Shown here: piece after piece, positions 1 to 64,000 of the stretch
How positions within the stretch are numbered: the stretch's first letter is position 1
Layout: every line of letters starts with the position of its first letter
Origin: Candidatus Binataceae bacterium
GTDB lineage: Bacteria > Desulfobacterota > Binatia > Binatales > Binataceae
DNA length: 64,000 nucleotides
Reading direction: 5' to 3'
NCBI GenBank assembly: GCA_963722605.1
Contig: CAVRNO010000004.1
Span: forward strand, 538,335-602,334
Notes under the pieces: generated by a model
Told to the model about the DNA's origin: nothing
The model's database searches: none
What the model saw: only the letters and a program-made list of their open reading frames with translations
Translations under genes and position numbers: made by a program

Positions 1-341
1 AAAAGCGGGTAGTAGAAAATGTCGAGCGGGAAGACCTCGGCTTTGTCGACGAAGTTTCCGACCTGCCAGCAGAGTGATCCTTTGGGTGAGAGGACGCGGA
101 CGAGTTCATCGACGATGGGGTTCAGCGCGGTCAGGTACGCGTCGAGATTGGTGGCCTTTTCGTACGCCTTTCCTAGATTGTAAGGAGGAGAGGTGATGAT
201 CAGCTTCGCCAGGCCGTCGGGCAGTTTGCGAAGCGTATCCAGACAGTCTCCGGGTGAAATTACCACCTCGGCGTTCGGGGCGTATGATGAGAAAATATCG
301 TGCCCGAAGAGGGTATCTGTTCGCTCAGTCTGGGATTTCAA
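1..341 (-). CDS. DNA methyltransferase (amino-MTase, N4/N6 class), N-terminal part; the gene runs off the window start
   Basis: Reverse-strand translation reads ...GDCLDTLRKLPDGLAKLIITSPPYNLGKAYE...RVLSPKGSLCWQVGNF, with an SPPY catalytic motif and a flanking pattern typical of DNA amino-methyltransferases. Only a TTG start (at 341) precedes the in-frame TGA. Not in the ORF track because it is truncated by the window edge. Confidence 0.55.
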   Translation of the reverse strand, partial: MKSQTERTDTLFGHDIFSSYAPNAEVVISPGDCLDTLRKLPDGLAKLIITSPPYNLGKAYEKATNLDAYLTALNPIVDELVRVLSPKGSLCWQVGNFVDKAEVFPLDIFYYPL

Positions 342-386
342 TTTTCACCGCCGCGGAATCTCTATATCACAGATTATTTTGTCAAT

Positions 387-623
387 GCGACTATGTTCCG
401 CGCTGCTCTCGCGGTCCGTCTTTTGAATCGCGGGGCGAGCTTGGAAAACGTCGCGGCGATTTCGGGAAATTCCGCGAAGGTCGCCGAAATGCACTATGCA
501 CTGTGGATAAAGTCCCGCCAGGATGAGTTGGACGCGGCGGTACGGGCCACGTTTTATGCATCTGCCGTTTCAATTCAGAAAGAAGATGGCGGATGTCGTG
601 ATCGGAAAGTCCGCGCGCTTTAA
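387..623 (+). pseudogene. 3'-terminal fragment of a tyrosine recombinase (integrase) gene
   Basis: The ORF tail ...NATMFRAALAVRLLNRGASLENVAAISGNSAKVAEMHYALW matches the integrase C-terminal pattern (..HTFA..LL..G..L..I....GH........Y). The upstream part of the ORF is not protein-like and no catalytic R..H..R region is present. Confidence 0.35.
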
Positions 624-817
624 GATTCTCGATGAGCTGGCTCTCAGTGAGATTCTCGCCCATACAATACCTCTCATCCCTCTTCTTTTCATTCTGAAGA
701 TAGTCTCATGTTCGGGTGAATATGCGACTTCCCTCGGACTTTCGGGATCAATAGCATTTCACCAACTCCTGACTGCAACCTTGACGAAGAGCGCTAGTGC
801 CTTACAATCAAGAGGTC

Positions 818-1087
818 ATGAGCTTGGCCACAAGAAGAAAAAGAGGAGGTGGTCGCGTGCCGCAGTATCACTACACGGCCGTTTTTGAGCCCGCCGTAGA
901 GGGCGGCTATATCGTTTCTGTTCCCGCGCTCCCGGGGCTGGTTACCGAGGGCGACACCATCGAAGAAGCCCGTGCGATGGTCAAGGACGCCATCCGGGGT
1001 TACATCGAGAGTCTGGTGAAGCATGGCGAAGAGATCCCGATTGAATCCGGCACCGCCAACGTGGAGCGCGTCGAAATAACTATTTGA
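818..1087 (+). CDS. hicB: HicB-family antitoxin (UPF0150)
   Basis: HYTAVFEPAVEGGYIVSVPALPGLVTEGDTIEEARAMVKDAIRGYIESL matches the HicB fold pattern (Y.a..e...dGgY.a.vPdlPGc.TqGeT.EEA....eAI). Confidence 0.75.
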   Translation: MSLATRRKRGGGRVPQYHYTAVFEPAVEGGYIVSVPALPGLVTEGDTIEEARAMVKDAIRGYIESLVKHGEEIPIESGTANVERVEITI

Positions 1088-1093
1088 GAACTC

Positions 1094-1254
1094 ATGCCGC
1101 ACCTGCCCGCTTGCACGCTCACTGATGTGATTCGAGCGCTGCTCCGGCCGGGTTTTTATTTAGTCGGGATCAGCACGTTGCTCTATTCGCGTGAGGTTGC
1201 GAGTACGAGATTCGCCCAGCTACCAGCGAACCGCGCCGAGTCCTGTATCACTTA
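1094..1254 (+). CDS. Degenerate HicA-like small ORF (53 aa), possibly an inactive toxin remnant
   Basis: MPHLPACTLTDVIRALLRPGFYLVGISTLLYS loosely parallels the HicA pattern (..eliklLe.dGwylvr.kGSHh.y) but lacks the GSHH histidines. It lies directly downstream of hicB. Confidence 0.25.
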
Positions 1255-1948
1255 GCTCAATATTGGCTTTCTTCCAGCGCCCGTCCGTTGGGTCTAGGAA
1301 GGTCACGGCGCGTCCCTCAAACGTCTGGTCATTATTCAGCTTGGTCGACGATACTGGCTCGTAGGTAAAGTTGACTGCCAGCATCTGAAGAGGGGTGCCC
1401 ATAGGCGAAGCCTGATACTCATTCACATATGTGATCGAGCGAAGCTTTCGTTTTGCCAGCTGAAGCTCAAAAGTGAACGCTTGCGAACCCGGCAGCCAAC
1501 CGTAGCTTTGGAGAGGCGCTCTCGTAACGGTGAATGCGGCTGACGATGGCCGGACGAAGTAGTAACTAATTCCATGAGAATCTCGAGCAGTGCAAGGAGA
1601 GACGTTCACGGCGCCCGTTCTTTTGAGGAAACTCAGTTTCACATCGGATGTGAACAATGTGTCCCCATCGACGATCGTGCGGAATGGACCGGCGCCCTTA
1701 CCGAGATCGTCGCTGCAACGCGCTTCGATCAGCTTGACCGCCTCCGGGTCAAGGGCCGCATCCCATTTCAGACCAATAGGGTCTGAGAATGGGGCGCTTT
1801 CGAATACGGCTTGATATGCTTCCGGAGGAACGCGTTTCGAACAGTTTGAGAGGGTCAAAGCGCACGAGAGCGCGAACGCCAACCGAAGAGTCCGTGCTAG
1901 AAGGGCACCCTGATAGAGGCCTAGGCACCTCTTCGCCTCGCGCAGCAT
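1220..1948 (-). CDS. Hypothetical secreted protein / putative lipoprotein
   Basis: N-terminal signal-like segment LRLAFALSCALTLSNCS and a GGAGG RBS 6 nt upstream; no recognisable domain. Confidence 0.5.
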   Translation of the reverse strand: MLREAKRCLGLYQGALLARTLRLAFALSCALTLSNCSKRVPPEAYQAVFESAPFSDPIGLKWDAALDPEAVKLIEARCSDDLGKGAGPFRTIVDGDTLFTSDVKLSFLKRTGAVNVSPCTARDSHGISYYFVRPSSAAFTVTRAPLQSYGWLPGSQAFTFELQLAKRKLRSITYVNEYQASPMGTPLQMLAVNFTYEPVSSTKLNNDQTFEGRAVTFLDPTDGRWKKANIELSDTGLGAVRW

Positions 1949-2045
1949 TTTTTCCCTCCGACCCGACGACCACCACGCAGACGCGACGTCAATAGCTTGA
2001 TTTCGAGTTGACGCTCGTCCTCGTGCTCACAACCCACCATAGACC

Positions 2046-2134
2046 GGAATTTCCATTTTCAATCCTGAATCGGATTAGCACCGACAGCTGGCGCTTTGCA
2101 AACGCGGAGTCCTCGCGCAGTTTGAGTCCCAGGG
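2046..2134 (-). promoter_or_regulatory. Conserved upstream element, copy 1 (shared with 3034-3122)
   Basis: About 90 bp (~70% identical to copy 2 by eye), with conserved blocks GGAATTTCCATTTT(C/G)AATC, TTAGCACC and TTGC(A/G)AACGCG. It lies ~100 nt upstream of the 1220-1948 gene on the minus strand. Confidence 0.45.
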
Positions 2135-2294
2135 ATTTTGAACGGCATCCTCAAGCATGCCGACCTCTCGACCGGCTCGCATCGTTTCTTTCGCCATCCA
2201 ACCAAGCCGGGCCTTGTGGTCGTACCGTTCCATCGCCGAGATCTGAAGCTCGGCCCACCAAGCGGCCGTTCTTACGCAAGCGGCAGCGGGCTTA

Positions 2295-3026
2295 CTACTC
2301 CTTGGCGCCGCCACGTTGAAGCTCGCGCACAACCTCTGCCAGTCCCATCTGCTTGGCCCGCAGTAGCGGCGTCTCATCGGAGTATTTGACGTTCACGTCA
2401 GCGCCGTGCGCGATAAGTTCGTGCACAGTCTCCTCGTTTCCGCTCCAGACTGCTTGTGTCAGAGCTGTCCCACCGTCATTCTCCTTGGCGTTCACGTCAG
2501 CGCCGTGGGCGATAAGCTCGTGCACGATCTCGGGGCTTCTCATCTGGGCGGCATACATCAGCGCTGTCCGGCCCTCATTCTGCTTGGCGTTTACGTCAGC
2601 GCCGTGGGCAATAAGCTCGCTCGCGATTACAGCATTTCCCCCATCGGCGGCATCTATGAGCGCCGTATTGCCGCGCCACGGACCATGGGCGTTTACGTCA
2701 GCCCCGTGGGCGATAATCTCGCCCACAGTCTCCGCGTGGTTCCCCCATATGGCCCTCATTAGAGCCTCCTGTAGTGCTGGCTTATTCTGTTGCATTCCTG
2801 CGGCGAGAAAGAGCTGGACCGCCGTATTGTCTCCCTCTTGAACCTTTTGAAGGAAGGCAGCCTCACTGTATTCGACTCCCATCGCCTCCAGCTTGGCGCG
2901 TGCCTTCTCTTCGTGCGTCTGGCAGGCGGATATGGCCAGGGCCAGCAGGGAAATCAGTGCTGCGAGAATCAGGTTCGACTGTCCCCCGCGCAGCCGGCAG
3001 CGAACGCACTGGTTTGGTTCGCTCAT
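2295..3026 (-). CDS. Ankyrin-repeat lipoprotein
   Basis: Repeated LIAHGADVNAK...TAL ankyrin units, and an N-terminal signal ending in the lipobox LAISAC. Alternative start at 3044 (MEIPPNM). Confidence 0.8.
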   Translation of the reverse strand: MSEPNQCVRCRLRGGQSNLILAALISLLALAISACQTHEEKARAKLEAMGVEYSEAAFLQKVQEGDNTAVQLFLAAGMQQNKPALQEALMRAIWGNHAETVGEIIAHGADVNAHGPWRGNTALIDAADGGNAVIASELIAHGADVNAKQNEGRTALMYAAQMRSPEIVHELIAHGADVNAKENDGGTALTQAVWSGNEETVHELIAHGADVNVKYSDETPLLRAKQMGLAEVVRELQRGGAKE

Positions 3027-3033
3027 ATTAGGT

Positions 3034-3122
3034 GGAATTTCCATTTTGAATCGTGATCTCGCTTAGCACCAACCGTGGGCAGCTCGCAAACGCGAAGTTC
3101 GAACTAGATTTTGAGTGCAAGG
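3034..3122 (-). promoter_or_regulatory. Conserved upstream element, copy 2
   Basis: Same conserved blocks as 2046-2134. Here it abuts or overlaps the start of the ankyrin gene (AAAATGGAAATTCC contains the ATG at 3044). Confidence 0.45.
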
Positions 3123-3343
3123 CGCTTTCCATGGCCCCGCAACGGACCAACGAATTTATACCTTTGCTCTGAAATCCAGCAGTATGTCGGACGTCCGACA
3201 TTCCTCCAAACACCTCCTTTTTGTGGACCGCTGCCGTCCGTCACAGCGCCCTCGGCGACGAGTTATGCACAGCCGTCGGATTTTCGTTTTGTATAATGAA
3301 TCAATCAGTACACTATTCGTGCCGCCGCGCGGACGAGCGTGTA

Positions 3344-3577
3344 ATGCATCTTCATGCGCGACCCCAAACTCCAAAAAATTACCGCATCAGTCACCCTCGA
3401 AGTCGGCAGCTCGAACGGCTCAATGAAGCAGCCGACCGCGCGAGGGTCAGCCGCAGTGTGATTGTTCGAGACGCGATTGAACGCGAACTCAAGCGGTACG
3501 AGAAACCCAACGAGGTCGGCTACCCGCTGCCAAAGGCGAGCGGGACCGTCCTGCCAAAAACCGCAACGCGACCATGA
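3344..3577 (+). CDS. Ribbon-helix-helix (CopG/Arc-like) DNA-binding protein, first gene of the partition operon
   Basis: RLNEAADRARVSRSVIVRDAIEREL is an RHH motif; the stop overlaps the parA start (ATGA). Confidence 0.55.
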   Translation: MHLHARPQTPKNYRISHPRSRQLERLNEAADRARVSRSVIVRDAIERELKRYEKPNEVGYPLPKASGTVLPKTATRP

Positions 3578-4350
3578 CCAAGATTATCGCCATCGCGAAT
3601 CATAAAGGCGGGGTAGGGAAGACCACGTCTTCGCTCAATCTGGCGCACGCCTTGGCGATCGATGGGAAAACGCGCGTGCTCCTCTGTGACCTGGACCCGC
3701 AGGCGAGTCTCACGAAGCTCCTGGGCTTCGATCTTGCAACGCTGCCGCGCACGCTTTACGACCTCCTGCTGCAAACCGAGCCGCCGCTCTTGCCCGAGGA
3801 AATCATACAGCCCACGTCGATGTCCGGCGTGAGCCTCATTCCGGCGAACGGCCAACTGGCGAACGTCGAGACCCAACTCATCACGAGAATCAATCGAGAG
3901 CGATCGCTCGGCCGCGTGCTGCGTCCGCTCAGCGAAGCGTTTGACGTGGTACTCCTCGATTGTCCGCCCGCCTTGAATTTGCTCACCATGAATGCGCTCG
4001 CGGCTGCCGACGAGGTGCTCATTCCGGTTTCGAGCGAATACCTCGCGGTGCAAGCGCTGAGAGACTTCCTCGATACCGTCGAGGAGGTTCGCCGCGAGCT
4101 CAATCCGTCGCTCAAAATCGCCGGCATCGTGGTCACCCAATACCAGGCGAAGACGGAACACAGCAGGGGAACGGTGGAGGCGCTCCGCTCCGCATTCGGT
4201 CCCGCCGTGTTCGATTCCATCGTGCCGTATTCGGTCAGTGCGAAAGACAGCGTAGCGGCGGCGCAATCCATTTTGACTTACGAACCCACCTCGCCGGTCG
4301 CCGAGGCGTATCGGAACCTCGCTCGCGAACTCGTTGCGCCCCATGGCTAA
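3574..4350 (+). CDS. parA: ParA/Soj-family partition ATPase
   Basis: Deviant Walker A IAIANHKGGVGKTTSSLNLA; length and architecture match MinD/ParA. Confidence 0.9.
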   Translation: MTKIIAIANHKGGVGKTTSSLNLAHALAIDGKTRVLLCDLDPQASLTKLLGFDLATLPRTLYDLLLQTEPPLLPEEIIQPTSMSGVSLIPANGQLANVETQLITRINRERSLGRVLRPLSEAFDVVLLDCPPALNLLTMNALAAADEVLIPVSSEYLAVQALRDFLDTVEEVRRELNPSLKIAGIVVTQYQAKTEHSRGTVEALRSAFGPAVFDSIVPYSVSAKDSVAAAQSILTYEPTSPVAEAYRNLARELVAPHG

Positions 4351-5179
4351 AAAACTCAATTTCAAAGAAATCGGATTGCACGCAGTAAGCCCGAGGAGGC
4401 CGTCGGCCACCGCGCATCCCATTTCCCATTTGGCGGCGAATGCGGGCTTTCTCTATGTCCCGCTCGAACTGCTCCGGCCCGATCCCGACCAGCCCCGCAA
4501 ATATTTCGACGATGCGTCGCTCGACGATCTCACCGCATCGATCCGGGAGAAGGGCGTACTCCAGCCGATTTTGATTCGTAAGGAAGCGGCCGGCGAGGGA
4601 TTCGTCATCATCGCGGGTGAACGCCGCTGGCGTGCCGCCAAGGCGGTCGGCCTCAAAGAGCTTCCGGCGCTCATGCGCGATGCTCAGGATGCGCTCGAAG
4701 TCGCGCTCATCGAGAACGTGCAGCGAGAGAACTTGAAACCGCTCGAAGAAGCCGAGGCGCTCATGCGACTCAAGCAAGCACGCGGGTTTACCGATCAGGC
4801 GCTCGCCAAGATCATCGGCAAATCGCGCACGAGCGTGACCGAGCTCCTGACCCTCAATCAGCTGCCGGAGTCGATAAAAAAACAATGTCGAACGTCCGAC
4901 ATCTGGACCCGCAGTCAACTCTTGCAGCTCGTTCGCGCGGGATCACCCAAAGAGATTGAGGGAGTGTGGGCGAGGATTAAGGACGGGTCGGGCGCGACCG
5001 TGAGAGATTTGAGACGAAGCTCCCGGTCTGCCGGAAGGAAGCGTGCGGGTGGGCGATACCGGTTTTTGCACAAGCCCAAGGGCCGAACATTCCAGGTCCT
5101 CGTCACCTTCTCCAAAGCGAAGGCTACGAGATCGGAGGTCGGAGCCGCGCTCAAGGACGCTCTCAAACATTTACCCTAA
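4334..5179 (+). CDS. parB: ParB/Spo0J-family partition protein
   Basis: ParB N-terminal domain with the GERRWRAAKAVGL box; translationally coupled to parA. Confidence 0.85.
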   Translation: MRPMAKKLNFKEIGLHAVSPRRPSATAHPISHLAANAGFLYVPLELLRPDPDQPRKYFDDASLDDLTASIREKGVLQPILIRKEAAGEGFVIIAGERRWRAAKAVGLKELPALMRDAQDALEVALIENVQRENLKPLEEAEALMRLKQARGFTDQALAKIIGKSRTSVTELLTLNQLPESIKKQCRTSDIWTRSQLLQLVRAGSPKEIEGVWARIKDGSGATVRDLRRSSRSAGRKRAGGRYRFLHKPKGRTFQVLVTFSKAKATRSEVGAALKDALKHLP

Positions 5180-5184
5180 ACGCC

Positions 5185-6065
5185 ATGGAGTCACAGCCAA
5201 ACAACGAACAACGCAAGCCCCTCGTCAGTGTCGAATTTCAGACGGAGGTTGATGTCGCGACCGGCGACCGCGAGCGGCGGATGTTCATCAAAATGTACTT
5301 CGAGGCGCGTGACAGCGGGTTGCTCGCGGCGATTCCGGGTGAACTTTGGAAGATGCTATGCTGCCTCGCAACGTATATGAACGAAGACGGCAACTGCTAT
5401 CCGACGCAAGACAGAATCGCGCGCGATTTGGGCATTCGGCGACAGCGGGTAAACGAGCGGATTCAAAACCTCCTGAACTTCCGCTTTAATGGTCAGCCGG
5501 TCTTAAGCCTAAACCGCAAAACTCGAATTCGCGGTCGTTGGAACAACAACGTCTATCGCATCCAACCAATCTCGGCGCTCAAAATCTTCGATAAAACCGA
5601 GGGTTCTACCGTGTCCGCAAATCCGGACATGGCTCAAAAGCGTGCTACCGTGTCCGCTTCTACGGACACCGTGATAACGGACACCGTTGGCACGGACACT
5701 AACCAGATGCAGAGATTAACAAGACGTTTAAACGTTAATGATTTAGAAAAGTCAGCTTTGGAAAAGGGGACGCGAGTCAGGGCATTTCAGATTCCGAATT
5801 GCACGCTGCACGCCAACGCCGCATGTTGATCGCCGATATTCTGGAAGTCTGCGGAGACCAGCACTCGCGCGGTTTCTATACTCGGGTCGTGCAGAAGCTG
5901 CCGGCTGAAGTAATCCGCGCGGCGCTTTCCGAGACCAAGTATCAGGCGCAAACCGGAAAAATTAGAAAATCAAAAGGCGCTTTTTTTACGGACGAATTGA
6001 TGCGCCTCGCCCGGAAACGGGGAATCGATTTGCGAATCCCGGCTCCGCCGCGAGGGGCAGTCTAA
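5185..6065 (+). CDS. Replication-initiator-like winged-HTH protein; two ORFs (5185-5829, 5799-6065) joinable by a 1-nt shift at a G-run
   Basis: HTH segment NCYPTQDRIARDLGIRRQRVNERIQNLL. The downstream frame continues coherently (GDASQGISDSELHAARQRRMLIADILE...KSKGAFFTDELMRLARKRGIDL) if the G4 at 5766-5769 is read as G5. Confidence 0.5.
5606..5699 (+). repeat. Iteron-like short repeats inside the rep-like gene
   Basis: CTACCGTGTCCGC occurs twice (5606, 5645) and ACGGACACCGT three times with 15-bp periodicity (5662, 5677, 5692). The two motifs are near reverse complements of each other (GGACAC / GTGTCC core). Confidence 0.4.
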
Positions 6066-6134
6066 ACACCTGTTGAAACAACCATGAAAGCCATTTCCGT
6101 AATCAAAAGACCTGTGATAACTCCAAGATTGGCG

Positions 6135-6941
6135 ATGAGTAAGGTGAGGAAGGAGGAGGCAAACGGCGACCTCAAACCGCCGTTAAAGTGGGCGGGCGGC
6201 AAGCGGTGGCAGGTTCCACACCTGCGCGCGTTGTGGGCAGATCATAAACACCGTCGCCTCGTAGAGCCGTTTTGCGGAGGACTCGCAGTTACGGTTGGAC
6301 TCTCTCCAGACCGGGCATTTCTCAACGATATTAATCCGCATCTGATAAATTTCTACCGCTCGCTCAAGCGCGGCCTGAGAACTTCGGTCGCGATGATGAA
6401 TGACGAGCTCGCGTACTACGAGCAACGCGCCCGCTTCAACCAACTTCTCGCGGAAGGCAAAGGTGATTGCGAGGAAGCCGCAGCTCTTTTCTATTACCTC
6501 AACCGAACGGGTTACAACGGTCTTTGCAGATTCAATCAGAGCGGCCGTTTCAACGTGCCGTTCGGTCAGTATGCCCAAATCACATATACGCGCGACTTCA
6601 TGCCCTACCGCAGGCTATTCGCCAAATGGGAATTCGTGAGCATGGACTTCGAGACTGTGCCGCTCGAAGACGAAGATTTTGTATACGCTGATCCTCCGTA
6701 CGACGTGGAGTTCACGCAATATTCAAAGCAGGGATTCAGTTGGGAGGAACAGGTACGCGCGGCCGAGTGGCTCGCGAAGCACCCGGGCCCCGTTGTGCTC
6801 TCGAACCAAGCCACGGAACGAATCGTGACCCTGTACCGGAAGCTAAAATTCAAGCTCAAGTTTCTCGATGCTCCTCGCATGATAAGTTGCACCGGCGATC
6901 GCACTCCGGCTCGGGAGGTTCTTGCGATCAGAAATTTCTAA
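6135..6941 (+). CDS. dam: Dam-family DNA adenine methyltransferase (GATC class)
   Basis: Motifs LKWAGGKRW, FCGGLAV and FVYADPPYD. The track ORF starts at 6084; the internal ATG at 6135 is the more likely start. Confidence 0.85.
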   Translation: MSKVRKEEANGDLKPPLKWAGGKRWQVPHLRALWADHKHRRLVEPFCGGLAVTVGLSPDRAFLNDINPHLINFYRSLKRGLRTSVAMMNDELAYYEQRARFNQLLAEGKGDCEEAAALFYYLNRTGYNGLCRFNQSGRFNVPFGQYAQITYTRDFMPYRRLFAKWEFVSMDFETVPLEDEDFVYADPPYDVEFTQYSKQGFSWEEQVRAAEWLAKHPGPVVLSNQATERIVTLYRKLKFKLKFLDAPRMISCTGDRTPAREVLAIRNF

Positions 6942-6944
6942 GTA

Positions 6945-7361
6945 ATGTCCCCTCGAAACACCACAACGGGCGGAGTTCTCGAAGCAATGATTCTGCCCGC
7001 GCTCAAGCAGGGCGGCTACACATTTCTGACGCAACAACATATCGGTGATCGCTTCGGTGGTGGCCGACACTTCGTCGACGTAATCGCAGAAAAGAACGGC
7101 CTGAAATATCTGGTGTCGCTCAAATGGCAACAGGTTTCAGGCACGGCCGAGCAGAAAGTTCCCTTCGAGATAATCTGCCTGGCGGACGCGGTTCGTCAGG
7201 GCACGTATGACAAAGCCTACCTCGTGCTCGGGGGAGAGGGCTGGAAGCTGCGAAGTTTTTTTGTTGGAGGGGGTTTGAAATCGTATCTTGTAGACGCTGA
7301 TACGGTTGACATCTTGACCCTCGAAGGCTTCGTCGGGAGAGCAAATCAGGGCAAGCTGTAA
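6945..7361 (+). CDS. Small PD-(D/E)xK nuclease-like protein (Mrr-cat / restriction-endonuclease-like fold)
   Basis: GGVLEAMILPALKQGGYTFL...GGGRHFVDVIAEKNGLKYLVSLKWQ follows the Mrr_cat pattern (G..FE..v..lL...GY......g.GD.GiDiiae.dg...lVQcK). It starts 4 nt after the dam stop. Confidence 0.5.
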   Translation: MSPRNTTTGGVLEAMILPALKQGGYTFLTQQHIGDRFGGGRHFVDVIAEKNGLKYLVSLKWQQVSGTAEQKVPFEIICLADAVRQGTYDKAYLVLGGEGWKLRSFFVGGGLKSYLVDADTVDILTLEGFVGRANQGKL

Positions 7362-7532
7362 TTTAAACACCCCGCGATCGCCGGGGTCCTACGTTAGAAA
7401 GCGCACTTCTGAAATTCCCCCTATTTATTGGGAAACAGCAAAGCGCTAACATCTTCAAATCGGCGAACTCAACAACTTGTTTTCGCCATTCCAGCATGAT
7501 GTATCGCGACGCGAGAGAGTAGTGGAGCAGTA

Positions 7533-8354
7533 ATGGCAGACGACACCACTCAACGGGCAGCTCACGGGTTCATTTTGGAACATCTCCAGTCTCAAGAGCC
7601 ATTCACAATTGATGAGTTCCGTACGGCAACCGGATGGAAGAAACCTGGAACGCTAAATACGTACCTCCGCAAGCAGTACAAAGGTTTATTCGAAAAGATC
7701 GGCACCGATCAGTACAGGGTATCCGAGGCGTTTCGAAAGCTCGTTAGTTGGCCAAAATTCAAGCAACACGTCACCCAAGTCCGTCGCGTCGTAACTAGCT
7801 ACGACCCGAGCATTTCGGAGGTGATGATTTACGACTTCCTCATGCCTCTCACGAACGAAGCACATCTGCGAACAACTCTCGACGCCTTGTTCTTCAAAGA
7901 TAGCCTTGTAGCGCGACTCAAAACCATCGGAGCGGCCGCGCTGAAAAGCAACCTGAAATTTGTCGATCAGCCCGATGACGCTTATCTGAAAACCGTTCTT
8001 GCATTCATCGAGGACCACTTCGTCGGTTACTCCATTTTTCATGTCGACGGACGATTCCGCGCCGGAAAGCTCAAGACCCAAGACGAAGTCGCCAACATTC
8101 AGAAGCGGGGCGAGAAATATCTGATCGACGAGACGACAGCAGTAGCACGGTTCATCTTTCCATACAAAGATTCCGACGAGCTCGAAAACATACGTTACCT
8201 TTTCCGAATATTGTTTGTGCGGAGCATAATTCAATTGGTGAACGGCGAAGAGCAGATCTGGATGATCGAGACAGGACCGCAGAATCGCGTTCACATCTGG
8301 CAACGGCTGGACGATGACGATGGAGGAGAAGCCGAAGAACAGGAGGAAGCATGA
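7533..8354 (+). CDS. Hypothetical protein (273 aa), possible N-terminal winged helix; first gene of a three-gene operon
   Basis: Long clean ORF with an acidic C-terminal tail; no recognised catalytic motif. Its stop overlaps the next start (ATGA). Confidence 0.5.
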   Translation: MADDTTQRAAHGFILEHLQSQEPFTIDEFRTATGWKKPGTLNTYLRKQYKGLFEKIGTDQYRVSEAFRKLVSWPKFKQHVTQVRRVVTSYDPSISEVMIYDFLMPLTNEAHLRTTLDALFFKDSLVARLKTIGAAALKSNLKFVDQPDDAYLKTVLAFIEDHFVGYSIFHVDGRFRAGKLKTQDEVANIQKRGEKYLIDETTAVARFIFPYKDSDELENIRYLFRILFVRSIIQLVNGEEQIWMIETGPQNRVHIWQRLDDDDGGEAEEQEEA

Positions 8355-8725
8355 CGTGTCGTGACTGGCTCCTAGCAAACCGCTACGAAGACGTAGCTTT
8401 GTTAATCGATAACGCTATCGCCAAAATGGTAGCTCGGGGTAGCAAACAGCGGAGAAACTGGTGGGATATTTTGTCAGGTGCCGTCGATGGAAGGCCCTGC
8501 GTTCGCGAAGGCATCGAGTTTCCGGTGCTGCGTACAGCCCAAATCCGCCAGGGTAAACCAATCACCAAGAACGCGATTGCGAGGAACAATCACGAAAAAC
8601 CTCCAGAAATCGTGACGACCGGCCGCTGGATAAAAAAGAAGCTACCAATCCGCGCTCAACCCTTAGCAAACGATCGATCCAACCCGCAGAAATCGGAACA
8701 ACTGAAACGGAGACGCGTGTCCTAG
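8351..8725 (+). CDS. Hypothetical protein (124 aa)
   Basis: Translationally coupled to the upstream gene; basic C-terminus; no recognised domain. Confidence 0.45.
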   Translation: MTCRDWLLANRYEDVALLIDNAIAKMVARGSKQRRNWWDILSGAVDGRPCVREGIEFPVLRTAQIRQGKPITKNAIARNNHEKPPEIVTTGRWIKKKLPIRAQPLANDRSNPQKSEQLKRRRVS

Positions 8726-8749
8726 CACACTCCTGCGGATCGAAATCCA

Positions 8750-9382
8750 TTGACGGAGGGCAAAACGGTGCATCCGGACACACGAGAAGTGGCGCACCAC
8801 ATGCGAGAATTCGGTCTGACTATTCTCGGGCGGGCTACTTACGACGTTACTTTCTCCGAGATGACGAAGCCATTTGCGCATGCAATGGCTGTGGCGCATG
8901 CGGCGCACGGCGCAGAAATCGCCATCAAGGCGCGCATTGCGCAGGAGCACCCATTACTCTTGTTTAAGAGTCTCCCAAAATCAACCAACGCCGAAAACCA
9001 ACTGACGGTTGCGGAGCTGTTTGAGTACGGACGCACCATCGAGTTTCACGATCTTCCGGAGTCGCTCTGGGCTGCCACCGGCATTCGGATGGACGGCGTC
9101 GAAGAGTACCAGCGGTTCGGGAAACTTCGAAACACTATCATCCATTTCGCCGTTCCAGATCACGACTTTGCCTGTGAGACACTCAAGTTCTTGTTTCAAG
9201 TGATGGAACCGTTGGGGCATCGCTTCTGGGATACGTCCATCTTGCCGTACGCAAGTGAGTGGGATGAGGTCGCGGTCTCAGACGGTTATTTAGAAGAACG
9301 ACTCGTCGAATGCGGCATTGATATCACACCTGATTTGCGCGCTGCGCTCGACGCCGAAAAGCCCCAGCCCTATGCGCCCTAG
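8750..9382 (+). CDS. HEPN-like protein (210 aa)
   Basis: Contains GKLRNTIIHFAVP, i.e. the R-x4-H HEPN signature in its typical RN...H context; 25 nt downstream of the preceding gene. Confidence 0.45.
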   Translation: MTEGKTVHPDTREVAHHMREFGLTILGRATYDVTFSEMTKPFAHAMAVAHAAHGAEIAIKARIAQEHPLLLFKSLPKSTNAENQLTVAELFEYGRTIEFHDLPESLWAATGIRMDGVEEYQRFGKLRNTIIHFAVPDHDFACETLKFLFQVMEPLGHRFWDTSILPYASEWDEVAVSDGYLEERLVECGIDITPDLRAALDAEKPQPYAP

Positions 9383-9701
9383 TAATGAAACAACTTGCCC
9401 TCTGCTACTCCGGTATGAAAATGCCTGGCTCGAGGCTCGCAAAGACAATAAACCGTCCGCGTCGAAGACTTCGCGTATTCGAGCCGTCGAATCATTGTCA
9501 TGTCGATTTCGCTGAAGGATAATGTGATTTTGGAGGATCTTGCTGATCATCTGTAATGATCTTTTGTAATGATTTTTTTGACCGCCAAGCCGTCGAATGC
9601 AAATAGAGTAAAGGTTTATCCACAGGACGGGCTTGATTCGAGCGAATAATTAGCGAACACTGTAGAGAGAACTTTAGCCAAAACGCGCAAGGAGGAAGCT
9701 A

Positions 9702-9794
9702 ATGGTGCCAAATATCTTTTGCCGCAAGTCGAGTTTCCTGATAAAAGATGCAGACAGTTCGTCAACCTTTGAGCGGAGGAGGAGGAGGAGCTGA
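9702..9794 (+). CDS. Possible 31-aa leader peptide (MVPNIFCRKSSFLIKDADSSSTFERRRRRS)
   Basis: Strong RBS AAGGAGG 6 nt upstream of the ATG; the stop abuts the next ATG; the ORF ends in five Arg codons (AGG x4, AGC). Confidence 0.25.
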   Translation: MVPNIFCRKSSFLIKDADSSSTFERRRRRS

Positions 9795-9816
9795 GATGGG
9801 TCGCGAAAACAACAAG

Positions 9817-10050
9817 ATGAAAGCCACCGATCCCGCGTCCGGGAGGGGCCTGCGGCGGGCAGCTAGGCTGAAGGCAAACATAGCGGATCGAACTACGTTC
9901 GAAGTGATGGGAGCTGCTCAAGGAGGCTGGCTGCGCAGTTACAACGGTCCTGGTCACGGGACAGCCCTACCCGGAAGTTCTGCTAAACGGCACCTACTAC
10001 CGAGGCATCGACGAAATCCGAGCCGGAGTAGCCGAGCTCAGAAGCCAGTA
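9817..10050 (+). CDS. Small DUF433-like ORF requiring a 1-nt frameshift near 9905
   Basis: N-terminal frame MKATDPASGRGLRRAARLKANIADRTTFEV, then the +1 frame ELLKEAGCAVTTVLVTGQPYPEVLLNGTYYRGIDEIRAGVAELRSQ*. The fused product resembles DUF433 (DP..G.P.i.GTRi.v..vl.ll..G....ile.YP.l..edI.aal.ya). It ends just before a strong terminator. Confidence 0.3.
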
Positions 10051-10094
10051 GGAATATCGCTGGTCGCCGAAGCAGAATCCAAGAAATGCTCCAC

Positions 10095-10130
10095 GGGCGG
10101 GTCGACGAAGAGTCGACCCGCTTTTTTTGC
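10095..10130 (+). terminator. Rho-independent terminator
   Basis: CGGGTCGAC-gaaga-GTCGACCCG: a 9-bp GC-rich stem followed by a T7 run (10122-10128). Confidence 0.6.
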
Positions 10131-10212
10131 TCGAAAATATGGACAACCAGCAGTCATTTCCGATACACAATTGGTTCCAGATACTTGATCTCATTTACGC
10201 TCCGCCGACGAC

Positions 10213-12873
10213 ATGAGCAAAGATTACATCATAGTTTGCGCCCCGGCAGGCACATCTCTTACTGAAGCAGTAAACAAGATACGCGACGCCCTGGGCGGAA
10301 CGCCCGCCGTGGAAACTGCGGACGTCGAATGGGAACTCCGCCATCTCTCCGCAACGCCCGCCGACCTGCTAAAGGCGGGGCGGAAGGTCGAGTCTAACAA
10401 GATAACAATGCACGATGTCACATTCTACCTGCCTCGCGAGAATGTCATCAACCTAGCAAACATGGGATTACTCAATGCACTGAAGAAACTTGCGGATTCA
10501 GATAAGCCTACTCTGGTCCTATCGTGTCATCTCACCTATTTCGGGAGTAAACGCTTTGAGTTTTATACCGGGATAGACCCAACGCTTCTTTCCGCACAGC
10601 TAAAACCAACGCGCCTTCTGTTGCTCATCGACGATATCTATGACATGTATATGCGTTTGAGCACCAATGTCGAACCCTTCTTTAGTTTAGAGAGCGCGAT
10701 GCGTTCTACTCTTGCGACTATTCAAAAAGAGGAGGAGATAGAGCTAGACAAACTAGAAGACGAGGACTTGATAACTCTTTGTCTTGCCGAGAAGCTTGGG
10801 ATGATGACACATTTGCTTTCGTGGAGACATCTTGAGACGGTCGTCGCTGAAGGTGTAGCTCGCCAGATCGGCTGTCCGTTCATGGTGTATGGTACGAAGC
10901 AAGCAATTGCGGCTGCAGCCAGCTGGTTGAGGAGCCTTCAACCGATTCAAGTGTACGCATCGCATCCTATCTCTAGAGTGCGTCGAGAATTTCGAAAAAG
11001 CGGTGATTGGGGAGAGCTCCCAGAACAAATCTTTCGCTTCCAGCGTCTTTTATTGAAAGATAATGTCGTCGTCCTGATGCCGACAGCAATTGATGAACGG
11101 CGTATCAAGCGTGGAGACGGCGGGCCGCTGCAGCGCATGCACGTAGAACTAGAGGCGCGCTGGCCATCTCCCAAACAGGCGGAGGCCTCGTTACTTCTCT
11201 ATACGCCTCCACCCGGGGATAACGACTGGGAACACACCAGGATACTTCGCTACGAAACTTGGGACCGCAAAAGAAAACTTCTTCAACCGGTCGGCACCAC
11301 GACGGTGAAAGTCGACCAGAAAGCAAATGTACTCTTACGAGAGTTTGAACGGCAATGCGAGAGAGCACTCGCGTCTAGAGACTATTTGCTCGTCTCTACA
11401 GCCAGGACCATCGTGGTATTTCGCCCTTTCATGGAAGTGCCTTCAGAACCGCGCGAAGGATTGTCTCGGGCGCTTAGTCAAGAGCTGGGACTCTGGGAGC
11501 TGATCGCCAAGTCGCATCCACCCCAAAAAGATAGTGATTTGACCGCTACTCCGAAGGCGTTATTCATTCATTTTAAGAAAGACGTCGACAGCTGGCGAGA
11601 GTACTATAATTCGGGCGAGCCACGGTCTGTCAGATTATATCAAGAGAGGGAAAGAGTCGTTGAACTGATCGCGGAGCCTCACTCTTGGACGTTAAAGCTC
11701 GCTCGGGAACTCCTGGAAGGTTTGGAGGAACGCAAGGAGAATTACTTCTCAGAAGGAAGTGTGCCGAAGTCGAAAGCCGACCAAGTACGACGGGAGTTGC
11801 CGACGCTTGTGGCGCAGGCGCACGAGGAATGGGAGAACTATCAACTTACCGGTGCGGTCCTCAAGTATTTCCGCTTGACACCGACAGACGAGGTGTTCGT
11901 TCAACGCGAACAAGTTCATCTTATCGTTGCAAAAGATATGGACGAGGTGGAACAAAGACAGCGCGAGATTACAGATTTTCTCGCCAGCGGCCTTAAACCG
12001 CCGCCGCTTGGAATCCTCGCACTTAAGGCTCTCCAGTCCTTCGGCGATACCGTCTCTCTGAAAACGACGCGAATCGTTCGCAACTACTACCGTTATTCCC
12101 CGGAAGCTCGGGAAACGCTCAGGTATTGGCGAAATCAGATAGAGAATCCTCTTCGAGACAAGAAGATACCCTGTACCAATTTCCTAATGTGGGGTGAGTC
12201 CGCCTGGGGGAAAACCTCTTTCATCGAGGAGATCGCAGAGGACCTGAAGGTGCTCGGCGTCAAGTCGAAGATTCTCAATGTCGCAAACTTAAAAAACAAG
12301 GAGGTTGACCTCAAACAAGAGCTCGCCGAGATCGACGCGACACCCGAGCCGATAATATGTTTAATTGATGAGATAACCACACCTCGCGCCGAATGGCCGT
12401 TGAACACATTGTTTCCCTTCCTACTTCCGTCCAAGCAATATCCTCACCGTCGGGTCGTCTTCGTAGTGGCAGGCAGCCGCGGTAAAAGTCTTGAAGAGCT
12501 TACGGGAGAAATTAAGGAGCTTTGCCCCAAGCAGCCGAGCGACCTGTTAAATCGCACCCCATATCAATTTGGCTTTCCTCAACCTCAACTCGAAGACTCT
12601 GTTTTGATTTTCACTTCGAAGGTCAAGTTGGCCTTTCCGAGTGTCGACCGAATCGAGAGAGCTTGTCTATTGTATGTGCTTACGGAAAAGCGGACTGGTC
12701 ATCTAATACACGCTTTGGTGCTCGGCCTTGAGTCTAAACTGTCACCTGCGCCGACAACTGTTCATTTGGACGACGTGCTTCCGGTCGCAAGTCCCGATCG
12801 TCTTAAATTTCTATCTCAATACCGGAGCCAGATTGATCAACTCTCTGACAGCTGCGTCCAGATTGAATCGTAA
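10213..12873 (+). CDS. Large uncharacterised protein (886 aa) with a C-terminal P-loop NTPase domain
   Basis: Uninterrupted ORF. Walker A LMWGESAWGKTSF and Walker B PIICLIDEITTP lie near residues 650-720; no motif was recognised in the ~600-aa N-terminal region. It sits immediately upstream of the integrase. Confidence 0.6.
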   Translation: MSKDYIIVCAPAGTSLTEAVNKIRDALGGTPAVETADVEWELRHLSATPADLLKAGRKVESNKITMHDVTFYLPRENVINLANMGLLNALKKLADSDKPTLVLSCHLTYFGSKRFEFYTGIDPTLLSAQLKPTRLLLLIDDIYDMYMRLSTNVEPFFSLESAMRSTLATIQKEEEIELDKLEDEDLITLCLAEKLGMMTHLLSWRHLETVVAEGVARQIGCPFMVYGTKQAIAAAASWLRSLQPIQVYASHPISRVRREFRKSGDWGELPEQIFRFQRLLLKDNVVVLMPTAIDERRIKRGDGGPLQRMHVELEARWPSPKQAEASLLLYTPPPGDNDWEHTRILRYETWDRKRKLLQPVGTTTVKVDQKANVLLREFERQCERALASRDYLLVSTARTIVVFRPFMEVPSEPREGLSRALSQELGLWELIAKSHPPQKDSDLTATPKALFIHFKKDVDSWREYYNSGEPRSVRLYQERERVVELIAEPHSWTLKLARELLEGLEERKENYFSEGSVPKSKADQVRRELPTLVAQAHEEWENYQLTGAVLKYFRLTPTDEVFVQREQVHLIVAKDMDEVEQRQREITDFLASGLKPPPLGILALKALQSFGDTVSLKTTRIVRNYYRYSPEARETLRYWRNQIENPLRDKKIPCTNFLMWGESAWGKTSFIEEIAEDLKVLGVKSKILNVANLKNKEVDLKQELAEIDATPEPIICLIDEITTPRAEWPLNTLFPFLLPSKQYPHRRVVFVVAGSRGKSLEELTGEIKELCPKQPSDLLNRTPYQFGFPQPQLEDSVLIFTSKVKLAFPSVDRIERACLLYVLTEKRTGHLIHALVLGLESKLSPAPTTVHLDDVLPVASPDRLKFLSQYRSQIDQLSDSCVQIES

Positions 12874-12908
12874 CCCATAGCCTGGACTTTTTTCACAGCC
12901 TACACGTA

Positions 12909-13979
12909 TTGTCACAAGATGCTACAATTAGTCTGAGACATAATCGCCCTTATGTTGCAGACAACCGGTCTGGAGCGGGGGGAGCGGTTCCGAAATACAT
13001 GGCCAATCGTGATCTCGTTCCCGCAGATAATCAGCAACATAATGTTCCGAAGCTCCTTTCGGAAGGCAAACACAGTCTCCGGGCGCTCGCTCGCGCGTAC
13101 TTCGTAACCGAGGTTGCCGGCCAGGCACCATCGACGATCGACGCGAAGCGACGCGACCTCACACGATTCTTTCTCTTCTACGCAAAACTTTACGGCCACG
13201 ATCATCCGGAGGAGTGGTACGCATCCGTCACGCGCGAATTCTTGCGACAGACCGCACGCGAGGGAGTTGCGGAAGCGACCCTCGCGCGCACGTATGCAAG
13301 CGTCCGGCATTTCGCGCGATGGATTCATTTCAAAGTCCAGGCATTTCCGCTCGGCTGCCCAACGGACGGCGTCAGGCCTCCTCGCGAACCTGAGCCGCAA
13401 TGGAAGGGACTCTCGCGGGCCGATGAACTCAGGCTCCTCGCAGCCGCCCAGACCCTTCGCATCCGACCAGGGCGGGGGACGAACCAAGGATTGCGAGACC
13501 ACGCCGCGATTGCCGTGCTCTTGGGCTCTGGGCTCCGCGTCTCCGAACTCTTGAATCTCAACTGCGGCCAATACACCGGCCGAGGGTTTCAAAAGCTTCT
13601 CGCCAAAGGCGGACGCATTCGCGATTTCGTTCCGGTGAAGAACGACGCGCGCCAAGTGCTGGAGGAATGGCTCGCCGTCCGCGCCGGCGCACCGGCAGAC
13701 CCAATTTTTCCCACGCGGACCGGAGCTCGCCTATCACGAATGCAATTTTTCAAGGCGCTGCGGCGAGTCGCCGATCAAGCGAACGCGCATCGGAAAGACG
13801 GGGAGCGCCTCACGGTCTCGCCGCACGTGCTTCGGCACACGTTTCTCCGAAAGCTCGCTGAAGAGAAGGGCGTGCAGTACGCGAAGGAAGCGTCCGGTCA
13901 CCGGAGCGACCGCTACATCTGGCGATACGTGAAACCGAATCACGACAGCTTGGCTGACGCGATCGATTCACTGGATTAG
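12909..13979 (+). CDS. Tyrosine recombinase / phage-type integrase
   Basis: Catalytic-region motifs: GSGLRVSELLNLN (R box), HVLRHTFLRKL (H-x-x-R) and SGHRSDRYIWRYV (catalytic Tyr region). An alternative start at 12999 is possible. Confidence 0.85.
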   Translation: MSQDATISLRHNRPYVADNRSGAGGAVPKYMANRDLVPADNQQHNVPKLLSEGKHSLRALARAYFVTEVAGQAPSTIDAKRRDLTRFFLFYAKLYGHDHPEEWYASVTREFLRQTAREGVAEATLARTYASVRHFARWIHFKVQAFPLGCPTDGVRPPREPEPQWKGLSRADELRLLAAAQTLRIRPGRGTNQGLRDHAAIAVLLGSGLRVSELLNLNCGQYTGRGFQKLLAKGGRIRDFVPVKNDARQVLEEWLAVRAGAPADPIFPTRTGARLSRMQFFKALRRVADQANAHRKDGERLTVSPHVLRHTFLRKLAEEKGVQYAKEASGHRSDRYIWRYVKPNHDSLADAIDSLD

Positions 13980-14308
13980 AGGCGGTCGTTTCATGCTGGT
14001 CTCGGCCGCGTTCGAATCGGGCTAGGCTACTGTTCGGTCGGTTATCCCCATCCATTTCACAGGGACCTTATGTCTGCGTGTTATCGTTAGGTTTATGGAG
14101 AGGGACAATCTACAACGATTTGCGGTGTGAAGCTTGACACCCGTTGTGCACCGCGCAGTCTCGCCGGATCCTTCTACGTAAAGCCGTCCTAAAACTACAA
14201 CCAGCCCTCGGCCTAAAACTGCGGGCTCCCCAGAGGGACCAGGTCACTCCTTCCGGGGAGCCTACGCTCCACAGCCCTTTAACATTCCCGCCAAATAAGG
14301 AGTCAGAA

Positions 14309-15025
14309 ATGGAAGGATTATTCGCGCACGTTGATTCTCACAAACTTACCCGCAACGACTTGAAGCTCATCCCTGCCCCCGAGGGCACGGATACCTTCAG
14401 GCCCATCGCTCACGCCGAGCTCGTCGATTCCGTCCACGAGACGCTCTCATTCCGCCACATCAACGTGGTCAAGGACGAGTACGCCGTCTCCGAGGATGGC
14501 ATGAAGCTCTTCGGGGTCATGGAACTCGAGACGGCGATGAACGGCTTCCGCTTCGCTCTCGGCCTTCGCAACGCGAACAATCGCAGTATGCGCCTGGGGC
14601 TTGTCGTCGGCATCAAAGTCTTCTGCTGCGACAACATGGCCTTCTACGGGGACTTCCAACCCGTGCTCGCCAAGCATTCGAAGCACTTCAATCTCCACAA
14701 CGCGCTTGCCGTGGGCATCGACCAGATGCAGCGCAACTTCAAGCCCATGGCCGATCAAGTCGAAGCATGGAGAGCGGCGCAGATCGAGGACGATGACGCC
14801 CGGCGCATCATCTACCGCGCGTTCATCGAGGACCAGCTCGACGCGCCGAAGCATCTCGCGAAGGTCGTCCACGCAAACTACTTCAACCCTCAAATTGAAG
14901 AGTTCACGCCCCGGACGAAGTGGAGCTTGCAAAACGCTTTCACCGGCGCATTCAAACAGCTCGACCCGATACCGATGTATCGCGCAACCGCGAGCTTGGG
15001 AGAGTTCTTTCAGGCCTCGTTGTAA
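14309..15025 (+). CDS. DUF932-like protein typical of conjugative elements
   Basis: AAGGAG RBS 8 nt upstream of the ATG at 14309. Segments such as LSFRHINVVKDEYAVSEDGMKLFGVMELE and GLRNANNRSMRLGLVVGIKVFCCDNMAF resemble the DUF932 family found on ICEs and plasmids; family assignment is from memory. Confidence 0.5.
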   Translation: MEGLFAHVDSHKLTRNDLKLIPAPEGTDTFRPIAHAELVDSVHETLSFRHINVVKDEYAVSEDGMKLFGVMELETAMNGFRFALGLRNANNRSMRLGLVVGIKVFCCDNMAFYGDFQPVLAKHSKHFNLHNALAVGIDQMQRNFKPMADQVEAWRAAQIEDDDARRIIYRAFIEDQLDAPKHLAKVVHANYFNPQIEEFTPRTKWSLQNAFTGAFKQLDPIPMYRATASLGEFFQASL

Positions 15026-15275
15026 GCGGAGTTATGGATATTCGCAGTTTGTGCGGCGAGCCGATCCTCTCCAAGTCCCACGTCACACAGCACGAGCAAG
15101 ACGGCGAGCATCACTATCACGAGTACGGCATTTACCACTCCACCCTCTGCTATTAGACCGCCACTCAGAGCCGCCGCACATTCTGTGGATAACTCAGCTT
15201 GCCGAAATGACTATCTGTCGTAGGGTGAAATGAGCATGACTCGGTATTGAACTGAGTCTTGAAAGGAGAATCAAA

Positions 15276-15548
15276 ATGGCTAAAGGAAGGAAACCGGACT
15301 TCCGGGTGATGTTCCCAGTCACCGCAACGGTAGGGAACGGGAACAATCAGGAAAAGAAGACGCGCTGGCATCGTCATGGCGCGGCGTGGAGGCGCGAGGG
15401 CGGCAGTATCGGGATAGTGCTCGATGTGGGCGTGAAACTTGAGTATCCGGCCGGCGCGCAGCTTGTGCTCGTCGAGGAAAAGGAATTTGAGAGACGGGTC
15501 CAGGAAGGGCGGGCGGCCGGCGCGGATGAGGAAGATATCCCATTCTAA
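15276..15548 (+). CDS. Hypothetical small protein (90 aa)
   Basis: RBS AAAGGAGAA 7 nt upstream of the ATG; no recognised domain. Confidence 0.4.
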   Translation: MAKGRKPDFRVMFPVTATVGNGNNQEKKTRWHRHGAAWRREGGSIGIVLDVGVKLEYPAGAQLVLVEEKEFERRVQEGRAAGADEEDIPF

Positions 15549-15582
15549 CCCCGAGGCGCGCCGAGCCTCCCAGGGAACCATC

Positions 15583-16158
15583 ATGGGCAATTTGCTCAAA
15601 TTCGATGAGATCAAACGGATCCCTGTTGTGCAGGTGCTGGCGCGCTACAGGGTCAAGCTCCACTTCAACGGGACAGGAGCGAGTGCGCTCTGTCCACTCA
15701 AAACGCACCGAGCTGGCGAGAAAGAGCGAACCTTCAGCGTCCACCTCGACCGCAACTACTGGCAGTGCTTCTCGGCCTCGTGCAATTCGCAGAATGGGGG
15801 CCGGCGCGGCGGCGACGTAATCGATCTAGTTGCGCTCATGGAAGGTTGCCGAATGAGAGAAGCTGCCGAGAAGCTCGCCGAGTGGTACGGAATAAAAAGC
15901 GCCCCTCACATGGAGGAGCGCCGCGTGCCACAGGAGCACGCATCAATCAAGGGCTATTCAGATTCTAAGCCCGCGAGCGATAGCGTCAAGGCGAAGTACA
16001 CGGCGCACGTGGAGGAATGGTATCGAGAGCTGACCACGCGACGACAGGGAGAGGATGACGCCGGTTTTGAAAAGCGAGTGCTCACGGGTATCAAGAGCAA
16101 ACTGATTGAGAGTTATCGGAACGGAAAGGCGGCTCAGTCTGCTCGGCCAGATCGGTAG
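15583..16158 (+). CDS. CHC2 zinc-finger primase-like protein (DnaG-type zinc-binding domain)
   Basis: ALCPLKTHRAGEKERTFSVHLDRNYWQCFSASC...GGDVIDLV has the C-H-C-C zinc-ribbon spacing of the primase N-terminal domain; internal ATG at 15583 (MGNLLKF). Confidence 0.6.
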   Translation: MGNLLKFDEIKRIPVVQVLARYRVKLHFNGTGASALCPLKTHRAGEKERTFSVHLDRNYWQCFSASCNSQNGGRRGGDVIDLVALMEGCRMREAAEKLAEWYGIKSAPHMEERRVPQEHASIKGYSDSKPASDSVKAKYTAHVEEWYRELTTRRQGEDDAGFEKRVLTGIKSKLIESYRNGKAAQSARPDR

Positions 16159-16315
16159 GATTCTTCTTAGGTCTGCCGCGTTTCTTCGCAAGAGGGGACG
16201 CGGTTTTTTCATGCCCGAGCAACGCAAGCTGCGCATCTATGGCATCCCGTTCTTCGAGAAGGGTTCTAATGGCTTCCTGTCTCAACTGTTCTGCATGTTC
16301 GCGGGGAGTGGTCAT
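16091..16315 (-). CDS. Small AT-hook DNA-binding protein (74 aa)
   Basis: Coiled-coil-like N-terminus followed by KKRGRPKKNP (AT-hook GRP core). Its start overlaps the stop of the upstream small gene; its 3' end overlaps the primase gene convergently. Confidence 0.45.
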   Translation of the reverse strand: MTTPREHAEQLRQEAIRTLLEERDAIDAQLALLGHEKTASPLAKKRGRPKKNPTDLAEQTEPPFRSDNSQSVCS

Positions 16316-16575
16316 TTGGTTGTATCCTTACTTCGCGCTCGCTTCGCAAACAACTCGTCGGCTTGTCGTTCGATTTCTCCTAGTTCCTTGCCGAAGCGTT
16401 CCATTTCATCGAGTTCGTCTTGCGAGTATTCGTGCCATTCGGGATACGGATCGATGATGAGCAAGAGTTGGCGGGCGAGTTTGCCCGCAGTGAGGGCTTC
16501 AGGCAGTGTCGCGCCGCGGGCGGTGGTGATCTCTCGGAGTTTGGCTACTTTCGCGCGGATTTCATCGGGGGTCAT
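16312..16575 (-). CDS. Hypothetical small protein (87 aa)
   Basis: Excellent RBS on the minus strand (AAAAAGGAGAAATTACGAATG). Confidence 0.5.
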   Translation of the reverse strand: MTPDEIRAKVAKLREITTARGATLPEALTAGKLARQLLLIIDPYPEWHEYSQDELDEMERFGKELGEIERQADELFAKRARSKDTTK

Positions 16576-16623
16576 TCGTAATTTCTCCTTTTTGATGCGC
16601 GTTGGGGTAAGGGACGGTTTATA

Positions 16624-16890
16624 TTACTGACGCATACGTTTCCGAACATCGCGAGCATATCCTTCACGTGTTTTGCGAAGACATGTATCGCAGAATCCTG
16701 TGTCAGGGGCCTCCGAGCATTTGTAATGCACTGCATCGTTACACAAGTCGCAAACATTGAAGTCGCGATCTTCAGTGCCTTCGACTGATACGACAAAAGC
16801 ACCATCTGCCCGTGTGCCCTCGCGCACATTAAACCCACCATGCACCACCTTTTTGCAGACTACGCAAACCTCACCCAGATCTTCTGACAT
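16624..16890 (-). CDS. Cys-rich zinc-ribbon-like small protein
   Basis: Paired C-x2-C motifs (CVVC, CDLC, CDTC) consistent with a zinc ribbon. Confidence 0.4.
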   Translation of the reverse strand: MSEDLGEVCVVCKKVVHGGFNVREGTRADGAFVVSVEGTEDRDFNVCDLCNDAVHYKCSEAPDTGFCDTCLRKTREGYARDVRKRMRQ

Positions 16891-17019
16891 AGTTTTTGAG
16901 AGTTATTCATTGCGTCCCCTACCCCGTTCACGCGGACGGTTGACCTTGCGTTCCGCAAGCGGGGCTTCGGTATCCGTCAATTCAAATGCTAGATATTTTG
17001 CGGGGTGGTGTATGCAGGG

Positions 17020-18282
17020 CTAGTTACGCAGAATACGCTCGATGTCGGTTTGGATCTCGGTCTTTGGTTTTCCGGTGTTGGCCATTGCCCAGGCGATTGC
17101 TTTGCGGGCCGGTAATTCGTCTCCGGCGGCTTCGGGCTTTTCAATGAGGGCTACGGGATCGCTCAAAATTGGCTGGTTGTCGTTCATGGTGAACGCGACG
17201 AATTGATAGTTGGGGAGCTTGACGAGCTGTTCGGCGATCTCCTTGTCGCCGAAGTTGATGCCGATTTTCTCGGAATCGTCTCCAGATACTCTGAACGAGA
17301 AGATGTGCGAGCAATTCCCAAACGCGATGCGGTCGTTGAAGATGCGGCGGCTCTCGTCGCGCATCTGCTGGGTCGTCTGCGTAGCGAACAAATAATGGAT
17401 GCCGAATTTTCTTGATTCCGCGAGCATGGATTCAAAGTCAATGCCGTCGGTGAAGTTGTGGATTTCGTCCACGATGACGAGGACGGGCTTGTTGCGGTGC
17501 TTCCGGCGGAACGAGGCGAGATTGATTTTCGAGAGGATGAGCGAGCCAAGGACTTTGGCTGGCCGCTCGCCGATGAGCCCTTTGGGAATCCGGCAAAGCA
17601 ATATCTTCTGTCGGTCGAGAATCGTTTGAAAGTTGAGCGAGCGCTTCTGCGCGAGGAATTCGACGAGTCCGGGGCGCATGAGTTCCTCGATTTTATTGAG
17701 CGGATGGGAGAAGTTGCGGGCGCGTTCTTGGGGCTTCAGGTCGCGGAAGTATTGCTGGTGAAAGTCCTGCACGAGCGGGTTGGCGGATTTTGAGAGGAGT
17801 GCATCCGCAAATTTGCCGCGTGCGAGGATTTTGTAGATATCTAAAACGGTGGGGTGTTCTTGAGTTTCGAGCACGGCATCCGTAGCGCCCCGGATGATAT
17901 GCGCGGTCTCCGGACCCCAGCCGCTTCCAGCGTGGGCTTCCATGAGGCTCATGAAGGCCTGCACAGCCTTTTCTCTGTCCGGATAATCGAAGATGCCAAG
18001 GTCGGGAGCGCGGTCGTTTTCCGGGTTGATATAGACGATGTCCTTAAGGCGCGTTTGCGGGATGTAGTTGAAGATGTCGTAAATCAAATCGCCGTGAGGG
18101 TCTATCACGGCAACGCCGAAGTTATTGCGGATCGCCTCGACAATGATGTTGCGGAGAAGCGTCGATTTTCCTGTGCCGGACTTTCCGAGAAGCCAGCCGT
18201 GGCGGAATTGGCGGCGATCGAGATCAATCGAGAAGTATTTTTGTCCGCCGGAAGTATGGGTGAGGCCGATAGGAATGTTCAT
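17020..18282 (-). CDS. Type IV coupling-protein-like P-loop ATPase (TraD/TrwB/VirD4 family), soluble form
   Basis: LLGKSGTGKSTLLRNIIVEAIRNNFGVAVIDPHGDL (Walker A plus the hhDPxGd motif of T4CPs) and Walker B VLVIVDEIHNF. No N-terminal TM segment. Start at 18282 (MNIPIGL). Confidence 0.55.
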   Translation of the reverse strand: MNIPIGLTHTSGGQKYFSIDLDRRQFRHGWLLGKSGTGKSTLLRNIIVEAIRNNFGVAVIDPHGDLIYDIFNYIPQTRLKDIVYINPENDRAPDLGIFDYPDREKAVQAFMSLMEAHAGSGWGPETAHIIRGATDAVLETQEHPTVLDIYKILARGKFADALLSKSANPLVQDFHQQYFRDLKPQERARNFSHPLNKIEELMRPGLVEFLAQKRSLNFQTILDRQKILLCRIPKGLIGERPAKVLGSLILSKINLASFRRKHRNKPVLVIVDEIHNFTDGIDFESMLAESRKFGIHYLFATQTTQQMRDESRRIFNDRIAFGNCSHIFSFRVSGDDSEKIGINFGDKEIAEQLVKLPNYQFVAFTMNDNQPILSDPVALIEKPEAAGDELPARKAIAWAMANTGKPKTEIQTDIERILRN

Positions 18283-18375
18283 GTAAGAATCCCACCGTCC
18301 TCGCCCCTCGCGCGACCCATGCCATATGCGCGGGGGCAAGAAGGATGAGCGTCCCGCTCTTTCGAGCGATTAGTT

Positions 18376-19207
18376 TCAGTATAGCGAAAGAAGTGAATAT
18401 GTGTTGTGCGAATCGTCTTTTGGAGTCTCGAAAACAGGTCCGCTGATATCAGACTTGTAAAGCTCTTCAGTGGTCAGCCAAAACATCCGGTGGTTTAGCT
18501 TGTCGCGCAATACTTTTAAGAGGTTCTGACGCCGGGTGTCGTTGGTCTGTACGACAATGACGCGGAATTTGTTGAAACCCCAATCGTTAAGGCATTCGTC
18601 GGTGTCGTAGTATTCGGCATATCTTGCCAGCTTCCTGATGATGTTCGGTTCGCCGTCGATGTATTTGCTGTTCTTCGACTTCTCGATTTCGAGGAAGAAT
18701 CGCGTCTCGCCCTGTTCCTTGGTCAGTTTAAGGAGGGCGTCGGGGTGAATACCGCGCTTCAAGTCGGACTGCTGCCAGTAAGGTTCAAAGCCTTGAGTTT
18801 CGGCGAACTTTCTCGTAGCGATGTGGAAAAAACTGATTTCGAGCTCGTGGTCGAGAGTACGTCGAGAGTGTTCATCGAACGTCTTGCCGCCGAACTCGGC
18901 AACGGCTTTGTCCGATAGGCCATAGACGTAACCGATGCCTCCTTTCTCGCGGCCGAGTTCGAAGTAGGGGAGGCGGTTCGCCCATCCGTCGTTAAACAGC
19001 TTGAGGAGCGTGAGACGGGCGCGGAGCTGATTCGGCGGGAGTAGGTTCGCCGTCTGAAAGCAATGCGGCTACGTCCTGGGGCCGGAGGCAGAAGTATTCA
19101 GCGAGGAGGCTTAGGACGCTTCTCTTTGTGCGGGTTCGGGGGCTGAGTAGTAGGTTCGTCCGGCGGCCCGCCGTCGAGATCCTTCGTTTTGCTAGAACTT
19201 GAGGCAT
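18376..19207 (-). pseudogene. Replication-relaxation (Replic_Relax) family gene with one apparent frameshift
   Basis: The N-terminal wHTH (MPQVLAKRR...RSVLSLLAEYFCLRPQDVAALLSDGEP) is in one frame. The rest (NQLRARLTLLKLFNDGWANRLPYFEL...LDHELEISFFHIATRKFAE...RFFLEIEKS...FRVIVVQTNDTRRQNL) is in another. Removing one C from the CCC in the minus-strand GAACCTACTCCCGCC (forward GGG run at 19037-19039) yields a continuous ...GEPTPPNQLRARL... reading frame. Confidence 0.5.
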
Positions 19208-20690
19208 TACTGTTAGTATAACATGCTCTGTCCATCGGTTCGGCTTTGTACTGGTGGTCTGTGACGCGGTCAATGATTTCTGCGCAACTGGCTGGATTGT
19301 GCTTATCGTACGGTGGTGGAGTGGGAATGGTGCGGCATATTCGGTGAGGAATAGAGAGATAGAGACATTGCCCTTTGGGCATGTGTAGAAGTTCTTTTTG
19401 ATAGTCGGCAGTGGAGAGAGATTGGTCTTTCGCAATCTCGCTTTCGAGGTGTGAGATTTTCTCCTCAAGGTCGTAAGCGCGGCCGTTGTATCTCATGTAT
19501 TCGTCTAATTTTCTGTCGTTGTAGGCTTCGCGTTCCCTTTTTTCCGCCATGGTTTGGCCCTTTTCTTTTTGGAGATAGGATTCGTTGGCTAGCCCCGCGA
19601 GTGTTTCGGCATCATGGAGCTCGGCTTGTAGCTGCTCAAGTTCGTAGGAGCGGTCCCTGGGGACGTGCGGCTGCGGGAAATAGGGTTTGAATCGGGCGGT
19701 GTCTTCGGGGTCACTGTTGAAGAGATAATAATTGTTGGTGTTTTTGAATGTGGCGGCCCATGTCGCTGAATCAATTTGGCTGGGGTATTGGGTAATGAGG
19801 GTGAGGTGTAACCCTAGTCCTCCGGCACGAGAGAGCATGTCGGGAAAATCCGAAGTCTGATAGAGATGAAACTCATCGGCATAGAGATGATGGTGCATAG
19901 GAATGGGTTTGCCGATAAATCGGTAAAAGTGCTGCCGGATTTTCGCCACAATGAGGCCGGCATAAATCTTCTGGGGCTCGGTAAGCCTGCCGATGTCTAC
20001 GAGAATAATTCGTTGTTGCCGGATTGCTTGGCTGATATTGAGTTTCGGATTAGGGCAATCGAACATGCGGTGGAGGATGTCGGATGTCATGAAGTCCGAT
20101 AGACGTGTCGTGAGATGGCGGAGATTTTCTCCGGTCGGAATGTTGTTTGGGTCCGCCCAATAATCTCGTAATTTCTGCTGGCGCAATCTGGAAATGATTT
20201 CGCGTTGTCGGACTTTATTGGTGAGGAAATAGTTGAGATCGAGGAATGTCGCGCGTTTCTCGGATGGGGTTTTGGGGTTGTCGTTGTAGTCGAGGAATGC
20301 GCTCACGATCCAATCGGCATTGGCTTTGATGATGGGCATCGATACGGTGTTGGCCGTCTTTAAGAGAAGGAACTTAATCTCGGCGACCACTTCGTCTTTT
20401 TCGATATGTCGCTCCCATTCGTCTTGACCTTCCACGCTCATAAAGTCGATAGGAATCTGGCTTTTCATATCGAGGTAAATCACTCGGTGAGCGTGAGCGC
20501 GAGGAATCCATTGTTTGAGCTGCAGCACGAGCTCGGACTTGGCGTCGATGACGGTGACGCCACGCCCGCGATTGATGTCCGCGAGGATGCGATGGAACGC
20601 GAGAGTTGATTTACCGGATTGGGTTTTGCCCTGGATGTAGAGGTGTGGGTTTTGAGGGTCGTCCGCTAGGGCGTCTTCGTAATTAGCCAT
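19098..20690 (-). CDS. Second T4CP-like / FtsK-HerA-like P-loop ATPase
   Basis: YIQGKTQSGKSTLAFHRILADINRGRGVTVIDAKSEL (Walker A plus a DPxGE-like motif) and Walker B HLYADEFH; no TM segment. Start at 20690 (MANYED). Confidence 0.5.
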   Translation of the reverse strand: MANYEDALADDPQNPHLYIQGKTQSGKSTLAFHRILADINRGRGVTVIDAKSELVLQLKQWIPRAHAHRVIYLDMKSQIPIDFMSVEGQDEWERHIEKDEVVAEIKFLLLKTANTVSMPIIKANADWIVSAFLDYNDNPKTPSEKRATFLDLNYFLTNKVRQREIISRLRQQKLRDYWADPNNIPTGENLRHLTTRLSDFMTSDILHRMFDCPNPKLNISQAIRQQRIILVDIGRLTEPQKIYAGLIVAKIRQHFYRFIGKPIPMHHHLYADEFHLYQTSDFPDMLSRAGGLGLHLTLITQYPSQIDSATWAATFKNTNNYYLFNSDPEDTARFKPYFPQPHVPRDRSYELEQLQAELHDAETLAGLANESYLQKEKGQTMAEKREREAYNDRKLDEYMRYNGRAYDLEEKISHLESEIAKDQSLSTADYQKELLHMPKGQCLYLSIPHRICRTIPTPPPYDKHNPASCAEIIDRVTDHQYKAEPMDRACYTNSNASSSSKTKDLDGGPPDEPTTQPPNPHKEKRPKPPR

Positions 20691-20898
20691 CGTAGGGTAC
20701 GCCTTGGAGATGGAGGCGCGTGTAGTACAGGGCAAAGAGAAGAAATCCTATCGCGGCGAAAATATCGAGATAGGCAATGAAAAGGTGCAGGTGGAAATAT
20801 AAAAGGATACCGATGCCGATGAGAGTTGAGATGGTTGCGAGATAACAGAGTCCGGCGCGAACGAAGTATTCATCTTTCGGTTGTTTGGCCCAGTTCAT
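20683..20898 (-). CDS. Small membrane protein (71 aa, two predicted TM helices)
   Basis: Hydrophobic stretches LCYLATISTLIGIGILLYF and IFAAIGFLLFALYY; directly upstream of and overlapping the ATPase gene. Confidence 0.4.
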   Translation of the reverse strand: MNWAKQPKDEYFVRAGLCYLATISTLIGIGILLYFHLHLFIAYLDIFAAIGFLLFALYYTRLHLQGVPYDG

Positions 20899-20900
20899 AG

Positions 20901-21042
20901 CCGCCCCGTCGTCCCGTTAGGGCGACTCGAAAGAGGGGCAGTCCACACCAAGCGGTAGCGCAGCCCGAACGATAGTGAAGGGTCATCAGACGATAGTATG
21001 ATGAGCGGGGACTGCCCCTCGTTAGAGGCGAGACGGGGCGGC
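20901..21042. other. Nested inverted-repeat element (candidate oriT, att arm region or structured RNA)
   Basis: Outer 11-bp helix GCCGCCCCGTC (20901-20911) pairs with GACGGGGCGGC (21032-21042). Inner 12-bp helix GAGGGGCAGTCC (20933-20944) pairs with GGACTGCCCCTC (21009-21020). There is a local hairpin at 20912-20927, an internal TCATCA/TGATGA hairpin, and CGTTAG(A)GGCGA occurs twice. Confidence 0.45.
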
Positions 21043-21177
21043 AACCAGTCAATCGGGAAAATTGTGCATTCGCGCGGGTAATCCGCGCAACTCCGTTCGG
21101 GGGGTGTATTTGGTTTGTAAACTCTCACGTTCATTCTGCGTTCTTCTCATAGTGGAGAAGTTTTGATATGTAAAGGG

Positions 21178-21205
21178 CAGCCCCTACCCTTTTGGGTAGG
21201 GGGCG
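21178..21205. promoter_or_regulatory. Near-perfect palindrome upstream of the excisionase-like gene (operator candidate)
   Basis: CCCCTACCC-TTTT-GGGTAGGGG about 75 nt upstream of the ATG at 21281; no T-tract follows, so a terminator is unlikely. Confidence 0.4.
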
Positions 21206-21280
21206 CACAGGCGCAAGCCGCCGTAGCGGAAGCGTCTGAGAGTCTCACTTCTCCCGCTATTGGGAGAGGCGGAGACGCGC

Positions 21281-21592
21281 ATGGACGGTTCGGAACGCTG
21301 GTACTCGATTAAGGAGGTTGCAGCGCGGTACGGAGTCGGACGGGATACGATAGTCCGGCGGATCAAGAAAGGGCACTTGAAGGCGCTCGTCATGCCGGGC
21401 AAATCGTCCGTGCGGAGCCGAGTGTACAATGTGCGCCGTATTCACGAGAGCGAGTGCAACGCTTCGAGCGGGAGAACACGGTGTCCCGCTAGGGTACGAG
21501 GAGGGCGGTCGATTGACCGCCTTTCTTTTTGGCGTACTTGGGGCGTACTTGGGAGGCGCGTTTTCCGCGCTTTGTGCATATCGAGAGTGTAG
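21281..21592 (+). CDS. Excisionase / AlpA-like HTH DNA-binding protein
   Basis: WYSIKEVAARYGVGRDTIVRRIKKGHLKALVMPG is the excisionase-family HTH. GGAG RBS ~9 nt upstream. The C-terminal part of the ORF is probably non-functional read-through. Confidence 0.55.
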   Translation: MDGSERWYSIKEVAARYGVGRDTIVRRIKKGHLKALVMPGKSSVRSRVYNVRRIHESECNASSGRTRCPARVRGGRSIDRLSFWRTWGVLGRRVFRALCISRV

Positions 21593-21629
21593 GAAAATCA
21601 AAGACTTTATGATTGGCGGGACGGCTTGA

Positions 21630-21654
21630 TGGTTCAATTCCCCCCGCCTCCACC
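21630..21654 (+). other. tmRNA/tRNA 3'-end-like fragment (T-loop, acceptor 3' strand, CCA); candidate attR core
   Basis: GGTTCAATTCCCCCCGCCTCCACCA resembles the 3' end of ssrA (remembered E. coli end ...GGGGGUUCAAAUCCCCCCAGCUCCACCA). The upstream GATGG cannot form the T-stem with CCCCC and no cloverleaf body is present, so this is a fragment rather than a gene. It coincides with the G+C shift. Confidence 0.45.
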
Positions 21655-21669
21655 AATTTCAGGTGCTTG

Positions 21670-22659
21670 ATGTCAGCCCTGCGATGGAAATTGATTCTCG
21701 CCATTATCGTGATCGCCGCTATCGGGGTGGCGGCAAACGCAATCCGCTATCGCCCCACCGTCGTGCGTGGGCCCGATATCTCGCCGGCGCTGATCGGGCT
21801 TGACCGCTCAAACTGGCCGGCTATTCCCGGCATGCGTCTGCACGTATTCAACACCGGGATGAACCGTGTGTCGGGCTTGCTGGCGGGCGCTGATACCAAG
21901 TGGCGCCCGGTACCGGCATTTGTCATCGAGCATCCGGCTCGGGGACTGATCGTCTTCGACGCGGGACTCGGGCCCGAAATCGCGGAGAAAGGCGAGGCGG
22001 CGCTGCCGTTCATCGTCGGATTTCTGTTCAAGAGCCGCTCGCGGCCGGGGCTCGGGCTGGCAGCCCAAATGCGCGCGAATGGACTCGATCCACTCGCGGT
22101 CCGCTTCGTAATTCTCTCGCATCTGCACTTCGATCACGTCGGCGACGCGGACGCATTCCGAAACGCGACATTCATTGCCGGAGCGGATGCGCGCGCCACC
22201 GACCGCTCACCGAATGAAGGCTTTGCGCCGGGGCATACCGATTGGGTACCAGCAAACCGATGGCGCGAGATCGATTTCGAGCACGATGGCAAGCCTTACG
22301 CGACCTTCGATCGGGTGATCGATCTGTTCGGCGACCGCAGCATCATGCTGATCGGCGGCGGTGGCCACGCCACCAACGATCTTGCCGCGCTGCTCGCGCT
22401 TCCGGGCGGTCCGGCGCTGCTTGCCGGCGACGTGATCGTGCATCACGACTGGCTCGGAAGCGACGACGTCGAGCGCATCGCGGCGCATCCTGCGCGGGCG
22501 GCCGAGACGCGAAACCGGGTGCGCGCCCTGCTCGTCGCCGCGCCCGGGACGGTGCTGATTTGCGGGCACGATCTGGGCGGCGTGCCCGCCGGTCGCGCCG
22601 ATATCTTGCTGCACCGTCCCGATCTGTATTCACCAGGTGCGTGGAATCTCTCGGATTGA
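21670..22659 (+). CDS. MBL-fold metallo-hydrolase (lactonase-like), secreted or membrane-anchored
   Basis: HLHFDHVGD metal-binding motif; N-terminal hydrophobic segment; AGGTG RBS. Confidence 0.75.
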   Translation: MSALRWKLILAIIVIAAIGVAANAIRYRPTVVRGPDISPALIGLDRSNWPAIPGMRLHVFNTGMNRVSGLLAGADTKWRPVPAFVIEHPARGLIVFDAGLGPEIAEKGEAALPFIVGFLFKSRSRPGLGLAAQMRANGLDPLAVRFVILSHLHFDHVGDADAFRNATFIAGADARATDRSPNEGFAPGHTDWVPANRWREIDFEHDGKPYATFDRVIDLFGDRSIMLIGGGGHATNDLAALLALPGGPALLAGDVIVHHDWLGSDDVERIAAHPARAAETRNRVRALLVAAPGTVLICGHDLGGVPAGRADILLHRPDLYSPGAWNLSD

Positions 22660-22840
22660 AAATTCTGCAATTTCGTTAACCATTGCCGGAAATTCGCGCT
22701 GGATGCGCACCAGGATGGTTGGTTCGCAGGTACCGCGCCATATCTGCCTGCTATGGGCGTTGCCCTTGGCCGTCGTTGCACTTCGCTCAGAATAATGTCT
22801 GTACTGTCGATCAGTTCGATCGGCTGAAGGAACCAACCAG

Positions 22841-23674
22841 ATGATCCCTGCTGATGCCGCGCCGCTGGCAATCGCGCTCCTCGGATTGATGCTCGGAATG
22901 CGCCACGCTACCGATCCCGATCACGTAATCGCCGTCACGACCATTCTGAGCCGCGAACGCCGCCTGGCCGTTGCCACCCGGATCGGTGTCGTATGGGGAC
23001 TCGGCCACACGCTGACCGTGCTGCTGGTGGGCGCCGCCATCATCGTTTTCAAAATTGCGATCCCGGTCCGGCTCGGACTGGCGATGGAATTCGCCGTCGC
23101 GGTCGTGCTGATTATGCTCGGCGTCGGCGCAGCGGCCAGCCTGGTTCGCAAAGCGGCGACTCGGATGCGCGCGAGTTCATCGCAACATGAGGGCCTGCTC
23201 GTCCATGCGCACGCTCACACCCATGGCGGCGCGGTGCATTTGCATTCGCACGTTCACGTTGATCCTCACGAAAATACCGGCGATGCGACGCATCACGATC
23301 ACCGCATCCCGGCCGGCCAATTGCCGCCGTTCGCCGCGCGCCGTCCGCTGCTCAGGTCATTCGCAGTGGGACTCGTCCATGGACTTGCCGGCAGCGCCGC
23401 GATTGCGTTGCTGGTCCTGAGCGCGATTCCGCAAGCACTCTGGGCGACGCTCTACCTCGCGATTTTCTGCGTCGGTACGATAATCGGAATGGGGCTCATC
23501 ACAACCGCAATCGCCACGCCGTTCATGATCGTGTCGCGGCGAGCGTCGCGGATCCACCAAATCCTCGTCACCGGCTCCGGGCTCCTGAGTTTCGGTTTTG
23601 GCCTGTTCCTCGCCTACCAGATAGGTATCGTTGACCATTTGTTCAGCGCCGCTCCCATCTGGATTCCGCAATAG
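22841..23674 (+). CDS. NiCoT-family nickel/cobalt transporter with a His-rich loop
   Basis: RHATDPDHVIAV (H-x4-DH NiCoT signature), GLGHTLTV, and a His-rich loop HAHAHTHGGAVHLHSHVHVDPHENTGDATHHDH. Confidence 0.6.
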   Translation: MIPADAAPLAIALLGLMLGMRHATDPDHVIAVTTILSRERRLAVATRIGVVWGLGHTLTVLLVGAAIIVFKIAIPVRLGLAMEFAVAVVLIMLGVGAAASLVRKAATRMRASSSQHEGLLVHAHAHTHGGAVHLHSHVHVDPHENTGDATHHDHRIPAGQLPPFAARRPLLRSFAVGLVHGLAGSAAIALLVLSAIPQALWATLYLAIFCVGTIIGMGLITTAIATPFMIVSRRASRIHQILVTGSGLLSFGFGLFLAYQIGIVDHLFSAAPIWIPQ

Positions 23675-23746
23675 CGGAGCGGGGGAGCGTCCCCCGTGAA
23701 ACCAGGCATCACGGTGATGGCCGGCCTACCACTCCCCGTTTCAGCT

Positions 23747-25114
23747 CTAGCGATGCCCCCCACCGCCGCCGCCAAGTCCACCGCCACCAGCGCCGCCGCC
23801 GTGCGGCTGCGCGAACGTCCGCAACTGCTGCGCATGCTGCCGCTCAAAGGATTGCGCCTGCTCGGCGTGCTGACGCTGTAGCTCCTGCAGGCGTGCTGAA
23901 TACTGTCGCTCGGCCGCCTGCTGCTGCTCTGAACGCTGGCGCTCGAGCGCCTGCGACTCCTGCTGTTGCCGACGCTGGAGTTCCGCCGCTTGCTTTTCAT
24001 GGGCTTCTTCTAGCGCGCGCGATTCCTGCTCGGCTTGGGCCTTCTCGCGTGCCTGTTGCTCTTCCTGAAGATGCCGGCTCTCCAGGTCCTGCGTCTCCTG
24101 CTCATGTTTTTGCTGAAGCGACCGCAGTTGCTCGGTGTGCTCGCGCTCGGCCTGCTGTTCTTGCTGGCCGCGTCTGCGCTCGAGGTCCAGCGACTTGACG
24201 TTTTGCTGATGCTGCAGCGCCACCCGTTGGTCGCCGTGTGCGCCTTGGACTGATCGAAGCATGGCGCCATTCCAATCGGGATGATGCTCCTGCGCCCATC
24301 TGGGATTTTTCACCGCCCACCAGTGGACATCGTGCCATACGTGTTTGTCGTCGTAATCGCCTTTCCAGTCGGGGTGATGCTGGCGCGCCCACGCCGGGTC
24401 GTGAGAATACCACCAGCTGTTGGTGTGCCAGACGTGTCTATCGTCGAAGTCACCATGCCAATGGGGATGATGCTCGCGCGCATAGTCGGGATGAAATCGA
24501 TACCACCATGGAGCGGGGTACCAGACGCCCCCATAATAGTCGCCCCACCATTCGGGATAGTTTTGCGACACCCAGGAAGGCTGCAGCAGCCACCACCACG
24601 ACGCTGGATACCACATCCCGTTCCAGGGAGAGCCCCACCATTCGGGATAGAGTCCGCCGAATGCGCCGGGATTGCGCCACCACCACCATCCGGCCGGATA
24701 CCAAACCCCCTGGTAGGGAGCGCCCCACCATTCGGGATGCTGCTCCGCTGCCCAAGCCGGCTGATACTGGTACCACCATGCGGCCGGGTACCACGCGCGC
24801 TGGTAAAAGTCGCCCCACCATTCCGGATGGTGTTCGCGGACCCAGGCGGGGTCGCTATCCCACCACCACCACGCGGGATGCCAGATGCGGCCTTCGTCGA
24901 AATCGCCCCACCATTCGGGATGATGCTGGGGCACCCAGGCTGGTTGGTTCTGCCACCACCATGCGGCATCGCGCCATACGTGTCCGCCATCGTACTCACC
25001 CCAGGCAGGCGCGGCAGGAAAGGGGGTTGGCCATGGTCTGTACTCTGCGAATGCGGGCGTCGCCAGCATCAGCAGAATCGTCGTTGTCGTCAGCAGATGC
25101 TTGATTCTGGTCAT
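23747..25114 (-). CDS. Secreted Trp-rich tandem-repeat protein with a Gln/Glu-rich coiled-coil region and a Gly-rich tail
   Basis: Signal peptide MTRIKHLLTTTTILLMLATPAFA. About 11 repeats of a ~25-aa unit (HHPEWWGDxDxxxVWHxxWWWxxxPAWxxE). Then ~150 aa of Q/E/R-rich heptad-like sequence, ending GGGAGGGGLGGGGGGHR. GGGGGTGG RBS before the ATG at 25114. Confidence 0.65.
   Translation of the reverse strand: MTRIKHLLTTTTILLMLATPAFAEYRPWPTPFPAAPAWGEYDGGHVWRDAAWWWQNQPAWVPQHHPEWWGDFDEGRIWHPAWWWWDSDPAWVREHHPEWWGDFYQRAWYPAAWWYQYQPAWAAEQHPEWWGAPYQGVWYPAGWWWWRNPGAFGGLYPEWWGSPWNGMWYPASWWWLLQPSWVSQNYPEWWGDYYGGVWYPAPWWYRFHPDYAREHHPHWHGDFDDRHVWHTNSWWYSHDPAWARQHHPDWKGDYDDKHVWHDVHWWAVKNPRWAQEHHPDWNGAMLRSVQGAHGDQRVALQHQQNVKSLDLERRRGQQEQQAEREHTEQLRSLQQKHEQETQDLESRHLQEEQQAREKAQAEQESRALEEAHEKQAAELQRRQQQESQALERQRSEQQQAAERQYSARLQELQRQHAEQAQSFERQHAQQLRTFAQPHGGGAGGGGLGGGGGGHR
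24285..25010. repeat. ~75-bp tandem DNA repeats encoding the Trp-rich units
   Basis: Periodic recurrence of CCACCA(T/C)TCGGGATG...CCACCACCA motifs throughout the coding region. Confidence 0.6.
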
Positions 25115-25267
25115 CGATGCCACCCCCGGAATAATGGTCAGGTCAATCGCATCGCAAGCCAATCTACCTGGGCAAATCATTACTTAGTACATGATACGGA
25201 TTACGCCAACGGGCGGTTGCAAATCAGACCGGCTTCGATTTCATCGAAATAAAGTCCGGACCTCTGG

Positions 25268-26005
25268 CTAACGCTCCTCTCTCATCGATTGAGCGATTTC
25301 GAGGCCGACCAGCCGCGCGATCAGAATAGCCAGATACAACTGGCCGAACACCGCCTCCATCACCGAGAGGCTGCGGGCGCCCTCGGATACCGGCAGGATA
25401 TCTCCAAAGCCCGTCGTCGTCAGGCACACAAAGCTGTAGTAGGTGAAGGTGTGAATCAAGGCGAGCATAGGCGCGATGTTGCCGGCCGGCCTTCGGAGGA
25501 TCGCGGCGCTGAACGCATCCGGATTCCGCAGTTCCACGGCTGCGAAGGCATAGGCCCAAGCGACGCCAATCAGCAGGTAGGAGCAAATTGCGGCGCTTAT
25601 AGTGTCCACGGTAACGCTCTTTACCGTGAACAGCCTCGATACCAGCGCAATGACCGTTACGGTCAGGAACAGACACGAACAGATCGCTCCGGCCATCTCG
25701 AGCGTCGGGTTCAGCGTGAATTGCGCCGCCCATCGGCTTCCAAGCGCAGGTACCATCAGTATTAGCGCAATCGTGAAGAAGGTCTTGGTCGTCCGAAATG
25801 CATAAAGAGCGGACAGCAGCACCAGCGCTATCGTCACGGTCGCAAAAGTCTGCGCGAAGATGTGGCTCGAGAAAAACGGCTGCGAGACGAGCAGCAACAG
25901 AATCGTCGCCAGCAGAACGGTAAATCTGCCCGGCCAGTTGTGGCGCGCCAGCCCCAGCCGTCGCCATAGCGCCGAAGGGCTCGGCAGGCTGATTTTCTCG
26001 CTCAC
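25268..26005 (-). CDS. Potassium-channel family protein
   Basis: Selectivity-filter-like TTTGFGD with flanking TM helices. Confidence 0.7.
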   Translation of the reverse strand: MSEKISLPSPSALWRRLGLARHNWPGRFTVLLATILLLLVSQPFFSSHIFAQTFATVTIALVLLSALYAFRTTKTFFTIALILMVPALGSRWAAQFTLNPTLEMAGAICSCLFLTVTVIALVSRLFTVKSVTVDTISAAICSYLLIGVAWAYAFAAVELRNPDAFSAAILRRPAGNIAPMLALIHTFTYYSFVCLTTTGFGDILPVSEGARSLSVMEAVFGQLYLAILIARLVGLEIAQSMREER

Positions 26006-26136
26006 GATGCATCCCTTTCGCGCAACCGGACCCGCGGTGTCAAGCCGGGCATTCCCGCCGCGCGATAAGCCAGGCCAGCATCAGGATCATCCCGCCGGCA
26101 AAGCGGTCCGTCGTCTGCCCGAGCAGCGCGGCGCAC

Positions 26137-26835
26137 TCACGCAAGATCGAACAACAGCACTTCGGCGGGAGAGTTGGCGACGATAGTCACTTTCTCTTCG
26201 TCGCTAATCGCGGCGCCGTCGCCTTCCGCTAGCGCGATACCATTGACTGTGACGGTGCCGCGCGCCACTTGCACCCATCCGTGGCGCCCCTCCTTCAGGT
26301 TGGTCGCGACAGTCTGTCCGTGATCGAGCTTCGCGACTGATAGCACGGCGTCTTGATGAATCTTCACGGAATGATCGCGGCCATCGGGAGAGCCTACAGG
26401 AGCGAAGCCGCCGCGCGCCTTCGCATCGTCGATCGTCCGCTGCTCGTAACCCGGAGCGATTCCGTGCGCGGAAGGCGTGATCCAAATTTGCAGAAAATGA
26501 ACCGGGTCGGTTTTTGAATGATTGAATTCGCTGTGCGTGATTCCCGCCCCCGCACTCATTCTCTGCGCTTCGCCCGGACGAATGACCGAGCCGGTACCAA
26601 TGCTGTCCTTGTGTTCGAGCGCGCCTTCGAGGACGTAGGTGATTATCTCCATGTCGCGATGCCCATGAGTGGCGAAACCCGCGCCGGGGCGGATGCGATC
26701 CTCGTTGATTACGCGCAGCGCGCGAAATCCCACCTGGCCGGGATCGTAGTAGTCGCCGAACGAGAAAGTGTGGCGGCTGTCGAGCCAGTCGATCTTTGTG
26801 CGTCCGCGCTCGGCGGACCTGCGCGGAGTTATCAT
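26137..26835 (-). CDS. Pirin-family protein
   Basis: DWLDSRHTFSFGDYYDP...GFATHGHRDMEIITYVLEG is the cupin/pirin signature. Confidence 0.9.
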   Translation of the reverse strand: MITPRRSAERGRTKIDWLDSRHTFSFGDYYDPGQVGFRALRVINEDRIRPGAGFATHGHRDMEIITYVLEGALEHKDSIGTGSVIRPGEAQRMSAGAGITHSEFNHSKTDPVHFLQIWITPSAHGIAPGYEQRTIDDAKARGGFAPVGSPDGRDHSVKIHQDAVLSVAKLDHGQTVATNLKEGRHGWVQVARGTVTVNGIALAEGDGAAISDEEKVTIVANSPAEVLLFDLA

Positions 26836-26848
26836 TGAGGACTTCTCC

Positions 26849-28108
26849 TCAGCCTGCCGCGGCCGCCGGCTTCATCTTCATGCGGATCGGCATGTGCTTG
26901 ATTCCGCCCACGAAGCTCGAGCGCAGCCGCTCGACCGGGCCCGCGAGTTCGGCCTGATCGAGGCGATCCGCCAACTGGCTGAAAATCACCTTCAGTTCCA
27001 GCCGCGCCAGGTTCGCGCCGAGACAGGAATGCTGGCCGATGCCGAATGCGATCTGCGGATTCGGACTGCGGCTGATGTCGAACTTGAAAGGCTGCTCGAA
27101 AACTTCTTCGTCGCGGTTCGCCGACGGATAAAACAGGCACACCGATTCCCCGGCTTTGATCTTCTGGCCGCGAATCACCGTGTCTTCGGACGCGGTCCGC
27201 GCGAACTGAATAACCGGTGTCGTCCAGCGCACGATCTCTTCGACCGCCGAGTCGATCAGCCCGGGATCGCGCTTGAGCTTTTGCCACTCGGCCGGATGCT
27301 CGATGAAAGCCAGCAGGCCGCCGGTGGTCGCGTTGCGCGTGGTCTCGTTGCCGGCCACCACCAGCAGGAAATAGTACGACAGCATCTCGAACTGCGGTAT
27401 CGGATGGCCATTGACCTTGCCGTTGGCGACGATGCTGGTGATGTCGTTGGTCGGGTGCTTCATCCGTTCCACCACCATGTCGGTGAAATACTGAAACAAT
27501 CCCAGCCGCGAACGATCCATCGTCTCCTGCGCGCTCGTCCCAGCCTGGAACTCGGGGTCGCCGCCGCCGATCGTCTCGTTGGTCCATCGGAAGAGTTGTT
27601 CCCAATCTTTATGCGGGACGCCCAGCAGCTCGGCGATCACAGCGAGCGGAATCTTCGACGATACCTCGGTGACGAAGTCGCACTTGTCGCGCCCGGTCAC
27701 GTCGTCGAGCACTTGGCGCGTAATCCTCTCGATCTCAGGCTGCAACGGTTGCACCTGGCGCGGCGTGAAACGGCGGCTCAGGATCGCGCGATAGTCGCCG
27801 TGTTCCGGCGGATCCATGTCGAGCAGGTGGCGGAACGGCGGCGTCGGACTCTGCTCCAGCCCTTCCTCGTTGACAAACACCAGCAAGCGGGGACCGTTGA
27901 GGAACAGCCGCGGTTGCTTGGAAATCTCCATGATGTCGGCGTGCTTGGTGATCGCCCAAAATGGATCGGTCTTTGGATACTCGCACCAGAAAACCGGTTT
28001 GTGCTTGCGCAAATACGTCCACTCGCGATGCGGATAGCCGTTTTTTGCGTAATGGTCGGGCCCAATTATGTTCAACGATTCCAGTGACAGTGCGTTCTCA
28101 GCTTCCAT
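26849..28108 (-). CDS. Cytochrome P450
   Basis: Heme-binding loop FGIGQHSCLGANLA and an EXXR region. Confidence 0.9.
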   Translation of the reverse strand: MEAENALSLESLNIIGPDHYAKNGYPHREWTYLRKHKPVFWCEYPKTDPFWAITKHADIMEISKQPRLFLNGPRLLVFVNEEGLEQSPTPPFRHLLDMDPPEHGDYRAILSRRFTPRQVQPLQPEIERITRQVLDDVTGRDKCDFVTEVSSKIPLAVIAELLGVPHKDWEQLFRWTNETIGGGDPEFQAGTSAQETMDRSRLGLFQYFTDMVVERMKHPTNDITSIVANGKVNGHPIPQFEMLSYYFLLVVAGNETTRNATTGGLLAFIEHPAEWQKLKRDPGLIDSAVEEIVRWTTPVIQFARTASEDTVIRGQKIKAGESVCLFYPSANRDEEVFEQPFKFDISRSPNPQIAFGIGQHSCLGANLARLELKVIFSQLADRLDQAELAGPVERLRSSFVGGIKHMPIRMKMKPAAAAG

Positions 28109-28172
28109 TAAAAATTGTCTCCGCTATCCCGCGATTTCAGTCTTGATTCCGTATTCTGACCCCTCGGGCCTG

Positions 28173-28367
28173 CTAGTCGTCGCTGACCGTAATGGCTTGG
28201 CGCGGGCACATCCGCGCCGCAAGCTCGATCTTTTCGCGCATGCGCTCGGGTGGCCTGTCGATCAACAGGTGGCTCTTTTCGTCCTCTCGCACCTCGAATA
28301 CTTCCGGCGCCACCTGCTGGCATTTCGTGTTCCCTTCGCACAGGTTCTGATCGACAACGACCTTCAT
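28173..28367 (-). CDS. Small ferredoxin (P450 redox partner)
   Basis: 64 aa with the C-x2-x-x-C...CP cluster ligands (CEGNTKC...CP); immediately upstream of the P450 gene. Confidence 0.8.
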   Translation of the reverse strand: MKVVVDQNLCEGNTKCQQVAPEVFEVREDEKSHLLIDRPPERMREKIELAARMCPRQAITVSDD

Positions 28368-28632
28368 TTGATTGCTTCTCCTTTTTCATTTCCCACGGAA
28401 CGCCGCACGGCGAACTGATCATATAAAAGCGCCATTCTTACGGCCAGCATCGCCGAGCCGCGGAATAAGCACCCGGCGGACCGGGCCACGGCCGCCGTTT
28501 CAGAACTCGCCAAGCATAGTCCGAAATCGGGCGACTCCCCTCTTTGCGGCAGAAATATTTGTAATCCGAGCTCTTGACTGAACCGGTCTCGATCTTTAAT
28601 CTAGCGACCCTATCGACTAAATTGTCGATAAG

Positions 28633-29091
28633 ATGCTTTCGAAAAAGTCGAAATACGCGCTCAAGGCAATGATGGTGTTGGCCAAAGAATACGGGCAGGG
28701 ACCCGTGCTCATATCCGATTTGGCTCAGCGCGAAGCTATTCCGCGCAAGTTTCTGGAACTGATCCTGCTCGAACTCAAGAACCAGGGACTCCTCCAGAGC
28801 AAGAAGGGCAAGGGCGGCGGATATTTCCTCGCGCGCGATCCTCAGACGATCAGCGTTGGGCACATTGTGCGCGTATTGGATGGGCCAATCGCACCATTGC
28901 CCTGCGTCAGCAAGATGGCATACATGCGATGCCGCGAATGCCGCGACGAGCGCACTTGTGGAATTAGAATCGTGATGAAGGAAGTCCGCGACGCGACCGC
29001 AAAGATAATGGACTCGACTTCGCTGGTGGACATGCTCAAGAACGTCGAGGCAATGGTCAGCGGCAAGGAATCGCTGAATTTCGCGATTTGA
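28633..29091 (+). CDS. Rrf2-family transcriptional regulator
   Basis: KYALKAMMVLAKEYGQGPVLISDLAQREAIPRKFLELILLELKNQGLLQSKKGKGGGYFLAR plus C-terminal Cys ligands (PLPCVSKMAYMRCRECRDERTC). Confidence 0.85.
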   Translation: MLSKKSKYALKAMMVLAKEYGQGPVLISDLAQREAIPRKFLELILLELKNQGLLQSKKGKGGGYFLARDPQTISVGHIVRVLDGPIAPLPCVSKMAYMRCRECRDERTCGIRIVMKEVRDATAKIMDSTSLVDMLKNVEAMVSGKESLNFAI

Positions 29092-29111
29092 AAGCAGTTT
29101 TGCTTTTTTTT
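29091..29111 (+). terminator. Probable intrinsic terminator after the Rrf2 gene
   Basis: AAAGCA-gttt-TGCTTT followed by a long T-run. Confidence 0.4.
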
Positions 29112-29144
29112 GGGGATTAGTCCAGTCACCTAATAGGATAGATT

Positions 29145-29342
29145 ATGAAAATCGACTCAACCCTGACCAGCCGGCGCGAAGGTCAGTCCGAACTTGATTC
29201 CGGCGACGACATTCTGCGGCGCATCGCAAGCGCCATCAGCGGCGTGCGCTTTGGCTCGGTGGAGGTCGTAATCCAGGACTCGCGAGTCGTGCAAATCGAG
29301 CGCAAAGAGAAGTTTCGCTTCGACAAGCCCGGCCGTGGGTAA
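29145..29342 (+). CDS. YezD/DUF2292-like small protein
   Basis: GSVEVVIQDSRVVQIERKEK motif. The family commonly accompanies sulfate-transport genes, as here. Confidence 0.5.
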   Translation: MKIDSTLTSRREGQSELDSGDDILRRIASAISGVRFGSVEVVIQDSRVVQIERKEKFRFDKPGRG

Positions 29343-29502
29343 CCGCATCCGCCTAAAGAAATGAATCGCCCACGACCATCGCAAATTCAGGCAGGAGCCC
29401 GGACCAGGGAAGGATCCGGGTACGCCATGACAGAGCCGTTAATCACCAACCGCGAGCCGACCGGTCATCCGGAAGTTCCCAAGACGATGAGGGGCTTTCG
29501 AG

Positions 29503-30994
29503 ATGAGAAAATGCACTTTGCCGATTCTGCCAGTTCTGCTGGCGGCGGTAATTGCCGGGGTGTTTATTCCCGCCGCGCGGGCGCATGCGCAGTCGAAGCT
29601 TTCCGCCGATCCGAAGGATCAGGAAATCCAACTGCTCAAGACAGAGATCAAGCAACTCGAGCAGAGGGTCGATACGCTGGAAGGGCTTGATCAGAAAGTG
29701 AAAGTGATCGACCGCAAGCTTGAGGTTCAGGCCGAGACCCAGAGGGATCAGGCCGCCACCGAGCAGAAAAAGTTCCTCGAGATGCCAATTGTCAAGGCGG
29801 GCGACGAGGGATTCTCGCTCTCTTCGCCCAACCACGACTACAACATAAATTTCGGCGGGATCATCCAGGGCGATGGCCGCTTCTTCACCAGCGGCGCGGA
29901 CAAGAACGTCAGCAGCACGTTTTACCTCAACCGAGTGCGCCCGATTATCACCGGCTCGCTTGCGAAGTACTACAACTTCAACATCACACCCGACTTCGGC
30001 CAGGGCAAGGTCGTGCTGCAAGACGCCTACCTCAATAACACCTATTTCGATTTTGCCAGCCTGAGGGCCGGGAAGTTCAAAGCGCCGCTGGATCTCGAGC
30101 GCCTGCAGTCGGATCGCGACCTGGAGTTCAGCGAGCGATCGCAGATTCAGAACCTGGTCCCGAACCGCGACACTGGTCTCGACCTGCACGGCAAACTTCT
30201 GGACGGTCTCGTCTTCTATGACGCCGCGTTGATGAACGGAGTGCCGAACAACACCGCGTCGGATACGGTGGACCTCGACAACAACGACGGCAAGGATTTC
30301 GTCGGCCGCGTTTTCACCACGCCGTTCACGCTAAGCGAAAACCAATGGCTCAAGGGACTGGGCTTCGGTTTCGCCGGTTCCTATGGCGACGAGCGCGGCG
30401 CCACCACCTCGGCCTACAAGACGTATGGCGCGAGCACCTGGTTCTCGTACAACAAGGGCGTGACCGCGTCCGGCCTGCGCGCGCGTCTCGAGCCGCAAGC
30501 CTACTACTACGCGGGCCCCTTCGGATTGATGGCCGCGTACGCGCAGGACGAGCACTCGCTGAACCTGTTCACCAGCGCCGGGAAGACCCCGTTCGTCAAG
30601 CCCATCAACCGGACCGATACCTTCACCGACACCGGCTATTTCGCGCAGGCTTCCTACTATCTGACCGGAGAAAATGTCCTCTTACGGCTGGGTCAAGCCA
30701 TCTCGCCCCTTCGACCCGCGCAACGGAGCGTGGGGCGCATGGGAGTTGGCGGCCAGAATCAGCAACGTCGCCGCGCAAACTCGCCAGTTCCAGCTCGGGT
30801 TCGCCAATCCGAGCGTGTCCGCGAAAACCGCCACCGAGTTCGCGCTCGGCGTCAACTGGTACCTGACCAGCAACATCAAGTGGTATTTCGACTACGCGAA
30901 CACCTTCTTCGACGGAGGCGCCGGCACGACCGCCGCGCCCAAGGACCGGCCGAACGAAAGCGTGTTCGAGTCGGAACTGCAAATCTCTTTCTAA
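29503..30994 (+). CDS. OprO/OprP-family anion-selective porin, joinable across a 1-nt shift near 30671-30674
   Basis: Signal peptide, then ...[27 protein letters not shown].. The C-terminal part ([29 protein letters not shown]...ELQISF) is in the +1 frame. Reading the A4 run as A3 gives ...TGEMSSYGW.... Confidence 0.7.
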
Positions 30995-32043
30995 TGAAAC
31001 TGGTGCAAGGAATGTCCGGTCGAAAATCCAAATTTACCGTGACGCTCGCTGCCGTCACTTTGGCGGCGAGCGTTGTTCTCGGCGTGGGCATCGCGCGCGC
31101 AGCCCAGGTCACACTCCTCAACGTCTCGTACGATCCGACCCGCGGACTTTACGAATCGATCAACGCACGGTTCGCGAAGGATTGGAAAGCGAAGACGGGC
31201 GACGACGTCACCGTCAACCAATCGCACGGCGGCTCGGGCAAGCAGGCGCGCGCGGTAATCGACGGCCTGGAGGCCGACGTGGTGACGCTCGGCCTGGCCG
31301 GCGATATCGACGCGATCGCCGAGAAGGCGAGCCTGCTGCCGTCGAACTGGCAATCGCGCCTGCCCGACAACAGTTGTCCCTACACTTCAACCATCGTGCT
31401 GCTGGTGCGCAAGGGAAATCCGAGAAAGATCCACGATTGGGATGACCTGGTGAAACCGGGCATCTCGGTGATCACGCCGAATCCGAAGACCTCGGGCGGC
31501 GCGCGATGGAATTTTCTGGCGGCGTGGGGGTACGCGCTCAAGCGCAACGGCGGCGACGAGGCGAAGGCGGCGGCGTTCGTCCGCGCGCTTTACAAAAACG
31601 TGCCGGTGCTCGATTCCGGAGCGCGCGGCTCGACCACTACTTTCGTCGAGCGCGAAATCGGCGACGTGCTGATCGGGTGGGAAAACGAGGCGCAGATGGC
31701 GATCAAGCAATTTGGCGCCGACAAGTTCGAGCTCGTCTATCCGTCGGTAAGCATCCTGGCCGAACCTCCGGTCGCTTGGGTGGACAAGGTTGACGGCCGT
31801 CACGGCACGGCCGCGGCTGCGAAGGCGTATCTGGAATTTCTGTACACGCCCGCGGGCCAGGAAATAATCGCGCAGAATTTCTTCCGTCCGCGCGACAAGG
31901 CCGTCGCCGCGAAGTATGCGAGCCAATTTCCGGGCATCAGCCTGCTCACGATCGATTCGGATTTCGGCGGATGGAAAAAGGCGCAGCCCAGGTTTTTCGG
32001 CGACGGCGGCGTATTCGACAGGATCTATCAACCGGGAAGCTAG
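30994..32043 (+). CDS. cysP: Sulfate/thiosulfate ABC transporter substrate-binding protein
   Basis: Signal peptide plus the conserved Sbp/CysP core ([13 protein letters not shown]...[12 protein letters not shown]...[16 protein letters not shown]). ATG at 30994 overlaps the porin stop (TAATG). Confidence 0.85.
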
Positions 32044-32070
32044 GCAGGGCGGGGCAAAGCGACGCGCGCG

Positions 32071-32904
32071 ATGGGATCGAACACGAAACGGAACAACGTG
32101 CTGCCGGGATTCAACCTGAGCCTGGGCTTCACGGTCGCGTACCTCGGGATCGTCGTGCTGATTCCGATCTCGACGATCTTCTTCAAGACATTCACTCTGA
32201 CCTGGCCCCAGTTCTGGGCCGCGGTCGCGAGTCCGCGCACTATCGCGGCCTACCGGCTGAGCTTCGGGGCGTCGATTGCAGGAGCGCTGGCCAACTCGGT
32301 GTTCGGGTTCGTCGTGGCGTGGAGCCTGGTTCGTTACGAATTCCCGGGCAAGAGCCTGATTGACGTGATGGTCGATCTTCCGTTCGCGCTGCCGACTTCG
32401 GTGGCGGGAATCACTCTGACCGCGATTTATGCGGGCAACGGATGGATCGGGCGGTACCTCGCGCCGCTTGGAATAAAAGTTGCCTACGCCCCGCTCGGAG
32501 TGGTGGTCGCGCTTACTTTCGTCGGGCTGCCGTTCGTGGTTCGCACCATCCAGCCGGTGCTCGAGGATCTCGATCAGGAATACGAGGAGGCCGCGGCGAC
32601 GCTCGGCGCAAGCCGCTTGCAGACGTTCGTACTGGTGATCGCGCCCGCGCTGATTCCCGCACTGCTGACCGGATTCGCGCTCGCGTTCGCGCGCGCGCTG
32701 GGTGAATACGGCTCGGTCGTATTCATTTCCGGCAACATGCCGATGCGCACCGAAGTGGTACCGTTGCTGATCATGAGCAAGCTCGAGCAATTCGATTACG
32801 CCGGCGCGACGGCGATCGCGGTGGTGATGCTGTCGGTGTCGTTCGTGCTGCTGTTCGGCATCAACGTGCTGCAAAGGTGGAGCAGCCGCCGGCTGGCGGC
32901 TTGA
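32071..32904 (+). CDS. cysT: Sulfate ABC transporter permease CysT
   Basis: ABC permease with an EAA-like region (GASRLQTFVLVIAPALIPAL); gene order cysP-T-W-A. Confidence 0.85.
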   Translation: MGSNTKRNNVLPGFNLSLGFTVAYLGIVVLIPISTIFFKTFTLTWPQFWAAVASPRTIAAYRLSFGASIAGALANSVFGFVVAWSLVRYEFPGKSLIDVMVDLPFALPTSVAGITLTAIYAGNGWIGRYLAPLGIKVAYAPLGVVVALTFVGLPFVVRTIQPVLEDLDQEYEEAAATLGASRLQTFVLVIAPALIPALLTGFALAFARALGEYGSVVFISGNMPMRTEVVPLLIMSKLEQFDYAGATAIAVVMLSVSFVLLFGINVLQRWSSRRLAA

Positions 32905-33797
32905 GGTTCAAGATGACCGGCCATCCGCAACGCGAACCGAAGAGGCCCGGGACGGCGGATCCGCCCGCGGTCAGAATCGCGCTAATCGCGATCGCGCTCG
33001 CGTTCCTCGCGCTGTTTCTTTTCCTCCCGGTAATCGCGGTCTTCGCCGAGGCGCTGCAAAAAGGTATCGGCGCCTACTTTGCCGCGATCGCCGATCCAGA
33101 GGCCCGCGCCGCAATTCGGCTGACGCTGATGACCGCTGCGATCGCAGTGCCGCTCAACGTCAGTTTCGGAATCGCCGCGTCATGGGCGATCGCGCGTTTC
33201 GATTTTCCCGGCAAGCAAACGCTGTTGACGCTGATCGACATACCGTTCTCGGTCTCGCCGGTCATCTCGGGGATGCTGTTCGTGCTGCTGCTCGGCGTGC
33301 GCGCGCCGCTTGGCGGGTTCCTCGCCGATCACGGCATCCGGGTGATCTTTGCGGAGCCGGGGATCGTGCTCGCGACAATCTTCGTCACCTTTCCGCTGGC
33401 CGCGCGCGAGCTGATCCCGATCATGCAGGCGGTCGGCAGCGAGGAGGAGGAAGCCGCGATCGTGCTGGGCGCCGGCGGATGGCAGATGTTTTTTCGGGTG
33501 ACGATTCCCAACGTCAAGTGGGGGCTGCTGTACGGGCTGGTGTTGTGCAACGCGCGCGCGATGGGCGAGTTCGGCGCGGTCTCGGTGGTTTCGGGGCATA
33601 TCCGCGGGCACACGAACACGATGCCGCTGTACGTCGAGATTCTGTACAATGATTACCAGTTCGCGGCCGCGTTTGCGGTCTCGTCGCTGCTTACCCTGCT
33701 CGCGATCGCGACGCTCATCGCCAAGCGTTATCTGGTGCGCCGCGTGATTCCCGCGAAGCAGGAACAAGATGATATGGCGGTGAAGGTTGCGGCATGA
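32877..33797 (+). CDS. cysW: Sulfate ABC transporter permease CysW
   Basis: Second permease paralog in cysPTWA order. Confidence 0.85.
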
Positions 33798-34863
33798 GCA
33801 TCGAGCTCAGAAATATCAGTAAGAAGTTCGGCGACTTCGTTGCGGTTGACAATATCAACCTGCATATCGAAACCGGCGAGCTGGTCGCGCTGCTGGGGCT
33901 GTCGGGGTCGGGCAAGACCACGCTGCTCAGGATAATCGCGGGGCTGGAAACGCCGGACACCGGCGAGGTGCTGTTTCACGGCGAGGACGCCAGCGACGTG
34001 AGCGTCCGCGAGCGCAAAGTCGGTTTCGTATTTCAGCACTACGCGCTGTTTCGCCACATGACGGTGTTCGAGAACATCGCGTTCGGGATGCGCGTGATCG
34101 CGCGGCGCGCACGCCCGCCGAGGCCGAGATCGCGCGGCGCGTGCACGAGCTGCTGAAACTCGTGCAGCTTGACGTTTTTGCCGATCGCTACCCCTCGCAG
34201 CTCTCCGGCGGGCAGCGCCAGCGCGTCGCCCTGGCGCGCACGCTCGCGGTTGAACCAAAAGTGCTGCTGCTCGACGAGCCGTTCGGCGCGCTCGACGCCA
34301 AGGTGCGGCAGGAACTGCGCCGATGGCTGCGCCGCCTGCACGACGAGATCAAGATAACCAGCGTCTTCGTCACTCACGATCAGGAAGAGGCGCTGGAACT
34401 CGCCAACCGGATCGTGGTGATGAACCAGGGGCGGATCGAGCAGATCGGCACGGCCGAGGAAGTCTATCACCATCCCGCCAATGCCTTCGTGTACAACTTC
34501 CTGGGCAACGTGAACCTGTTCCACGGACGAATCGAGGACGGCCGCGTGTTTCTCGGCGATACCGCCGTCGAGCTCGAAAATACCCATACCCACGCGCATC
34601 CCGAGACCGGCAAGGCGGTGCTTTACGTGCGGCCGCATCTGCTCGAAATCGTGTTGAAGCCCAACGGCAAGCAGACGTTCCCCGCGACCGTGAAGTCGAT
34701 CAATCCGGCCGGTCCGCAGGTCAAGATCGAGCTGGTCGCCGAGTGGGGCGACATGGTGCAGGTCGAGATCGATCACGAACGCTACCAGGCGCTGCATCTG
34801 GAGCCGGGCGCGAACGTGTTTCTCAGGCCCAAGGAACCGAAGCTGTTCGTCTATACGATCTAG
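33794..34863 (+). CDS. cysA: Sulfate ABC transporter ATP-binding protein CysA, joinable across a 1-nt shift near 34121
   Basis: Walker [10 protein letters not shown] and [15 protein letters not shown]. The two ORFs (33794-34156, 34141-34863) join as ...[19 protein letters not shown]... if one G is added at CCGCCGAGG. Confidence 0.8.
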
Positions 34864-34966
34864 CAGTTTGCATACGTTTCTCCGGAGCCCGGGTATTTTC
34901 AACTCGCCGGCTGACTGTTGCACTGCGATTGACAATTATATTGCATGCTATGCACAATGCGCGATG

Positions 34967-35288
34967 AAGTGATCCGGAGCACTTCGACACAACGGCGGCT
35001 CAAAGAGCTGGTTCGAGACGGGAGGCAGCACATACGGGTTTAATGCCTACCAAGGGCGCAAGCGACTGCGGACGAAGGTGCCGTTTAATGGAAGTCCTGG
35101 ACGAAGCCGAGAATTTGAGTGATTTGTCAGCACTGAAGGCCCGGGCATGTCGGCAATCCATCCGCTGCACACGAAGACCGCCGCGATATGCGATGGCGGT
35201 CAATGAAGTCAATGGCGGATTAGCTTTTCAATTTGAGGAGGGGGACCGTCACTGCTGGTCGAATTACGAACGACCGTACTGGCACTGA
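34967..35288 (+). pseudogene. HigB-like toxin gene (plasmid-maintenance killer family), apparently multiply frameshifted
   Basis: The N-terminal frame MRDEVIRSTSTQRRLKELVRDG parallels HigB ..IkSF.HKgLk.LfekG. The C-terminal frame ...LAFQFEEGDRHCWSNYERPYWH parallels ..RitFqf.dGda.ildyeDYH. The frames differ, and higA follows. Confidence 0.3.
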
Positions 35289-35356
35289 GAGCACCGGTTA
35301 CCATTACGCCTATAGTTTAATCCATACGTTACTATGAGTCTAGAGTAATTTGGAAA

Positions 35357-35683
35357 ATGAGGCCGGAGTATGCCGTTGATCGCGAAAAGGTAGCCGCCCG
35401 CAGGCCGATTCATCCCGGTATTATTTTTGCCGAAGAGGTGATGCCTGAACTGCGACGTCATCGGACGATCGGCGAGATTGCCACTCTGCTCGGCGTGAGC
35501 CGTCAGACTTTGCATCGCGTGATGGTCGGCGACATCTCTATCAGCTCCGAGATGGCGGTTCGTCTGGGCAAGCTATGCGGCAACGGCCCGGGAATTTGGA
35601 TCAGGCTGCAGGGGCGTTACGACACGTGGGAAGCCGCGCGCCGGCTTGGCAATCGGATCGAGAAGATTCCGACTCTGGTCTAA
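35357..35683 (+). CDS. higA: HigA-family antitoxin (XRE-type HTH)
   Basis: [70 protein letters not shown] is the canonical HigA/VapI fold. Confidence 0.7.
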
Positions 35684-35739
35684 CGATTACGGCTGGCGCC
35701 GGGAACCGCGCGGCCTTCGTAGCCGTTGTCCAATATGCA

Positions 35740-36402
35740 ATGATCGAGACAGCGGATCGAAAGTTGGCTGAAGCCGGGAACAACACCGCCGGGCAGGGCG
35801 AGCGTCTGATCGCGCGGCGGGTATTCATCGCCGCGATTGCCGCGATACCGGCGATCATCGCATTCGGATGCGCTGAAACCGCCGCCGCATCCGACGCATC
35901 CGGCAATTCGCCGGATCCGGACGCGCCGGGCATCGTCAAAGTACCGATAGTAGAGTTCACCGATTCGGGCCAGAGAAAGGGACTCGTGATGGAAGATAAA
36001 GTCGTCAAGACGGACGAGGAATGGCGCAAAGAGCTGACCCCGGAGCAGTACGAGGTCACGCGCAAGAAGGGCACCGAGCGGCCGTTCCAAAACCTGTACG
36101 CCGAGAATCACGACAAGGGTCTCTATCGATGCGTCTGCTGCGGCAACGCGCTGTTCAGCTCCGACGCCAAGTTCGATTCCGGCACGGGATGGCCGAGCTT
36201 CTATCAGCCGATCGCGCCGGAGAACGTCAAGACGGAGACTGATCGTTCGCTTTTCAGGAAGCGGACCGAGGTGTTGTGCGCGAAATGCGATGCGCATCTC
36301 GGCCACGTGTTCGACGACGGTCCGCGGCCGACCGGGTTGCGCTATTGCATGAATTCCGCGTCGCTCAAGTTCATCAAGTCCGGCGAACAGAATAAGCCGT
36401 GA
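35740..36402 (+). CDS. msrB: Peptide-methionine (R)-S-oxide reductase MsrB with a Tat/lipoprotein-type signal
   Basis: C-terminal MsrB domain with [11 protein letters not shown]...GWPSF...[17 protein letters not shown]-terminal [19 protein letters not shown] contains an RR motif and a lipobox. Confidence 0.8.
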
Positions 36403-36458
36403 GTCGCGGCGGCCCGCGCGCACAATCGTTGCGCGAGCTGCGATCAGGAGATCGTGAC

Positions 36459-37001
36459 ATGCACGGCGACGCGCGGAAATATTGCGTCGATGCCAGGATG
36501 CTCGACGGCGCCGCGATCCGGATCCGCGCGATTCGCCCCGACGATCAGGATCGCCTGTACGAACATTTCAGGGGGCTCGGCGAACAGTCCGTCTACTTTC
36601 GTTTCATGGGAGCCAAGCGCGATCTGTCGGCGCACGATCTCAAGGGTCTGACCGAGCTCGACTTCAAGAATCACGCCGGTCTGGCCGCGACGGTAACCGA
36701 GAATGGGCGCGAGCGCTTCATCGGCGTCGGTCGTTACATTTGCGGCTCCGATCCGCATCGCGCTGAGGTCGCGTTCGCAATTCTCGACGAGTTCCAGGGC
36801 CGCGGCATCGGCACTCTGCTGCTCGAGCATCTCGGCCTTATCGCCGACGCAAACGGGATCGCGGAATTCGAAGCCGACGTGCTCGGCGACAACCGCCAGA
36901 TGCTGGAGGTGTTCGCCCACGGCGGTTTCAAGAGCAGCCGCTCTTTGGAATCGGGCGTCGTACATCTCCACTGCTCGACAAGCAAAATGTTGAGCAAGTA
37001 A
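36459..37001 (+). CDS. GNAT-family N-acetyltransferase
   Basis: Acetyl-CoA-binding motif ILDEFQGRGIGTLLLEHL. Confidence 0.75.
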   Translation: MHGDARKYCVDARMLDGAAIRIRAIRPDDQDRLYEHFRGLGEQSVYFRFMGAKRDLSAHDLKGLTELDFKNHAGLAATVTENGRERFIGVGRYICGSDPHRAEVAFAILDEFQGRGIGTLLLEHLGLIADANGIAEFEADVLGDNRQMLEVFAHGGFKSSRSLESGVVHLHCSTSKMLSK

Positions 37002-37041
37002 GTTTCTTGGGCAATCGCACCAAAGCCGCGGAGGTCATTCG

Positions 37042-37807
37042 ATGAGTCTGGTCGAGTTCGCAATCGAGGACGAAATCGCAATCGTAACTATCAACCGTCC
37101 CGAGGCGCGCAACGCCGTCGATCGGCCCACCGCCGCCGCGCTGGCCGCCGCGATGCGCCGTTTCGACGCCGACGATGCTCTCTCGGTCGCGATCCTGACC
37201 GGCGCGGGCGGGACGTTTTGCGCGGGCGCGGATCTGAAAGCGGTCGCCACCGATCGCGGCAATCGCGTGACCGAGGACGGCGACGGACCGATGGGATGCT
37301 CGCGGATGATGCTCGGCAAGCCGGTGATTGCGGCGGTCGAGGGATTCGCAGTCGCGGGCGGGATCGAACTCGCGCTGTGGTGCGACCTGCGCGTGGCCGC
37401 TCGCGACGCGACCTTCGGCGTGTATTGCCGGCGCTTCGGCGTGCCGCTGGTCGATGGCGGCACGATCCGGCTGCCGCGCTTGATTGGGATGAGCCGTGCG
37501 ATGGATATGATCCTGACCGGCCGCGGTGTCTCGGGCGAAGAGGCGTTCGCGATCGGCCTGGCGAATCGAGTGGTCGAGCCGGGCGCAGCGCTGGCGGCGG
37601 CGCGTGAACTCGCCAAACAAATCGCGGGCTTTCCGCAGCGATGCATGCGCTCGGACCGGATGTCCGCGTACGAGGGCTGGACGGCTCGCGCTCGACGATG
37701 CGCTCAAAAACGAGTACCGACACGGGATCGCGACGATCCAATCAGGTGAGACGCGCGCCGGCGCCGAGCGCTTCGCGTCGGGAGTGGGCAGGCACGGCAA
37801 ATTCTGA
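37042..37807 (+). CDS. Enoyl-CoA hydratase/isomerase (crotonase) family, joinable across a 1-nt shift near 37680
   Basis: N-terminus IAIVTINRPEARNAV...GAGGTFCAGADLK. The C-terminus LALDDALKNEYRHGIATIQSGETRAGAERFASG..HGKF is in the +1 frame (ORF 37526-37807). Confidence 0.75.
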
Positions 37808-38002
37808 GCGCAGACTCGATTTAACTGCCGGTGGAGGGGGGGCATTGTGCCGCTGCCCCACTTCCTGTACCCTTACTCTCAAGTCAATCGTGACTTTATG
37901 CGCGCGTCGGATTCCGTGACGCCACCCCCTCAACCCATCAGACCCACACGTTCGGTACTACCTTCGAACTGGAATCCGGGGCTCTGAACCATAGGATACT
38001 AT

Positions 38003-39217
38003 TTGTCGTTTTCTGAATTCCCCGTATCACCCGAGATCCATCGTTCAATCAAAGACCGCGGTCATCACACACCGACCCCGGTCCAGGCCGGAGCTATCCC
38101 GGTCGCGCTCAGCGGGCGCGACGTGGTTGCCACGGCTGAAACCGGCAGCGGCAAGACCGCGGCCTTTCTGATCCCGACTATCGATCGGCTGCATCGCAAG
38201 AACACCCGGCATCTCGCCGCGCTGGTGATCATGCCGACGCGCGAGCTCGCGGCGCAGGCCGCGCGCGAGTTCGATCTGATCGCACGCCACACCCGCATCC
38301 GTTGCACGACCGTCGTCGGCGGCGAATCCGAACGGCGCCAAATCGACGAGATTCGCAAGGGCGTGCAGGTGCTCGTCGCGTGTCCCGGACGGCTCATCGA
38401 TTTTATCGAGCGCGGCATCGTCAAGCTCGACAAAATTGAAGTCGTGATCATCGACGAAGCCGACCGGCTGCTCGACATGGGCTTTCTGCCGCAGCTGCGC
38501 CGGATCATGCGGATGGTGCCGAAGAATCGCCAGACCATGATGTTCTCGGCGACGATGGCGTCCGGTCCCGAAATGATCGCGCGCGAATTTCTGACCACGC
38601 CCCAGCGGGTCACGGTCGGCGGCAAATCCGCGCCGCCGTCGCAGATTCGCCAGTCCATTTATCCGGTCACGCTCGAAAACAAGGGACCCGTGCTGCTCGA
38701 GATTCTCAAGCGTCCCGAAGTGGAGAGCGCGATCGTCTTCACCCGCACCAAGAGCCGCGCCGACCGGGTCGCCAAGATGCTGCAACGCGCCAACGTCAGG
38801 GCGGTGCAGATTCACGGCGATCGCTCGCAGAGCCAGCGCAATGCGGCGTTGGCGGGCTTCCGCGCGCGAAAGTTCCGCGTGATGGTCGCGACCGACGTGG
38901 CCGCCCGCGGACTCGACATCCCCGACGTTTCGCACGTCATCAACTTCGATCTTCCCGACGAGACCGAGGGCTACATCCATCGCATCGGCCGCACGGCCAG
39001 GATGGGCAAGGCGGGCGAAGCGATCAGCCTCGTCACCCAGGAGGAGCGCGTCAACCTGGCGCGGCTGGAACGCACGCTCGGCAACGCGCTCGATCGCGAG
39101 CACGTCGAAGGTTTCGAAAAAATCGAAATTCACGCGCCCAAGCCGGTGACCGTCTTCCGCTCGTCGGGCGCGCGCAATCGATCGGCGCGCAATCGCCCGC
39201 GCTCGCGCTGGGCGTAA
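38003..39217 (+). CDS. DEAD-box ATP-dependent RNA helicase
   Basis: Q-motif PTPVQ, AETGSGKT, PTRELA, DEAD, SAT and HRIGRTAR; TTG start in the track. Confidence 0.9.
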   Translation: MSFSEFPVSPEIHRSIKDRGHHTPTPVQAGAIPVALSGRDVVATAETGSGKTAAFLIPTIDRLHRKNTRHLAALVIMPTRELAAQAAREFDLIARHTRIRCTTVVGGESERRQIDEIRKGVQVLVACPGRLIDFIERGIVKLDKIEVVIIDEADRLLDMGFLPQLRRIMRMVPKNRQTMMFSATMASGPEMIAREFLTTPQRVTVGGKSAPPSQIRQSIYPVTLENKGPVLLEILKRPEVESAIVFTRTKSRADRVAKMLQRANVRAVQIHGDRSQSQRNAALAGFRARKFRVMVATDVAARGLDIPDVSHVINFDLPDETEGYIHRIGRTARMGKAGEAISLVTQEERVNLARLERTLGNALDREHVEGFEKIEIHAPKPVTVFRSSGARNRSARNRPRSRWA

Positions 39218-39471
39218 CCGCCGTAATTTCCCGCAACTGAGTCCGTCCACCGCCGAGCCGATCGCAACCGCGATCGGCTCGGTGGAAATCACCACGGCCA
39301 TCCCCGCCGTCGCCGGCGCCGAGCCTTCCCAAACACCCATCGACATGAACCGTCGATGCTCTCCGTCGCAGTCGCGCGTCAGTACGAAAAATCGCTACCC
39401 TGATACGCGCCAGCCGGAAGCGATCGTGCCTCTCTGTTTTTTGCGAGTCGTATTGAGCTAAAAACGGTCTG

Positions 39472-41223
39472 ATGCTGCACCAATACCCGGTTTCAATCCT
39501 CATCCGCCGCGCGCTGCTCTCGACGTGCGTCGCTCTGCTGGCCCTGACTTCGTGCAGTTCGGCTAAACTCCTGCTTCACGGAGGTGAAAGGCAAATAAAA
39601 CATGAGCCTCGGCCACCCGAGCCCGGTCCGTACGTTTTGATCTTCGCCTTTGATGGGGCCGGTTATGATCAATTGATGGCCGCGATTCAATCGGGCAAAG
39701 CGCCCGCGATGGCCGGGATGCTTGGCAAGCCCGAGGGGGGCGGATTGTACGAGCACGCCTACTCCGTGCCAAATGCGGTCAGCATTCTGCCCTCGACCAC
39801 GATCGCCGCCTGGTCGGCCATTTTCACCGGCGCGCCTACGGCCTGGAACGGGGTGGCGGGCAACGAATGGTTCGTGCGCGAGGAGATGAAATTCTACGCG
39901 CCAGTGCCCGTCTCAGTCCAAGAGATGGACGACAATCGCGCCATGATAACCGAAGGGCTGGTCGGCAAGTCGCTCAAAAGCCCGACGTTGTTTCAGCAGG
40001 CCGGGGTAAAATCGTCCGTTTCGTTGAATCCGGTTTATCGGGGCGCCGACTATTTCACGGTCATCGATCCGGTCTCGATGGTCACGCTGTACACGGATTT
40101 TTTGGTGCGTGCAGGTGGCGAGAATTCGCCCGAAAAAATCGATATCTACGAGGATCTCGACAAGGATTCAGTGCCGAAGCTGCTCGAATCCATGAAAGAT
40201 CATGGCGTTCCGAAAATTCAAGTTGTCTATTTTCCGGGAATCGATTTGTACACGCATCTCGCCGCCGATCCATTGCCGATGGAAGTCGGCTACCTCGAGA
40301 CGGTAACCGATCCTCTGGTTGCCCAAATTCTCGCGGCTTATCAAGATTACGGGATTCTCGATCAGACATACGTCATGGTGATCGCCGATCACGGCCATAC
40401 TCCTGTGTTGAGAGATCCGCAGCACGCGCTTGGCGCCGACACCAATGACGGGCCGGGAGCGGTGGTCAAAGCGGCGGGATTCCGGCCGAGAAAATTTGTC
40501 CTGAACCCCGGCGCCAACGAACAGGACTACCAGGCGGCCTTCGCATACCAGGGCGCGATCGCCTACGTCTATTTGGCCGACCGCTCAACCTGTCCCAATC
40601 CCGGCATGACCTGCGATTGGAAGCGTCCGCCTCGGTACAAGCAGGACGTGCTGCCGGCCGCGCGGGCATTCTACAACTCGAACAAAACCGGCAAGCCGGT
40701 GCCGATGATGAAGGGCGCGCTCGACTTGATCTTCGCGCGGGTTCCGACTCCGGCCGGGAAAGCTACGAAGGAGTACGAAATCTTCGACGGTCATCGATTG
40801 GTGCCGATTTGGGAATACTTGATAAGGCATCCGCGACCCGACTTGATCAAACTCGACAAGCGGATGGAATGGTTGAGCGCTGGGCCGTACGGTAATCGCA
40901 GCGGCGATATCCTGCTGCTCACAAGATCGGGACTGAACAATCCCATCCAGAACCGATACTACTTCTCGGGCCCGTATCACTCATGGCATGGCAGCGCGTC
41001 GCCACAGGACAGCCACATACCGCTGATCGTGGCGCGCAAAGATTATCCCAGCGCCAAGCTCAAGAGGATCGTCGACAAGGCCGCGGGTACGGTGCCGTCG
41101 CATCTGTCCTTGGTGCCGATCGTCCGCGCTCTGCTCGCTTCCGAACCGGCGGCTGCACCCGCCCTGCCGTCCGTCAGCGCGGGATCGGACCGGTCAGCGA
41201 CGCCCGCTGCGAAATCTCAATGA
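39472..41223 (+). CDS. Alkaline-phosphatase / nucleotide-pyrophosphatase-family lipoprotein
   Basis: Lipobox LALTSCS; metal-site motifs FAFDGAGYD and VMVIADHGHT, characteristic of AlkP-core phosphoesterases. Confidence 0.6.
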   Translation: MLHQYPVSILIRRALLSTCVALLALTSCSSAKLLLHGGERQIKHEPRPPEPGPYVLIFAFDGAGYDQLMAAIQSGKAPAMAGMLGKPEGGGLYEHAYSVPNAVSILPSTTIAAWSAIFTGAPTAWNGVAGNEWFVREEMKFYAPVPVSVQEMDDNRAMITEGLVGKSLKSPTLFQQAGVKSSVSLNPVYRGADYFTVIDPVSMVTLYTDFLVRAGGENSPEKIDIYEDLDKDSVPKLLESMKDHGVPKIQVVYFPGIDLYTHLAADPLPMEVGYLETVTDPLVAQILAAYQDYGILDQTYVMVIADHGHTPVLRDPQHALGADTNDGPGAVVKAAGFRPRKFVLNPGANEQDYQAAFAYQGAIAYVYLADRSTCPNPGMTCDWKRPPRYKQDVLPAARAFYNSNKTGKPVPMMKGALDLIFARVPTPAGKATKEYEIFDGHRLVPIWEYLIRHPRPDLIKLDKRMEWLSAGPYGNRSGDILLLTRSGLNNPIQNRYYFSGPYHSWHGSASPQDSHIPLIVARKDYPSAKLKRIVDKAAGTVPSHLSLVPIVRALLASEPAAAPALPSVSAGSDRSATPAAKSQ

Positions 41224-41906
41224 AGTTGCCGTCGGGGTCGCGGATGAACGAAATCCGCGCCACCGCGCCCAGCGTCACCGGCGCCGCGCCTTCCCAAACC
41301 CCCATCGACATGAACCGTCGATGCTCTCCGTCGCAGTCGCGCACCTGCGCCGTGATATAACGCATTCCCACTGCGCGCATCGACGCGATCACGTCCGCCG
41401 CGCCGGCCGGCGGCGTTTTCCGGGCGCGTACCGCTGCGGGATCGTGCCGGAAGCTGATAATCGTCTCTCCCAGCTTGAAGCGGCCCGCGCCAATCCTCTG
41501 CGCCTGTAGCGCGCCGGCATAGAAATTCTCAAACGCGGCCTCGTCGCTGACGCCGATATGGATTTCGATCTGATTGACGCCGCGCTGGCCGCTCGGCGTC
41601 AGCTCGACCTCGTTGCCGTCGGGGTCCTGCAACGGAAGCGGCATCGGCGTGCGCGCGATCGGAAATCAAAAGCTTTCGGTAGCCGCCCGCGACACGGGCC
41701 GGGAGAGGATCGCGGACGTGATTTATCTTGAGCACCGATCCGAGCAATCCGTAGCGATATTGCCTCACGCCTGCGCCGACCGGCAGCATCTCCTCGTAGG
41801 GCAGCCGGATTCGTTCGCCGTAAAATGCGCGCATCTCGTCCAGCCGGTTGGTGAACATCCCCACGTCGATGAATCGCTTTGCCAATTCCATTTCGATCTC
41901 CCGCAA
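41174..41906 (-). CDS. VOC/glyoxalase-family protein, joinable across a 1-nt shift near 41650
   Basis: N-terminal ORF (41529-41906) MELAKRFIDVGMFTNRLDEMRAFYGE...GGYRKLLI and C-terminal ORF (41174-41644) ...LPLQDPDGNEVELTP...IRDPDGNFIEISQ. These are tandem VOC modules in adjacent frames. Confidence 0.6.
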
Positions 41907-42050
41907 ACGCGCCGCGCGCCGTGATTATCCTCGCCCATCGCACGATCTCCGTTCAATCCCGGATGCAGGGTCACCCGGCTCCACAGACTTCGCCCGGGAT
42001 AACGCAAGCAAGCTATTGCATCGGGCAGATTATTAACTATAGTTAAGTAC

Positions 42051-42812
42051 ATGCCGGCTGCGAACCAGAGCTGGAACCGGGACGCGTACGCGCGCAACGC
42101 ACGCTTCGTCTCCGACCTCGGCGCGCCGGTGGTCGAGCTGCTGGCGCCTCGCGCCGGCGAGCGAATCCTCGACCTCGGATGCGGCGACGGAGCTCTCACC
42201 AAAAAACTCGTCGAGCTGGGATGCGACGTCGTCGGCGTGGACTCGAGCGCGCCCCAGGTCGAGGCCGCCCGCCGCCTCGGTCTCGACGCGCGCGTAGCCG
42301 ACGGCGAGCGGCTTGCCTTCGACACCGAGTTCGACGCCGTGTTCAGCAATGCCGCAATCCACTGGATGAAGCCAGCCGACGACGTGATCGCCGGTGTATG
42401 GCGCGCGCTGAAGCCCGGCGGCCGCTTCGTCGCTGAGTTCGGCGGCTACGGCTGCGTCGCCACGATCGAGCGCGCGCTGAAGGGCGCGCTCCGGCGCCGC
42501 GGCATCGACGTTGACGCACTCAACCCGTGGTACTTCCCGGCCGTCGAGGATTATTCCGCCCGGCTCGCGCGCCGCGGATTCGCCGTCAGGTACATCGCAC
42601 TAATCCCCCGCCCCACGCCGCTGCCTACTGCAATCAACGGATGGCTGGATACGTTTGCGCAAAGCTTCATGGCGCCGCTGGCGGATAGTGATCGCGCCGG
42701 TTTTATCGACGAGGTTCGCGAAGCGCTGCGGCCGGAACTCTGCGACGGCGACGGCAATTGGTTCGCCGACTACGTTCGGCTGCGCTTTGCCGCTGGCAAG
42801 CCGCGTGACTGA
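42051..42812 (+). CDS. Class I SAM-dependent methyltransferase
   Basis: Motif I ILDLGCGDGALT. Confidence 0.8.
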   Translation: MPAANQSWNRDAYARNARFVSDLGAPVVELLAPRAGERILDLGCGDGALTKKLVELGCDVVGVDSSAPQVEAARRLGLDARVADGERLAFDTEFDAVFSNAAIHWMKPADDVIAGVWRALKPGGRFVAEFGGYGCVATIERALKGALRRRGIDVDALNPWYFPAVEDYSARLARRGFAVRYIALIPRPTPLPTAINGWLDTFAQSFMAPLADSDRAGFIDEVREALRPELCDGDGNWFADYVRLRFAAGKPRD

Positions 42813-42824
42813 CAGCCGGGGCGT

Positions 42825-43601
42825 TTGAGTTCGCCAGCGTCCGGCGGCAGTATCCTGTGGGAGATGAGTATCTTCCGCGAGTTGACCGAAGGCCTGCCGC
42901 GACAGGCCCCCGGCTCCCCTAAGACAACGCTGCGTGCGCTCGCCTTGGCGCGCGGGCTGCCGCCGCGTCCGCGAATTCTGGACGTTGGATGCGGTCCCGG
43001 CGCGCAGACGATTGAGCTTGCGCGCGCCACCGGCGGCCGGATCGTGGCGGTCGATATCCGCCAGCGATTCCTCGATGAACTGACCGAGCGCGCCGCCGCG
43101 GCCGGAGTTCTGCCGGATGTGACGACCGTCAAGGCTTCGATGCTCGATATGGATTTCGCCGACGCGTCGTTCGATTTGATCTGGTCGGAGGGCGCCATCT
43201 ATATCGCGGGATTCGCCGCCGGCCTTGGCGCGTGGCGGCGGTTCCTGAAGCCCGGCGGATGGATCGCGGTCTCCGAACTGACGTGGTTGGTGCCCGATCC
43301 TCCCGCCGAAGCTGTCGCATTTTGGGCGCGAGGCTATCCCGGCATGGGATCGATCGAGCGCAACTGCCGGATCGTCGCGCAAGCCGGATACGTCGACGCC
43401 GACTGGTTCGTGCTTCCGGTGCAGGACTGGCGCAACTACTACGGGCCGGCCGAGATGCGGGTCGCCGAGCTGCGGGAAAAGTACGCCGGCGATCGCGAGG
43501 TCCTCGCAACCCTCGACGAGGCACAGCGCGAGCACGATCTCTTCCGCGCGCATCCCGGCGCCTACGGATACGTCTTCTACGTGATGCGCAAACCCGCCTG
43601 A
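42825..43601 (+). CDS. Class I SAM-dependent methyltransferase
   Basis: Motif I ILDVGCGPGAQT; a hairpin CCCCTTCCC-acat-GGGAAGGGG follows the stop (43622-43643). Confidence 0.8.
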   Translation: MSSPASGGSILWEMSIFRELTEGLPRQAPGSPKTTLRALALARGLPPRPRILDVGCGPGAQTIELARATGGRIVAVDIRQRFLDELTERAAAAGVLPDVTTVKASMLDMDFADASFDLIWSEGAIYIAGFAAGLGAWRRFLKPGGWIAVSELTWLVPDPPAEAVAFWARGYPGMGSIERNCRIVAQAGYVDADWFVLPVQDWRNYYGPAEMRVAELREKYAGDREVLATLDEAQREHDLFRAHPGAYGYVFYVMRKPA

Positions 43602-43750
43602 GCCCGCTCACCGCGATTGTTCCCCTTCCCACATGGGAAGGGGATTAGGGGTTAGGTTTGATTGGATCAAATTGACCTCTCCCTGCTCGCTTTCATTTAT
43701 TGGCGATCTGAGTTACCTGTTGCGATACAAATCAGCAGGCCTCGCGAGGA

Positions 43751-44944
43751 TTGAAAATGGACTTTTCGCTGACCCCAAAAACCGAACAATTGCGCAAGCG
43801 CGTCTCCGACTTCATGGACCAGCACGTTTATCCCATCGAAAAGGAAGTTCAGCGCGAGATGGGCGAGAGCGGGCATACCGAGCCCCAATGCCTCAAGGAC
43901 GTCCGCAAAAAAGCCAAGGCCGAGGGCCTCTGGAACCTATTTCTGCCCGGCAAAGACGGCGCCGGCCTCAAGAACCACGAGTACGCGCCGCTCTGCGAGC
44001 TGATGGGCCGCAGCCAGATTGGCGCGCGCGCGTTCAACTGCATGGCGCCCGATACCGGCAACATGGAAATCCTCTCCGAGTTCGGCACTCCCGACCAGAA
44101 AAAGAAATGGCTCCAGCCCTGCCTCGACGGCGAGATGCGCACCTGCTTCTCGATGACCGAGCCTGATACCGCCGGCTCCGATCCGACCCAGCTCAAGTCC
44201 CGCGCCGTTCGCGAGGGCGACTACTACGTGATCAACGGCCACAAGTGGTTCACCTCCAACGCGATCGGCTCGAGCTTCGCGATCGCGATGGTCGTCACCG
44301 ACCCCGACGCGCCGCCGCATCGCCGCGCCAGCCAGATAATCGTTCCGACCGACACTCCCGGATTCAACCTGGTTCGCCCCGTGCCGGTGATGGGCCACAC
44401 CGGCGGCGGCGGGCATTGCGAGATAATCTACAAGGACTGCCGCGTGCCGGTGACCAACGTGCTCGGCGAGGAAGGCGGCGGCTTCGCAATCTCGCAGGCG
44501 CGGCTCGGCCCCGGACGCATCCACCACTGCATGCGGATGATCGGCGTCGCCGAGCGAGGGCTCGAGCTGATGTGCAAGCGGGCGAACACCCGCTTCACCC
44601 ACGGCAGCTTGCTCGCCGAAAAGGCCAACATCCAGGAGTGGATCGCCAACTCCCGAATCGAGATCGACTCGTGCCGCCTGATGGTGATGCATGCGGCGTG
44701 GAAGATGGACACCGTCGGCAAGCGCGAAGCGCGCAACGAAATCTCGATGATCAAAGTGATGTGCGCGAACATGGTGATGATCGTCCTCGATCGCGCCATC
44801 CAGGTGTTCGGCGCGGCCGGCGTCAGCGACGACATCCCGATCGCGCGGATGTGGCGCGACAGCCGCTCGCTGCGAATCGCCGACGGCCCCGACGAAGTCC
44901 ATCGCATGACCATCGCGCGGCGCGAAGTGCGCAAGTACAAGTGA
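43751..44944 (+). CDS. Acyl-CoA dehydrogenase
   Basis: Full ACAD architecture with the C-terminal catalytic region (...RIADGPDEVH). Confidence 0.9.
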   Translation: MKMDFSLTPKTEQLRKRVSDFMDQHVYPIEKEVQREMGESGHTEPQCLKDVRKKAKAEGLWNLFLPGKDGAGLKNHEYAPLCELMGRSQIGARAFNCMAPDTGNMEILSEFGTPDQKKKWLQPCLDGEMRTCFSMTEPDTAGSDPTQLKSRAVREGDYYVINGHKWFTSNAIGSSFAIAMVVTDPDAPPHRRASQIIVPTDTPGFNLVRPVPVMGHTGGGGHCEIIYKDCRVPVTNVLGEEGGGFAISQARLGPGRIHHCMRMIGVAERGLELMCKRANTRFTHGSLLAEKANIQEWIANSRIEIDSCRLMVMHAAWKMDTVGKREARNEISMIKVMCANMVMIVLDRAIQVFGAAGVSDDIPIARMWRDSRSLRIADGPDEVHRMTIARREVRKYK

Positions 44945-45029
44945 CCCCGAGGCGTGTCCCAGCGGTCATCCTGAGCTCCTGCGAAGGATCTCTCCGGCGC
45001 GTCCGAGTCGCATCCTGAGCAAGTGAAGC

Positions 45030-46124
45030 ATGGCTGAAGCGGCAAAAATCGTCCCCGAATATGGCGACGTCCGCGACGAGGAGCAGCTCGACTGGGTCAA
45101 GCTCGCCGCCTTCTTGCGCGGCAAGATTCCCGGCGCCGACGCCCCCCTCACCGTCCAGCAGTTCCGCGGCGGCTCGTCCAATCTGACCTACCTGCTGCGC
45201 TTCGGCGACCGCGAATGGGTCGTGCGACGGCCGCCATTCGGGCCGCTGCCCGTCGGCGGGCACGACATGGGCCGCGAGTACAAGGTGCTCTCGCGGCTGT
45301 GGGAGGTCTTCAAGCCGGCGCCGCGCGCGATGCTCTACAGCGACGACGTGTCGATCATCGGCGCTCCATTTTTCGTGATGGAACGGCGCACCGGGATCGT
45401 CATCAAGAATCGCGAACCGCTGCCCCCGGAACTCGGCAACGAACCGGCGACCTTTCGCGCAATCTCGGAGGGTTTCATCGACACGCTGGCCGATTTGCAC
45501 GAAGTCGATTACGCGGCGATCGGACTTGCCTCGCTCGGCAAGCCCGACGGATTCCTGAAGCGCCAGGTCACCGGATGGATGGGGCGATGGGAGAAGGCCA
45601 AGACCCGCGAAGTGCCGCTGATGGAGAAACTCGGCGCCTGGTTTCTCGACAACCTCCCCGTGTCGCCCCCGCCGGTGCTCGTGCACAACGACTTCTACCT
45701 GCACAACATCATGCTCGGCGCGGTCAATCACGGTGAGGTGGTCGGTGTGTTCGACTGGGAAATGTCCACCATCGGCGATCCGCTGGTCGATCTCGGCATC
45801 GCGATTGGCTATTGGCGCGACAAGAGCGACCCGCCCGAACTGCTGGTGACTTCCTACGGCGAGGCGCACACGCTGCGCCCCGGCTTCATGACCCGCGACG
45901 AGCTGGTGCATCGCTATTCGACCCGCACCGGCCGCGACGTGAGCGGCATCCCGTTTTACTGGGCGTGGGCGCATTGGAAGACTGCGACCGTCGTCGAGCA
46001 AATCTACGTCCGCTACGTGCGCGGGCAGACCACCGATCCGCGCTTCGCCCTGATGGGTCCGATGGCGCCGGCGCTCGCGCACGCCGCCGCGCAGGTAGCC
46101 TCCCGCCTCGGCTTCAAGGAGTAA
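45030..46124 (+). CDS. Phosphotransferase-family (APH-like) protein associated with acyl-CoA dehydrogenase
   Basis: APH/CHK kinase motifs LVHNDFYLHNIM and DWEMSTIGDP. Confidence 0.8.
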   Translation: MAEAAKIVPEYGDVRDEEQLDWVKLAAFLRGKIPGADAPLTVQQFRGGSSNLTYLLRFGDREWVVRRPPFGPLPVGGHDMGREYKVLSRLWEVFKPAPRAMLYSDDVSIIGAPFFVMERRTGIVIKNREPLPPELGNEPATFRAISEGFIDTLADLHEVDYAAIGLASLGKPDGFLKRQVTGWMGRWEKAKTREVPLMEKLGAWFLDNLPVSPPPVLVHNDFYLHNIMLGAVNHGEVVGVFDWEMSTIGDPLVDLGIAIGYWRDKSDPPELLVTSYGEAHTLRPGFMTRDELVHRYSTRTGRDVSGIPFYWAWAHWKTATVVEQIYVRYVRGQTTDPRFALMGPMAPALAHAAAQVASRLGFKE

Positions 46125-46179
46125 CACTTCGGCGCGTCTCAGGAGCCCACGCCGCGCGCGGTGGCGGACCGGTAATCCG

Positions 46180-47172
46180 CTATCGTGACCGCCGGGCTGG
46201 TGCGCCCGACCATTTCCGGATTTCGTTCCAGCTCCAACTCTCGAGGTTCGGCACCTCGCCGCCGTCAATGAATACCTCGCCAAGATTTTTCGCACGATGT
46301 GAAAATTGCTGCGCAAACGGAGTCAAGTGGTCTTCAAGATATTTGTCGAAGAAATCGATGTGAACGGCATCAATCGCGGAGTGCCTAAAGGGGGTGTCGC
46401 CGCTGAGGGGAGCCACGTTTGGTTCCTGCCGAACTATCCTTACCCAAGGAGTATAGACGGGCTCTGCGACGCGATCCGGGCCTTCCACCAGAATCATAGG
46501 GGCATCGAGCACCGCTACCGATAAGGCCGCTCTTGCGAAGACGCCACTGTTGTCCGGGCTGTGAGCGTGACCGTAGACCGATCTGGCATGATCAGCGGCC
46601 TTCGACAGAGGAAGAACGAGACTGTTGAAAGGGTTAGCGCCTGAGAGCTCGACTTTGTTGCCATTCGGTCTGGCCTGACTGAACGAGGCCGCTCTATCTG
46701 TCCCTAGCGACACGAAAGGCAGCTCGCATAGTCCCAGAGCCCGAGAAGCTGAGACGAGTTCGTGCCGCTCGGGATTCTTTGACGAGTTCTTTTCCCAAAG
46801 CGAAACCCCTCCATATGGCAGGCCGAAAACGGAAGGGAACCAGAGCATGTCTGGACGAGTCACCATTCGGAAGAAAATGTAGGGGTGCTCCGACTTTTTG
46901 CATTCGATCATTAGGACAATGCCTGGTATCACTTCCGCTCTTAGATCGAATCTCCCTTCCGACGATGCAAGTACGTCTAGGCTTCTTGTGTCGCCGCTGT
47001 CCCGATCTGAATATCCCCACTCCTCGGTGACGTTAAATCCGCGCTTCACCAACCGATCAGCAACCACGCTCTGGAGAGGGTATCCAGATTTCTCGATGCC
47101 ATTGATGAGATCGGCTTCTCTGATTCCTGTGGGGATACGGTTTCGTTCCGGGTTGCTGGGCTTTTGCTTCAT
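46180..47172 (-). CDS. Hypothetical protein with a PD-(D/E)xK-like nuclease motif (lower-GC islet)
   Basis: SLDVLASSEGRFDLRAEVIPGIVLMIECKKS gives a D...E-x-K arrangement; by eye the G+C is lower than in flanking genes. Confidence 0.45.
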   Translation of the reverse strand: MKQKPSNPERNRIPTGIREADLINGIEKSGYPLQSVVADRLVKRGFNVTEEWGYSDRDSGDTRSLDVLASSEGRFDLRAEVIPGIVLMIECKKSEHPYIFFRMVTRPDMLWFPSVFGLPYGGVSLWEKNSSKNPERHELVSASRALGLCELPFVSLGTDRAASFSQARPNGNKVELSGANPFNSLVLPLSKAADHARSVYGHAHSPDNSGVFARAALSVAVLDAPMILVEGPDRVAEPVYTPWVRIVRQEPNVAPLSGDTPFRHSAIDAVHIDFFDKYLEDHLTPFAQQFSHRAKNLGEVFIDGGEVPNLESWSWNEIRKWSGAPARRSR

Positions 47173-47292
47173 CTGGTTTAGACCCCAATGGTTGGTTCGG
47201 TAACCTCAACATTGTGAACTACGCGAAGATTAGAGCACAATATTCACCACGGTAAATCTCGGGAAACGACCCGCAAAAGGACGCTCAACAAA

Positions 47293-48335
47293 ATGAGCAG
47301 AGTATTCGTTCTGGGTGCTGGCGCATCCGCCTTCGCTGGGTATCCCCTCGCTCTGGATCTGTGGCGATTTATTCGCGACTCGGACCCGGCAGAGTCTCAA
47401 GCTCGCGAAGCGCACGCGGCAGTTATGAAGGTCATAGAACCTATCGTGCGAACGAACCTTCTTCCGCAAGAAGATGGCCGTCCGAATCTGGAGAACCTCT
47501 TTACACAGTTGGACCTTGGCCACATGGGGATCGGCCCGGAGGAACTGAGACTCGGAGATTGGCCCCTAATCCGAATGAAAATTGTGCGTCTAATAGTCGA
47601 AAATTTCCGATGGCAAGAATGGCGATTCCAAGGGCAGATAGTTCATGCCCGTTACCAGTCGGGTCTTGAGGTAGATCGCACCTTAGCGTTGTCCGTCCTC
47701 GATGCATGGGCGGATACGCTCAAACCGGGGGATACAATACTGAGTTTCAATTGGGATCTTTTTGCACGAATCGGCTTTGTGGCGCGCCGGCAAATGGCAT
47801 TTTGCAGACGGCTATGGCTTTCAATGTAGAGACGCGCCAGATTCTACTCACTCACCCGTCAAGATTCTGAAACTGCACGGATCCGTCAAATTGGGCCCAA
47901 GAATCAGACATGGACATTGCAGCCGAAATTGAGAACAAGAGAGATTTCTTCGAAGGCGCGGCTGACGATCGAAACACATTTCTGAAACGACGCGGTGCTT
48001 GGAACATGGGGCGACAGTTGATCGTTCCGAGCTACATCAAGGACCCGAGCGCTAATCGTCTTCTCGTCCGTATATGGAACCAAGCGGAAGCGGCATTACG
48101 CCAAGCCGATGAGATAATCGTAATCGGTTTCAGTCTCAACAAGGCTGACTCAGCCGCACGAAGGCTGTTCGCAACAGCTTTGGACGGAAGGTCGCCGACG
48201 CCTCGTCTTGTGGTTGTCTCCCCGGAGCAGCCTGAATGGGATATGTTCTGCTACTACAACCTGCAGATCAAACAAGAACGAATCAGGAAACGGTTTGAAG
48301 ACTGGATCACAACAAGACCGATTTCCGACGATTGA
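47293..48335 (+). pseudogene. SIR2-like (SIR2_2 / DHS-like NAD-binding) gene disrupted by several frameshifts
   Basis: N-terminus VFVLGAGASAFAGYPLALDLWRFI (SIR2_2 start pattern). KILKLHGSV (LHGS motif) is in another frame at ~47860-47890. The C-terminal ORF contains IIVIGFSLNKADS. At least three single-base shifts are needed between 47800 and 47900. Confidence 0.5.
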
Positions 48336-48355
48336 GGCGTTCGTACGCTGTAAGC

Positions 48356-48664
48356 ATGGCTCGCGCAAAGAAAATACCGCCGCTTCACCCCGGCGAGGTC
48401 CTGTACGAGGACTTCATCGTTCCGACCGGCGTCAGCATCCATCAGCTCGCGATGGATTTGCGGGTGCCGGCCAATCGGATCGCGGAAATCGTGAAGGGCC
48501 AGCGCGCGATATCCGCAGACACCGCGCTTCGCCTCGCTCGTTATCTCGGTACGTCGGCGGAATTCTGGCTGGGATTGCAAAGCGACTACGAACTCGAAAA
48601 AGCCAAAGACGAGCTGGCGCCCAAAATCGAGCGCGAGGTCCGTCCCCGCAAGCGCGCGGCGTGA
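48356..48664 (+). CDS. HigA-like XRE-family HTH protein
   Basis: KIPPLHPGEVLYEDFIVPTGVSIHQLAMDLRVPANRIAEIVKGQRAISADTALRLARYLGTSAEFWLGLQSDYELEKA is the canonical antidote HTH. No cognate toxin ORF is evident upstream. Confidence 0.65.
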   Translation: MARAKKIPPLHPGEVLYEDFIVPTGVSIHQLAMDLRVPANRIAEIVKGQRAISADTALRLARYLGTSAEFWLGLQSDYELEKAKDELAPKIEREVRPRKRAA

Positions 48665-48764
48665 CGCGCGCCGCGCCTGCCGTCCCCTTTTCACCCAGCC
48701 GGAACTAGGCTATCCAAGGTACAACGGCGGCTGACAATTGCCCCGGCCCGGAGGTTTCCCAGTC

Positions 48765-49634
48765 TTGCACGCCATCAACTACGAAGCCCCAACCACGCTC
48801 GATCAGGCGATCGGCATCCTCAAAGCCCACGGCGAAAACGCCCGCCCGTTCTGCGGCGGTACCGACCTCATCATCCAATTGCGCGCCGGAGTCCGCCGCA
48901 CCGAGCATCTCGTTGACATCAAGAAAATCAAGGAGCTGCAAACTCTCTCCTTCGATGCGAAGAAGGGATTGCGGCTCGGCGCGGCCGTGCCTTGCATCGA
49001 CGTCGGCGAGAGCAAGGTGATGCGGCGTCATTACCCCGGCCTGACCGAGGCGGCCAATCTCATCGGCTCGATTCAGATTCGCAACCGCGCCTCGGTGGGC
49101 GGCAATCTGTGCAATGGATCTCCCGCCGCCGACACCACCCCTGCCCTGATTGCGCTCGGCGCGCGCGCCCGAATCGCCGGCCCCAAGGGCGAGCGCGAGG
49201 TGCCGGTCGAGGATTTCGTCGTATCGCCCGGACGCACCGTGCTCAAGCCCGGCGAGTTGCTGGTCGAACTCCTGGTTCCGGCCCCCGCGCCCCATTCGAG
49301 CGACGCCTATCTTCGTTTCATCCCGCGCAACGAGATGGATATCGCCGTCGTCGGCGTGGGCGCCGCGCTTACCCTCGACGGCGACAAGGTCAAGGCCGCG
49401 CGGATCGCGCTGGGCGCCGTTGCGCCGACTCCGATCTTCGCAAGCAAAGCCTCCGCCGCGCTCATTGGCAAGAAACTCGGCGACGCCGCGCTCGAGGCCG
49501 CCGGACGTGCGGCGAGCGCCGCCTGTTCGCCGATCGACGACATGCGCGGAACCGCGGAATTTCGGCTTCACATCGCCGCGGTGCTCACCCGCCGCGTGCT
49601 CTCAATCGCCGCCGAACGCGCGAAAAAGAACTGA
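48765..49634 (+). CDS. FAD-binding (medium) subunit of a xanthine-dehydrogenase / CO-dehydrogenase-family molybdoenzyme
   Basis: CoxM/XdhB-like FAD-binding domain (..YEAPTTLDQAIGILKAHGENARPFCGGTDL..). Probable TTG start at 48765, with GGAGG 10 nt upstream. Confidence 0.8.
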   Translation: MHAINYEAPTTLDQAIGILKAHGENARPFCGGTDLIIQLRAGVRRTEHLVDIKKIKELQTLSFDAKKGLRLGAAVPCIDVGESKVMRRHYPGLTEAANLIGSIQIRNRASVGGNLCNGSPAADTTPALIALGARARIAGPKGEREVPVEDFVVSPGRTVLKPGELLVELLVPAPAPHSSDAYLRFIPRNEMDIAVVGVGAALTLDGDKVKAARIALGAVAPTPIFASKASAALIGKKLGDAALEAAGRAASAACSPIDDMRGTAEFRLHIAAVLTRRVLSIAAERAKKN

Positions 49635-49668
49635 ATCACGACGACTCAACCCAACGGCAAATATCACA

Positions 49669-50172
49669 ATGTCAAAAAAGACTCTGGTAGAAGCGACGAT
49701 TAACGGCGAAACCGTCGAGTTTCTGTGCGAGCCGCGCCAAAGCCTGCTCGAAACCCTGCGCGACGTGCTCGAACTCACCGGCTCCAAGGAAGGATGCCTC
49801 ACCGGCGATTGCGGCGCTTGCACCGTGCTGGTCGACGGCCGCCCGGTCTGCTCGTGCCTGATGCTTGGCGTCGAAGCGCAAGGCAGGAACATCGTGACCG
49901 TCGAAGGGCTCGCCATCAACGGCGTGCTTAACATTTTGCAGAAAAAGTTTCTCGAGCACGCGGCCTTGCAGTGCGGCATCTGCACGCCCGGATTCCTGAT
50001 CTCGGCCAAGTCGCTGCTCGATCGCAATCCGAAACCGACTGAGCACGAAGTCCGCTACGCGCTGGCCGGCAATCTGTGCCGATGCACCGGTTACGACAAG
50101 ATCGTCAAGGCGGTGCTCGACGCGGCTGCCGATATTCGCTCCCAGCACGAAGGCAAAGCGGCCGCACGATGA
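49669..50172 (+). CDS. (2Fe-2S)-binding small subunit of the molybdoenzyme
   Basis: CLTGDCGACTV and CGICTPGF...CRCTGY cluster motifs. ATG at 49669; the track ORF starting at 49150 is an upstream over-extension. Confidence 0.85.
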   Translation: MSKKTLVEATINGETVEFLCEPRQSLLETLRDVLELTGSKEGCLTGDCGACTVLVDGRPVCSCLMLGVEAQGRNIVTVEGLAINGVLNILQKKFLEHAALQCGICTPGFLISAKSLLDRNPKPTEHEVRYALAGNLCRCTGYDKIVKAVLDAAADIRSQHEGKAAAR

Positions 50173-50230
50173 GACCATCGGATGACTGACCGGACCACCG
50201 ATACGCGCTGGCGATTCGAGAGGTAAGGGC

Positions 50231-52498
50231 ATGGCGGAATCAACCACCACAGGCGATTTCAAAGTCATCGGCACGCGTCCGATTCGGCCCGATGGCGTCG
50301 ACAAAGTGATCGGCCGCGCCAAGTTCGGCGCCGACTACGCATTCCCCGGGATGCTCCACGGCAAGGTGCTGCGCAGCCCGCACGCCCACGCGATTATCAA
50401 ATCGATCAAATTCGACAAGGCGCTCAAGCTCCCCGGCGTCAAGGCTATCGTCACCGCCAAGGATCTCCCGGATATCGAGAACAAGCTCGAACAGGCCGGC
50501 GAGATGATGATCAATCCAAGGCACCTGTCGATGAACATCCTCGCGCGCGACAAGGTCCTGTACGACGGCCATGCGATCGCCGCCGTCGCCGCGACCAGCC
50601 CGCATATCGCCGAGGAAGCGCTGCGCCTCATCGAAGTCGATTACGAAGTGCTGCCGCCCGTGATGACCGTCGATGCCGCCATGAAGCCGGGCGCCCCGAT
50701 TCTCCACCAGGACCTGCGCAACCATGAGGAAGGCGACAAGCCGACCAACGTCGCGCAGCACTACCAGTTCAAACGCGGCGACCTCGAGGCGGGCTTCAAG
50801 GCTGCCGACTATGTGATCGAGCGCGAATTCAACACCGCGATGGTGCATCAGGGATACATCGAGCCGCACAACGCCGTCGGCATCTACAACTCCGACGGAC
50901 AGGCGACGATTTACTGCTCGACCCAGGGCTCCTTCGACGTGCGCTCGCTCAGCGCGCAGGTGTTGGGGATGCCGGTCGGGAAAATCAAAGTCGTGCCGGC
51001 CGAAATCGGCGGCGGCTTCGGCGGCAAAACCACCATCTACCTCGAGCCGCTCTCGGTGCTGCTCTCCAAAAAGACCGGCGCCCCCGTCAAGCTCGTCATG
51101 TCGCGCTCGGAAGTGCTCCGCGCGAGCGGGCCGACCCCCGGCTCGAAGATCAAAGTGAAGATGGGCGCGACCAAGGACGGCACGCTCGTCGCCGCCGAAA
51201 TCTGGATGGCGTACGAGGCCGGCGGATTCCCGGGCTCGATGGTGGCGGCCGGCGCGATGTGCATCATCGCGCCTTACACCTTCGAGAATTTTCAAATCGA
51301 CGCCTACGACGTAGTGGTCAATCGGCCCAAGACCAACGCCTATCGCGCGCCCGGCGCAACCAACGCCGCGTTCGCCTCCGAGACTGTGATCGACGAACTG
51401 GCCGAAAAGTGCAAAATCGATCCGCTCGACTTCCGGATCAAGAACGGCGTCAAGGAAGGCTCGGCCCAGATCATGGGCCCTCCCTTCAAGCGCATCGGCT
51501 TTATCCAGACCTGCGAAGCGATCAAGAACAGCCCGCATTACAACTCGAAACTGACCGGCAAGTTCCGCGGACGCGGCGTCGCCTCGGGCTTCTGGTTCAA
51601 CGCCGGGATGCAGTCCTCGGCTACCGTGAATATCCACACCGACGGCACCGCCAGCGTCGTCACCGGCTCCCCGGATATCGGCGGCTCGCGCGCGTCGATG
51701 GCGATGATCACCGCCGAAGTGCTCGGACTCCCCGTGACTGACGTGCGGCCGCTCACCGCCGACACCGATTCGATCGGCCATACCGACGTCTCCGCCGGCA
51801 GCCGCGTCACTTTTGCAACCGGGATGGCGGTGTACGAGGCGGCCAAGGACGCCGTGCGCCAGTTGATCGAGCGCGCCGCCAAGGTCTGGGAGAAAAAGCC
51901 CGACGATGTCGAATTCCGCGACGGGATGGTCCATCTAAAGGGCGACGGCGTGCCCCCCATGTCGATCAAGCAGCTCGCACCACGCCTGGCCCGCACCGGC
52001 GGTCCGATCACCGGCCGCGCCAGCGTCAATGCGCGCGGCGTCGGCCCCGGATTTGCCACCACCCTCGTCGATGTCGAGGTCGATCCCGACACCGGCAAGG
52101 TGCAAGTGCTGCGATGCACCGTCGCGCAAGACGCCGGCAAGGCGATTCATCCGGCCTACGTCGAAGGACAAATGCAGGGCGGAACGGTGCAGGGACTCGG
52201 TTGGGCGCTCAACGAAGAATACTTCTATGACGACAAGGGCACGCTGCGTAATACCGGCTTCCTCGACTACCGCATCCCGACCTGCCTCGACTTGCCGATG
52301 ATCGAGACGGTCATCGTCGAGGAAGCAAACCCCGGCCATCCGCTAGGCGTGCGCGGCGTCGGCGAGGCGTCGATCGTGCCGGCGGTGGCGGCGGTCGCCA
52401 ATGCGATCTATCACGCGGTGGGCGTCCGGATGACCGAGACGCCGATGTCCCCGCCCAGGTTGCTCAAGGCGATCCTGAAGCATCGCGGCGCCAACTAA
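50231..52498 (+). CDS. Molybdopterin-binding large subunit (xanthine dehydrogenase / aldehyde oxidase / CoxL family)
   Basis: 755 aa with the conserved MoCo-binding architecture; M-S-L gene order. Confidence 0.85.
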   Translation: MAESTTTGDFKVIGTRPIRPDGVDKVIGRAKFGADYAFPGMLHGKVLRSPHAHAIIKSIKFDKALKLPGVKAIVTAKDLPDIENKLEQAGEMMINPRHLSMNILARDKVLYDGHAIAAVAATSPHIAEEALRLIEVDYEVLPPVMTVDAAMKPGAPILHQDLRNHEEGDKPTNVAQHYQFKRGDLEAGFKAADYVIEREFNTAMVHQGYIEPHNAVGIYNSDGQATIYCSTQGSFDVRSLSAQVLGMPVGKIKVVPAEIGGGFGGKTTIYLEPLSVLLSKKTGAPVKLVMSRSEVLRASGPTPGSKIKVKMGATKDGTLVAAEIWMAYEAGGFPGSMVAAGAMCIIAPYTFENFQIDAYDVVVNRPKTNAYRAPGATNAAFASETVIDELAEKCKIDPLDFRIKNGVKEGSAQIMGPPFKRIGFIQTCEAIKNSPHYNSKLTGKFRGRGVASGFWFNAGMQSSATVNIHTDGTASVVTGSPDIGGSRASMAMITAEVLGLPVTDVRPLTADTDSIGHTDVSAGSRVTFATGMAVYEAAKDAVRQLIERAAKVWEKKPDDVEFRDGMVHLKGDGVPPMSIKQLAPRLARTGGPITGRASVNARGVGPGFATTLVDVEVDPDTGKVQVLRCTVAQDAGKAIHPAYVEGQMQGGTVQGLGWALNEEYFYDDKGTLRNTGFLDYRIPTCLDLPMIETVIVEEANPGHPLGVRGVGEASIVPAVAAVANAIYHAVGVRMTETPMSPPRLLKAILKHRGAN

Positions 52499-52570
52499 CG
52501 TTCCGCCGCGGCGGATTGACAGCGAGTGATCGAAAAGCGGCGGGCCAAGCCGCCCGCCTATTTTTCTGCA

Positions 52571-52840
52571 ATGCCAACCGTTGTGATTCCCGCGCTGCTG
52601 CGCAAATTCACCGGCGGCGTCGAGCGCGTCGAGGTGCCGGGAAAATCGATTCGCGAGCTGGTTCGGAACCTCGGCGAGCGTTTTCCGGGTATCGACCGCC
52701 AATTGCTCGACAATGGCGACATCCGGCCGTCGATCGCGGTCTCCATCGACGGTGAAATAGCCACCGGCGGCGTGCTCGACACCGTCGGCGAGAACAGCGA
52801 AGTGCATTTCTTTCCCGCGATTGGCGGAGGCAGGGCCTGA
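52571..52840 (+). CDS. MoaD/ThiS-family sulfur-carrier-like protein
   Basis: ~90 aa, ubiquitin-like, ending ...FFPAIGGGRA with a C-terminal Gly-Gly; directly follows the molybdoenzyme genes. Confidence 0.55.
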   Translation: MPTVVIPALLRKFTGGVERVEVPGKSIRELVRNLGERFPGIDRQLLDNGDIRPSIAVSIDGEIATGGVLDTVGENSEVHFFPAIGGGRA

Positions 52841-53165
52841 GCGCCAAAAGGACGCGCGCGAAAGGCGCTGTTTCCCTGCTGATAGCGGGTTAGACCGGCA
52901 TCCTGAGCGCAGTTGCAACGTACACGCAGTTGCGTACAATACCTCTGTCGGCCGGGGTTTGCCCCCCTTTTCCCGGTTGGCTAAGGGCCGGGTGGAGCAA
53001 TCTGCCTGGCCCTAATTTTTTTGGTTCGGTATGATTTCCTGACCGCCGCGTCGGAGTAATTTCCTTTCCACAATGCTAACAGACTTCCAGCCTTCAGTTC
53101 GATCTTCTTGCTAACTGCCTGTCGCGTCGATATAAATCTCGGCCATCACAAGATTGAGGACTGAA

Positions 53166-53441
53166 ATGACGTACAAATATCCGTTTGCCTCAGCCAGCGA
53201 ACAGTTGAAGCTGAGCGTATGGGCAAAGGGTGAGACCGCCATGGGGTACAACCCGATCTTCTACCGTCGTGACGCGTTCGGTACCTGGATGCAGTACAGC
53301 GCGCATGGTAATACGTCGTCTCATTTTGGTTGGGAGATCGCTCACATTAGGCCCATTGCAAAAGGCGGAACCGACGAGCTTTCCAATCTTCAACCGCTCC
53401 AATGGCGGAACAACCGCAACCGGAGCCGTCCCTCGCCGTAA
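53166..53441 (+). CDS. HNH endonuclease
   Basis: HFGWEIAHIRPIAKGGTDELSNLQPLQWRNN is the HNH motif (H..H...N......N); lower local G+C by eye. Confidence 0.6.
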   Translation: MTYKYPFASASEQLKLSVWAKGETAMGYNPIFYRRDAFGTWMQYSAHGNTSSHFGWEIAHIRPIAKGGTDELSNLQPLQWRNNRNRSRPSP

Positions 53442-53466
53442 ACCGTCCCGTCCGATTCTCTTTTCA

Positions 53467-53527
53467 CTGGGTGCAGGGGTCAGCCCCTGCGGTGCAGGGC
53501 TCAGCCCTGCCAGGGCTCAGCCCTGCC
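53467..53527. repeat. Cluster of three REP-like palindromic units
   Basis: GGGTGCAGGGGTCAGCCCCTGC, GGTGCAGGGCTCAGCCCTGCC and AGGGCTCAGCCCTGCC; the same family recurs at 56810-56990. Confidence 0.55.
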
Positions 53528-53528
53528 G

Positions 53529-53984
53529 CTACCGCTCGCGGTGCCGGTAAACCAGTACCGAGCACGGCGCGATGCGCAACAGCTTCTCGGTGACGCTGCC
53601 GAGCAAAAGACGCTCGCCGCCGGTCCGCCCGTGCGTCGCAACCATGATTAGGTCGATCTCCTGCTCTTTGGCGTACGCGGCGAGTTTCTGAACCGGAGCG
53701 CCGACCACGGCAAACGTGATGACCTTCTTCGAATCGCCGAACTCGTCCTTCTTGATCCGCGCGAGTTCCTGTTCCGCCTGCTCGAGCATCGCCGATTCCC
53801 GCGCCAGCTCGCGGTTCTGCTCGATCGTGGACGGGATGAAACTTTGCTGCGGCGCGATCACGTGCATCAGGTGAACTTCGCTGGCGCCGAGGTCTTTCGC
53901 CAGCTCCATCGCGCCACGCATCGCTTCCATCGAGTGTTCGGAAAAGTCGATCGGGGCAAGAATTTTCTTGATATTCTGAATCAT
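53529..53984 (-). CDS. Universal stress protein (UspA family)
   Basis: ILAPIDFSEHSMEAM...HLMHVI and the C-terminal ATP-binding motif MVATHGRTGGERLLLGSVTEKLL. GGAGG RBS before the ATG at 53984. Confidence 0.8.
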   Translation of the reverse strand: MIQNIKKILAPIDFSEHSMEAMRGAMELAKDLGASEVHLMHVIAPQQSFIPSTIEQNRELARESAMLEQAEQELARIKKDEFGDSKKVITFAVVGAPVQKLAAYAKEQEIDLIMVATHGRTGGERLLLGSVTEKLLRIAPCSVLVYRHRER

Positions 53985-54121
53985 AAGGGCCTCCCGGCTG
54001 CGATGGACAGAGTCTGGGATTACCATGCGCTTCGCCGCCACTGCAAACCCGCCCCGGTCTATGCCATTATCCCGGCAAACCGCCGCCTCTTCGGCGCCAC
54101 AAGGACAGGAAGGGATTTCAC

Positions 54122-55177
54122 ATGAAGGGAACTGTTTTCCACGGCCCCCACGACGTCCGCGTTGAGCGTGTTGACGACCCCGCGCTGCAGACTCCCACCG
54201 ACGCGCTGGTGCGAATCACCCGCGCGGGAATTTGCGGCTCCGACCTGCACTTCTATGACGGCGCGCTGCCCATCGTGCCCGGCTTCGTGCTGGGCCATGA
54301 GGGCGTCGGCGTGATCGAGGAAGTGGGGGCGGGCGTCGATCGGCTGAAGAAGGGGGATCGGGTCGTGATGTCGGGGGTGGTCGCCTGCGGCCGATGCTAC
54401 TTCTGCCGGCGCGGGCAGTCGGCGCAATGCGCGGAAAGTGGGTCCGCCATCTTCGGCTACGGAGCCAATTCCGCGGGCAAGCTCGGATGGCTGGGGGGCG
54501 AGCAATCCGAGGCGGTGCGGGTGCCGATGGCGGATTACACATGCTATCCGCTGCCCGACGCGATCGACGATGATGCCGCGGTCTTTCTCGCCGATATCCT
54601 GCCGACCGGCTTTTTCGGCGCGGTCAACGGCGATATCCGGCCGGGCGACACCGTGGCGGTTTTCGGATGCGGTCCGGTGGGTTTATGCGCCGTGATGTGC
54701 GCCAAGCTGTTCGGCCCCGCCGAGGTGATCGCCGTCGATAGCATCCCGTACCGGCTGGAACGGGCGCGCAAGCTCGGTGCGATGCCGGTGAACCTGGAGC
54801 AAGCGCATCAGACGATTCTCGATCGCACCGATGGACGCGGCGCCGACGTGACGATCGAGGCGGTGGGCAACGAGAGCGCGCTGACGGCTGCGATAATGGC
54901 TGCGCGCGGGGGAGGAACAGTGTCGGTAATCGGCGTGTTCGGCGCGCCTTCGTTCAATTTTCCAGTCGGCTACGCGTTTATGCGCGATCTCACGCTTCGG
55001 ATCGGGCTTGCGAACATCAACGCGCACATACCTGAACTGACGCGCCTGATCGAACGCGGCGCGATCGACCCGCGCCCGCTGGTCAGCCACGTGATGCCGC
55101 TGCGCGATGCCGCCAAGGGCTACGAAATCTTCAGCGCCCGCAAAGACAACGTGATGAAGGTGCTGTTGAAGCCCTGA
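54122..55177 (+). CDS. Zinc-dependent alcohol dehydrogenase (MDR family)
   Basis: GHEGVGVIEEVG zinc site, structural-Zn cysteines (CGRCYFCRRG) and the GCGPVGL NAD-binding motif. Confidence 0.85.
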   Translation: MKGTVFHGPHDVRVERVDDPALQTPTDALVRITRAGICGSDLHFYDGALPIVPGFVLGHEGVGVIEEVGAGVDRLKKGDRVVMSGVVACGRCYFCRRGQSAQCAESGSAIFGYGANSAGKLGWLGGEQSEAVRVPMADYTCYPLPDAIDDDAAVFLADILPTGFFGAVNGDIRPGDTVAVFGCGPVGLCAVMCAKLFGPAEVIAVDSIPYRLERARKLGAMPVNLEQAHQTILDRTDGRGADVTIEAVGNESALTAAIMAARGGGTVSVIGVFGAPSFNFPVGYAFMRDLTLRIGLANINAHIPELTRLIERGAIDPRPLVSHVMPLRDAAKGYEIFSARKDNVMKVLLKP

Positions 55178-55338
55178 GATGGGGTGCTGTGCTCAGCCGC
55201 AGTTTCCCATCGGGCTCCTGACCTTGGCGATACCGCCATTCTTTGGCGTGCAAGTCGGCGCACCAGTGTCGGTGCCGGCCGCTATCGAGCCCTTGGTCGC
55301 GAGCGCGGTTACAACGCTCCCGGTGTTCACACAAACCG

Positions 55339-56466
55339 CTACCGCCTCGCCGCCGGCGCCGAACCGGTGGCGGTCGCCTTGCACCGCGCCGCGTTCGCTA
55401 CTCCCTCGACATCATTCGCCCCGTCGCTCGCGGCAGCCTTCGCGGCGCCGCCGTTTGATGCTTGGGCCACGGCAACGCTTCCAGCTCCGCTTGAAACGCT
55501 GTTCGCCTTCCCGCCTCCACCTTCTATTTCGGAGACGGCCTGAGCGGCCGCATCCTTCGCCGTCGCTACTGCGTCGCCGCCCCCTCCTGACGGAATCCCC
55601 GCCACGGCCGTAGCACCGCCGGTGGAGGTCGCAGTGGCTTTGCCTCCGCCGGTGTCCGTAATCTCCGCGACGGCCGTGCTGCTATCGCCTTTGGCGGTCG
55701 ATTTGGTTGCCCCGCTTATTGCCGAGGACACCGCCGTGTCGTTCACTCCCGACGCGGATGCCACAGCGGCGCCGCCGTTTGCTACCTGGGCCGTCGCAGT
55801 GCTTCCATTTCCGCTTGAAACGCTATTTGCCTTCCCGCCTCCGCCTTCTATTATGGACTCTGCCTGAGCGGTCGCATCCTTCGCCGTCGCGACTGCGTTC
55901 CCGCCCCCTCCTGATGGAATCTCCGCCACGGCCGTAGCGCCGCCGGTGGAGGTCGCGGTCGCTTTGCCTCCTCCGCTTTCCGAAATCACTGCGTCGGCTA
56001 TGCTGTCGTTGCCTTTGGCCGCCGCCTTGGTTGCACCGCTGGCCGCGACGGCATCCGCCACGGCGTGGTCTCCCGACGCGGTTGCTCCAGCCTTGGCGGC
56101 ACTTAGTGCCTCGGCCACCGCCGCGGCGTCCGTTCCCGACGCGGAACTGGTAGCGTTGCTGTTACTATCTGCCACAGCCGTCGCCGCGCTGCCCGTTCCC
56201 GACGCGGAACTTTTAGCCGTGCTGCCGTTCTCCGCCAGTGAATCCGCCGCGCCTTGGTCCGATGCGTGGGCTGTCGCCCTGTTCGGTGGGCCGGTTGAAG
56301 CATCGCAGGTGACCGCAGTACCGTCAACGTTCGTAGCCGAGACGTTCGTGGTGATCGTCGAGCATGACTCTTTGTCCGAGGCCGCGAACGCCTCGGCGCG
56401 AGCCACGACGAGAGCAAGTACAACCGCGGCTATTGCCGCGCCGGTCTGAACGATTCGTGTCTGCAT
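55339..56466 (-). CDS. Secreted low-complexity Ala/Gly/Ser/Thr-rich repeat protein
   Basis: Signal peptide MQTRIVQTGAAIAAVVLALVVARAEA. About 90-aa internal duplications (SGGGKATATSTGGATAVA(E/G)IPSGGGG(N/D)AVATAKDA(T/A)AQA...). Confidence 0.55.
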   Translation of the reverse strand: MQTRIVQTGAAIAAVVLALVVARAEAFAASDKESCSTITTNVSATNVDGTAVTCDASTGPPNRATAHASDQGAADSLAENGSTAKSSASGTGSAATAVADSNSNATSSASGTDAAAVAEALSAAKAGATASGDHAVADAVAASGATKAAAKGNDSIADAVISESGGGKATATSTGGATAVAEIPSGGGGNAVATAKDATAQAESIIEGGGGKANSVSSGNGSTATAQVANGGAAVASASGVNDTAVSSAISGATKSTAKGDSSTAVAEITDTGGGKATATSTGGATAVAGIPSGGGGDAVATAKDAAAQAVSEIEGGGGKANSVSSGAGSVAVAQASNGGAAKAAASDGANDVEGVANAARCKATATGSAPAARR

Positions 56467-56602
56467 GAATTTCCCCTCCGCTCCGCGATCGGGAAGTAAC
56501 CTGATGGCCCTTGTCCCGGAAAAGATATTTTGTGCGGCTTGACGACCCTGTCCGTCTCAGCTCTCCCTGCCTGAGTCGCACGCGGGCCGGCGCGGCCAAC
56601 TA

Positions 56603-56697
56603 ATCCGGGATTTCCGTCTTGAGTCCCCGATTGCAGTTCCCCTATAGACCCGACGGCTTCCCTAGAGCAAGGTTCCCGGCCGGCTTTGGCCCACGCC
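56603..56697 (+). repeat. ~100-bp repeat element, copy 1 (paired with 58181-58287)
   Basis: By eye ~75% identity to copy 2 (CCGG(G/A)ATTTCCG.(C/T)TTGAG.C(C/T)CCGATT(G/C)CAGTTCC.CTATAGAC...GCAAGGTTCC.GGCCGG.TT). Confidence 0.5.
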
Positions 56698-56885
56698 CTT
56701 TCCAGCGGCGCCGCATCTCCATCTTAACTTGTTCTAACAGGGTCCTTCGGCCTGCTCAGGATAAACTCCACCCGCATCCCGCGGCGGTGCCGATTTTCTT
56801 ACTTTTCACCGGGCGCAGGGGTCACCCCTGGCCGTTGGCACGGCTGGCCAGTATTAAGAAACCGCGCAACCGCGGCAGTGGACGC

Positions 56886-56990
56886 GCGCGACAACGGAGC
56901 GCGGCCTTAAGACCGGGTGCAGGGATCAGCCCCTGCCGCGCGACAACGGAGCGCGGCCTTAACACTGGGTGCAGGGCTCAGCCCTGCTCA
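56886..56990. repeat. Two tandem ~52-bp REP-like units
   Basis: CGCGCGACAACGGAGCGCGGCCTTAA(G/C)AC(C/T)GGGTGCAGGG(A/C)TCAGCCC(C)TGC occurs twice. A related palindrome GCGCAGGGGTCACCCCTGG lies at 56813-56834. Confidence 0.55.
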
Positions 56991-58070
56991 CCCCTGCCGG
57001 AAATTGCGGCGGTAGATAAGGTAATTCGCGCAGACCTTGGCGCCCAGCTTCTCCGCCGTCCGCCGCGACGGCCAGTTGTCGTCGAGCACCAGCGTGTAGC
57101 TCAGATACTTCGCGCCCTTGCGGATCAGTTTCAGAAACGCGTACGACGCCATCGCCAGGTTGACCCCGCGCCCGCGCCCCGCTTCGCGCACCCCGATTCC
57201 GAGCGTGTTCAGCTTTTCCGAGTCTGCGATCTTCCGCCCCGATTCGAGGATCGCGGCCGATGAAATGTCCGGCGTGACGTAAAGCGCCCCCACCGCCGCG
57301 CCCTCACGGTACGCGATAACCGAGGTTTCATGCCCTCCGGTGAAGGCTGCCAGCGCGTCGAGCAGCGCGCCTTCCTCGGGCGAACTCGGAACGTGCCCCC
57401 AATGCCGCTTGAACGCGTCGTTCATCACGTCGATGTAATCTGCCACGCGCCGGTCGTTCGGTATCTCTTTGGCCGGCACGATTTCGAATCCCGCCCGCCG
57501 TGCCGCTTCGAGCGCGCTCTCGTAGCGCGCGACCAGCTCCGGCGTCACTTCGATCTTGTAATCGACCATCCCCTTCTCGGTCTCGAAGCCCGCATCCTTG
57601 AGTAGCGAATGGTAATAGTCGGGATTCTGCCTGAGCAGGTTGGGCGGAAGCAGTTCGTATTCATCGATCACGAAGGGACAATCGAGCGGGAAGAGATCGC
57701 CCGCGCGCGCGGCGACGGTGCCGCGCGACTCAAGCCATCGGCACGCTTCGTCCATGACCAACTTGACCGCGTCGCGAGCGCCCGGCATCGCCTCGAACAT
57801 CACGACGTGGCCCAGACGTTCGTTCCAATGGCGGCAGTACCGCTCATCGACCACCGCTGCGGCCCGCGCGACCAACTCGCCACCGTCGCGCGCGGCGATC
57901 GGGTGTAGCGTCCGCCCCTCGCAGAACGGACTCTGGCCCATCAGAAACGGCAGCTCGATCTCCGCCGACGCGGGCCAGCGGGCGCTGCGGTAGGCGTAAA
58001 CGCGGTCGGCGAACCCAACGAATTCGGTCAGGGACGCATTGTCTTCGGGGATTTCGATCCTGATTGCCAT
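56988..58070 (-). CDS. Hypothetical protein, possibly GNAT-fold acyltransferase-like
   Basis: 360-aa clean ORF; the C-terminal half has weak GNAT-like features (..IGVREAGRGRGVNLAMASYAF..); the assignment is tentative. Confidence 0.45.
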   Translation of the reverse strand: MAIRIEIPEDNASLTEFVGFADRVYAYRSARWPASAEIELPFLMGQSPFCEGRTLHPIAARDGGELVARAAAVVDERYCRHWNERLGHVVMFEAMPGARDAVKLVMDEACRWLESRGTVAARAGDLFPLDCPFVIDEYELLPPNLLRQNPDYYHSLLKDAGFETEKGMVDYKIEVTPELVARYESALEAARRAGFEIVPAKEIPNDRRVADYIDVMNDAFKRHWGHVPSSPEEGALLDALAAFTGGHETSVIAYREGAAVGALYVTPDISSAAILESGRKIADSEKLNTLGIGVREAGRGRGVNLAMASYAFLKLIRKGAKYLSYTLVLDDNWPSRRTAEKLGAKVCANYLIYRRNFRQG

Positions 58071-58180
58071 TCCAACTCCAAGCTAGGCGTCCGGCGATAC
58101 GATCGCTGCATCGCGAACGACATGAAAATTGATCGCTGAACCCCCTCTCAGTTGGAGCAGTTCGCCCAGCGGGCTGCGAA

Positions 58181-58287
58181 TCAAACCGGAATTTCCGGTT
58201 TGAGCCTCCGATTCCAGTTCCGCTATAGACTAGGGCGGCCTCCATCTGCAAGGTTCCAGGCCGGTTTCGCGTCTGGTGGGCCGCGCC
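58181..58287 (+). repeat. ~100-bp repeat element, copy 2
   Basis: Same orientation as copy 1; lies 25-130 nt upstream of the crotonase gene at 58313. Confidence 0.5.
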
Positions 58288-58312
58288 CGCATGCGGTTGA
58301 ATAGCAACGAAG

Positions 58313-59131
58313 GTGGAAGAAATGGAAGAAAAAATCATCAAAGTTCGAATCGAGGGTGAGCTCGCGTATATCGCTCTCAACCGTCCTGAAAAGCGCAACG
58401 CGATTAACCAGGCGATGCTCCGCGCGATTCCATCGGCGCTCGACGAGGTCGATCGTCCCGAGGTTCGCGCGATCATCCTCTACGGCGAGGGGCAGGCGTT
58501 CTCGGCGGGGATCGATTTCACCTCGCTCGCCAACGACACCGGCGTGCAGGGCGGTCAGAGCGGCGGCCCCAACGTGCAGCGCTTTCGGCGCTTCGTGGCG
58601 GAGTCGCAGGCGTCGCTGAACCGCTTTGAGAGTATCGAGAAGCCGGTGATCGGCGCGCTCCATGGCTTCGTCGGCGGTCTCGGGCTCGAACTGGCGCTCG
58701 CGTGCGATGTCAGGGTGGCGGCGGCGGGCGCGCGGCTGGGGATGCCGGAAGTGCGAGTCGGCCTGGTGCCCGACGTCGGCGGCACCACGCGGCTTACGCG
58801 GACGGTCGGTTATGCGCGCTCGAAGGAGCTGATCATGACGGCGCGGATGATCGACGCGCCGGAGGCGGAGCGGATTGGGCTGGTGAATCGCGTCGTCGCC
58901 GAAGGCGCGCATATCGCGGCGGCCGAAGAGCTTGCCCGCGAGATGGCGCGCAACGCCCCGCTCGCAGTCGGGCTGGCGAAGCGGATCATCGACAGAGGCT
59001 ACGGCCTGGACAAGATGACGTTTCAGGAACTCGAGGCGCTGGCGCAGAGCTCGCTGATCGTCACCGAAGATTTTCGCGAGGGCGCGGCGGCACTGGCCGG
59101 GCGGCGCGAGCCGCGCTTCAAGGGGCGCTGA
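58313..59131 (+). CDS. Enoyl-CoA hydratase/isomerase family protein
   Basis: Motifs AYIALNRPEKRNAIN and GEGQAFSAGIDF of the crotonase fold. Confidence 0.8.
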   Translation: MEEMEEKIIKVRIEGELAYIALNRPEKRNAINQAMLRAIPSALDEVDRPEVRAIILYGEGQAFSAGIDFTSLANDTGVQGGQSGGPNVQRFRRFVAESQASLNRFESIEKPVIGALHGFVGGLGLELALACDVRVAAAGARLGMPEVRVGLVPDVGGTTRLTRTVGYARSKELIMTARMIDAPEAERIGLVNRVVAEGAHIAAAEELAREMARNAPLAVGLAKRIIDRGYGLDKMTFQELEALAQSSLIVTEDFREGAAALAGRREPRFKGR

Positions 59132-60068
59132 GGCGAATCTCGAAGCCGGCTTCAAAGGTATCGCCGGGCGCCAGCGCGCGCATCCCGGCCGCGATCTCGC
59201 GGGCCGCAAGATTGAACGCATCGGGCGCGCAGGTGTACGGCTCGATCGCGACGACTGGACGGTCCTCGGGGGCATAGACGATGAACTCGCCGAACGCGGG
59301 ATCGGCGCGAAGCTCGATCGCGATTTTAAGTGACGGATCGACGAGCCGCGCGCGCGGCGCGCACCCGTCGTTATTCGCCGATCGCGCCGCGATCGGCGCC
59401 ATGCGGAATGCGTCGTCGTAAGTATCGGCTCCAAGAGCACGCGGCGCGCGAAAATCGTACTTGCCCGCCAACGGCTCGGCGGCCCCGGTGGGTATCAGGC
59501 GCGCGTCGAGCGGCCATCGAGCGATGGCGTCGAGCTGGATCAGCATCGCATCGCGCAAGCCTGCGGGATTGAGCGGGGCGTGAAAGTAGGGATGCGCGCC
59601 GAATCCGAACGGCATGACCGAGTTGCCGGTGTTGCTGATGCGGGCCTTCAATCTCAGTCCATTACCTACTTCGTAGTCTATCTCGAGCACGAACGGCCAC
59701 GGCCAAATCGAATTTAGATCCGGATAGTCCGACGAATCGAGAATCGCCGTCACGAAATACGCTCCGCGCCGCGTCACGCGGAAGGCGCGTTCGCACGCTA
59801 AGCCATGAATCGCGTGCCCGCGTGCGGGCTCATTCACCGGCAGCCGGTATTCGCGGCCCTCGAACGTGAAGCGTGCGCCGGCTACGCGCCCCGGCCACGG
59901 GAAGAGAATCGGAATGCCGCTGCGATGCGGATGCTCGCGCCATGCGTCGGGACTGGCGGGACCCGCGACGACGTCGAGCGTGCCGGCGCGGTAGCCCAGG
60001 CACTGGCACCCGGCGCCGGGCGCAATCACCGCGCGCTCGCGGTCCGCTTCAAGCGTTATGAGTTCCAC
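59118..60068 (-). CDS. Aldose 1-epimerase (galactose mutarotase-like) family protein
   Basis: Architecture and motifs (..HGL..., FGFGAHPYF, ...D..F...) consistent with the mutarotase superfamily. Confidence 0.6.
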   Translation of the reverse strand: MELITLEADRERAVIAPGAGCQCLGYRAGTLDVVAGPASPDAWREHPHRSGIPILFPWPGRVAGARFTFEGREYRLPVNEPARGHAIHGLACERAFRVTRRGAYFVTAILDSSDYPDLNSIWPWPFVLEIDYEVGNGLRLKARISNTGNSVMPFGFGAHPYFHAPLNPAGLRDAMLIQLDAIARWPLDARLIPTGAAEPLAGKYDFRAPRALGADTYDDAFRMAPIAARSANNDGCAPRARLVDPSLKIAIELRADPAFGEFIVYAPEDRPVVAIEPYTCAPDAFNLAAREIAAGMRALAPGDTFEAGFEIRLSAP

Positions 60069-60212
60069 GGTGATGGTTCAATCCGGGGAGTGCTCGACCG
60101 CATGGCTTCGGCCCGAGGTTTGGGCCTCCCCGCAAGCGGGTTCAGTACATACTGTGCGGCGCGACGTGAAGGCGAACTACAATCGCGCGCTATACGGAAA
60201 TGCCGGAACTGA

Positions 60213-60530
60213 CTAGTGGTCGCGTCCGCCGCGGCGTTCGCCGCCGCCGCCTCCACCACCGCCGCCACCACCGGCTCCGCCGCTGCGCGCCTGCGCTTCG
60301 TTGACGCGAATCGGACGGCCCTTGATGTCGCGGCCGTTCAGTTTCTTGATCGCGCCTTCGGCCGCCTCATCGGTCGCCATCTCGACGAAGCCGAATCCCC
60401 GCGAGCGGTTGGTGGCGCGGTCGATGATGACTTGCGAGCTGTCCACCTTTCCTGCTTCTGAAAACGCGTCGAGCAGATCCTGGTCGGTCACAGTCCAAGC
60501 CAGATTCCCAACATACAGTCTGCGGCCCAT
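60213..60530 (-). CDS. RRM-type glycine-rich RNA-binding protein
   Basis: RNP-2 LYVGNL and RNP-1 RGFGFVEM, then a GGAGGGGGGGGGGG tail. ATG at 60530 with a GGAGAGGG RBS. A long AT-rich 5' leader lies upstream. Confidence 0.8.
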   Translation of the reverse strand: MGRRLYVGNLAWTVTDQDLLDAFSEAGKVDSSQVIIDRATNRSRGFGFVEMATDEAAEGAIKKLNGRDIKGRPIRVNEAQARSGGAGGGGGGGGGGGERRGGRDH

Positions 60531-61225
60531 TACCCTCTCCTCGCGCGCGACCCGGCTGCTCCGCAGCATACTCCGTCTGTATCTATAGGCATTAGGAAGC
60601 CTGATCGGCGGTACAGACAGCCAAGCGGCGGGGCGATACCTACGGCACGCATCTAATCCAAATTCCCGAATGCTTATAGCATCGCACCAAGCGCAAACAT
60701 AGTGCTCTGTACGCTTTCTGTCCAATCCCCGAGCTTTCTTTCTCGATTTTGCCCAAGTCATTCGATGCGGGAATCGTTAACAGCTTGACAGCGTAGAGAC
60801 CCGCGGACAAATAGGAATTATGACTACCGAATTGAACGAATGCCTATGCACGATATTGTATGCATTATGATTCCTGATTGATTCTAAAATCGCTATATCG
60901 CACGAAATCGTCGGCCGGTCATCGTTCCCTAATATTGGCTTTCAACCTGTCGTTTCAACACCCTCGGCACGGGGAAGTACTCGAAGGCGAAGAATCCGGG
61001 GTCCGGAATCCGGCGTTAGTCGCGCACAGTTTCGACAGTATCTTGACGCTGTGCGGATTAGTATGAAGAGCCGGAACAGAAGAGGCATTGAGAACACCTC
61101 GCGCTATACCCAGTTGACTGATGTTGATAATGGGCAAAATGATTTTGATACTTGTAGGATTAGGATCGAATGCGTATATTCACACTCGATTTGTACTGAC
61201 CAATTCCCCCAAAGGAGCTTGCTAA

Positions 61226-61609
61226 ATGCCTCGGAAGAAAGCCTCTCGCGGATCCGCGTCGGCATTTCAACAAGTACAGCGGCAAGCGCGCACTCTGCTC
61301 ACGCATCTGCGCAAAGACATCCGCTTGAAAGAGTCGATACTGAGTAAACTCAAAGAAGAGGAAGCGCGGCTGGGATCGTTGATCGGCCGTCGCGGCGGCA
61401 ACGCGAAAGCGGTCAGCGGCGGACCACGCGGCCGGGTCAATTGGCGCAACGTGCTTTCGGAGCTTCCCAGGCAGTTCAAGGCCGCCGACGTGCGCAAGGT
61501 GCGGGGACTCAAGGAGAAGCGGCCGTCGGAGATATTTGCGGCGATCACGCGATGGATCGATGCCGGAGCTGCAAAGCGAAGGGCTCGCGGAGCGTACGAA
61601 AAAGTCTAG
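61226..61609 (+). CDS. Hypothetical basic protein (127 aa)
   Basis: AAAGGAG RBS 9 nt upstream; no recognised domain. Confidence 0.45.
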   Translation: MPRKKASRGSASAFQQVQRQARTLLTHLRKDIRLKESILSKLKEEEARLGSLIGRRGGNAKAVSGGPRGRVNWRNVLSELPRQFKAADVRKVRGLKEKRPSEIFAAITRWIDAGAAKRRARGAYEKV

Positions 61610-61819
61610 CCCAGGCTGCGCGCGTACCGGCCGCGATCGGTATCGCGCAATCAGAGCAGAGTCGAGCGGCGCCGCGAAGCATCAGTTGCGCCGTTTTCTA
61701 TTGTTCAATTTACCTGAAGCATCCGAGCCTCATCCTGCGTTCCAATTGCGCTCTGAATAAACTCCGCACAGCGAAGAATGACAGCTACGCAAGGTTGCTA
61801 TAAGCTTTTCTGAAACCTT

Positions 61820-62854
61820 ATGGCCGTGAAGACAATTGAATGGCGGGCGGACACCGTCCGTATGATCGACCAGCGCCTGCTTCCTGCGCGCGAGGTAATT
61901 CGAACCTATCGCGACTACCGTGGCGTCGCACGCGCTATCCGCACGATGGTGATTCGCGGCGCACCCGCAATTGGCGTCGCCGCCGCAATGGGTGTCGCGC
62001 TCGGGATCAAGGGCACCGCAGGCGCGAAAGCGCGAAAACGCTTCGAGGTGGTCGCGCGAACGCTCAAGGCCACTCGGCCAACCGCGGTAAATCTGGCGTG
62101 GGCAGTCGATCGAATGGGCCGCACGCTCGACGACAGCACTTCGCTCGGAGCGGCAGAGTTGTTTCGCCGCATGCGTGCGGAGGCGATCGCGATTTACCGT
62201 GAAGACCTGGCGGTGAATCACGCGCTGGGCCGGTTTGGCGCCGAACTCATCGGAAACCCGGCCACGGTGTTGACGCATTGCAACGCCGGCGCGCTGGCCA
62301 CCGCCGGATACGGCACGGCGCTCGGGGTGGTCCGCGCCGCACGCGACGCGGGCAAAAAGATCCAGGTCTTCGCCGACGAGACGCGGCCGTTCTTGCAGGG
62401 ATCGCGCCTGACCGCGTGGGAACTCCACAAAGATCACATACCGGTGACGGTGATCGCTGACAACATGGCGGCGACCGTGCTCGCGCAGAACAAGATCGAT
62501 TGCGTGGTGGTGGGAACGGATCGCACGGCGGCGAACGGCGATGTCGCCAACAAAATCGGCACTTACCCGCTGGCGGTGATGGCGCGGCGCCACCGCGTGC
62601 CGTTTTACGTCGCGGCGCCGCTGTCGTCGATCGACCTGGATTGTCCCGACGGCGCGGCGATCCCGATCGAAGAGCGACCGGGCCGCGAGCTCACCGAGTA
62701 CCGCGGGATGCAGATTGCGCCGAAGGGCGTCAGCACGTTCAACCCCGCGTTCGATGTCACCCCGGCCGAGCTGGTGACCGCGATCATCACCGAACGCGGC
62801 GTCGCCTATCCGCCCTACTCGGAGAGCTTGCGCGTGCTGAAAAGCGGACGATGA
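61820..62854 (+). CDS. mtnA: S-methyl-5-thioribose-1-phosphate isomerase
   Basis: eIF-2B/MtnA-family motifs (MIDQRLLP...VIRGAPAIGVAAAMG...VVVGTDRTAANGDVANKIGTY). Confidence 0.85.
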   Translation: MAVKTIEWRADTVRMIDQRLLPAREVIRTYRDYRGVARAIRTMVIRGAPAIGVAAAMGVALGIKGTAGAKARKRFEVVARTLKATRPTAVNLAWAVDRMGRTLDDSTSLGAAELFRRMRAEAIAIYREDLAVNHALGRFGAELIGNPATVLTHCNAGALATAGYGTALGVVRAARDAGKKIQVFADETRPFLQGSRLTAWELHKDHIPVTVIADNMAATVLAQNKIDCVVVGTDRTAANGDVANKIGTYPLAVMARRHRVPFYVAAPLSSIDLDCPDGAAIPIEERPGRELTEYRGMQIAPKGVSTFNPAFDVTPAELVTAIITERGVAYPPYSESLRVLKSGR

Positions 62855-62884
62855 CCGGCTTATCCGGCGCGGGCGGCGCCGAGC

Positions 62885-63904
62885 CTACTCATCAAACTGA
62901 TCCAGATACTCGGAAAGCCCGTAGCCAATTTTCCCGTCCCAGTTCCACTCGGTCATGCCTTCGGCGATCCGAGTGACTACACCCTTGCGCCGGTTGCGCA
63001 GCGGAATCATCGATAGCACCTTGCCGGTAATTACTATTGGCGCTCCACCTTCGATGCTCTGGCCAGTTACCTTGATTTTGTCGTGGAGCTGCTGCTCGCC
63101 GATGAATTCGGTCTGAATATCCACCTTCATGAGATTGAGAAACGGCTGGCCTTTGCGCGCAATGAATCCTCCCGGGCGTTCGCTGCCGTCGCGATTCACC
63201 GTAATCGTAGCCATCGCGCCAAGCCCCTCGTCGAAGTTCATCGTAAGCCATCGGTAGAACTTCGGCGCCTGCCAATAGCGCGGTCCCCAGCTATGATCGC
63301 GCAGGCCAAGCGCGTCGATTTCGAACTCGCGCTCGATGCCGCCGGCCGTCAGCACCAGTTTTCCCGTTGCGTGGCCAAGCTGCTCCAGGTGCCCCTTGGC
63401 GAATTGAGTCTCGAGGTCACCGGATAGTTTCGGCGAGACCCATTGATCTCCAATTTTTTCCCGCACTTCGCCGCCCCATGCCAAAGAAGTAGCCACATAG
63501 TCGATTTCGAGCGCGGCCCGCGAGTATGGATTACTCTTGAACGCCTTGGCTGGATCGGCCATCTCGAGCGGGTTCTTCAGAATGCAAAGATTGCCGTGGT
63601 AGCTGACGCGATGGCGTTCGAACGGCTTGACGACCTCGAACCTTGCGCCGCCGGCGTCATGAGCGTTGTTGTCCTTGATCTCGGGCCGCTGAAACATGAA
63701 GCCGACGGTGCCGTCCGGAAGGTACAGGCACGCGGTCATTTCGGCGTAACCTTCGTTCGCGCGATTACCTAGTCTGATGAAACCGCCGACGCGCCGATTA
63801 CGATCGTAGAAATTATAGTATGCACTTTCGTTGAAATTAGACTCGCCGGTATTGGGATGCATCAAGTCGTCTTGTTCAAGCAGTACCACTTTGATTTCCG
63901 GCAT
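62885..63904 (-). CDS. Hypothetical conserved protein (339 aa)
   Basis: Clean ORF with protein-like composition; no motif recognised. Confidence 0.45.
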   Translation of the reverse strand: MPEIKVVLLEQDDLMHPNTGESNFNESAYYNFYDRNRRVGGFIRLGNRANEGYAEMTACLYLPDGTVGFMFQRPEIKDNNAHDAGGARFEVVKPFERHRVSYHGNLCILKNPLEMADPAKAFKSNPYSRAALEIDYVATSLAWGGEVREKIGDQWVSPKLSGDLETQFAKGHLEQLGHATGKLVLTAGGIEREFEIDALGLRDHSWGPRYWQAPKFYRWLTMNFDEGLGAMATITVNRDGSERPGGFIARKGQPFLNLMKVDIQTEFIGEQQLHDKIKVTGQSIEGGAPIVITGKVLSMIPLRNRRKGVVTRIAEGMTEWNWDGKIGYGLSEYLDQFDE

Positions 63905-64000
63905 TAGTCAATTCTCCCTTTTCGCGTTGCGAATTGCCATGTCACTCTCAAGGTAGCGCGGATTCGCGATACGCAGTTTGTCCTCGACGCTTTGACGCAC

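What the first reader, a model, noticed from the sequence alone, without database searches (positions are those of the whole stretch)
1..21654. Right-hand arm of an integrated mobile element ending at a tmRNA/tRNA 3'-end-like repeat
The first ~21.6 kb is visibly lower in G+C than the remainder. It contains almost exclusively mobile-element functions: DNA MTases, hicB, RHH-parAB, Rep-like protein, tyrosine integrase, DUF932-like, CHC2 primase-like, Replic_Relax, two T4CP-like ATPases and an excisionase-like HTH. The compositional switch coincides with the tmRNA-like fragment at 21630-21654, immediately before the chromosomal MBL hydrolase gene. The element continues beyond the window start. The integrase is internal rather than terminal, and a second integrase 3' remnant lies at 387-623, so the region may be a tandem or composite array of elements.
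Basis: partly seen in the sequence, partly recalled or inferred. Interest (0 to 1): 0.6.

Follow-up and report, generated by a model that had tools for sequence, protein, structure and literature searches.

The report
Mobile island inserted at tmRNA gene
The first 21.6 kb of the window is the right-hand part of a mobilizable genomic island that inserted into the 3' end of the tmRNA gene (ssrA) of a Candidatus Binatus bacterium. It is an ordinary, well-understood kind of element, here partly decayed, with a swap-in slot for defence-type cargo.

Summary
Confirmed. Bases 1-21630 are 54.6% G+C against 61.8% for the rest, and their tetranucleotide usage lies outside the chromosomal range.

Close relatives carry smpB-ssrA-MBL with no island, and identity to the window starts at the first base of that 25-mer.

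A complete sibling element (~30 kb, JGI contig Ga0480580_001284) has this layout: intact ssrA, core, a terminator supplied by the element, a 342-aa tyrosine integrase (Int342), hicBA, parAB, a rep-like gene, Dam and a PD-(D/E)XK nuclease, variable cargo, an internal XerD-like recombinase (Int326), DUF932, a primase-like gene, two coupling-protein-like ATPases, a MobC relaxase and an excisionase-like gene. It ends in the same arm and core, next to a different chromosomal flank.

So the internal integrase is a family feature, not evidence of a tandem array. The "remnant" at 387-623 is the C-terminus of the truncated ssrA-proximal integrase.

The window copy looks immobilised. The integrase is truncated, hicA is disrupted, and the RHH, rep-like, relaxase and excisionase genes carry frameshifts.

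The left end and the intact ssrA lie outside the window and could not be retrieved.

Verdict: new member of a known kind, modest interest.

The parts
1..264 (-). 5' part of an N4/N6 DNA methyltransferase gene (SPPY motif). It runs off the window start and is not part of the sibling element's architecture.
   Evidence: Translation. 104 homologues, all carrying PF01555, best 84% identity. No DNA match in any fetched locus.
387..623 (+). 3' remnant of the ssrA-proximal tyrosine integrase (Int342 clade). The N-terminal ~264 aa and attL are missing, and the box-II His is replaced (FRAAL versus FRHTL).
   Evidence: 77% identity over 56 aa to Int342 residues 287-342. DNA homology window 437-754 = L180 1119-1436. 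48% identity to the selC-linked Int336.
857..1087 (+). hicB antitoxin (76 aa), intact.
   Evidence: Exact sequence is in the collection. 90-93% identity to the HicB of L089 and L180.
1094..2253 (+). hicA toxin gene, disrupted. Fragments lie at 1094-1161 and 2162-2253, separated by a 1-kb rearranged insert (1162-2161) that holds an unannotated 242-aa ORF (1220-1948, minus strand).
   Evidence: blastn against L089 and L180. Sequence reading. No Pfam, PADLOC, NCBIfam or PHROGs hit for the ORF.
2295..3044 (-). Ankyrin-repeat protein gene, lying in a segment (2254-3149) that is absent from related elements.
   Evidence: Pfam Ank 2e-29. The segment is missing in L089, L180 and L088.
3354..3577 (+). 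RHH_1 regulator gene upstream of parA, with a 1-nt deletion at about 3407.
   Evidence: tblastn of the sibling's 74-aa RHH splits into two frames. Indel context.
3574..5179 (+). parA (3574-4350) and parB (4343-5179) partition genes, intact.
   Evidence: Pfam AAA_31 6e-53 and ParB_N 3e-29. 97-98% identity to relatives. Exact sequences are in the collection.
5185..6065 (+). HTH_36 replication-initiator-like gene, split into two frames (5185-5829 and 5799-6065). It is a single 291-315-aa ORF in relatives.
   Evidence: Pfam HTH_36. tblastn frame split. Indels.
6135..7361 (+). Dam-type MTase (6135-6941) and PDDEXK_11 nuclease-fold protein (6987-7361).
   Evidence: Pfam. Gene starts verified by exact look-up. 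The same pair occurs in L007 and L180.
7533..12873 (+). Variable cargo slot. It holds unannotated ORFs of 273, 124 and 210 aa and an 886-aa protein (10213-12873). That protein has a kinase-like P-loop domain, then unknown domains, then a classical AAA+ ATPase.
   Evidence: No hits in Pfam, PADLOC, NCBIfam or PHROGs. 766 homologues. AF2 model pLDDT 92.6. Foldseek hits to RuvB/Vps4/p97 for the C-terminus and to adenylate/thymidine kinases for the N-terminus. The same slot holds RM, CRISPR-Cas or SMODS genes in relatives.
12999..13979 (+). Internal XerC/D-like tyrosine recombinase (Int326).
   Evidence: Pfam Phage_integrase and Phage_int_SAM_1. The 326-aa product is in the collection. 95.6-97.9% identity in L089, L088 and L098.
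14309..16158 (+). DUF932 protein (14309-15025), small ORFs (one frameshifted at about 15140), and a CHC2 zinc-finger primase-like protein (15583-16158).
   Evidence: Pfam. PHROGs primase hits. Exact look-ups. 95-97% identity to L098.
17020..18282 (-). Coupling-protein-like ATPase, 420 aa (TrwB_AAD_bind, DUF87/HerA, TraG-D_C).
   Evidence: Pfam and NCBIfam. PHROG 5156 at 1.6e-40. 88.8% identity to L098.
18376..19207 (-). MobC-type (Replic_Relax, PF13814) relaxase gene with a frameshift near 19025. It is 274 aa in the sibling.
   Evidence: Weak Pfam hit on the 128-aa ORF. The sibling protein carries PF13814. Residues 1-58 and 60-267 lie in different frames.
19098..20690 (-). Second coupling-protein-like ATPase, 530 aa (TraG-D_C).
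   Evidence: Pfam. PHROG 5156. Exact look-up. 41.8% identity to the 522-aa protein of L098.
21281..21592 (+). HTH_17 excisionase-like gene. A 1-nt deletion at about 21455 changes the last ~10 codons and extends the ORF (70 aa in the sibling).
   Evidence: Pfam HTH_17 3e-7. Alignments.
21589..21630 (+). Element-side arm of attR (TGTAGGAAAATCAAAGACTTTATGATTGGCGGGACGGCTTGAT), conserved in the sibling.
   Evidence: Alignment A2. L098 tail sequence.
21631..21655 (+). attR core: the last 25 nt of ssrA (T-loop to CCA), the displaced original 3' end of the gene.
21670..22659 (+). Chromosomal flank: MBL-fold hydrolase gene. It lies directly downstream of intact ssrA in relatives that lack the island.

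Best explanation
Window 1-21655 is the distal (attR) part of a genomic island in the chromosome of a Candidatus Binatus (Binataceae, Binatota) bacterium. The island belongs to a family of ~30-kb integrative mobilizable elements.

Integration. A tyrosine integrase of the 'Int342' clade is encoded right next to the target. It recombines an attP site, which carries a copy of the last 25 nt of ssrA followed by a terminator hairpin, with the 3' end of the chromosomal tmRNA gene. ssrA stays intact: its 3' end is now supplied by the element. The original 25 nt end up at the far side as attR.

Modules. The element carries:
- a plasmid-like maintenance module (hicBA, RHH-parAB, an HTH_36 rep-like gene, and an internal XerD-like recombinase, inferred to resolve multimers);
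- a variable cargo slot between the rep/Dam-PDDEXK genes and that recombinase, which holds RM, CRISPR-Cas or CBASS-type genes in relatives;
- a mobilisation module (MobC relaxase, two coupling-protein-like ATPases, DUF932, a primase-like gene) without a mating-pore apparatus, so transfer would need a helper conjugative element;
- an excisionase-like gene next to attR.

State of this copy. It is probably no longer mobile. The ssrA-proximal integrase is reduced to 78 C-terminal codons, hicA is broken, and the RHH, rep-like, relaxase and excisionase genes carry frameshifts.

Shown: the insertion site, attR, the family architecture and the gene disruptions. Inferred: the roles of the two recombinases, mobilisation in trans, a replicative circular form, and immobility.
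For: Composition break exactly at the core.

Empty sites. L002, L003 and L004 have MBL 95.7% identical to the window's and carry smpB(-)/ssrA(+)/MBL. The CCA end lies 14 nt before the MBL ATG, and identity to the window begins at GGTTCAATT.

Sibling element on one 30,196-bp contig. L180:1-127 is the ssrA 3' part ending in the core. It is followed by the hairpin GAAAAACCCTTGAAATTCAAGGGTTTTTT and Int342. L098 ends with the same arm and core, then a flank that is 100% identical to the unoccupied ssrA downstream region of Ca. Binatus sp. SPRUCE 224, L010.

Gene order from Dam to HTH_17 is the same as in the window. DNA identity is 87-93% over the aligned backbone segments of the right arm, and only ~75% or undetectable in the intervening stretches.

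Integrase assignment.
- An integrase 59% identical to Int342 again follows ssrA, core and hairpin in L193.
- A 54%-identical integrase follows tRNA-Sec with a homologous arm but a selC core in L088/L095.
- Int326 is 95.6-97.9% identical in elements at ssrA, at selC and in a third context.

Mobilisation module. PF13814 is the MobC relaxase superfamily (PMC5357655). Pfam and NCBIfam hits support the two ATPases. No Pfam T4SS family other than coupling-protein families appears among the ORFs scanned in the window or the genes called on the sibling.

Cargo variability.

Disruptions. Six chromosomal genes compared with L003 show no frameshift.
Against: The left end in the source genome was not seen. 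The 937,815-bp source contig could not be retrieved and is not among the GTDB species representatives returned. An intact ssrA with a matching core upstream is therefore inferred from the sibling, not observed.

DNA left of about 387 (the MTase gene) matches nothing fetched. The total island size, and whether another element lies upstream, are unknown.

The frameshifts could be assembly errors. They are not in homopolymers, but the chromosomal control covers only about 7 kb.

No oriT was identified, and no excision product or circular form is documented. The function of Int326 is assigned by reasoning only.
Confidence: 0.85

Rival explanations
1. The 21.6 kb is a tandem array of two independent ssrA-specific elements: a left one ending with the integrase at 12999-13979 and a right one from DUF932 to attR. 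They would have arisen by successive integrations (accretion).
For: The ParAB-rep-cargo-Int326 block (window 792-13978) recurs at 90-92% DNA identity in contigs whose sequence diverges immediately after the Int326 stop codon (L089/L090). The transfer genes there are only about 28% identical and lie on the other side. Tandem ssrA islands are known in Dehalococcoides (PMC3146451).
Against: There is no second copy of the ssrA core anywhere in the window. None is found at up to 3 mismatches, and no gapped match rises above chromosomal background. The whole order Dam...Int326-DUF932-CHC2...HTH_17-attR is conserved in an independent insertion in another host, with 93% identity running straight across the Int326/DUF932 junction. 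An ancient fusion of two modules is possible, but it predates this insertion.
Confidence: 0.08
2. The internal recombinase Int326 is the enzyme that integrates the element into ssrA. The remnant at 387-623 is irrelevant debris from another element.
For: Int326 is the only intact tyrosine recombinase in the window. It is conserved in all relatives.
Against: Int326 is 95.6-97.9% identical in elements sitting at ssrA (window, L098), at tRNA-Sec (L088/L095) and in a third context without either gene (L089). It therefore cannot set site specificity. The Int342 clade is found directly downstream of the target RNA gene, with a homologous attP arm, in all four independent contexts examined. Its divergence tracks the change of core from ssrA to selC. 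Int342 and Int326 share only 24% identity over a partial (190-aa) alignment.
Confidence: 0.08
3. The island is still mobile. The frameshifts are sequencing or assembly errors, and an intact integrase (its own 5' part beyond an insertion, or that of an upstream tandem element) is encoded just left of the window.
For: The source looks like a long-contig metagenome assembly, where single-base indels occur. Most genes, including ParAB, Int326, both ATPases, DUF932 and CHC2, are intact. Foreign low-G+C DNA continues to the window start.
Against: hicA is disrupted by a 1-kb rearrangement, not a point indel. The integrase remnant has also lost a catalytic-box His. The clearest indels lie in non-homopolymer contexts. 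None of the top 120 homologues of Int342 comes from a 937,815-bp contig, although that listing is incomplete. Six neighbouring chromosomal genes are free of frameshifts.
Confidence: 0.2
4. The region is a prophage or phage satellite integrated at ssrA.
For: ssrA is a classical prophage site. An HTH_17 excisionase and a tyrosine integrase are present. PHROGs matches exist for the primase-like protein and the ATPases.
Against: No capsid, portal, tail or lysis gene is present, and there is no terminase gene as such. The only terminase-annotated PHROG match is a secondary hit of the coupling-protein-like ATPase. This holds for the window and for the complete sibling. A relaxase, coupling proteins and ParAB point to a plasmid/IME lifestyle.
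Confidence: 0.02

Closest known systems
Tyrosine-integrase genomic islands and prophages at ssrA (e.g. E. coli CP4-57, Vibrio cholerae VPI-1; Williams' survey of t(m)RNA integration sites). Cited from my own knowledge; VPI-1 and E. coli islands at ssrA also appear in PMC7574455 and PMC7545054, listed.
   Same: The target is the 3' end of the single-copy tmRNA gene. The gene is reconstituted by an element-borne copy of its 3' end. The integrase gene lies immediately downstream of ssrA, and the displaced 3' fragment forms a direct repeat at the far end. The identity block runs from the T-loop to CCA.
   Different: The host phylum is uncultured Binatota. The cargo and the plasmid-like/mobilisation modules differ. 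A second, internal XerD-like recombinase is present. In this copy the site-specific integrase is truncated.
Dehalococcoides ssrA-specific genomic islands (ssrA-GIs; McMurdie et al. 2011, PMC3146451)
   Same: They are IME-like islands at ssrA with a short direct repeat of the ssrA 3' end. The crossover is in the T-loop region, the cargo is strain-specific (including CRISPR modules), decay and accretion are discussed, and no transfer apparatus of their own is encoded.
   Different: They use a serine recombinase (DsiB, CcrB-like) and a 20-bp repeat, in multi-island tandem arrays. Here a tyrosine recombinase and a 25-bp repeat are used, and no internal repeat occurs within the 21.6 kb.
Integrative and mobilizable elements encoding a MobC (PF13814) relaxase with a VirD4-type coupling protein (streptococcal IME_Class_8; Coluzzi et al. 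2017, PMC5357655)
   Same: A compact module of coupling protein, PF13814 relaxase, excisionase and integrase without a mating-pore system. Evolution is modular, with exchange of integration modules and accretion.
   Different: Those IMEs use serine integrases, are small, and occur in Firmicutes. Here there are two coupling-protein-like ATPases, a tyrosine integrase, ParAB/rep-like maintenance genes and a size of ~30 kb. No tblastn match of the relaxase was found in 72,556 plasmids.
Defence-cargo hotspots in mobile elements (P4-like satellites, SXT ICE hotspot 5). Cited from my own knowledge.
   Same: A fixed position between conserved backbone genes carries different defence systems in otherwise near-identical elements. 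Examples here are type I RM with SLFN and SMODS, Bpu10I-type RM, an MTase with a ResIII endonuclease, and type I-U/I-G CRISPR-Cas.
   Different: The backbone and host are different. The window's cargo has no recognisable defence domain.

Membership tests
t(m)RNA-gene-targeting integrative element (genomic island) | Inserted at the 3' end of an RNA gene, shown by a related genome with an uninterrupted site. | tested here: met
   L002, L003 and L004 carry ssrA directly followed by MBL. Identity to the window starts at 21631.
t(m)RNA-gene-targeting integrative element (genomic island) | Direct repeat of the gene's 3' end at both ends (attL within the intact gene, attR as a fragment). | tested here: inconclusive
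   attR is present. attL lies outside the window and the source contig could not be fetched. Both repeats are present in the complete sibling.
t(m)RNA-gene-targeting integrative element (genomic island) | Site-specific integrase gene adjacent to the reconstituted RNA gene. | tested here: inconclusive
   Only a 78-codon 3' remnant is in the window. An intact Int342-clade gene sits next to ssrA in L180 and L193.
t(m)RNA-gene-targeting integrative element (genomic island) | Recombination directionality factor (excisionase). | tested here: met
   An HTH_17 protein lies next to attR. It is conserved in the sibling at 70 aa, but frameshifted near its 3' end here. Its function was not tested.
Integrative mobilizable element (IME) | Relaxase gene. 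| tested here: met
   PF13814 (MobC) is recorded on the 274-aa sibling protein. The window orthologue is 93% identical over residues 60-267 but frameshifted.
Integrative mobilizable element (IME) | No mating-pair-formation (T4SS) genes of its own. | tested here: met
   No Pfam T4SS family other than coupling-protein families appears among the ORFs scanned in the window or the genes called on the sibling. The unseen DNA left of the window is not covered.
Integrative mobilizable element (IME) | oriT recognised by the relaxase; transfer demonstrated. | not testable with these tools
   No oriT model exists for this MobC branch. Mating assays would be needed.
Integrative conjugative element (ICE) | Complete T4SS (VirB4-type ATPase and membrane components). 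| tested here: not met
   None is found in the window or in the complete sibling.
Prophage | Capsid, portal, terminase or tail genes. | tested here: not met
   PHROGs and Pfam give no structural hits.
Dehalococcoides-type ssrA-GI | DsiB serine recombinase integration module. | tested here: not met
   Only tyrosine recombinases (PF00589) are present.

The most novel reading that the evidence does not exclude
The slot between the rep/Dam-PDDEXK genes and the internal XerD-like recombinase is a dedicated exchange site for defence cargo. Under this reading, the window's unannotated cassette is a new anti-phage or anti-plasmid system. The cassette spans 7533-12873 and includes the 886-aa protein with a degenerate kinase-like P-loop domain, unknown middle domains and a classical AAA+ ATPase. 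Its N-terminal family has hundreds of members and no Pfam model. A bolder variant is that Int326 itself mediates the cassette exchange rather than multimer resolution.
Probability: 0.2. Interest if true: 0.6.

Novelty: new member of a known kind. Interest (0 to 1): 0.3.

Why it matters
The finding gives a cleanly delimited example of an ssrA-targeting integrative mobilizable element in the uncultured phylum Binatota. It includes exact att sites, empty-site controls and a complete sibling.

It also defines an integrase clade whose att core switches between ssrA and tRNA-Sec while the flanking attP arm and terminator stay homologous. That is useful for island-finding software and for studying how integrases retarget.

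The conserved cargo slot is a practical place to mine soil metagenomes for defence systems. The unannotated cassette in this window is one candidate.

For genome annotation, the first 21.6 kb should be treated as a decaying island rather than core chromosome. None of this is conceptually new.

Tried and rejected
1. Retrieving the source contig. Exact look-ups of ParA, the 242-aa ORF and the 100%-identical MBL protein found no retrievable record, although the proteins are listed on a 937,815-bp NCBI/ENA contig.

2. Genome scan with SmpB. It gave the taxonomy and empty sites, but not the source.

3. Metagenome scan with ParA. It added only four close loci and did not contain the sibling contig.

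4. Searching with the partial MTase at the window start. It returned only short homologues of at most 84% identity and no context.

5. Exact HicB look-up. It led to a chromosomal hicBA locus, not to the island.

6. An 81%-identical MBL relative (L001) has no ssrA nearby, so synteny holds only among closer relatives.

7. Looking for att repeats around the L089-type element and at the borders of the ParAB-Int326 block. Nothing was found beyond the hicB promoter.

8. A core-like stretch at 331-357 and one near 12.98 kb were tested and are at chance level.

9. Plasmid database search with the relaxase: no match.

11. Low-G+C patches elsewhere in the window show no mobile-element domains.

Full report
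**Observation.**
The compositional claim holds. G+C is 54.6% for 1-21630 and 61.8% for 21656-64000 (sliding profile). In a tetranucleotide comparison, every 4-kb window starting before 20 kb lies at distance 0.023-0.038 from the chromosomal profile. Windows wholly in the chromosomal part have mean 0.0147 and maximum 0.020.

- ParA, ParB, an HTH_36 protein, a Dam MTase and a PDDEXK_11 protein;
- a tyrosine recombinase with a SAM-like N-domain;
- DUF932 and a CHC2 zinc-finger protein;
- two ATPases with TrwB/TraG-D_C signatures;
- a weak Replic_Relax match, an HTH_17 protein and an ankyrin-repeat protein.

HicB and a second MTase running off the window start are confirmed by translation and homology.

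ARAGORN and Rfam at gathering thresholds find no RNA gene in the window. A permissive Rfam search aligns only the last ~25 nt before 21655 to the tmRNA 3' end with high posterior. It is unique in the window at up to 3 mismatches.

**Empty sites.**
The MBL protein downstream has a 100%-identical entry on a 937,815-bp NCBI/ENA contig, which could not be fetched. A 95.7%-identical MBL (P0071) lies on contigs that could be read. In L002, L003 and L004 the order is smpB(-), a 358-nt tmRNA gene with tag ADNNGYALAA, then MBL. The next two genes downstream are also syntenic with the window.

The alignment shows that the window and the empty sites are identical from GGTTCAATT onward and unrelated before it. 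The island is therefore an insertion into the ssrA 3' end, and 21631-21655 is the displaced original end of the gene.

A genome scan with SmpB places the host in Candidatus Binatus/Binataceae. The divergent smpB/ssrA pair is conserved there, and the 25-mer is invariant across the family.

**Family and complete sibling.**
Proteins of the window cluster at 90% identity or more with proteins from many peat and soil metagenome contigs. The most informative is JGI contig Ga0480580_001284 (30,196 bp), read as L180 (left part) and L098 (right part).

Its left end is the 3' part of an intact ssrA ending in the core. Next come a hairpin with a T-run (GAAAAACCCTTGAAATTCAAGGGTTTTTT) and a 342-aa tyrosine integrase (Int342) starting 84 nt after the CCA. 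The rest of the element runs in this order:
- small ORFs and glycosyltransferase cargo;
- hicBA, RHH-parAB, an HTH_36 gene, Dam and PDDEXK;
- cargo: type I RM, SLFN_AlbA_2 and SMODS;
- a 326-aa XerD-like recombinase (Int326);
- DUF932 and CHC2;
- on the other strand, a 420-aa ATPase, a 274-aa Replic_Relax protein, a 522-aa TraG-D_C protein and a 208-aa protein;
- a 70-aa HTH_17 protein.

It ends with the same arm as the window (…GATTGGCGGGACGGCTTGAT), the same 25-bp core, and then a different flank. That flank is 100% identical over 119 nt to the sequence downstream of an unoccupied ssrA in Ca. Binatus sp. SPRUCE 224, L010. This is a second, independent occupied/empty pair. Core to core, the sibling measures about 29,975 bp.

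**Which recombinase does what.**
The window's "remnant" (387-623) is 77% identical over 56 aa to the C-terminus of Int342. DNA homology continues about 200 bp past the gene end. It is therefore the truncated ssrA-proximal integrase of this very element.

Int342-clade genes sit directly downstream of the target RNA gene in every context examined:
- L180, at ssrA;
- L193, at ssrA, 59% identity, with the same core and hairpin;
- L088/L095, where a 54%-identical integrase follows tRNA-Sec. There the arm and hairpin are homologous, but the core is that of selC.

Int326, in contrast, is 95.6-97.9% identical in elements at ssrA, at selC and in a third context. It shares only 24% identity with Int342, over a partial alignment.

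I conclude that the Int342 clade sets the integration site (inference from association). Int326 belongs to the plasmid-like block hicBA-parAB-rep-cargo, most plausibly as a multimer resolvase. That last role is inferred and untested.

**Tandem array?**
The block 792-13978 recurs at ~90-92% DNA identity in L089-type contigs. Their sequence diverges right after the Int326 stop, and their transfer genes (~28% identical) lie on the other side. The family is therefore mosaic.

However, the fused order seen in the window is conserved at 93% identity across the Int326/DUF932 junction in the independent sibling. No second core copy exists in the window, either ungapped or gapped above chromosomal background. 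A tandem array within the window is therefore unlikely.

What lies left of about 387 (the MTase gene and beyond) matches nothing fetched and remains unresolved.

**Mobilisation.**
PF13814 corresponds to the MobC relaxase superfamily, which in streptococcal IMEs pairs with VirD4-type coupling proteins (PMC5357655). The two ATPases hit TrwB_AAD_bind, TraG-D_C, T4SS-DNA_transf and TraD models weakly but consistently. Both also match PHROG 5156.

No Pfam T4SS family beyond the coupling-protein families turns up among the ORFs scanned in the window or the genes called on the complete sibling. The element is therefore best described as an integrative mobilizable element that needs a helper for mating-pair formation (inference). 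The relaxase has no tblastn match in 72,556 plasmids.

**State of this copy.**
Relative to its relatives, the window copy shows these defects:
- the integrase is truncated and has lost a box-II His;
- hicA is split by a 1-kb rearranged insert;
- an ankyrin-gene segment is inserted at 2254-3149;
- frame changes are present in the RHH gene (about 3407), the HTH_36 gene, a small ORF (about 15140), the relaxase (about 19025) and the HTH_17 gene (about 21455).

The clean 1-nt indels are not in homopolymers. Six adjacent chromosomal genes are collinear and in frame with L003. I therefore favour real decay (about 0.6), but assembly error cannot be excluded.

**Cargo.**
The segment between the rep-like gene and Int326 differs in every relative: type I RM with SLFN and SMODS, Bpu10I RM with HSDR_N, an MTase with ResIII-RE and a PHP/SMC protein, or type I-U/I-G CRISPR-Cas. 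The homology breaks lie at about 5999 and 12920.

In the window this slot holds ORFs of 273, 124 and 210 aa and an 886-aa protein. None has a hit in Pfam, PADLOC, NCBIfam or PHROGs.

The 886-aa protein:
- It has 766 homologues. Most are ~600-aa proteins that match only its N-terminal two thirds.
- The C-terminal third recurs at the C-terminus of STAND NTPases.
- An AF2 model reaches pLDDT 92.6.
- The C-terminus is a classical AAA+ module resembling RuvB, Vps4 and p97.
- The first ~220 residues resemble adenylate and thymidine kinases, with a degenerate P-loop.
- An 80%-identical homologue stands alone in a chromosomal context.

A defence role is suggested only by position.

**Comparison and verdict.**
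Integration into the ssrA 3' end, with the gene reconstituted and a displaced repeat left behind, is a textbook mechanism. Known examples include the tyrosine-integrase islands of Enterobacteria and Vibrio (my own knowledge; PMC7574455, PMC7545054) and the Dehalococcoides ssrA-GIs, which use a serine recombinase and a 20-bp repeat (PMC3146451).

This is a new member of that kind in a little-studied phylum. It has three modestly interesting features: two recombinases with separable roles, an ssrA/selC retargeting pair, and a defence-cargo slot.

Interest is 0.3.

Noticed in passing
L020:4274-4298 and 9470-9494; L023:1468-1490: Another Binataceae genome has a second exact copy of the 25-bp ssrA core 5.2 kb downstream of ssrA. 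The two copies bracket SpoIID, DUF4922, GT2 and AmiA-like genes with no integrase, which may be an old immobilised island. L023 has a 23-nt copy 6.8 kb downstream of its ssrA.
   Followed up: partly
window 21670-22659; L008-L010: The MBL hydrolase gene that abuts ssrA (ATG 14 nt after the CCA) is itself variable. In three closely related Binatus species, ssrA is followed directly by the NicO-like gene with no MBL.
   Followed up: partly
L088:6709-6900; L095:46-240: Relatives of the element sit at tRNA-Sec. Their integrase is 54% identical to Int342, and the post-core hairpin and arm are homologous, but the core is that of selC. This is a natural example of integrase/att retargeting between ssrA and selC.
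   Followed up: partly
window 857-1087; L182-L191: The element's 76-aa HicB is identical in sequence to a chromosomal hicBA copy found between CoA-transferase and aminotransferase genes in several Binatus assemblies. This implies recent exchange between chromosome and element.
   Followed up: no
window 10213-12873; L192:8001-10661: An 886-aa protein with a kinase-like degenerate P-loop domain, unknown middle domains and a classical AAA+ C-terminus. Its N-terminal family (hundreds of members, one fused to a Ser/Thr kinase) has no Pfam model. An 80% homologue stands alone, preceded only by an 84-aa ORF.
   Followed up: partly
L007:14245-20777: A related element (ParA 92% identical) carries a Cas3-like helicase, Cas_GSU0053, Cas_GSU0054 and Cas2 (type I-U/I-G-like) in the same cargo slot. 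The same locus has a run of short repeated ORFs at 798-1535, which was not examined.
   Followed up: no
L185:318-7682: Next to the chromosomal hicBA locus, one assembly carries a different island with a 443-aa Arm-DNA-bind_3 integrase, a CAP12-PCTIR TIR protein, a DUF5925-AAA protein and a PDDEXK_4 protein.
   Followed up: no
window 26005-26852 versus L003:14348-15567: A response-regulator gene lies between the Ion_trans_2 and P450 genes in the close relative. It is absent from the window, which has about 850 bp of unmatched sequence there.
   Followed up: no
window 28000-30000, 46000-49000, 60000-62000: Three further dips in G+C (55-58%) occur in the chromosomal part. Pfam shows Rrf2 and RRM proteins plus unannotated small ORFs, with no mobile-element domains. 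Their tetranucleotide distances stay within the chromosomal range.
   Followed up: partly

What the first reader, a model, noticed from the sequence alone, without database searches (positions are those of the whole stretch)
7533..9382. Three-gene operon of unknowns ending in a HEPN-like protein, inside a defence-type neighbourhood
Three tightly coupled genes follow the Dam MTase and Mrr-cat-like nuclease: a 273-aa protein with a possible winged-helix N-terminus, a 124-aa basic protein (stop/start overlap ATGA), and a 210-aa protein carrying an R-x4-H HEPN signature (GKLRNTIIHF). HEPN RNases typically act as toxin or effector modules of abortive-infection, TA and CRISPR-ancillary systems. The two partner proteins match nothing I recognise, so this could be an undescribed HEPN-based defence or toxin-antitoxin system carried by the mobile element.
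Basis: partly seen in the sequence, partly recalled or inferred. Interest (0 to 1): 0.8.

Follow-up and report, generated by a model that had tools for sequence, protein, structure and literature searches.

The report
Methylase-linked gene module plus HEPN RNase
The three genes are real and the third does encode a HEPN-type RNase, but they are not one system: the first two belong to an undescribed, widely spread gene module built around the upstream DNA methylase, and the HEPN gene is an optional add-on that also turns up inside ordinary restriction-modification operons.

Summary
ORFs A (7533-8354), B (8351-8725, ATGA overlap) and C (8750/8768-9382, GKLRNTIIHF) exist.

The triad A-B-C is not the conserved unit. 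In 49 loci with adequate flanks, A lies within 3 kb of a DNA methylase in 84%, of B in 61%, of the small PDDEXK_11 nuclease in 57%, and of C in 6%. B is fused to the methylase in some genomes and to A in others. A relative with 97% identical A carries a different gene in C's place.

C is often solo. Its only recurrent neighbour is a Dam-family methylase, and it is embedded in AlwI-type and DpnII-type restriction-modification (R-M) operons.

A's N-terminal winged helix also occurs fused to TIR, protein kinase and DUF3644-HEPN domains in neighbouring genes.

Best reading: an uncharacterised methylase-anchored, R-M-like module (methylase, PDDEXK_11, A, B) on an integrative mobile element, with an R-M-associated HEPN RNase as facultative back-up. 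The architecture is shown; the biochemistry is inferred.

The parts
6084..6941 (+). Dam-family (D12 class) N6-adenine DNA methylase. It is the anchor of the conserved module.
   Evidence: TIGR00571 E 2e-55 and PF02086 E 8e-38. The FCGG and DPPY motifs are visible in the translation. A DNA methylase lies within 3 kb of A in 41 of 49 well-flanked loci.
6945..7361 (+). Small PD-(D/E)XK protein of family PDDEXK_11. It is the presumed nuclease subunit and is optional in the module.
   Evidence: PF20472 E 2e-11. D45, K60, E69 and K71 are at least 95% conserved in 31 homologues down to 21% identity. It is present in 28 of 49 A loci. It also occurs with a D12 methylase, a DUF7226-like protein and C in L108.
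7362..7532 (+). 171-nt spacer with blocks conserved in close relatives; possibly an internal promoter or operator for A-B(-C). The hairpin at 7369-7387 carries a GATC in its loop.
   Evidence: Aligned with L005 and L006: the blocks TATTTATTGG and ACAACTTGTTTTCG (TTGACA in the relatives) are conserved. Hairpin found. The spacer is absent in more distant loci, where PDDEXK_11 abuts A.
7533..8354 (+). Protein A: N-terminal winged helix (about 5-80), a conserved alpha/beta domain (about 96-257) of unknown activity, and an acidic tail (259-273).
8351..8725 (+). Protein B: a basic core of about 95 aa (RRNWW, FPVL..AQ.RQG, RW) plus a variable basic tail. It is the presumed adaptor between A and the methylase.
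   Evidence: Alignment A4. Fused to the D12 methylase in L023, L024, L033 and L036. Fused to A in P0398, P0441 and P0475. The 4-nt A/B overlap recurs in L006, L007, L009 and L014.
8768..9382 (+). Protein C: a single-domain HEPN protein with the RNxxxH motif (coded at about 9128-9145). It is a facultative accessory gene. An alternative TTG start lies at 8750.

Best explanation
The interval holds two things that happen to be adjacent here.

(1) A and B are the conserved partners of the upstream Dam-family DNA methylase and, in most genomes, of the small PDDEXK_11 nuclease. Together they form a 3-4 gene, methylase-anchored, restriction-modification-like module carried by different mobile elements in uncultured soil and sediment bacteria.

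Shown:
- The gene set stays together although gene order and strand are shuffled.
- B is fused to the methylase in some genomes and to A in others.
- A and B are translationally coupled.
- A's winged helix is a module that elsewhere carries TIR, protein-kinase or HEPN-nuclease domains.

Inferred:
- B docks A onto the methylase.
- The methylase marks self DNA.
- A's winged helix contacts DNA.
- A's conserved alpha/beta domain, with PDDEXK_11 where present, is the effector that acts on unmarked incoming DNA or on the infected cell.

(2) C is a stand-alone HEPN ribonuclease of a family without a Pfam model. It is often solo, but it is repeatedly inserted in or beside Dam-family R-M operons.

Inferred by analogy with PrrC-EcoprrI and with embedded HEPN defence genes: C is a second-line, abortive-infection-type RNase, used when the DNA-level barrier fails. 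In this window it has landed in the variable cargo slot just after B.
For: Module:
- In 49 A loci with at least 3 kb on both sides, a DNA methylase lies within 3 kb in 41 (D12 class in 37, N6_N4 class in 10). PDDEXK_11 is present in 28, B in 30 and C in 3.
- The same families stay together in different orders and orientations (L023, L024, L033, L035, L036, L038).
- Methylase-B and B-methylase fusions occur in four loci. A-B fusions occur in P0398, P0441 and P0475.
- A is found next to a methylase without PDDEXK_11 in at least 8 loci.
- A's winged helix is fused to TIR_2 (E 3e-20), Pkinase, or DUF3644 (E 3e-51) in neighbouring genes.
- PDDEXK_11 keeps D45, E69 and K71.

C:
- HEPN fold and an invariant RNxxxH motif.
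- Its only recurrent neighbour is a D12 methylase, in 10 of 84 loci.
- Operons seen: methylase-C-RE_AlwI (L078, L091); double methylase-DUF7226-C-RE_AlwI (L087); Dam-N6_N4-DpnII REase-C (L120/L121)..
- It is in-operon with the A/B module in L033, L035 and L038. It is absent after B in the 97%-identical relative L156.

Literature:
- At least 16 HEPN clades are linked to R-M systems, with the PrrC model proposed for them (PMC3710099).
- DUF3644 is a HEPN family found in R-M operons.
- HEC-08, a single HEPN gene embedded in another defence system, protects against phage and needs the motif histidine (10.1101/2024.01.29.577857).
Against: - Seven distant A homologues (31-36% identity) sit in housekeeping contexts with no methylase nearby. 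This argues that A is not always methylase-dependent and not necessarily toxic alone.
- Many C homologues are solo genes in non-defence contexts (L072).
- Only 4 of 18 C loci with at least 2 kb on both sides have a methylase within 3 kb.
- The methylase's target sequence is unknown, and GATC is not avoided in the window.
- No member of any of these families is from a cultured or tested organism.
- No PADLOC model matches reliably.
Confidence: 0.55

Rival explanations
1. One reading: A, B and C are one self-contained HEPN-based toxin-antitoxin or defence triad, with A and/or B controlling the HEPN toxin.
For: In the window and its closest relatives, B is followed within 24-48 nt by C on the same strand (L075 and L076). 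No terminator separates them. C is in-operon with A/B in L035 and L038.
Against: C accompanies A in only 6% of well-flanked A loci. C is replaced by an unrelated 485-aa gene in a relative whose A is 97% identical. C occurs in divergent and convergent orientations relative to the module (L001, L093). C is mostly solo or lies in other R-M operons. No MNT-type antitoxin is present.
Confidence: 0.07
2. A-B is not a defence effector. It is a regulatory or epigenetic accessory of the methylase: for example a controller of methylase expression, or a reader of methylation state that targets or tunes the enzyme. PDDEXK_11 plus the methylase would then be an ordinary Type II R-M pair.
For: A has a DNA-binding winged helix. 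B is fused to the methylase. Methylase-A-B exists without any nuclease in at least 8 loci. Solo A homologues are tolerated without a methylase. A conserved spacer with a GATC-containing hairpin lies before A.
Against: A's large C-terminal domain has about 15 invariant polar residues clustered on the predicted strands and helices: H170, D172, R174, R176, E200, T201, R206, E239 and H254 among them. That is more than a regulator needs. The same winged helix is fused to TIR, kinase and HEPN effector domains in the same islands, which places A's C-terminal domain in an effector slot. Known R-M controller proteins are about 80-aa HTH proteins (general knowledge).
Confidence: 0.2
3. A-B is an independent two-gene toxin-antitoxin or addiction cassette that merely hitch-hikes beside methylase genes in mobile islands.
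For: The genes are tightly coupled, one acidic and one very basic. There is a weak sequence match of A residues 41-100 to the YoeB toxin (E 3e-4). The surrounding islands are rich in TA genes (HicB at 797-1087; Phd/YoeB and BrnT/BrnA near C homologues).
Against: Fusions of B to the methylase in four loci, and adjacency of A to methylases of two unrelated classes, are not expected for a hitch-hiker. The YoeB-like stretch is predicted as winged helix plus helices, not a RelE-type sheet.
Confidence: 0.08
4. C is a non-catalytic or housekeeping HEPN protein (nucleotide- or protein-binding, or RNA processing), and its proximity to R-M genes reflects co-mobilisation only.
For: Many C homologues are single genes between housekeeping genes (L072). 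Some HEPN families are non-catalytic (PMC3710099).
Against: R, N and H of the catalytic motif are invariant in 83 sequences down to 32% identity. C is inserted between a methylase and its endonuclease with overlapping stop and start codons in L078 and L091, which is hard to explain by drift. The distribution is patchy and linked to mobile elements across phyla.
Confidence: 0.1

Closest known systems
PrrC anticodon nuclease embedded in the EcoprrI type Ic R-M locus, and the other R-M-linked HEPN clades of Anantharaman et al. 2013 (PMC3710099)
   Same: A HEPN RNase gene with an Rx4-6H motif sits inside or beside R-M operons. The proposed role is a second-line suicidal RNase, held in check by the R-M proteins.
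   Different: PrrC carries an N-terminal ABC-type NTPase and sits in a type I system. C is a single 200-aa domain with no Pfam model. It associates with Dam-family Type II/IIS-like operons and is often solo. No masking interaction has been shown.
HEPN-MNT type II/VII toxin-antitoxin systems (e.g. SO_3166/SO_3165, PDB 5yep; 7ae2)
   Different: No MNT nucleotidyltransferase gene lies next to C in any locus examined. C has about 70 extra C-terminal residues and a second invariant patch (E50, K54, H61-P62).
HEC-08, a DUF3644-HEPN single-gene defence embedded in Hma systems (bioRxiv 10.1101/2024.01.29.577857)
   Same: A stand-alone HEPN gene nested within another defence locus. Its defence depends on the histidine of the motif.
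   Different: It belongs to a different HEPN family, has C-terminal zinc ribbons, and has a different host system. C is untested.
DpnII-type (GATC) and AlwI-type (GGATC) Type II R-M systems
   Same: A Dam-family D12 methylase with an adjacent endonuclease. C homologues are embedded in exactly such operons (L120, L078, L087).
   Different: In the window the nuclease candidate is a 138-aa PDDEXK_11 protein with no DNA-recognition domain. Two further conserved proteins (A, B) are present, and the module persists without any nuclease in some genomes.
EC042_2821 family (wHTH-HEPN[DUF3644]-REase proteins of R-M operons; PMC3710099)
   Same: An N-terminal winged helix homologous to A's (E 1.5e-11 in L088) is fused to an effector and encoded next to methylases.
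   Different: A carries a different C-terminal domain, not otherwise seen, in place of HEPN-REase.
Type I and Type III R-M complexes (as a working analogy only)
   Same: The restriction components act only in a complex organised around the methylase. The fusion evidence (B-methylase, A-B) suggests a comparable methylase-anchored assembly.
   Different: There is no helicase or ATPase, no specificity subunit, and no sequence relationship. The analogy rests on inference.

Membership tests
HEPN superfamily (protein C) | Four-helix up-down bundle HEPN fold | tested here: met
HEPN superfamily (protein C) | Conserved Rx4-6H motif, usually with a polar residue after the R | tested here: met
   R121-N122-T-I-I-H126 is invariant in 83 homologues at 32-90% identity.
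HEPN superfamily (protein C) | Metal-independent endoribonuclease activity | not testable with these tools
   Needs purified protein and R121A/H126A mutants.
Any described HEPN family (Pfam, NCBIfam, PADLOC models) | Significant match to a family model | tested here: not met
   No Pfam, NCBIfam or PHROG hit at E up to 1 other than noise. The PADLOC PDC-S64 hit has E 0.013. C is therefore a HEPN clade without a model.
HEPN-MNT toxin-antitoxin | Adjacent MNT (minimal nucleotidyltransferase) antitoxin gene | tested here: not met
   A and B have no nucleotidyltransferase signature. Clustering the neighbours of C in 84 loci gave a D12 methylase as the only recurrent partner.
Type II restriction-modification system (methylase + PDDEXK_11) | DNA methylase with SAM-binding and DPPY catalytic motifs | tested here: met
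   TIGR00571 at 188 bits (cut-off 114.85) and PF02086. FCGG and DPPY are visible in the translation.
Type II restriction-modification system (methylase + PDDEXK_11) | Cognate sequence-specific endonuclease encoded next to the methylase | tested here: inconclusive
   PDDEXK_11 keeps D45, E69-x-K71 and is adjacent to A in 57% of loci. It has only 138 aa and no solved or characterised relative. It is dispensable in at least 8 loci.
Known anti-phage defence systems (PADLOC-DB 2.0) | Component proteins match the system's models | tested here: not met
   Only the methylase matches (MTase_II and orphan MTase models). A's PDC-M01B hit (E 1.3e-3) is seen in 1 of 36 family members and is treated as chance.
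RelE/YoeB toxin (protein A, residues 41-100) | RelE-type alpha/beta fold with a catalytic C-terminal sheet | tested here: not met
   The sequence match is 23 bits, E 3e-4. The region is modelled as the third helix and wing of a winged helix plus two helices.

The most novel reading that the evidence does not exclude
Methylase-B-A (with or without PDDEXK_11) is a new class of methylation-gated immune system. A winged-helix 'reader' is tethered to the self-marking methylase through the B adaptor. It carries interchangeable effector domains: A's own novel domain, or TIR, protein kinase or HEPN-nuclease in paralogous genes of the same islands. Unmethylated incoming DNA would then trigger an enzymatic effector rather than, or in addition to, simple DNA cutting. 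The HEPN protein C would be one of several plug-in back-up effectors at the cargo slot after B.
Probability: 0.3. Interest if true: 0.8.

Novelty: new variant of a known kind. Interest (0 to 1): 0.6.

Why it matters
If the module works as inferred, it adds a widespread kind of methylase-anchored defence that has gone unseen. There are 464 protein clusters at 50% identity, spread over Acidobacteriota, Chloroflexota, Myxococcota/Deltaproteobacteria, Binatia, Verrucomicrobiota, Gammaproteobacteria and other phyla, and all are from uncultured organisms.

Its 'restriction' side uses two protein families of unknown biochemistry. One of them has a DNA-binding head that is swapped among TIR, kinase and HEPN effectors. 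That links classical R-M logic (mark self, attack unmarked) with abortive-infection effectors, and it gives concrete proteins to test.

C defines a HEPN clade with no family model. It has a clean, testable association with GATC-type R-M operons, which makes it a compact system for testing the long-proposed 'R-M plus HEPN back-up' model.

Tried and rejected
- PADLOC hit of A to PDC-M01B (E 1.3e-3): only 1 of 36 family members matches, so it is treated as chance. A literature search on PDC-M01 was uninformative.
- PADLOC PDC-S64 (E 0.013) and Pfam SycN (E 0.056) hits for C: below any meaningful threshold.
- YoeB-like PDB match of A: conflicts with the predicted secondary structure, so not accepted.
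- PDB sequence searches for B and PDDEXK_11: nothing.
- tblastn of A and PDDEXK_11 against PLSDB plasmids, and of A against INPHARED phages: no match. IMG/VR scan: none for A, one for C.
- GATC avoidance in the window as a clue to specificity: 443 sites observed against 435 expected, so uninformative.
- The 886-aa AAA-like gene, the integrase and ParAB as parts of the system: not found near A or C in other loci.
- The afdb50 fold library was unavailable. The exact-sequence contig look-up of P0001 failed. A search for 'PDDEXK_11'/'PF20472' in the literature found nothing.
Full report
**1. Observation**

The three ORFs exist exactly as described.
- A is 7533-8354 (273 aa).
- B is 8351-8725 (124 aa). 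Its start overlaps A's stop in ATGA, and its pI is 10.9.
- C is 8750-9382. The identical database protein is 204 aa (P0001), and a GGAGG precedes GTG 8768, so C most likely starts at 8768.

Upstream lie a Dam-family D12 methylase (6084-6941; TIGR00571 E 2e-55) and a 138-aa PD-(D/E)XK protein of family PDDEXK_11 (6945-7361; PF20472 E 2e-11).

Pfam, NCBIfam, PHROGs and PADLOC give nothing credible for A, B or C.

The surrounding 3.5-21 kb has lower G+C (0.50-0.61, mostly below 0.58, against mostly 0.58-0.67 beyond 21 kb). It encodes ParA/ParB, an HTH_36 protein, a tyrosine integrase, DUF932, a CHC2 zinc-finger (primase-type) protein and two TraG/TraD-like coupling proteins. It is an integrative, conjugative-type mobile element.

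**2. Protein C is a HEPN protein**

C has at least 411 homologues of about 200 aa in many phyla, none with a Pfam domain or a name.

R121, N122 and H126 are invariant in 83 homologues down to 32% identity. H61-P62 are also invariant, and E50 and K54 nearly so.

The fold and motif criteria for HEPN are therefore met. Activity is untested. Because no family model matches, C represents a HEPN clade without a model.

**3. The triad is not the conserved unit**

A scan of one genome per species with a profile of A returned 67 loci, all from metagenome-assembled genomes. They come from Acidobacteriota, Binatia, Deltaproteobacteria/Myxococcota, Chloroflexota, Verrucomicrobiota, Gammaproteobacteria, Gracilibacteria, Fibrobacteres and Armatimonadota.

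I searched these loci by tblastn and by iterated HMMs. Among the 49 loci with at least 3 kb on both sides of A:

| Gene within 3 kb of A | Loci | Share |
|---|---|---|
| Any DNA methylase (D12 class in 37, N6_N4 class in 10) | 41 | 84% |
| B | 30 | 61% |
| PDDEXK_11 | 28 | 57% |
| C | 3 | 6% |

- The commonest layout is methylase, PDDEXK_11, A, B on one strand with minimal gaps.
- At least eight loci have methylase-A-B with no nuclease.
- In the more divergent variants (L023, L024, L033, L035, L036, L038) the same families stay together although order and strand differ.
- A relative whose A is 97% identical (L156/L157) has methylase-PDDEXK_11-A-B followed by an unrelated 485-aa gene instead of C. 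It sits on an element with a serine recombinase.
- The genes downstream of B are unrelated from locus to locus.
- B followed by C, as in the window, is seen in the close relatives L075 and L076, where C is 86-90% identical.

**4. Fusions tie A, B and the methylase together**

B is fused to the C-terminus of the D12 methylase in L023, L024 and L033, and to its N-terminus in L036.

In a profile search of 1.84 billion representative proteins, A's family comprises 464 clusters (188 with E up to 1e-30). Three of the long hits (P0398, P0441, P0475) are A-B fusions.

The 4-nt A/B overlap recurs in other loci.

These are classical Rosetta-stone indications that A, B and the methylase act as one complex, with B as the connecting piece.

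**5. What A is**

The model (pLDDT 83.5) shows three parts:
- a winged helix (residues 5-63, plus two helices);
- an alpha/beta domain (96-257);
- a disordered acidic tail.

The alpha/beta domain carries many invariant polar residues on its predicted strands and helices. They include E109, D117, H170, D172, R174, R176, E200, T201, R206, E239 and H254.

The winged helix is a mobile module, found fused to other effector-type domains:
- With a TIR domain in genes lying convergent to the module in L008, L015 and L017.
- With a Ser/Thr kinase next to an N6_N4 methylase in L006, L012, L015 and L066.
- With DUF3644 in L088. DUF3644 is a HEPN family (EC042_2821), described as wHTH-HEPN-REase proteins of R-M operons (PMC3710099).

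A's C-terminal domain therefore occupies the position that effector domains occupy in its paralogues.

Seven distant A homologues stand alone in housekeeping neighbourhoods. This cautions against assuming that A is always methylase-dependent.

**6. What C associates with**

A metagenome scan with C's profile gave 80 loci. I clustered all neighbouring ORFs in these plus four C loci fetched earlier, 84 in all. The only recurrent, non-overlapping neighbour is a D12 methylase, in 10 of the 84 loci.

C is embedded in classical R-M operons:
- methylase-C-RE_AlwI, with overlapping stops and starts (L078, L091; PF09491 E 2.5e-134);
- double D12 methylase-DUF7226 protein-C-RE_AlwI (L087);
- Dam-type methylase-N6_N4 methylase-DpnII endonuclease-C (L120/L121; PF04556 E 4e-89);
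- C-methylase-NOV_C nuclease (L115);
- C convergent with a methylase plus a DUF6996/6997/7226 protein (L088);
- C convergent with methylase-DUF7226-like protein-PDDEXK_11 (L108).

C lies beside the A/B module in five of the 80 loci from this scan, in co-directional, convergent or divergent orientation. It is in-operon in L033, L035 and L038.

Elsewhere it is solo, between housekeeping genes (L072) or near TA genes (L004, L074).

This fits an established theme. At least 16 HEPN clades are linked to R-M systems, and the PrrC-EcoprrI model has been proposed for them (PMC3710099). A single HEPN gene embedded in another defence system protects against phage in a manner that depends on the motif histidine (10.1101/2024.01.29.577857).

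**7. Mechanism proposed**

Shown:
- the gene architecture;
- the fusions;
- the HEPN fold and motif;
- conservation of D45, E69 and K71 in PDDEXK_11.

Inferred:
- The methylase marks host DNA.
- B tethers A to the methylase.
- A's winged helix engages DNA.
- A's C-terminal domain, together with the PDDEXK_11 nuclease where present, acts on unmarked DNA or on the infected cell.
- C is an independent back-up RNase, active when the DNA-level barrier is bypassed.

In the window's lineage a 171-nt spacer lies before A. It has conserved blocks and a -35-like TTGACA in the relatives. A-B-C may therefore be transcribed separately from methylase-PDDEXK_11, which is why the genes looked like a three-gene operon.

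**8. Verdict**

The HEPN call is right. The 'triad' interpretation is not.

It is an undescribed, widely distributed methylase-PDDEXK_11-A-B module, with a facultative R-M-associated HEPN gene beside it.

The association of HEPN with R-M systems is a known kind. The A and B families, and the swapping of A's winged helix among TIR, kinase and HEPN effectors beside methylases, are new as far as I could find.

I rate this as a new variant of a known kind, with interest 0.6.

Noticed in passing
L008:11317-12195(-), L015:8019-8774(-), L017:11370-12251(-): Proteins of about 290 aa with A's N-terminal winged helix fused to a TIR domain (PF13676, E 3e-20). Each lies immediately downstream of, and convergent with, the methylase-A-B module.
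   Followed up: partly
L066:12172-13035, L015:9793-10788, L006:11810-12901(-), L012:2371-2734: The same winged helix fused to a Ser/Thr protein kinase domain. It is usually encoded next to an N6_N4-class DNA methylase (cluster c4), just beyond the A-B module. This looks like a second methylase-plus-wHTH-effector pair in the same islands.
   Followed up: partly
L088:6593-7969(+): A 458-aa protein with the A-type winged helix plus DUF3644 (a HEPN family). It lies directly upstream of a C homologue, giving two different HEPN proteins in tandem beside a D12 methylase and a DUF6996/6997/7226 protein.
   Followed up: partly
L156:11405-12862 and L157:4038-5495: An unannotated 485-aa gene occupies the slot after B, where the window has C, in the relative whose A is 97% identical. 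It is followed by DUF2971 and HATPase_c_3 genes. It may be another plug-in accessory.
   Followed up: no
window 10213-12873 (+): An 886-aa ORF with only a weak AAA-type match at residues 650-760 (PF00004, E 2e-3) and no family assignment. It is not found near A or C in any other locus.
   Followed up: partly
window 9383-10212: An 830-nt stretch with no convincing ORF. It has a promoter-like site at 9495-9523 and a strong intrinsic terminator at 10095-10123 (12-bp stem, T-run). There is no Rfam match. It could be a small RNA or a decayed gene.
   Followed up: partly
window 21552-21655 (+): A weak tmRNA-like match (14 bits, far below the gathering score; ARAGORN finds no tmRNA). It lies at the point where G+C rises from about 0.52 to about 0.63. 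It may be an attachment-site remnant marking the end of the mobile element.
   Followed up: no
window 7533-8354, residues 41-100 of A: A profile match to Staphylococcus YoeB toxin sequences in the PDB (E 3e-4, 23 bits), including the '..RRI..HRVVY' region. It disagrees with the predicted winged-helix and helical structure. Unexplained, probably chance.
   Followed up: partly
L120:2864-3736 and L121:7728-8600: A C homologue with a roughly 90-aa N-terminal extension containing a CxxC-type motif. It lies at the end of a complete DpnII-type operon (Dam-type methylase, N6_N4 methylase, DpnII endonuclease).
   Followed up: no
window 797-1087 (+) and 2295-3044 (-): A HicB-like antitoxin gene without an obvious HicA partner of at least 60 aa, and an ankyrin-repeat protein that may carry a signal or lipoprotein-like N-terminus, near the left end of the window.
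   Followed up: no
L001:3752-4483, 9021-10445, 10827-12359: The Vicinamibacterales locus that carries methylase-PDDEXK_11-A-B and a divergent C also encodes Abi_alpha, a TIR-like (CAP12-PCTIR, faint) protein and a ThiF-family protein within 5 kb. This is a defence-island-like context.
   Followed up: no

What the first reader, a model, noticed from the sequence alone, without database searches (positions are those of the whole stretch)
23747..25114. Secreted protein built from ~11 tandem Trp-rich 25-aa repeats plus a Q/E-rich coiled coil and a poly-Gly tail
After a signal peptide, the protein repeats a motif of the form HHPEWWGDxDxxxVWHxxWWWxxxPAWxxE about eleven times, with 4-6 Trp per unit encoded by ~75-bp DNA repeats. 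It then switches to ~150 aa of Gln/Glu/Arg-rich heptad-like sequence and ends GGGAGGGGLGGGGGGHR. I know of no characterised family with this architecture. Trp-rich repeats suggest glycan or membrane-surface binding or a cell-surface adhesin. The tandem DNA repeats also make the gene a candidate for length variation.
Basis: seen in the sequence. Interest (0 to 1): 0.7.

Follow-up and report, generated by a model that had tools for sequence, protein, structure and literature searches.

The report
Tryptophan-core repeat protein with helical stalk
This gene from an uncultured soil bacterium (Binataceae) encodes a real, conserved, exported protein of an unannotated family: eight tryptophan-packed repeats predicted to form a fold unlike any solved structure, joined to a roughly 21-nm helix with an 11-residue histidine pattern; its function is unknown.

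Summary
The ORF (minus strand, 23747-25114, 455 aa) is real and under purifying selection.
- The repeat is 30-31 aa (90-93 nt), not 25 aa.
- There are 8 units plus a 7-residue stub, not about 11.
- The Gln/Glu/Arg-rich region is a hendecad (11-residue) array with a periodic His, not heptad-like.
- The DNA repeats are only 43-70% identical, so they are neither a collapsed-repeat artefact nor slippage-prone.

The family is very rare (158 hits among 1.84 billion representative proteins). Full-length members occur essentially only in Binataceae MAGs (63 loci, 7-11 units). Two-unit relatives with His-rich tails occur in other soil bacteria. No neighbour gene is universally conserved.

The window's allele is a sharp divergence island: 70-76% DNA identity against 88-90% in the flanks. 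It also has a clean three-unit deletion relative to its closest relatives.

Function is inferred only. My best guess is an envelope head-and-stalk protein that binds divalent metals. A glycan or surface-binding role is the main rival.

The parts
25121..25127 (-). Shine-Dalgarno-like GGGGGTG, 6 nt upstream of the start codon
   Evidence: Sequence read. It supports the ATG at 25114 over the in-frame ATG at 25180, and homologues also begin M[TS]RIK.
25046..25114 (-). Sec-type signal peptide, aa 1-23 (MTRIKHLLTTTTILLMLATPAFA, predicted cleavage AFA|EY)
   Evidence: Read from sequence and conserved in the family alignments. There is no lipobox Cys and no twin-Arg motif. AF2 pLDDT is below 50 here. 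No dedicated predictor was run.
24287..25015 (-). Eight tandem Trp-rich units, aa 34-276. Unit boundaries in aa: 34-63, 64-94, 95-124, 125-154, 155-184, 185-214, 215-245, 246-276. Types are D, D, Y, Y, Y, Y, D, D.
   Evidence: AF2 predicts each unit as a beta-hairpin plus two helices, with pLDDT about 75-88. Composition is W 20.6%, W+Y+F 29.6%, L+I+V+M 6.2%.
24266..24286 (-). Terminal stub HHPDWNG (aa 277-283), the start of a ninth unit, which closes the solenoid
   Evidence: It is conserved as HHPEW[KQT] in homologues.
23819..24235 (-). Hendecad array predicted as one continuous alpha-helix (aa 294-432, about 13 hendecads, family consensus A-L-E-R-Q-H-x-x-Q-phi-Q)
   Evidence: Periodicity statistics, register profile, AF2 helix 294-432 with pLDDT 86-94. 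The region aligns across the family.
23750..23818 (-). Disordered Gly/His tail (aa 433-455, ...QPHGGGAGGGGLGGGGGGHR); the stop codon is at 23747-23749
   Evidence: AF2 pLDDT is below 50. The family tails are Gly/His/Pro-rich and mostly end in HH or HR.
23681..23695 (-). Small GC hairpin GGGGGA-cgc-TCCCCC in the 72-nt spacer between the convergent genes; a possible terminator
   Evidence: Sequence read. The consensus terminator scan did not flag it because there is no T-run. Its function is not shown.
23750..25000 (-). Divergence island: the mature-protein coding part is 70-76% identical to L003/L004 DNA, while both flanks are 88-90% identical
22841..23674 (+). Convergent neighbour: a NicO/NiCoT-like membrane transporter with the HX4DH motif (RHATDPDH) and a His-rich loop. 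It is context only and not shown to be a functional partner.
   Evidence: Pfam NicO scores 26.7 bits, just under the 27.7 cut-off. It is a neighbour in 24 of 63 loci.

Best explanation
Shown: the gene encodes a genuine exported protein of an uncultured Binatus-like bacterium (Binataceae). It belongs to an unannotated family restricted to that lineage.

The mature protein has three modules:
1. A rigid solenoid 'head' of eight 30/31-residue units. Each unit is a beta-hairpin followed by two short helices. The hydrophobic core must be built almost entirely from invariant Trp, because aliphatic residues are nearly absent.
2. A helix of about 140 residues (about 21 nm) made of about 13 hendecads. 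These place Leu, His and a semi-hydrophobic residue on one seam (positions 2, 6 and 10).
3. A disordered Gly/His tail.

Inferred: the seam lets the helix self-associate into an 11-residue-period coiled-coil stalk. The protein then sits in the cell envelope (periplasm by default) as a head-and-stalk scaffold. Its regularly spaced His and Asp residues bind divalent metal cations, which buffers or hands over metals outside the cytoplasm. The candidate ligand residues are His2, Asp8, Asp10 and His13 on each D-type hairpin, the His ladder on the stalk, and the Gly/His tail.

The architecture and fold are well supported. Metal binding is my best guess, not a demonstrated function.
For: Real and conserved:
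- 63 loci in Binataceae MAGs carry intact ORFs with the same three modules.
- dN/dS is 0.21-0.25.

Fold:
- AF2 pLDDT is about 75-88 in the repeats and 86-94 in the helix.
- Composition is W 20.6% against L+I+V+M 6.2%.
- Pro3, Trp5, Gly7, Trp15 and Trp21 are invariant across 260 D-type units.

Hendecads:
- Searches show position 2 at 76% hydrophobic, position 6 His and position 10 at 39% hydrophobic.

Metal hypothesis:
- The protein has 33 His, 7.3% of residues (P = 4e-9 against a 2.2% background).
- In D-type units His2 is 97% conserved, Asp8 86%, Asp10 99% and His13 76%.
- The same His, Asp and Glu positions are invariant in distant two-unit relatives.
- Those relatives often end in His-rich tails such as HGHDHDEH, HHHGHDND and HDNHGHGEGHH.
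- A NiCoT-type transporter gene with an HX4DH motif and a His-rich loop lies next door in 24 of 63 loci.
Against: - No metal-binding family or motif was matched by any library.
- The substitution patterns at the His positions also fit structural roles. Position 1 alternates Asn/His like a helix N-cap, position 13 His is replaced by Arg or Lys, and hendecad position 6 by Arg, Gln or Tyr.
- The central Y-type units have lost Asp10 and His13 and replaced them with aromatic residues.
- The transporter gene is convergent, so it is not co-transcribed, and it is a neighbour in only one clade. No neighbour is universal, and the short relatives sit among housekeeping genes.
- I could not inspect model coordinates to check the geometry of the proposed sites.
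- Localisation rests only on the signal peptide.
- The divergence island fits an exposed, biotically targeted protein somewhat better than a metal buffer.
Confidence: 0.35

Rival explanations
1. Glycan, cell-wall or surface-binding head-and-stalk protein, i.e. an adhesin or envelope tether. Exposed aromatic residues along the solenoid bind a periodic polymer (peptidoglycan, exopolysaccharide, plant or fungal glycans, or aromatic soil polymers). The coiled-coil stalk oligomerises and projects the head. This is essentially the first reader's idea.
For: - The architecture is that of a secreted, aromatic-rich tandem repeat with a long stalk.
- Unit number and stalk length vary between lineages: 7-11 units and a C-terminal region of 100-406 aa.
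- Some genomes hold 2-3 paralogues.
- The window allele is a sharp divergence island with a 3-unit indel. From general knowledge, that is typical of exposed proteins under diversifying selection.
Against: - There is no similarity to any carbohydrate-binding, choline-binding or adhesin family or fold.
- With only 6% aliphatic residues, most Trp are probably core and not exposed.
- No outer-membrane anchor, lipobox, secretion-system partner or glycan genes are conserved nearby.
- Overall dN/dS is 0.2, so positive selection is not demonstrated.
Confidence: 0.25
2. Purely structural envelope spacer or strut. A rigid Trp-core rod plus a coiled coil sets or senses a distance within the periplasm, analogous in role to Lpp, without binding a small ligand.
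For: - The continuous helix of about 21 nm is on the scale of periplasmic width (the comparison with periplasmic width is from general knowledge).
- The solenoid is rigid and regular.
- The gene stands alone among housekeeping genes.
- The family is conserved across Binataceae.
Against: - No lipobox, membrane anchor or peptidoglycan-binding domain is present at either end.
- C-terminal length varies four-fold within the family, which is hard to reconcile with a ruler.
- It does not explain the conserved His and Asp set.
Confidence: 0.15
3. Stress or desiccation-protective hydrophilin. The Q/E/R-rich 11-mer array acts like group-3 LEA, apolipoprotein or synuclein-type 11-mer amphipathic helices that coat membranes or proteins on drying in soil.
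For: - The 11-residue periodicity.
- The helix is highly hydrophilic: Q 27%, E 17%, R 13% and only 11.5% L+I+V+M+F.
- The tail is Gly-rich.
- The organisms come from soil and peat.
Against: - No LEA or apolipoprotein family is matched. Apolipoprotein A-I appears only at E = 0.23, driven by composition.
- The hydrophobic seam is one residue wide, not a broad amphipathic face.
- It does not explain the conserved, costly Trp solenoid.
Confidence: 0.07
4. Not a real gene: an assembly artefact of collapsed repeats, or a spurious ORF in GC-rich repetitive DNA.
For: - Long alternative-frame ORFs overlap the region on both strands.
- Many metagenomic homologues are frameshifted.
Against: - 63 independent genomes hold intact same-frame ORFs.
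- dN/dS is 0.2, with abundant synonymous change.
- DNA units are only 43-70% identical, so there is nothing that could collapse.
- The alternative frames yield only low-complexity strings such as SSRMVGR and IIPNGGA.
Confidence: 0.01

Closest known systems
Choline-binding / cell-wall-binding repeats (Pfam CW_binding_1) and the related glucan-binding YG repeats of Gram-positive surface proteins
   Same: Both are tandem, aromatic-rich, hairpin-containing units in exported proteins that stack into a superhelical solenoid. In the known families the ligand is bound between successive units by Trp and Tyr (from general knowledge).
   Different: Those units are about 20 aa and consist only of beta-hairpins. 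Here the units are 30-31 aa, made of a hairpin plus two helices, with 5-8 Trp each. There is no Pfam match and no structural match. The host lineage also differs: Binataceae, not Firmicutes.
Hendecad (11-residue) helical repeats: right-handed or straight coiled coils such as tetrabrachion, and 11-mer amphipathic repeats of apolipoprotein A-I, group-3 LEA proteins and alpha-synuclein
   Same: There is a clear 11-residue periodicity over about 140 residues, predicted as one uninterrupted helix.
   Different: The seam is Leu-His-phi with a periodic His (consensus A-L-E-R-Q-H-x-x-Q-phi-Q), and the sequence is very Gln-rich. No sequence relationship exists: apolipoprotein A-I scores E = 0.23 on composition, and the module finds only one same-family fragment among 5.8 billion clusters. 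Oligomeric state is unknown.
RcnB-type and other His-rich periplasmic metal-handling proteins encoded next to NicO/RcnA-family transporters
   Same: An exported, His-rich protein is encoded beside a NicO/NiCoT-like transporter that has a His-rich loop.
   Different: There is no homology to RcnB or any metal-binding family. The genes are convergent and not in an operon. The adjacency holds in only 24 of 63 loci. Metal binding is untested.
Trp ladders of thrombospondin type-1 repeats and cytokine-receptor WSXWS motifs
   Same: Stacked Trp are interleaved with conserved Arg or His. Here Arg or His is conserved at unit positions 16 and 30. The comparison with TSR is from general knowledge and the titles found.
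   Different: Those are eukaryotic, disulfide-bonded, single small domains, not a 30-aa tandem solenoid. No sequence or fold match was found.
Head-and-stalk envelope proteins (Braun's lipoprotein Lpp, trimeric autotransporter adhesins)
   Same: The overall logic is the same: an exported protein with a long helical stalk and a terminal repeat 'head'.
   Different: There is no lipobox Cys, no C-terminal beta-barrel anchor and no YadA-like domains. The stalk period is 11, not 7. Membership is not supported.

Membership tests
Any curated protein family (Pfam-A, NCBIfam, PHROGs, PADLOC) | Profile-HMM match at or near the curated threshold | tested here: not met
   There were no families at E <= 0.1 for the window protein in Pfam and NCBIfam. 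Nine relatives gave none above threshold in Pfam. PADLOC gave none, and PHROGs gave only a compositional tape-measure hit at E = 0.084.
Choline-binding / cell-wall-binding repeats (CW_binding_1) | A repeat of about 20 aa matching the GW..G.WYY-type profile, with an all-beta hairpin solenoid | tested here: not met
WW domain | A three-stranded sheet of about 35-40 aa with two Trp spaced 20-22 residues apart and a matching profile | tested here: not met
   No Pfam hit. The predicted unit is a two-stranded hairpin plus helices. No fold match.
   Hydrophobic autocorrelation at lag 7 is -0.15, and self-identity at lag 7 is at background (z = 1.2). Lag 11 has z = 4.7.
Hendecad coiled coil / 11-mer helical repeat | 11-residue periodicity in a continuous helix | tested here: met
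   Peaks at lags 11 and 22, His autocorrelation 0.33, the register profile and AF2 helix 294-432.
Hendecad coiled coil / 11-mer helical repeat | Self-association into a multi-helix bundle | not testable with these tools
   Only monomer prediction was available. The seam is narrow, using positions 2, 6 and 10 only, so a single stable helix cannot be excluded.
LEA group 3 / apolipoprotein-type amphipathic 11-mers | Sequence-family match and a broad apolar face | tested here: not met
   No Pfam hit. Apolipoprotein A-I scores E = 0.23. Only 11.5% of helix residues are L, I, V, M or F.
RcnB-like periplasmic partner of NicO/RcnA transporters | Homology to RcnB (Pfam RcnB) | tested here: not met
   No hit.
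RcnB-like periplasmic partner of NicO/RcnA transporters | Co-transcribed or consistently linked with the transporter gene | tested here: not met
   The orientation is convergent. Linkage holds in 24 of 63 loci only.
Metal-binding protein (generic) | Demonstrated or geometrically plausible metal site | not testable with these tools
   Conserved His2, Asp8, Asp10 and His13 and His-rich tails are suggestive.
Lipoprotein (Lpp-like) / trimeric autotransporter adhesin | Lipobox Cys after the signal peptide, or a C-terminal beta-barrel anchor | tested here: not met
   The mature protein contains no Cys, and the cleavage region is AFA|EY. The C-terminus is a disordered Gly tail. No YadA or autotransporter domains were found.
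Slipped-strand contingency locus | Near-identical tandem DNA units | tested here: not met
   Units in the window are 43-70% identical, with a longest exact word of 19 nt. The family-wide maximum is 86%.

The most novel reading that the evidence does not exclude
The solenoid is a new protein fold whose core is a continuous ladder of stacked Trp, Tyr and His running the whole length of the head (8-11 units). It would work as an extracytoplasmic aromatic 'wire' or sponge. That means either a hole-hopping electron conduit, or a binder of aromatic soil compounds or pigments, mounted on a metal- or pH-switchable His-ladder coiled coil.

Nothing here tests this. It is merely not excluded by 20.6% Trp, near-absence of aliphatic residues, strictly periodic invariant Trp, and the lack of any fold match.
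Probability: 0.04. Interest if true: 0.95.

Novelty: categorically new. Interest (0 to 1): 0.66.

Why it matters
If the model holds, this is a solenoid whose hydrophobic core is built from tryptophan instead of aliphatic residues. It has no relative in the PDB and no entry in Pfam or NCBIfam. That makes it a new repeat type for structural biology and protein design, and a strong intrinsic-fluorescence scaffold.

The periodic-His hendecad stalk would be a natural candidate for a pH- or metal-switchable coiled coil.

Biologically, it is a lineage marker for Binataceae, an abundant but uncultured soil and peat group. It is one of few leads to their envelope biology.

The sharp divergence island suggests the locus is subject to allele exchange or diversifying pressure. 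That would point to an interaction with the outside world.

The caveat is that function and localisation are entirely inferred.

Tried and rejected
- **Domain libraries.** Pfam, NCBIfam, PHROGs and PADLOC on the protein and on nine relatives gave nothing usable. The only hits were sub-threshold 'MHB haemophore' matches (17.7-19.9 bits against a 27.4 cut-off). They fall in a different N-terminal repeat of distant relatives, so I did not pursue them.
- **PDB sequence and profile searches.** These returned only compositional hits to the Q/E-rich tail.
- **Conserved operon partner.** I clustered all flanking ORFs of the 63 loci. No cluster occurs in more than 23 loci, and the top ones reflect clade synteny.
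- **Context of short relatives.** Four long contigs showed unrelated housekeeping neighbours. Contexts of P0001, P0013 and P0019 were likewise unrelated.
- **C-terminal module searched alone**, to find other domain partners. It found one same-family fragment only.
- **Literature.** No paper describes a bacterial Trp-rich solenoid of this kind, and the Binatota papers found are about metabolism.
- **Promoter and terminator scan.** It was at shuffle background.
- **tRNA and Rfam scans of the window.** Both were empty.
- **Second copy in the window.** None was found.
- **Elevated dS as an NG86 artefact of two-fold codons.** I rejected this after class-matched third-position counts.
- **A uniformly fast-evolving family.** I rejected this because most close genome pairs show target divergence about equal to neighbour divergence.
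Full report
**1. What is in the sequence**

The finding corresponds to one intact ORF on the minus strand, 23747-25114 (455 aa). An in-frame ATG at 25180 would add 22 residues. The start at 25114 is favoured for two reasons. A GGGGGTG element lies 6 nt upstream, and homologues begin M[TS]RIK.

The N-terminus (MTRIKHLLTTTTILLMLATPAFA|EY) has the charge, hydrophobic stretch and A-x-A layout of a Sec signal peptide. It has no lipobox Cys and no twin-Arg motif. This is read from the sequence, because no predictor was available.

Trp makes up 52 of 455 residues, all within aa 24-290 (P = 4e-29 at a 1.5% background).

**2. Corrections to the observation**

- Anchoring on [HY]P[EDH]W.G gives a period of 30-31 aa (90-93 nt). 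There are eight units (aa 34-276) plus a seven-residue stub, not about 11 units of 25 aa.
- Units carry 5-8 Trp each.
- Two unit types exist. D-type units (31 aa) read GD[FY]DxxHxW[HR]. Y-type units (30 aa) read GxxYQGxWYPA. Their order is DD-YYYY-DD.
- At the DNA level, units are 43-70% identical (mean 55%). The longest shared exact word is 19 nt, and TRF detects only 2.7 copies at 70%. A collapsed-repeat artefact and a slippage-prone locus are therefore both unlikely.
- The C-terminal Q/E/R-rich region is not heptad-like. Self-identity peaks at lags 11 and 22. In the window, lag 11 has z = 4.7 against shuffles and lag 7 has z = 1.2. Across 61 family members, His autocorrelation is 0.33 at lag 11. 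Hydrophobic autocorrelation is +0.19 at lag 11 and -0.15 at lag 7.
- Anchoring only on periodic His gives the hendecad consensus A-L-E-R-Q-H-x-x-Q-phi-Q. Position 2 is 76% hydrophobic and position 10 is 39% hydrophobic. Leu, His and phi therefore form one narrow seam with 4-4-3 spacing.

**3. Is it a known family?**

No.
- Pfam-A and NCBIfam give no family at E <= 0.1 for the protein. Pfam gives none above threshold for nine relatives.
- PADLOC and PHROGs give nothing meaningful.
- PDB sequence searches return only compositional hits to the tail, and a profile of distant relatives returns none.

**4. Structure**

- AlphaFold2 on aa 1-298 with a 15-sequence alignment gave mean pLDDT 73 (about 75-88 in the repeats) and pTM 0.53. 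Each unit is predicted as a beta-hairpin followed by two short helices, stacked regularly.
- The full-length model reproduces this. It predicts aa 294-432 as a single uninterrupted helix (pLDDT 86-94, 139 residues, about 21 nm) and a disordered tail.
- The repeat region is 20.6% Trp and 29.6% Trp+Tyr+Phe, but only 6.2% Leu+Ile+Val+Met. The core must therefore be made largely of Trp.
- The AlphaFold-DB library was not available.
- The model is of moderate confidence and comes from a shallow alignment, so 'new fold' is a strong lead and not a demonstrated fact.

**5. Distribution**

- A word-indexed search of 5.8 billion protein clusters found only 20 relatives, the best 53% identical. Many are frameshifted into the other frames of the same repeat DNA, giving strings such as SSRMVGR and IIPNGGA.
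- An exhaustive profile search of 1.84 billion representatives found 158 proteins at E <= 1e-3 and 51 at E <= 1e-10.
- A scan of 185,579 species genomes found 63 loci. Essentially all are Binataceae, Candidatus Binatus, or 'uncultured delta proteobacterium' MAGs from soil and peat.
- Nearly all loci hold an intact ORF of about 460-775 aa with the same three modules.
- Unit number is 7-11, with modes at 11, 10 and 8. The order D..Y..D is conserved. The C-terminal region ranges from 100 to 406 aa, and tails are Gly/His/Pro-rich, mostly ending HH or HR.
- Several MAGs hold two or three paralogues. The window holds one.
- The flanking genes are about 90% identical in protein to Candidatus Binatus soli UBA7539 (L003). 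This places the window in that genus.

**6. Wider superfamily**

The weaker hits are secreted proteins from other soil bacteria. Some are about 100 aa with two D-type-like units. Others fuse such units to a different N-terminal repeat (FLxNHPxxAxxLxxNPxLLYDPxxRxxHPxLxxFL). They often carry Q/R-rich regions and His-rich tails such as HGHDHDEH and HHHGHDND.

In the short forms, Gly, Asp, His, Trp-Trp, Pro, Trp, His-His, Glu and Trp are invariant at the positions that are also conserved in D-type units. All of these proteins are annotated 'hypothetical'.

**7. Genomic context**

- In the window the gene is convergent with a NicO/NiCoT-like transporter. That protein has the HX4DH motif RHATDPDH and a His-rich loop, and scores 26.7 bits in Pfam against a 27.7 cut-off. 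A K+-channel-like gene lies upstream on the same strand.
- Across the 63 loci the transporter is a neighbour in 24 and the channel in 20. Pirin and P450 are neighbours only in the two closest genomes.
- Clustering all flanking ORFs shows no universal partner.
- Homologue contigs and short-relative contigs have unrelated housekeeping neighbours.
- The gene therefore looks like a stand-alone unit. The transporter adjacency is weak evidence for a functional link.

**8. Selection, and an unexpected divergence island**

- Against L003 and L004, the target has dN 0.22-0.23, dS 0.92-1.03 and dN/dS 0.21-0.25. The four flanking genes have dS 0.20-0.29.
- The excess holds with class-matched counts of third-position differences at identical residues. 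Four-fold sites differ at 0.40-0.46 against 0.17-0.23. Two-fold sites differ at 0.31-0.33 against 0.06-0.13.
- This is not a general property of the family. In most close genome pairs the target and the transporter gene diverge similarly, for example 0.10 against 0.09 for L003-L004.
- The window allele, in contrast, is about equally distant from every allele of the syntenic clade (amino-acid distance 0.32-0.38).
- Sliding-window DNA identity to L003 and L004 is 0.88-0.90 in the channel gene, the intergenic region, the signal-peptide codons and the transporter gene. It is 0.70-0.76 from about 25,000 to about 23,750, which is the mature protein.
- The alignment also shows a clean in-frame three-unit (about 93 aa) indel.
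- The simplest reading is import of a divergent allele by homologous recombination from an unsampled relative. Locally accelerated evolution or intragenic conversion is not excluded.
- From general knowledge, such islands are typical of exposed proteins under diversifying or frequency-dependent selection. Positive selection itself is not shown here.

**9. How it most likely works**

Shown or strongly supported: an exported protein with a Trp-core hairpin-helix-helix solenoid head, a long hendecad helix with a Leu-His-phi seam, and a disordered Gly/His tail. It is conserved under purifying selection in one bacterial family.

Inferred: the seam mediates self-association into an 11-residue-period coiled-coil stalk. 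The protein acts in the envelope as a head-and-stalk binding scaffold.

For the ligand I commit, at about 0.35, to divalent metal cations. The reasons are:
- His makes up 7.3% of residues.
- His2 (97%), Asp8 (86%), Asp10 (99%) and His13 (76%) are conserved on each D-type hairpin.
- The same residues are invariant in distant relatives, which also carry His-rich tails.
- His is periodic on the stalk.
- A NiCoT-type transporter gene lies next door in a third of loci.

Against this:
- His1 alternates with Asn, like a helix N-cap.
- His13 is replaced by Arg or Lys.
- The stalk His is replaced by Arg, Gln or Tyr.
- Y-type units have replaced the polar set with aromatic residues.
- The transporter gene is convergent and linked only in one clade.

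The divergence island and the length variation favour it. A ligand-free structural spacer (0.15) and a LEA-like hydrophilin (0.07) are less likely. An artefact is effectively excluded.

**10. Comparison with known systems**

The protein resembles choline-binding and glucan-binding repeats in logic: an aromatic hairpin solenoid in an exported protein. It resembles hendecad coiled coils and 11-mer amphipathic repeats in periodicity. It resembles RcnB/RcnA in gene adjacency, and Lpp or trimeric autotransporters in head-and-stalk layout. It fails the defining test of each family wherever a test was possible (see the membership table). The only 'met' feature is the 11-residue periodicity itself.

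**11. Novelty and verdict**

At the level of family and predicted fold, this has no known relative. The general architectural idea of a repeat head on a helical stalk is familiar.

I rate the novelty as categorically new, with three caveats:
- The fold rests on a moderate-confidence model.
- AFDB could not be searched.
- Function is unknown.

Interest is 0.66. A Trp-core solenoid and a periodic-His hendecad stalk would surprise structural biologists, and the divergence island adds an evolutionary angle. However, the organism is uncultured and no function is established.

Noticed in passing
window 23750-25000 (compared with L003 and L004): Sharp divergence island. DNA identity to the closest genomes is 0.70-0.76 inside the mature coding region but 0.88-0.90 in both flanks and in the signal-peptide codons. 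Synonymous divergence is 2-4 times that of the neighbours, and the window allele is equidistant from all alleles of the syntenic clade. This suggests import of a divergent allele or locally accelerated evolution.
   Followed up: yes
window 1-22750: This region has lower GC (52-58% against 60-65% elsewhere). It carries a tyrosine recombinase/integrase (12909-13979) and a TrwB/HerA-like ATPase (17020-18339), plus large ORFs with no Pfam match (10213-12873, 19098-20735). Synteny with L003 breaks at about 22,750. It is probably an integrated mobile element ending about 1 kb from the target locus. No tRNA gene is present in the window.
   Followed up: partly
window 29503-32043 (+): A single 846-aa ORF combines a phosphate-selective porin domain (Porin_O_P, aa 132-407) with a periplasmic solute-binding domain (SBP_bac_11, aa 555-795). 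This is either an unusual fusion or two genes read through in the ORF listing.
   Followed up: no
window 22841-23674 (+): The NicO/NiCoT-like transporter has the signature RHATDPDH (HX4DH) and a His-rich loop (HAHAHTHGGAVHLHSHVHVDPHENTGDATHHDH). It scores just under Pfam's cut-off (26.7 against 27.7 bits) and is 90% identical to its L003 orthologue.
   Followed up: partly
window 24100-25250, both strands; P0005-P0017: The repeat DNA produces long spurious ORFs in other frames on both strands, for example 24238-25104 (+), 24281-25252 (+) and 24310-24999 (-). Many metagenomic 'proteins' of the family switch into these frames, giving strings such as SSRMVGR and IIPNGGA. These are frameshifts in those assemblies, not real variants.
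   Followed up: yes
P0018, P0034, P0061, P0124, P0141, P0198, P0227 (distant relatives): A second unannotated repeat of about 40 aa (FLxNHPxxAxxLxxNPxLLYDPxxRxxHPxLxxFL) sits N-terminal to the Trp units in proteins from other soil bacteria, one of them labelled Candidatus Acidoferrales. The only Pfam signal is a sub-threshold 'MHB haemophore' hit.
   Followed up: partly
L004 8001-9389: In this close relative the orthologue ends prematurely within the hendecad region (462 aa, ending ...EGK). It lacks the last roughly 90 residues and the Gly/His tail. The cause may be a real truncation or a sequencing error.
   Followed up: no
L003 relative to window about 26063-26121 and about 28498-28541: L003 carries two insertions of roughly 1-2 kb relative to the window in otherwise about 90% identical flanking DNA. 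Their content was not examined.
   Followed up: no
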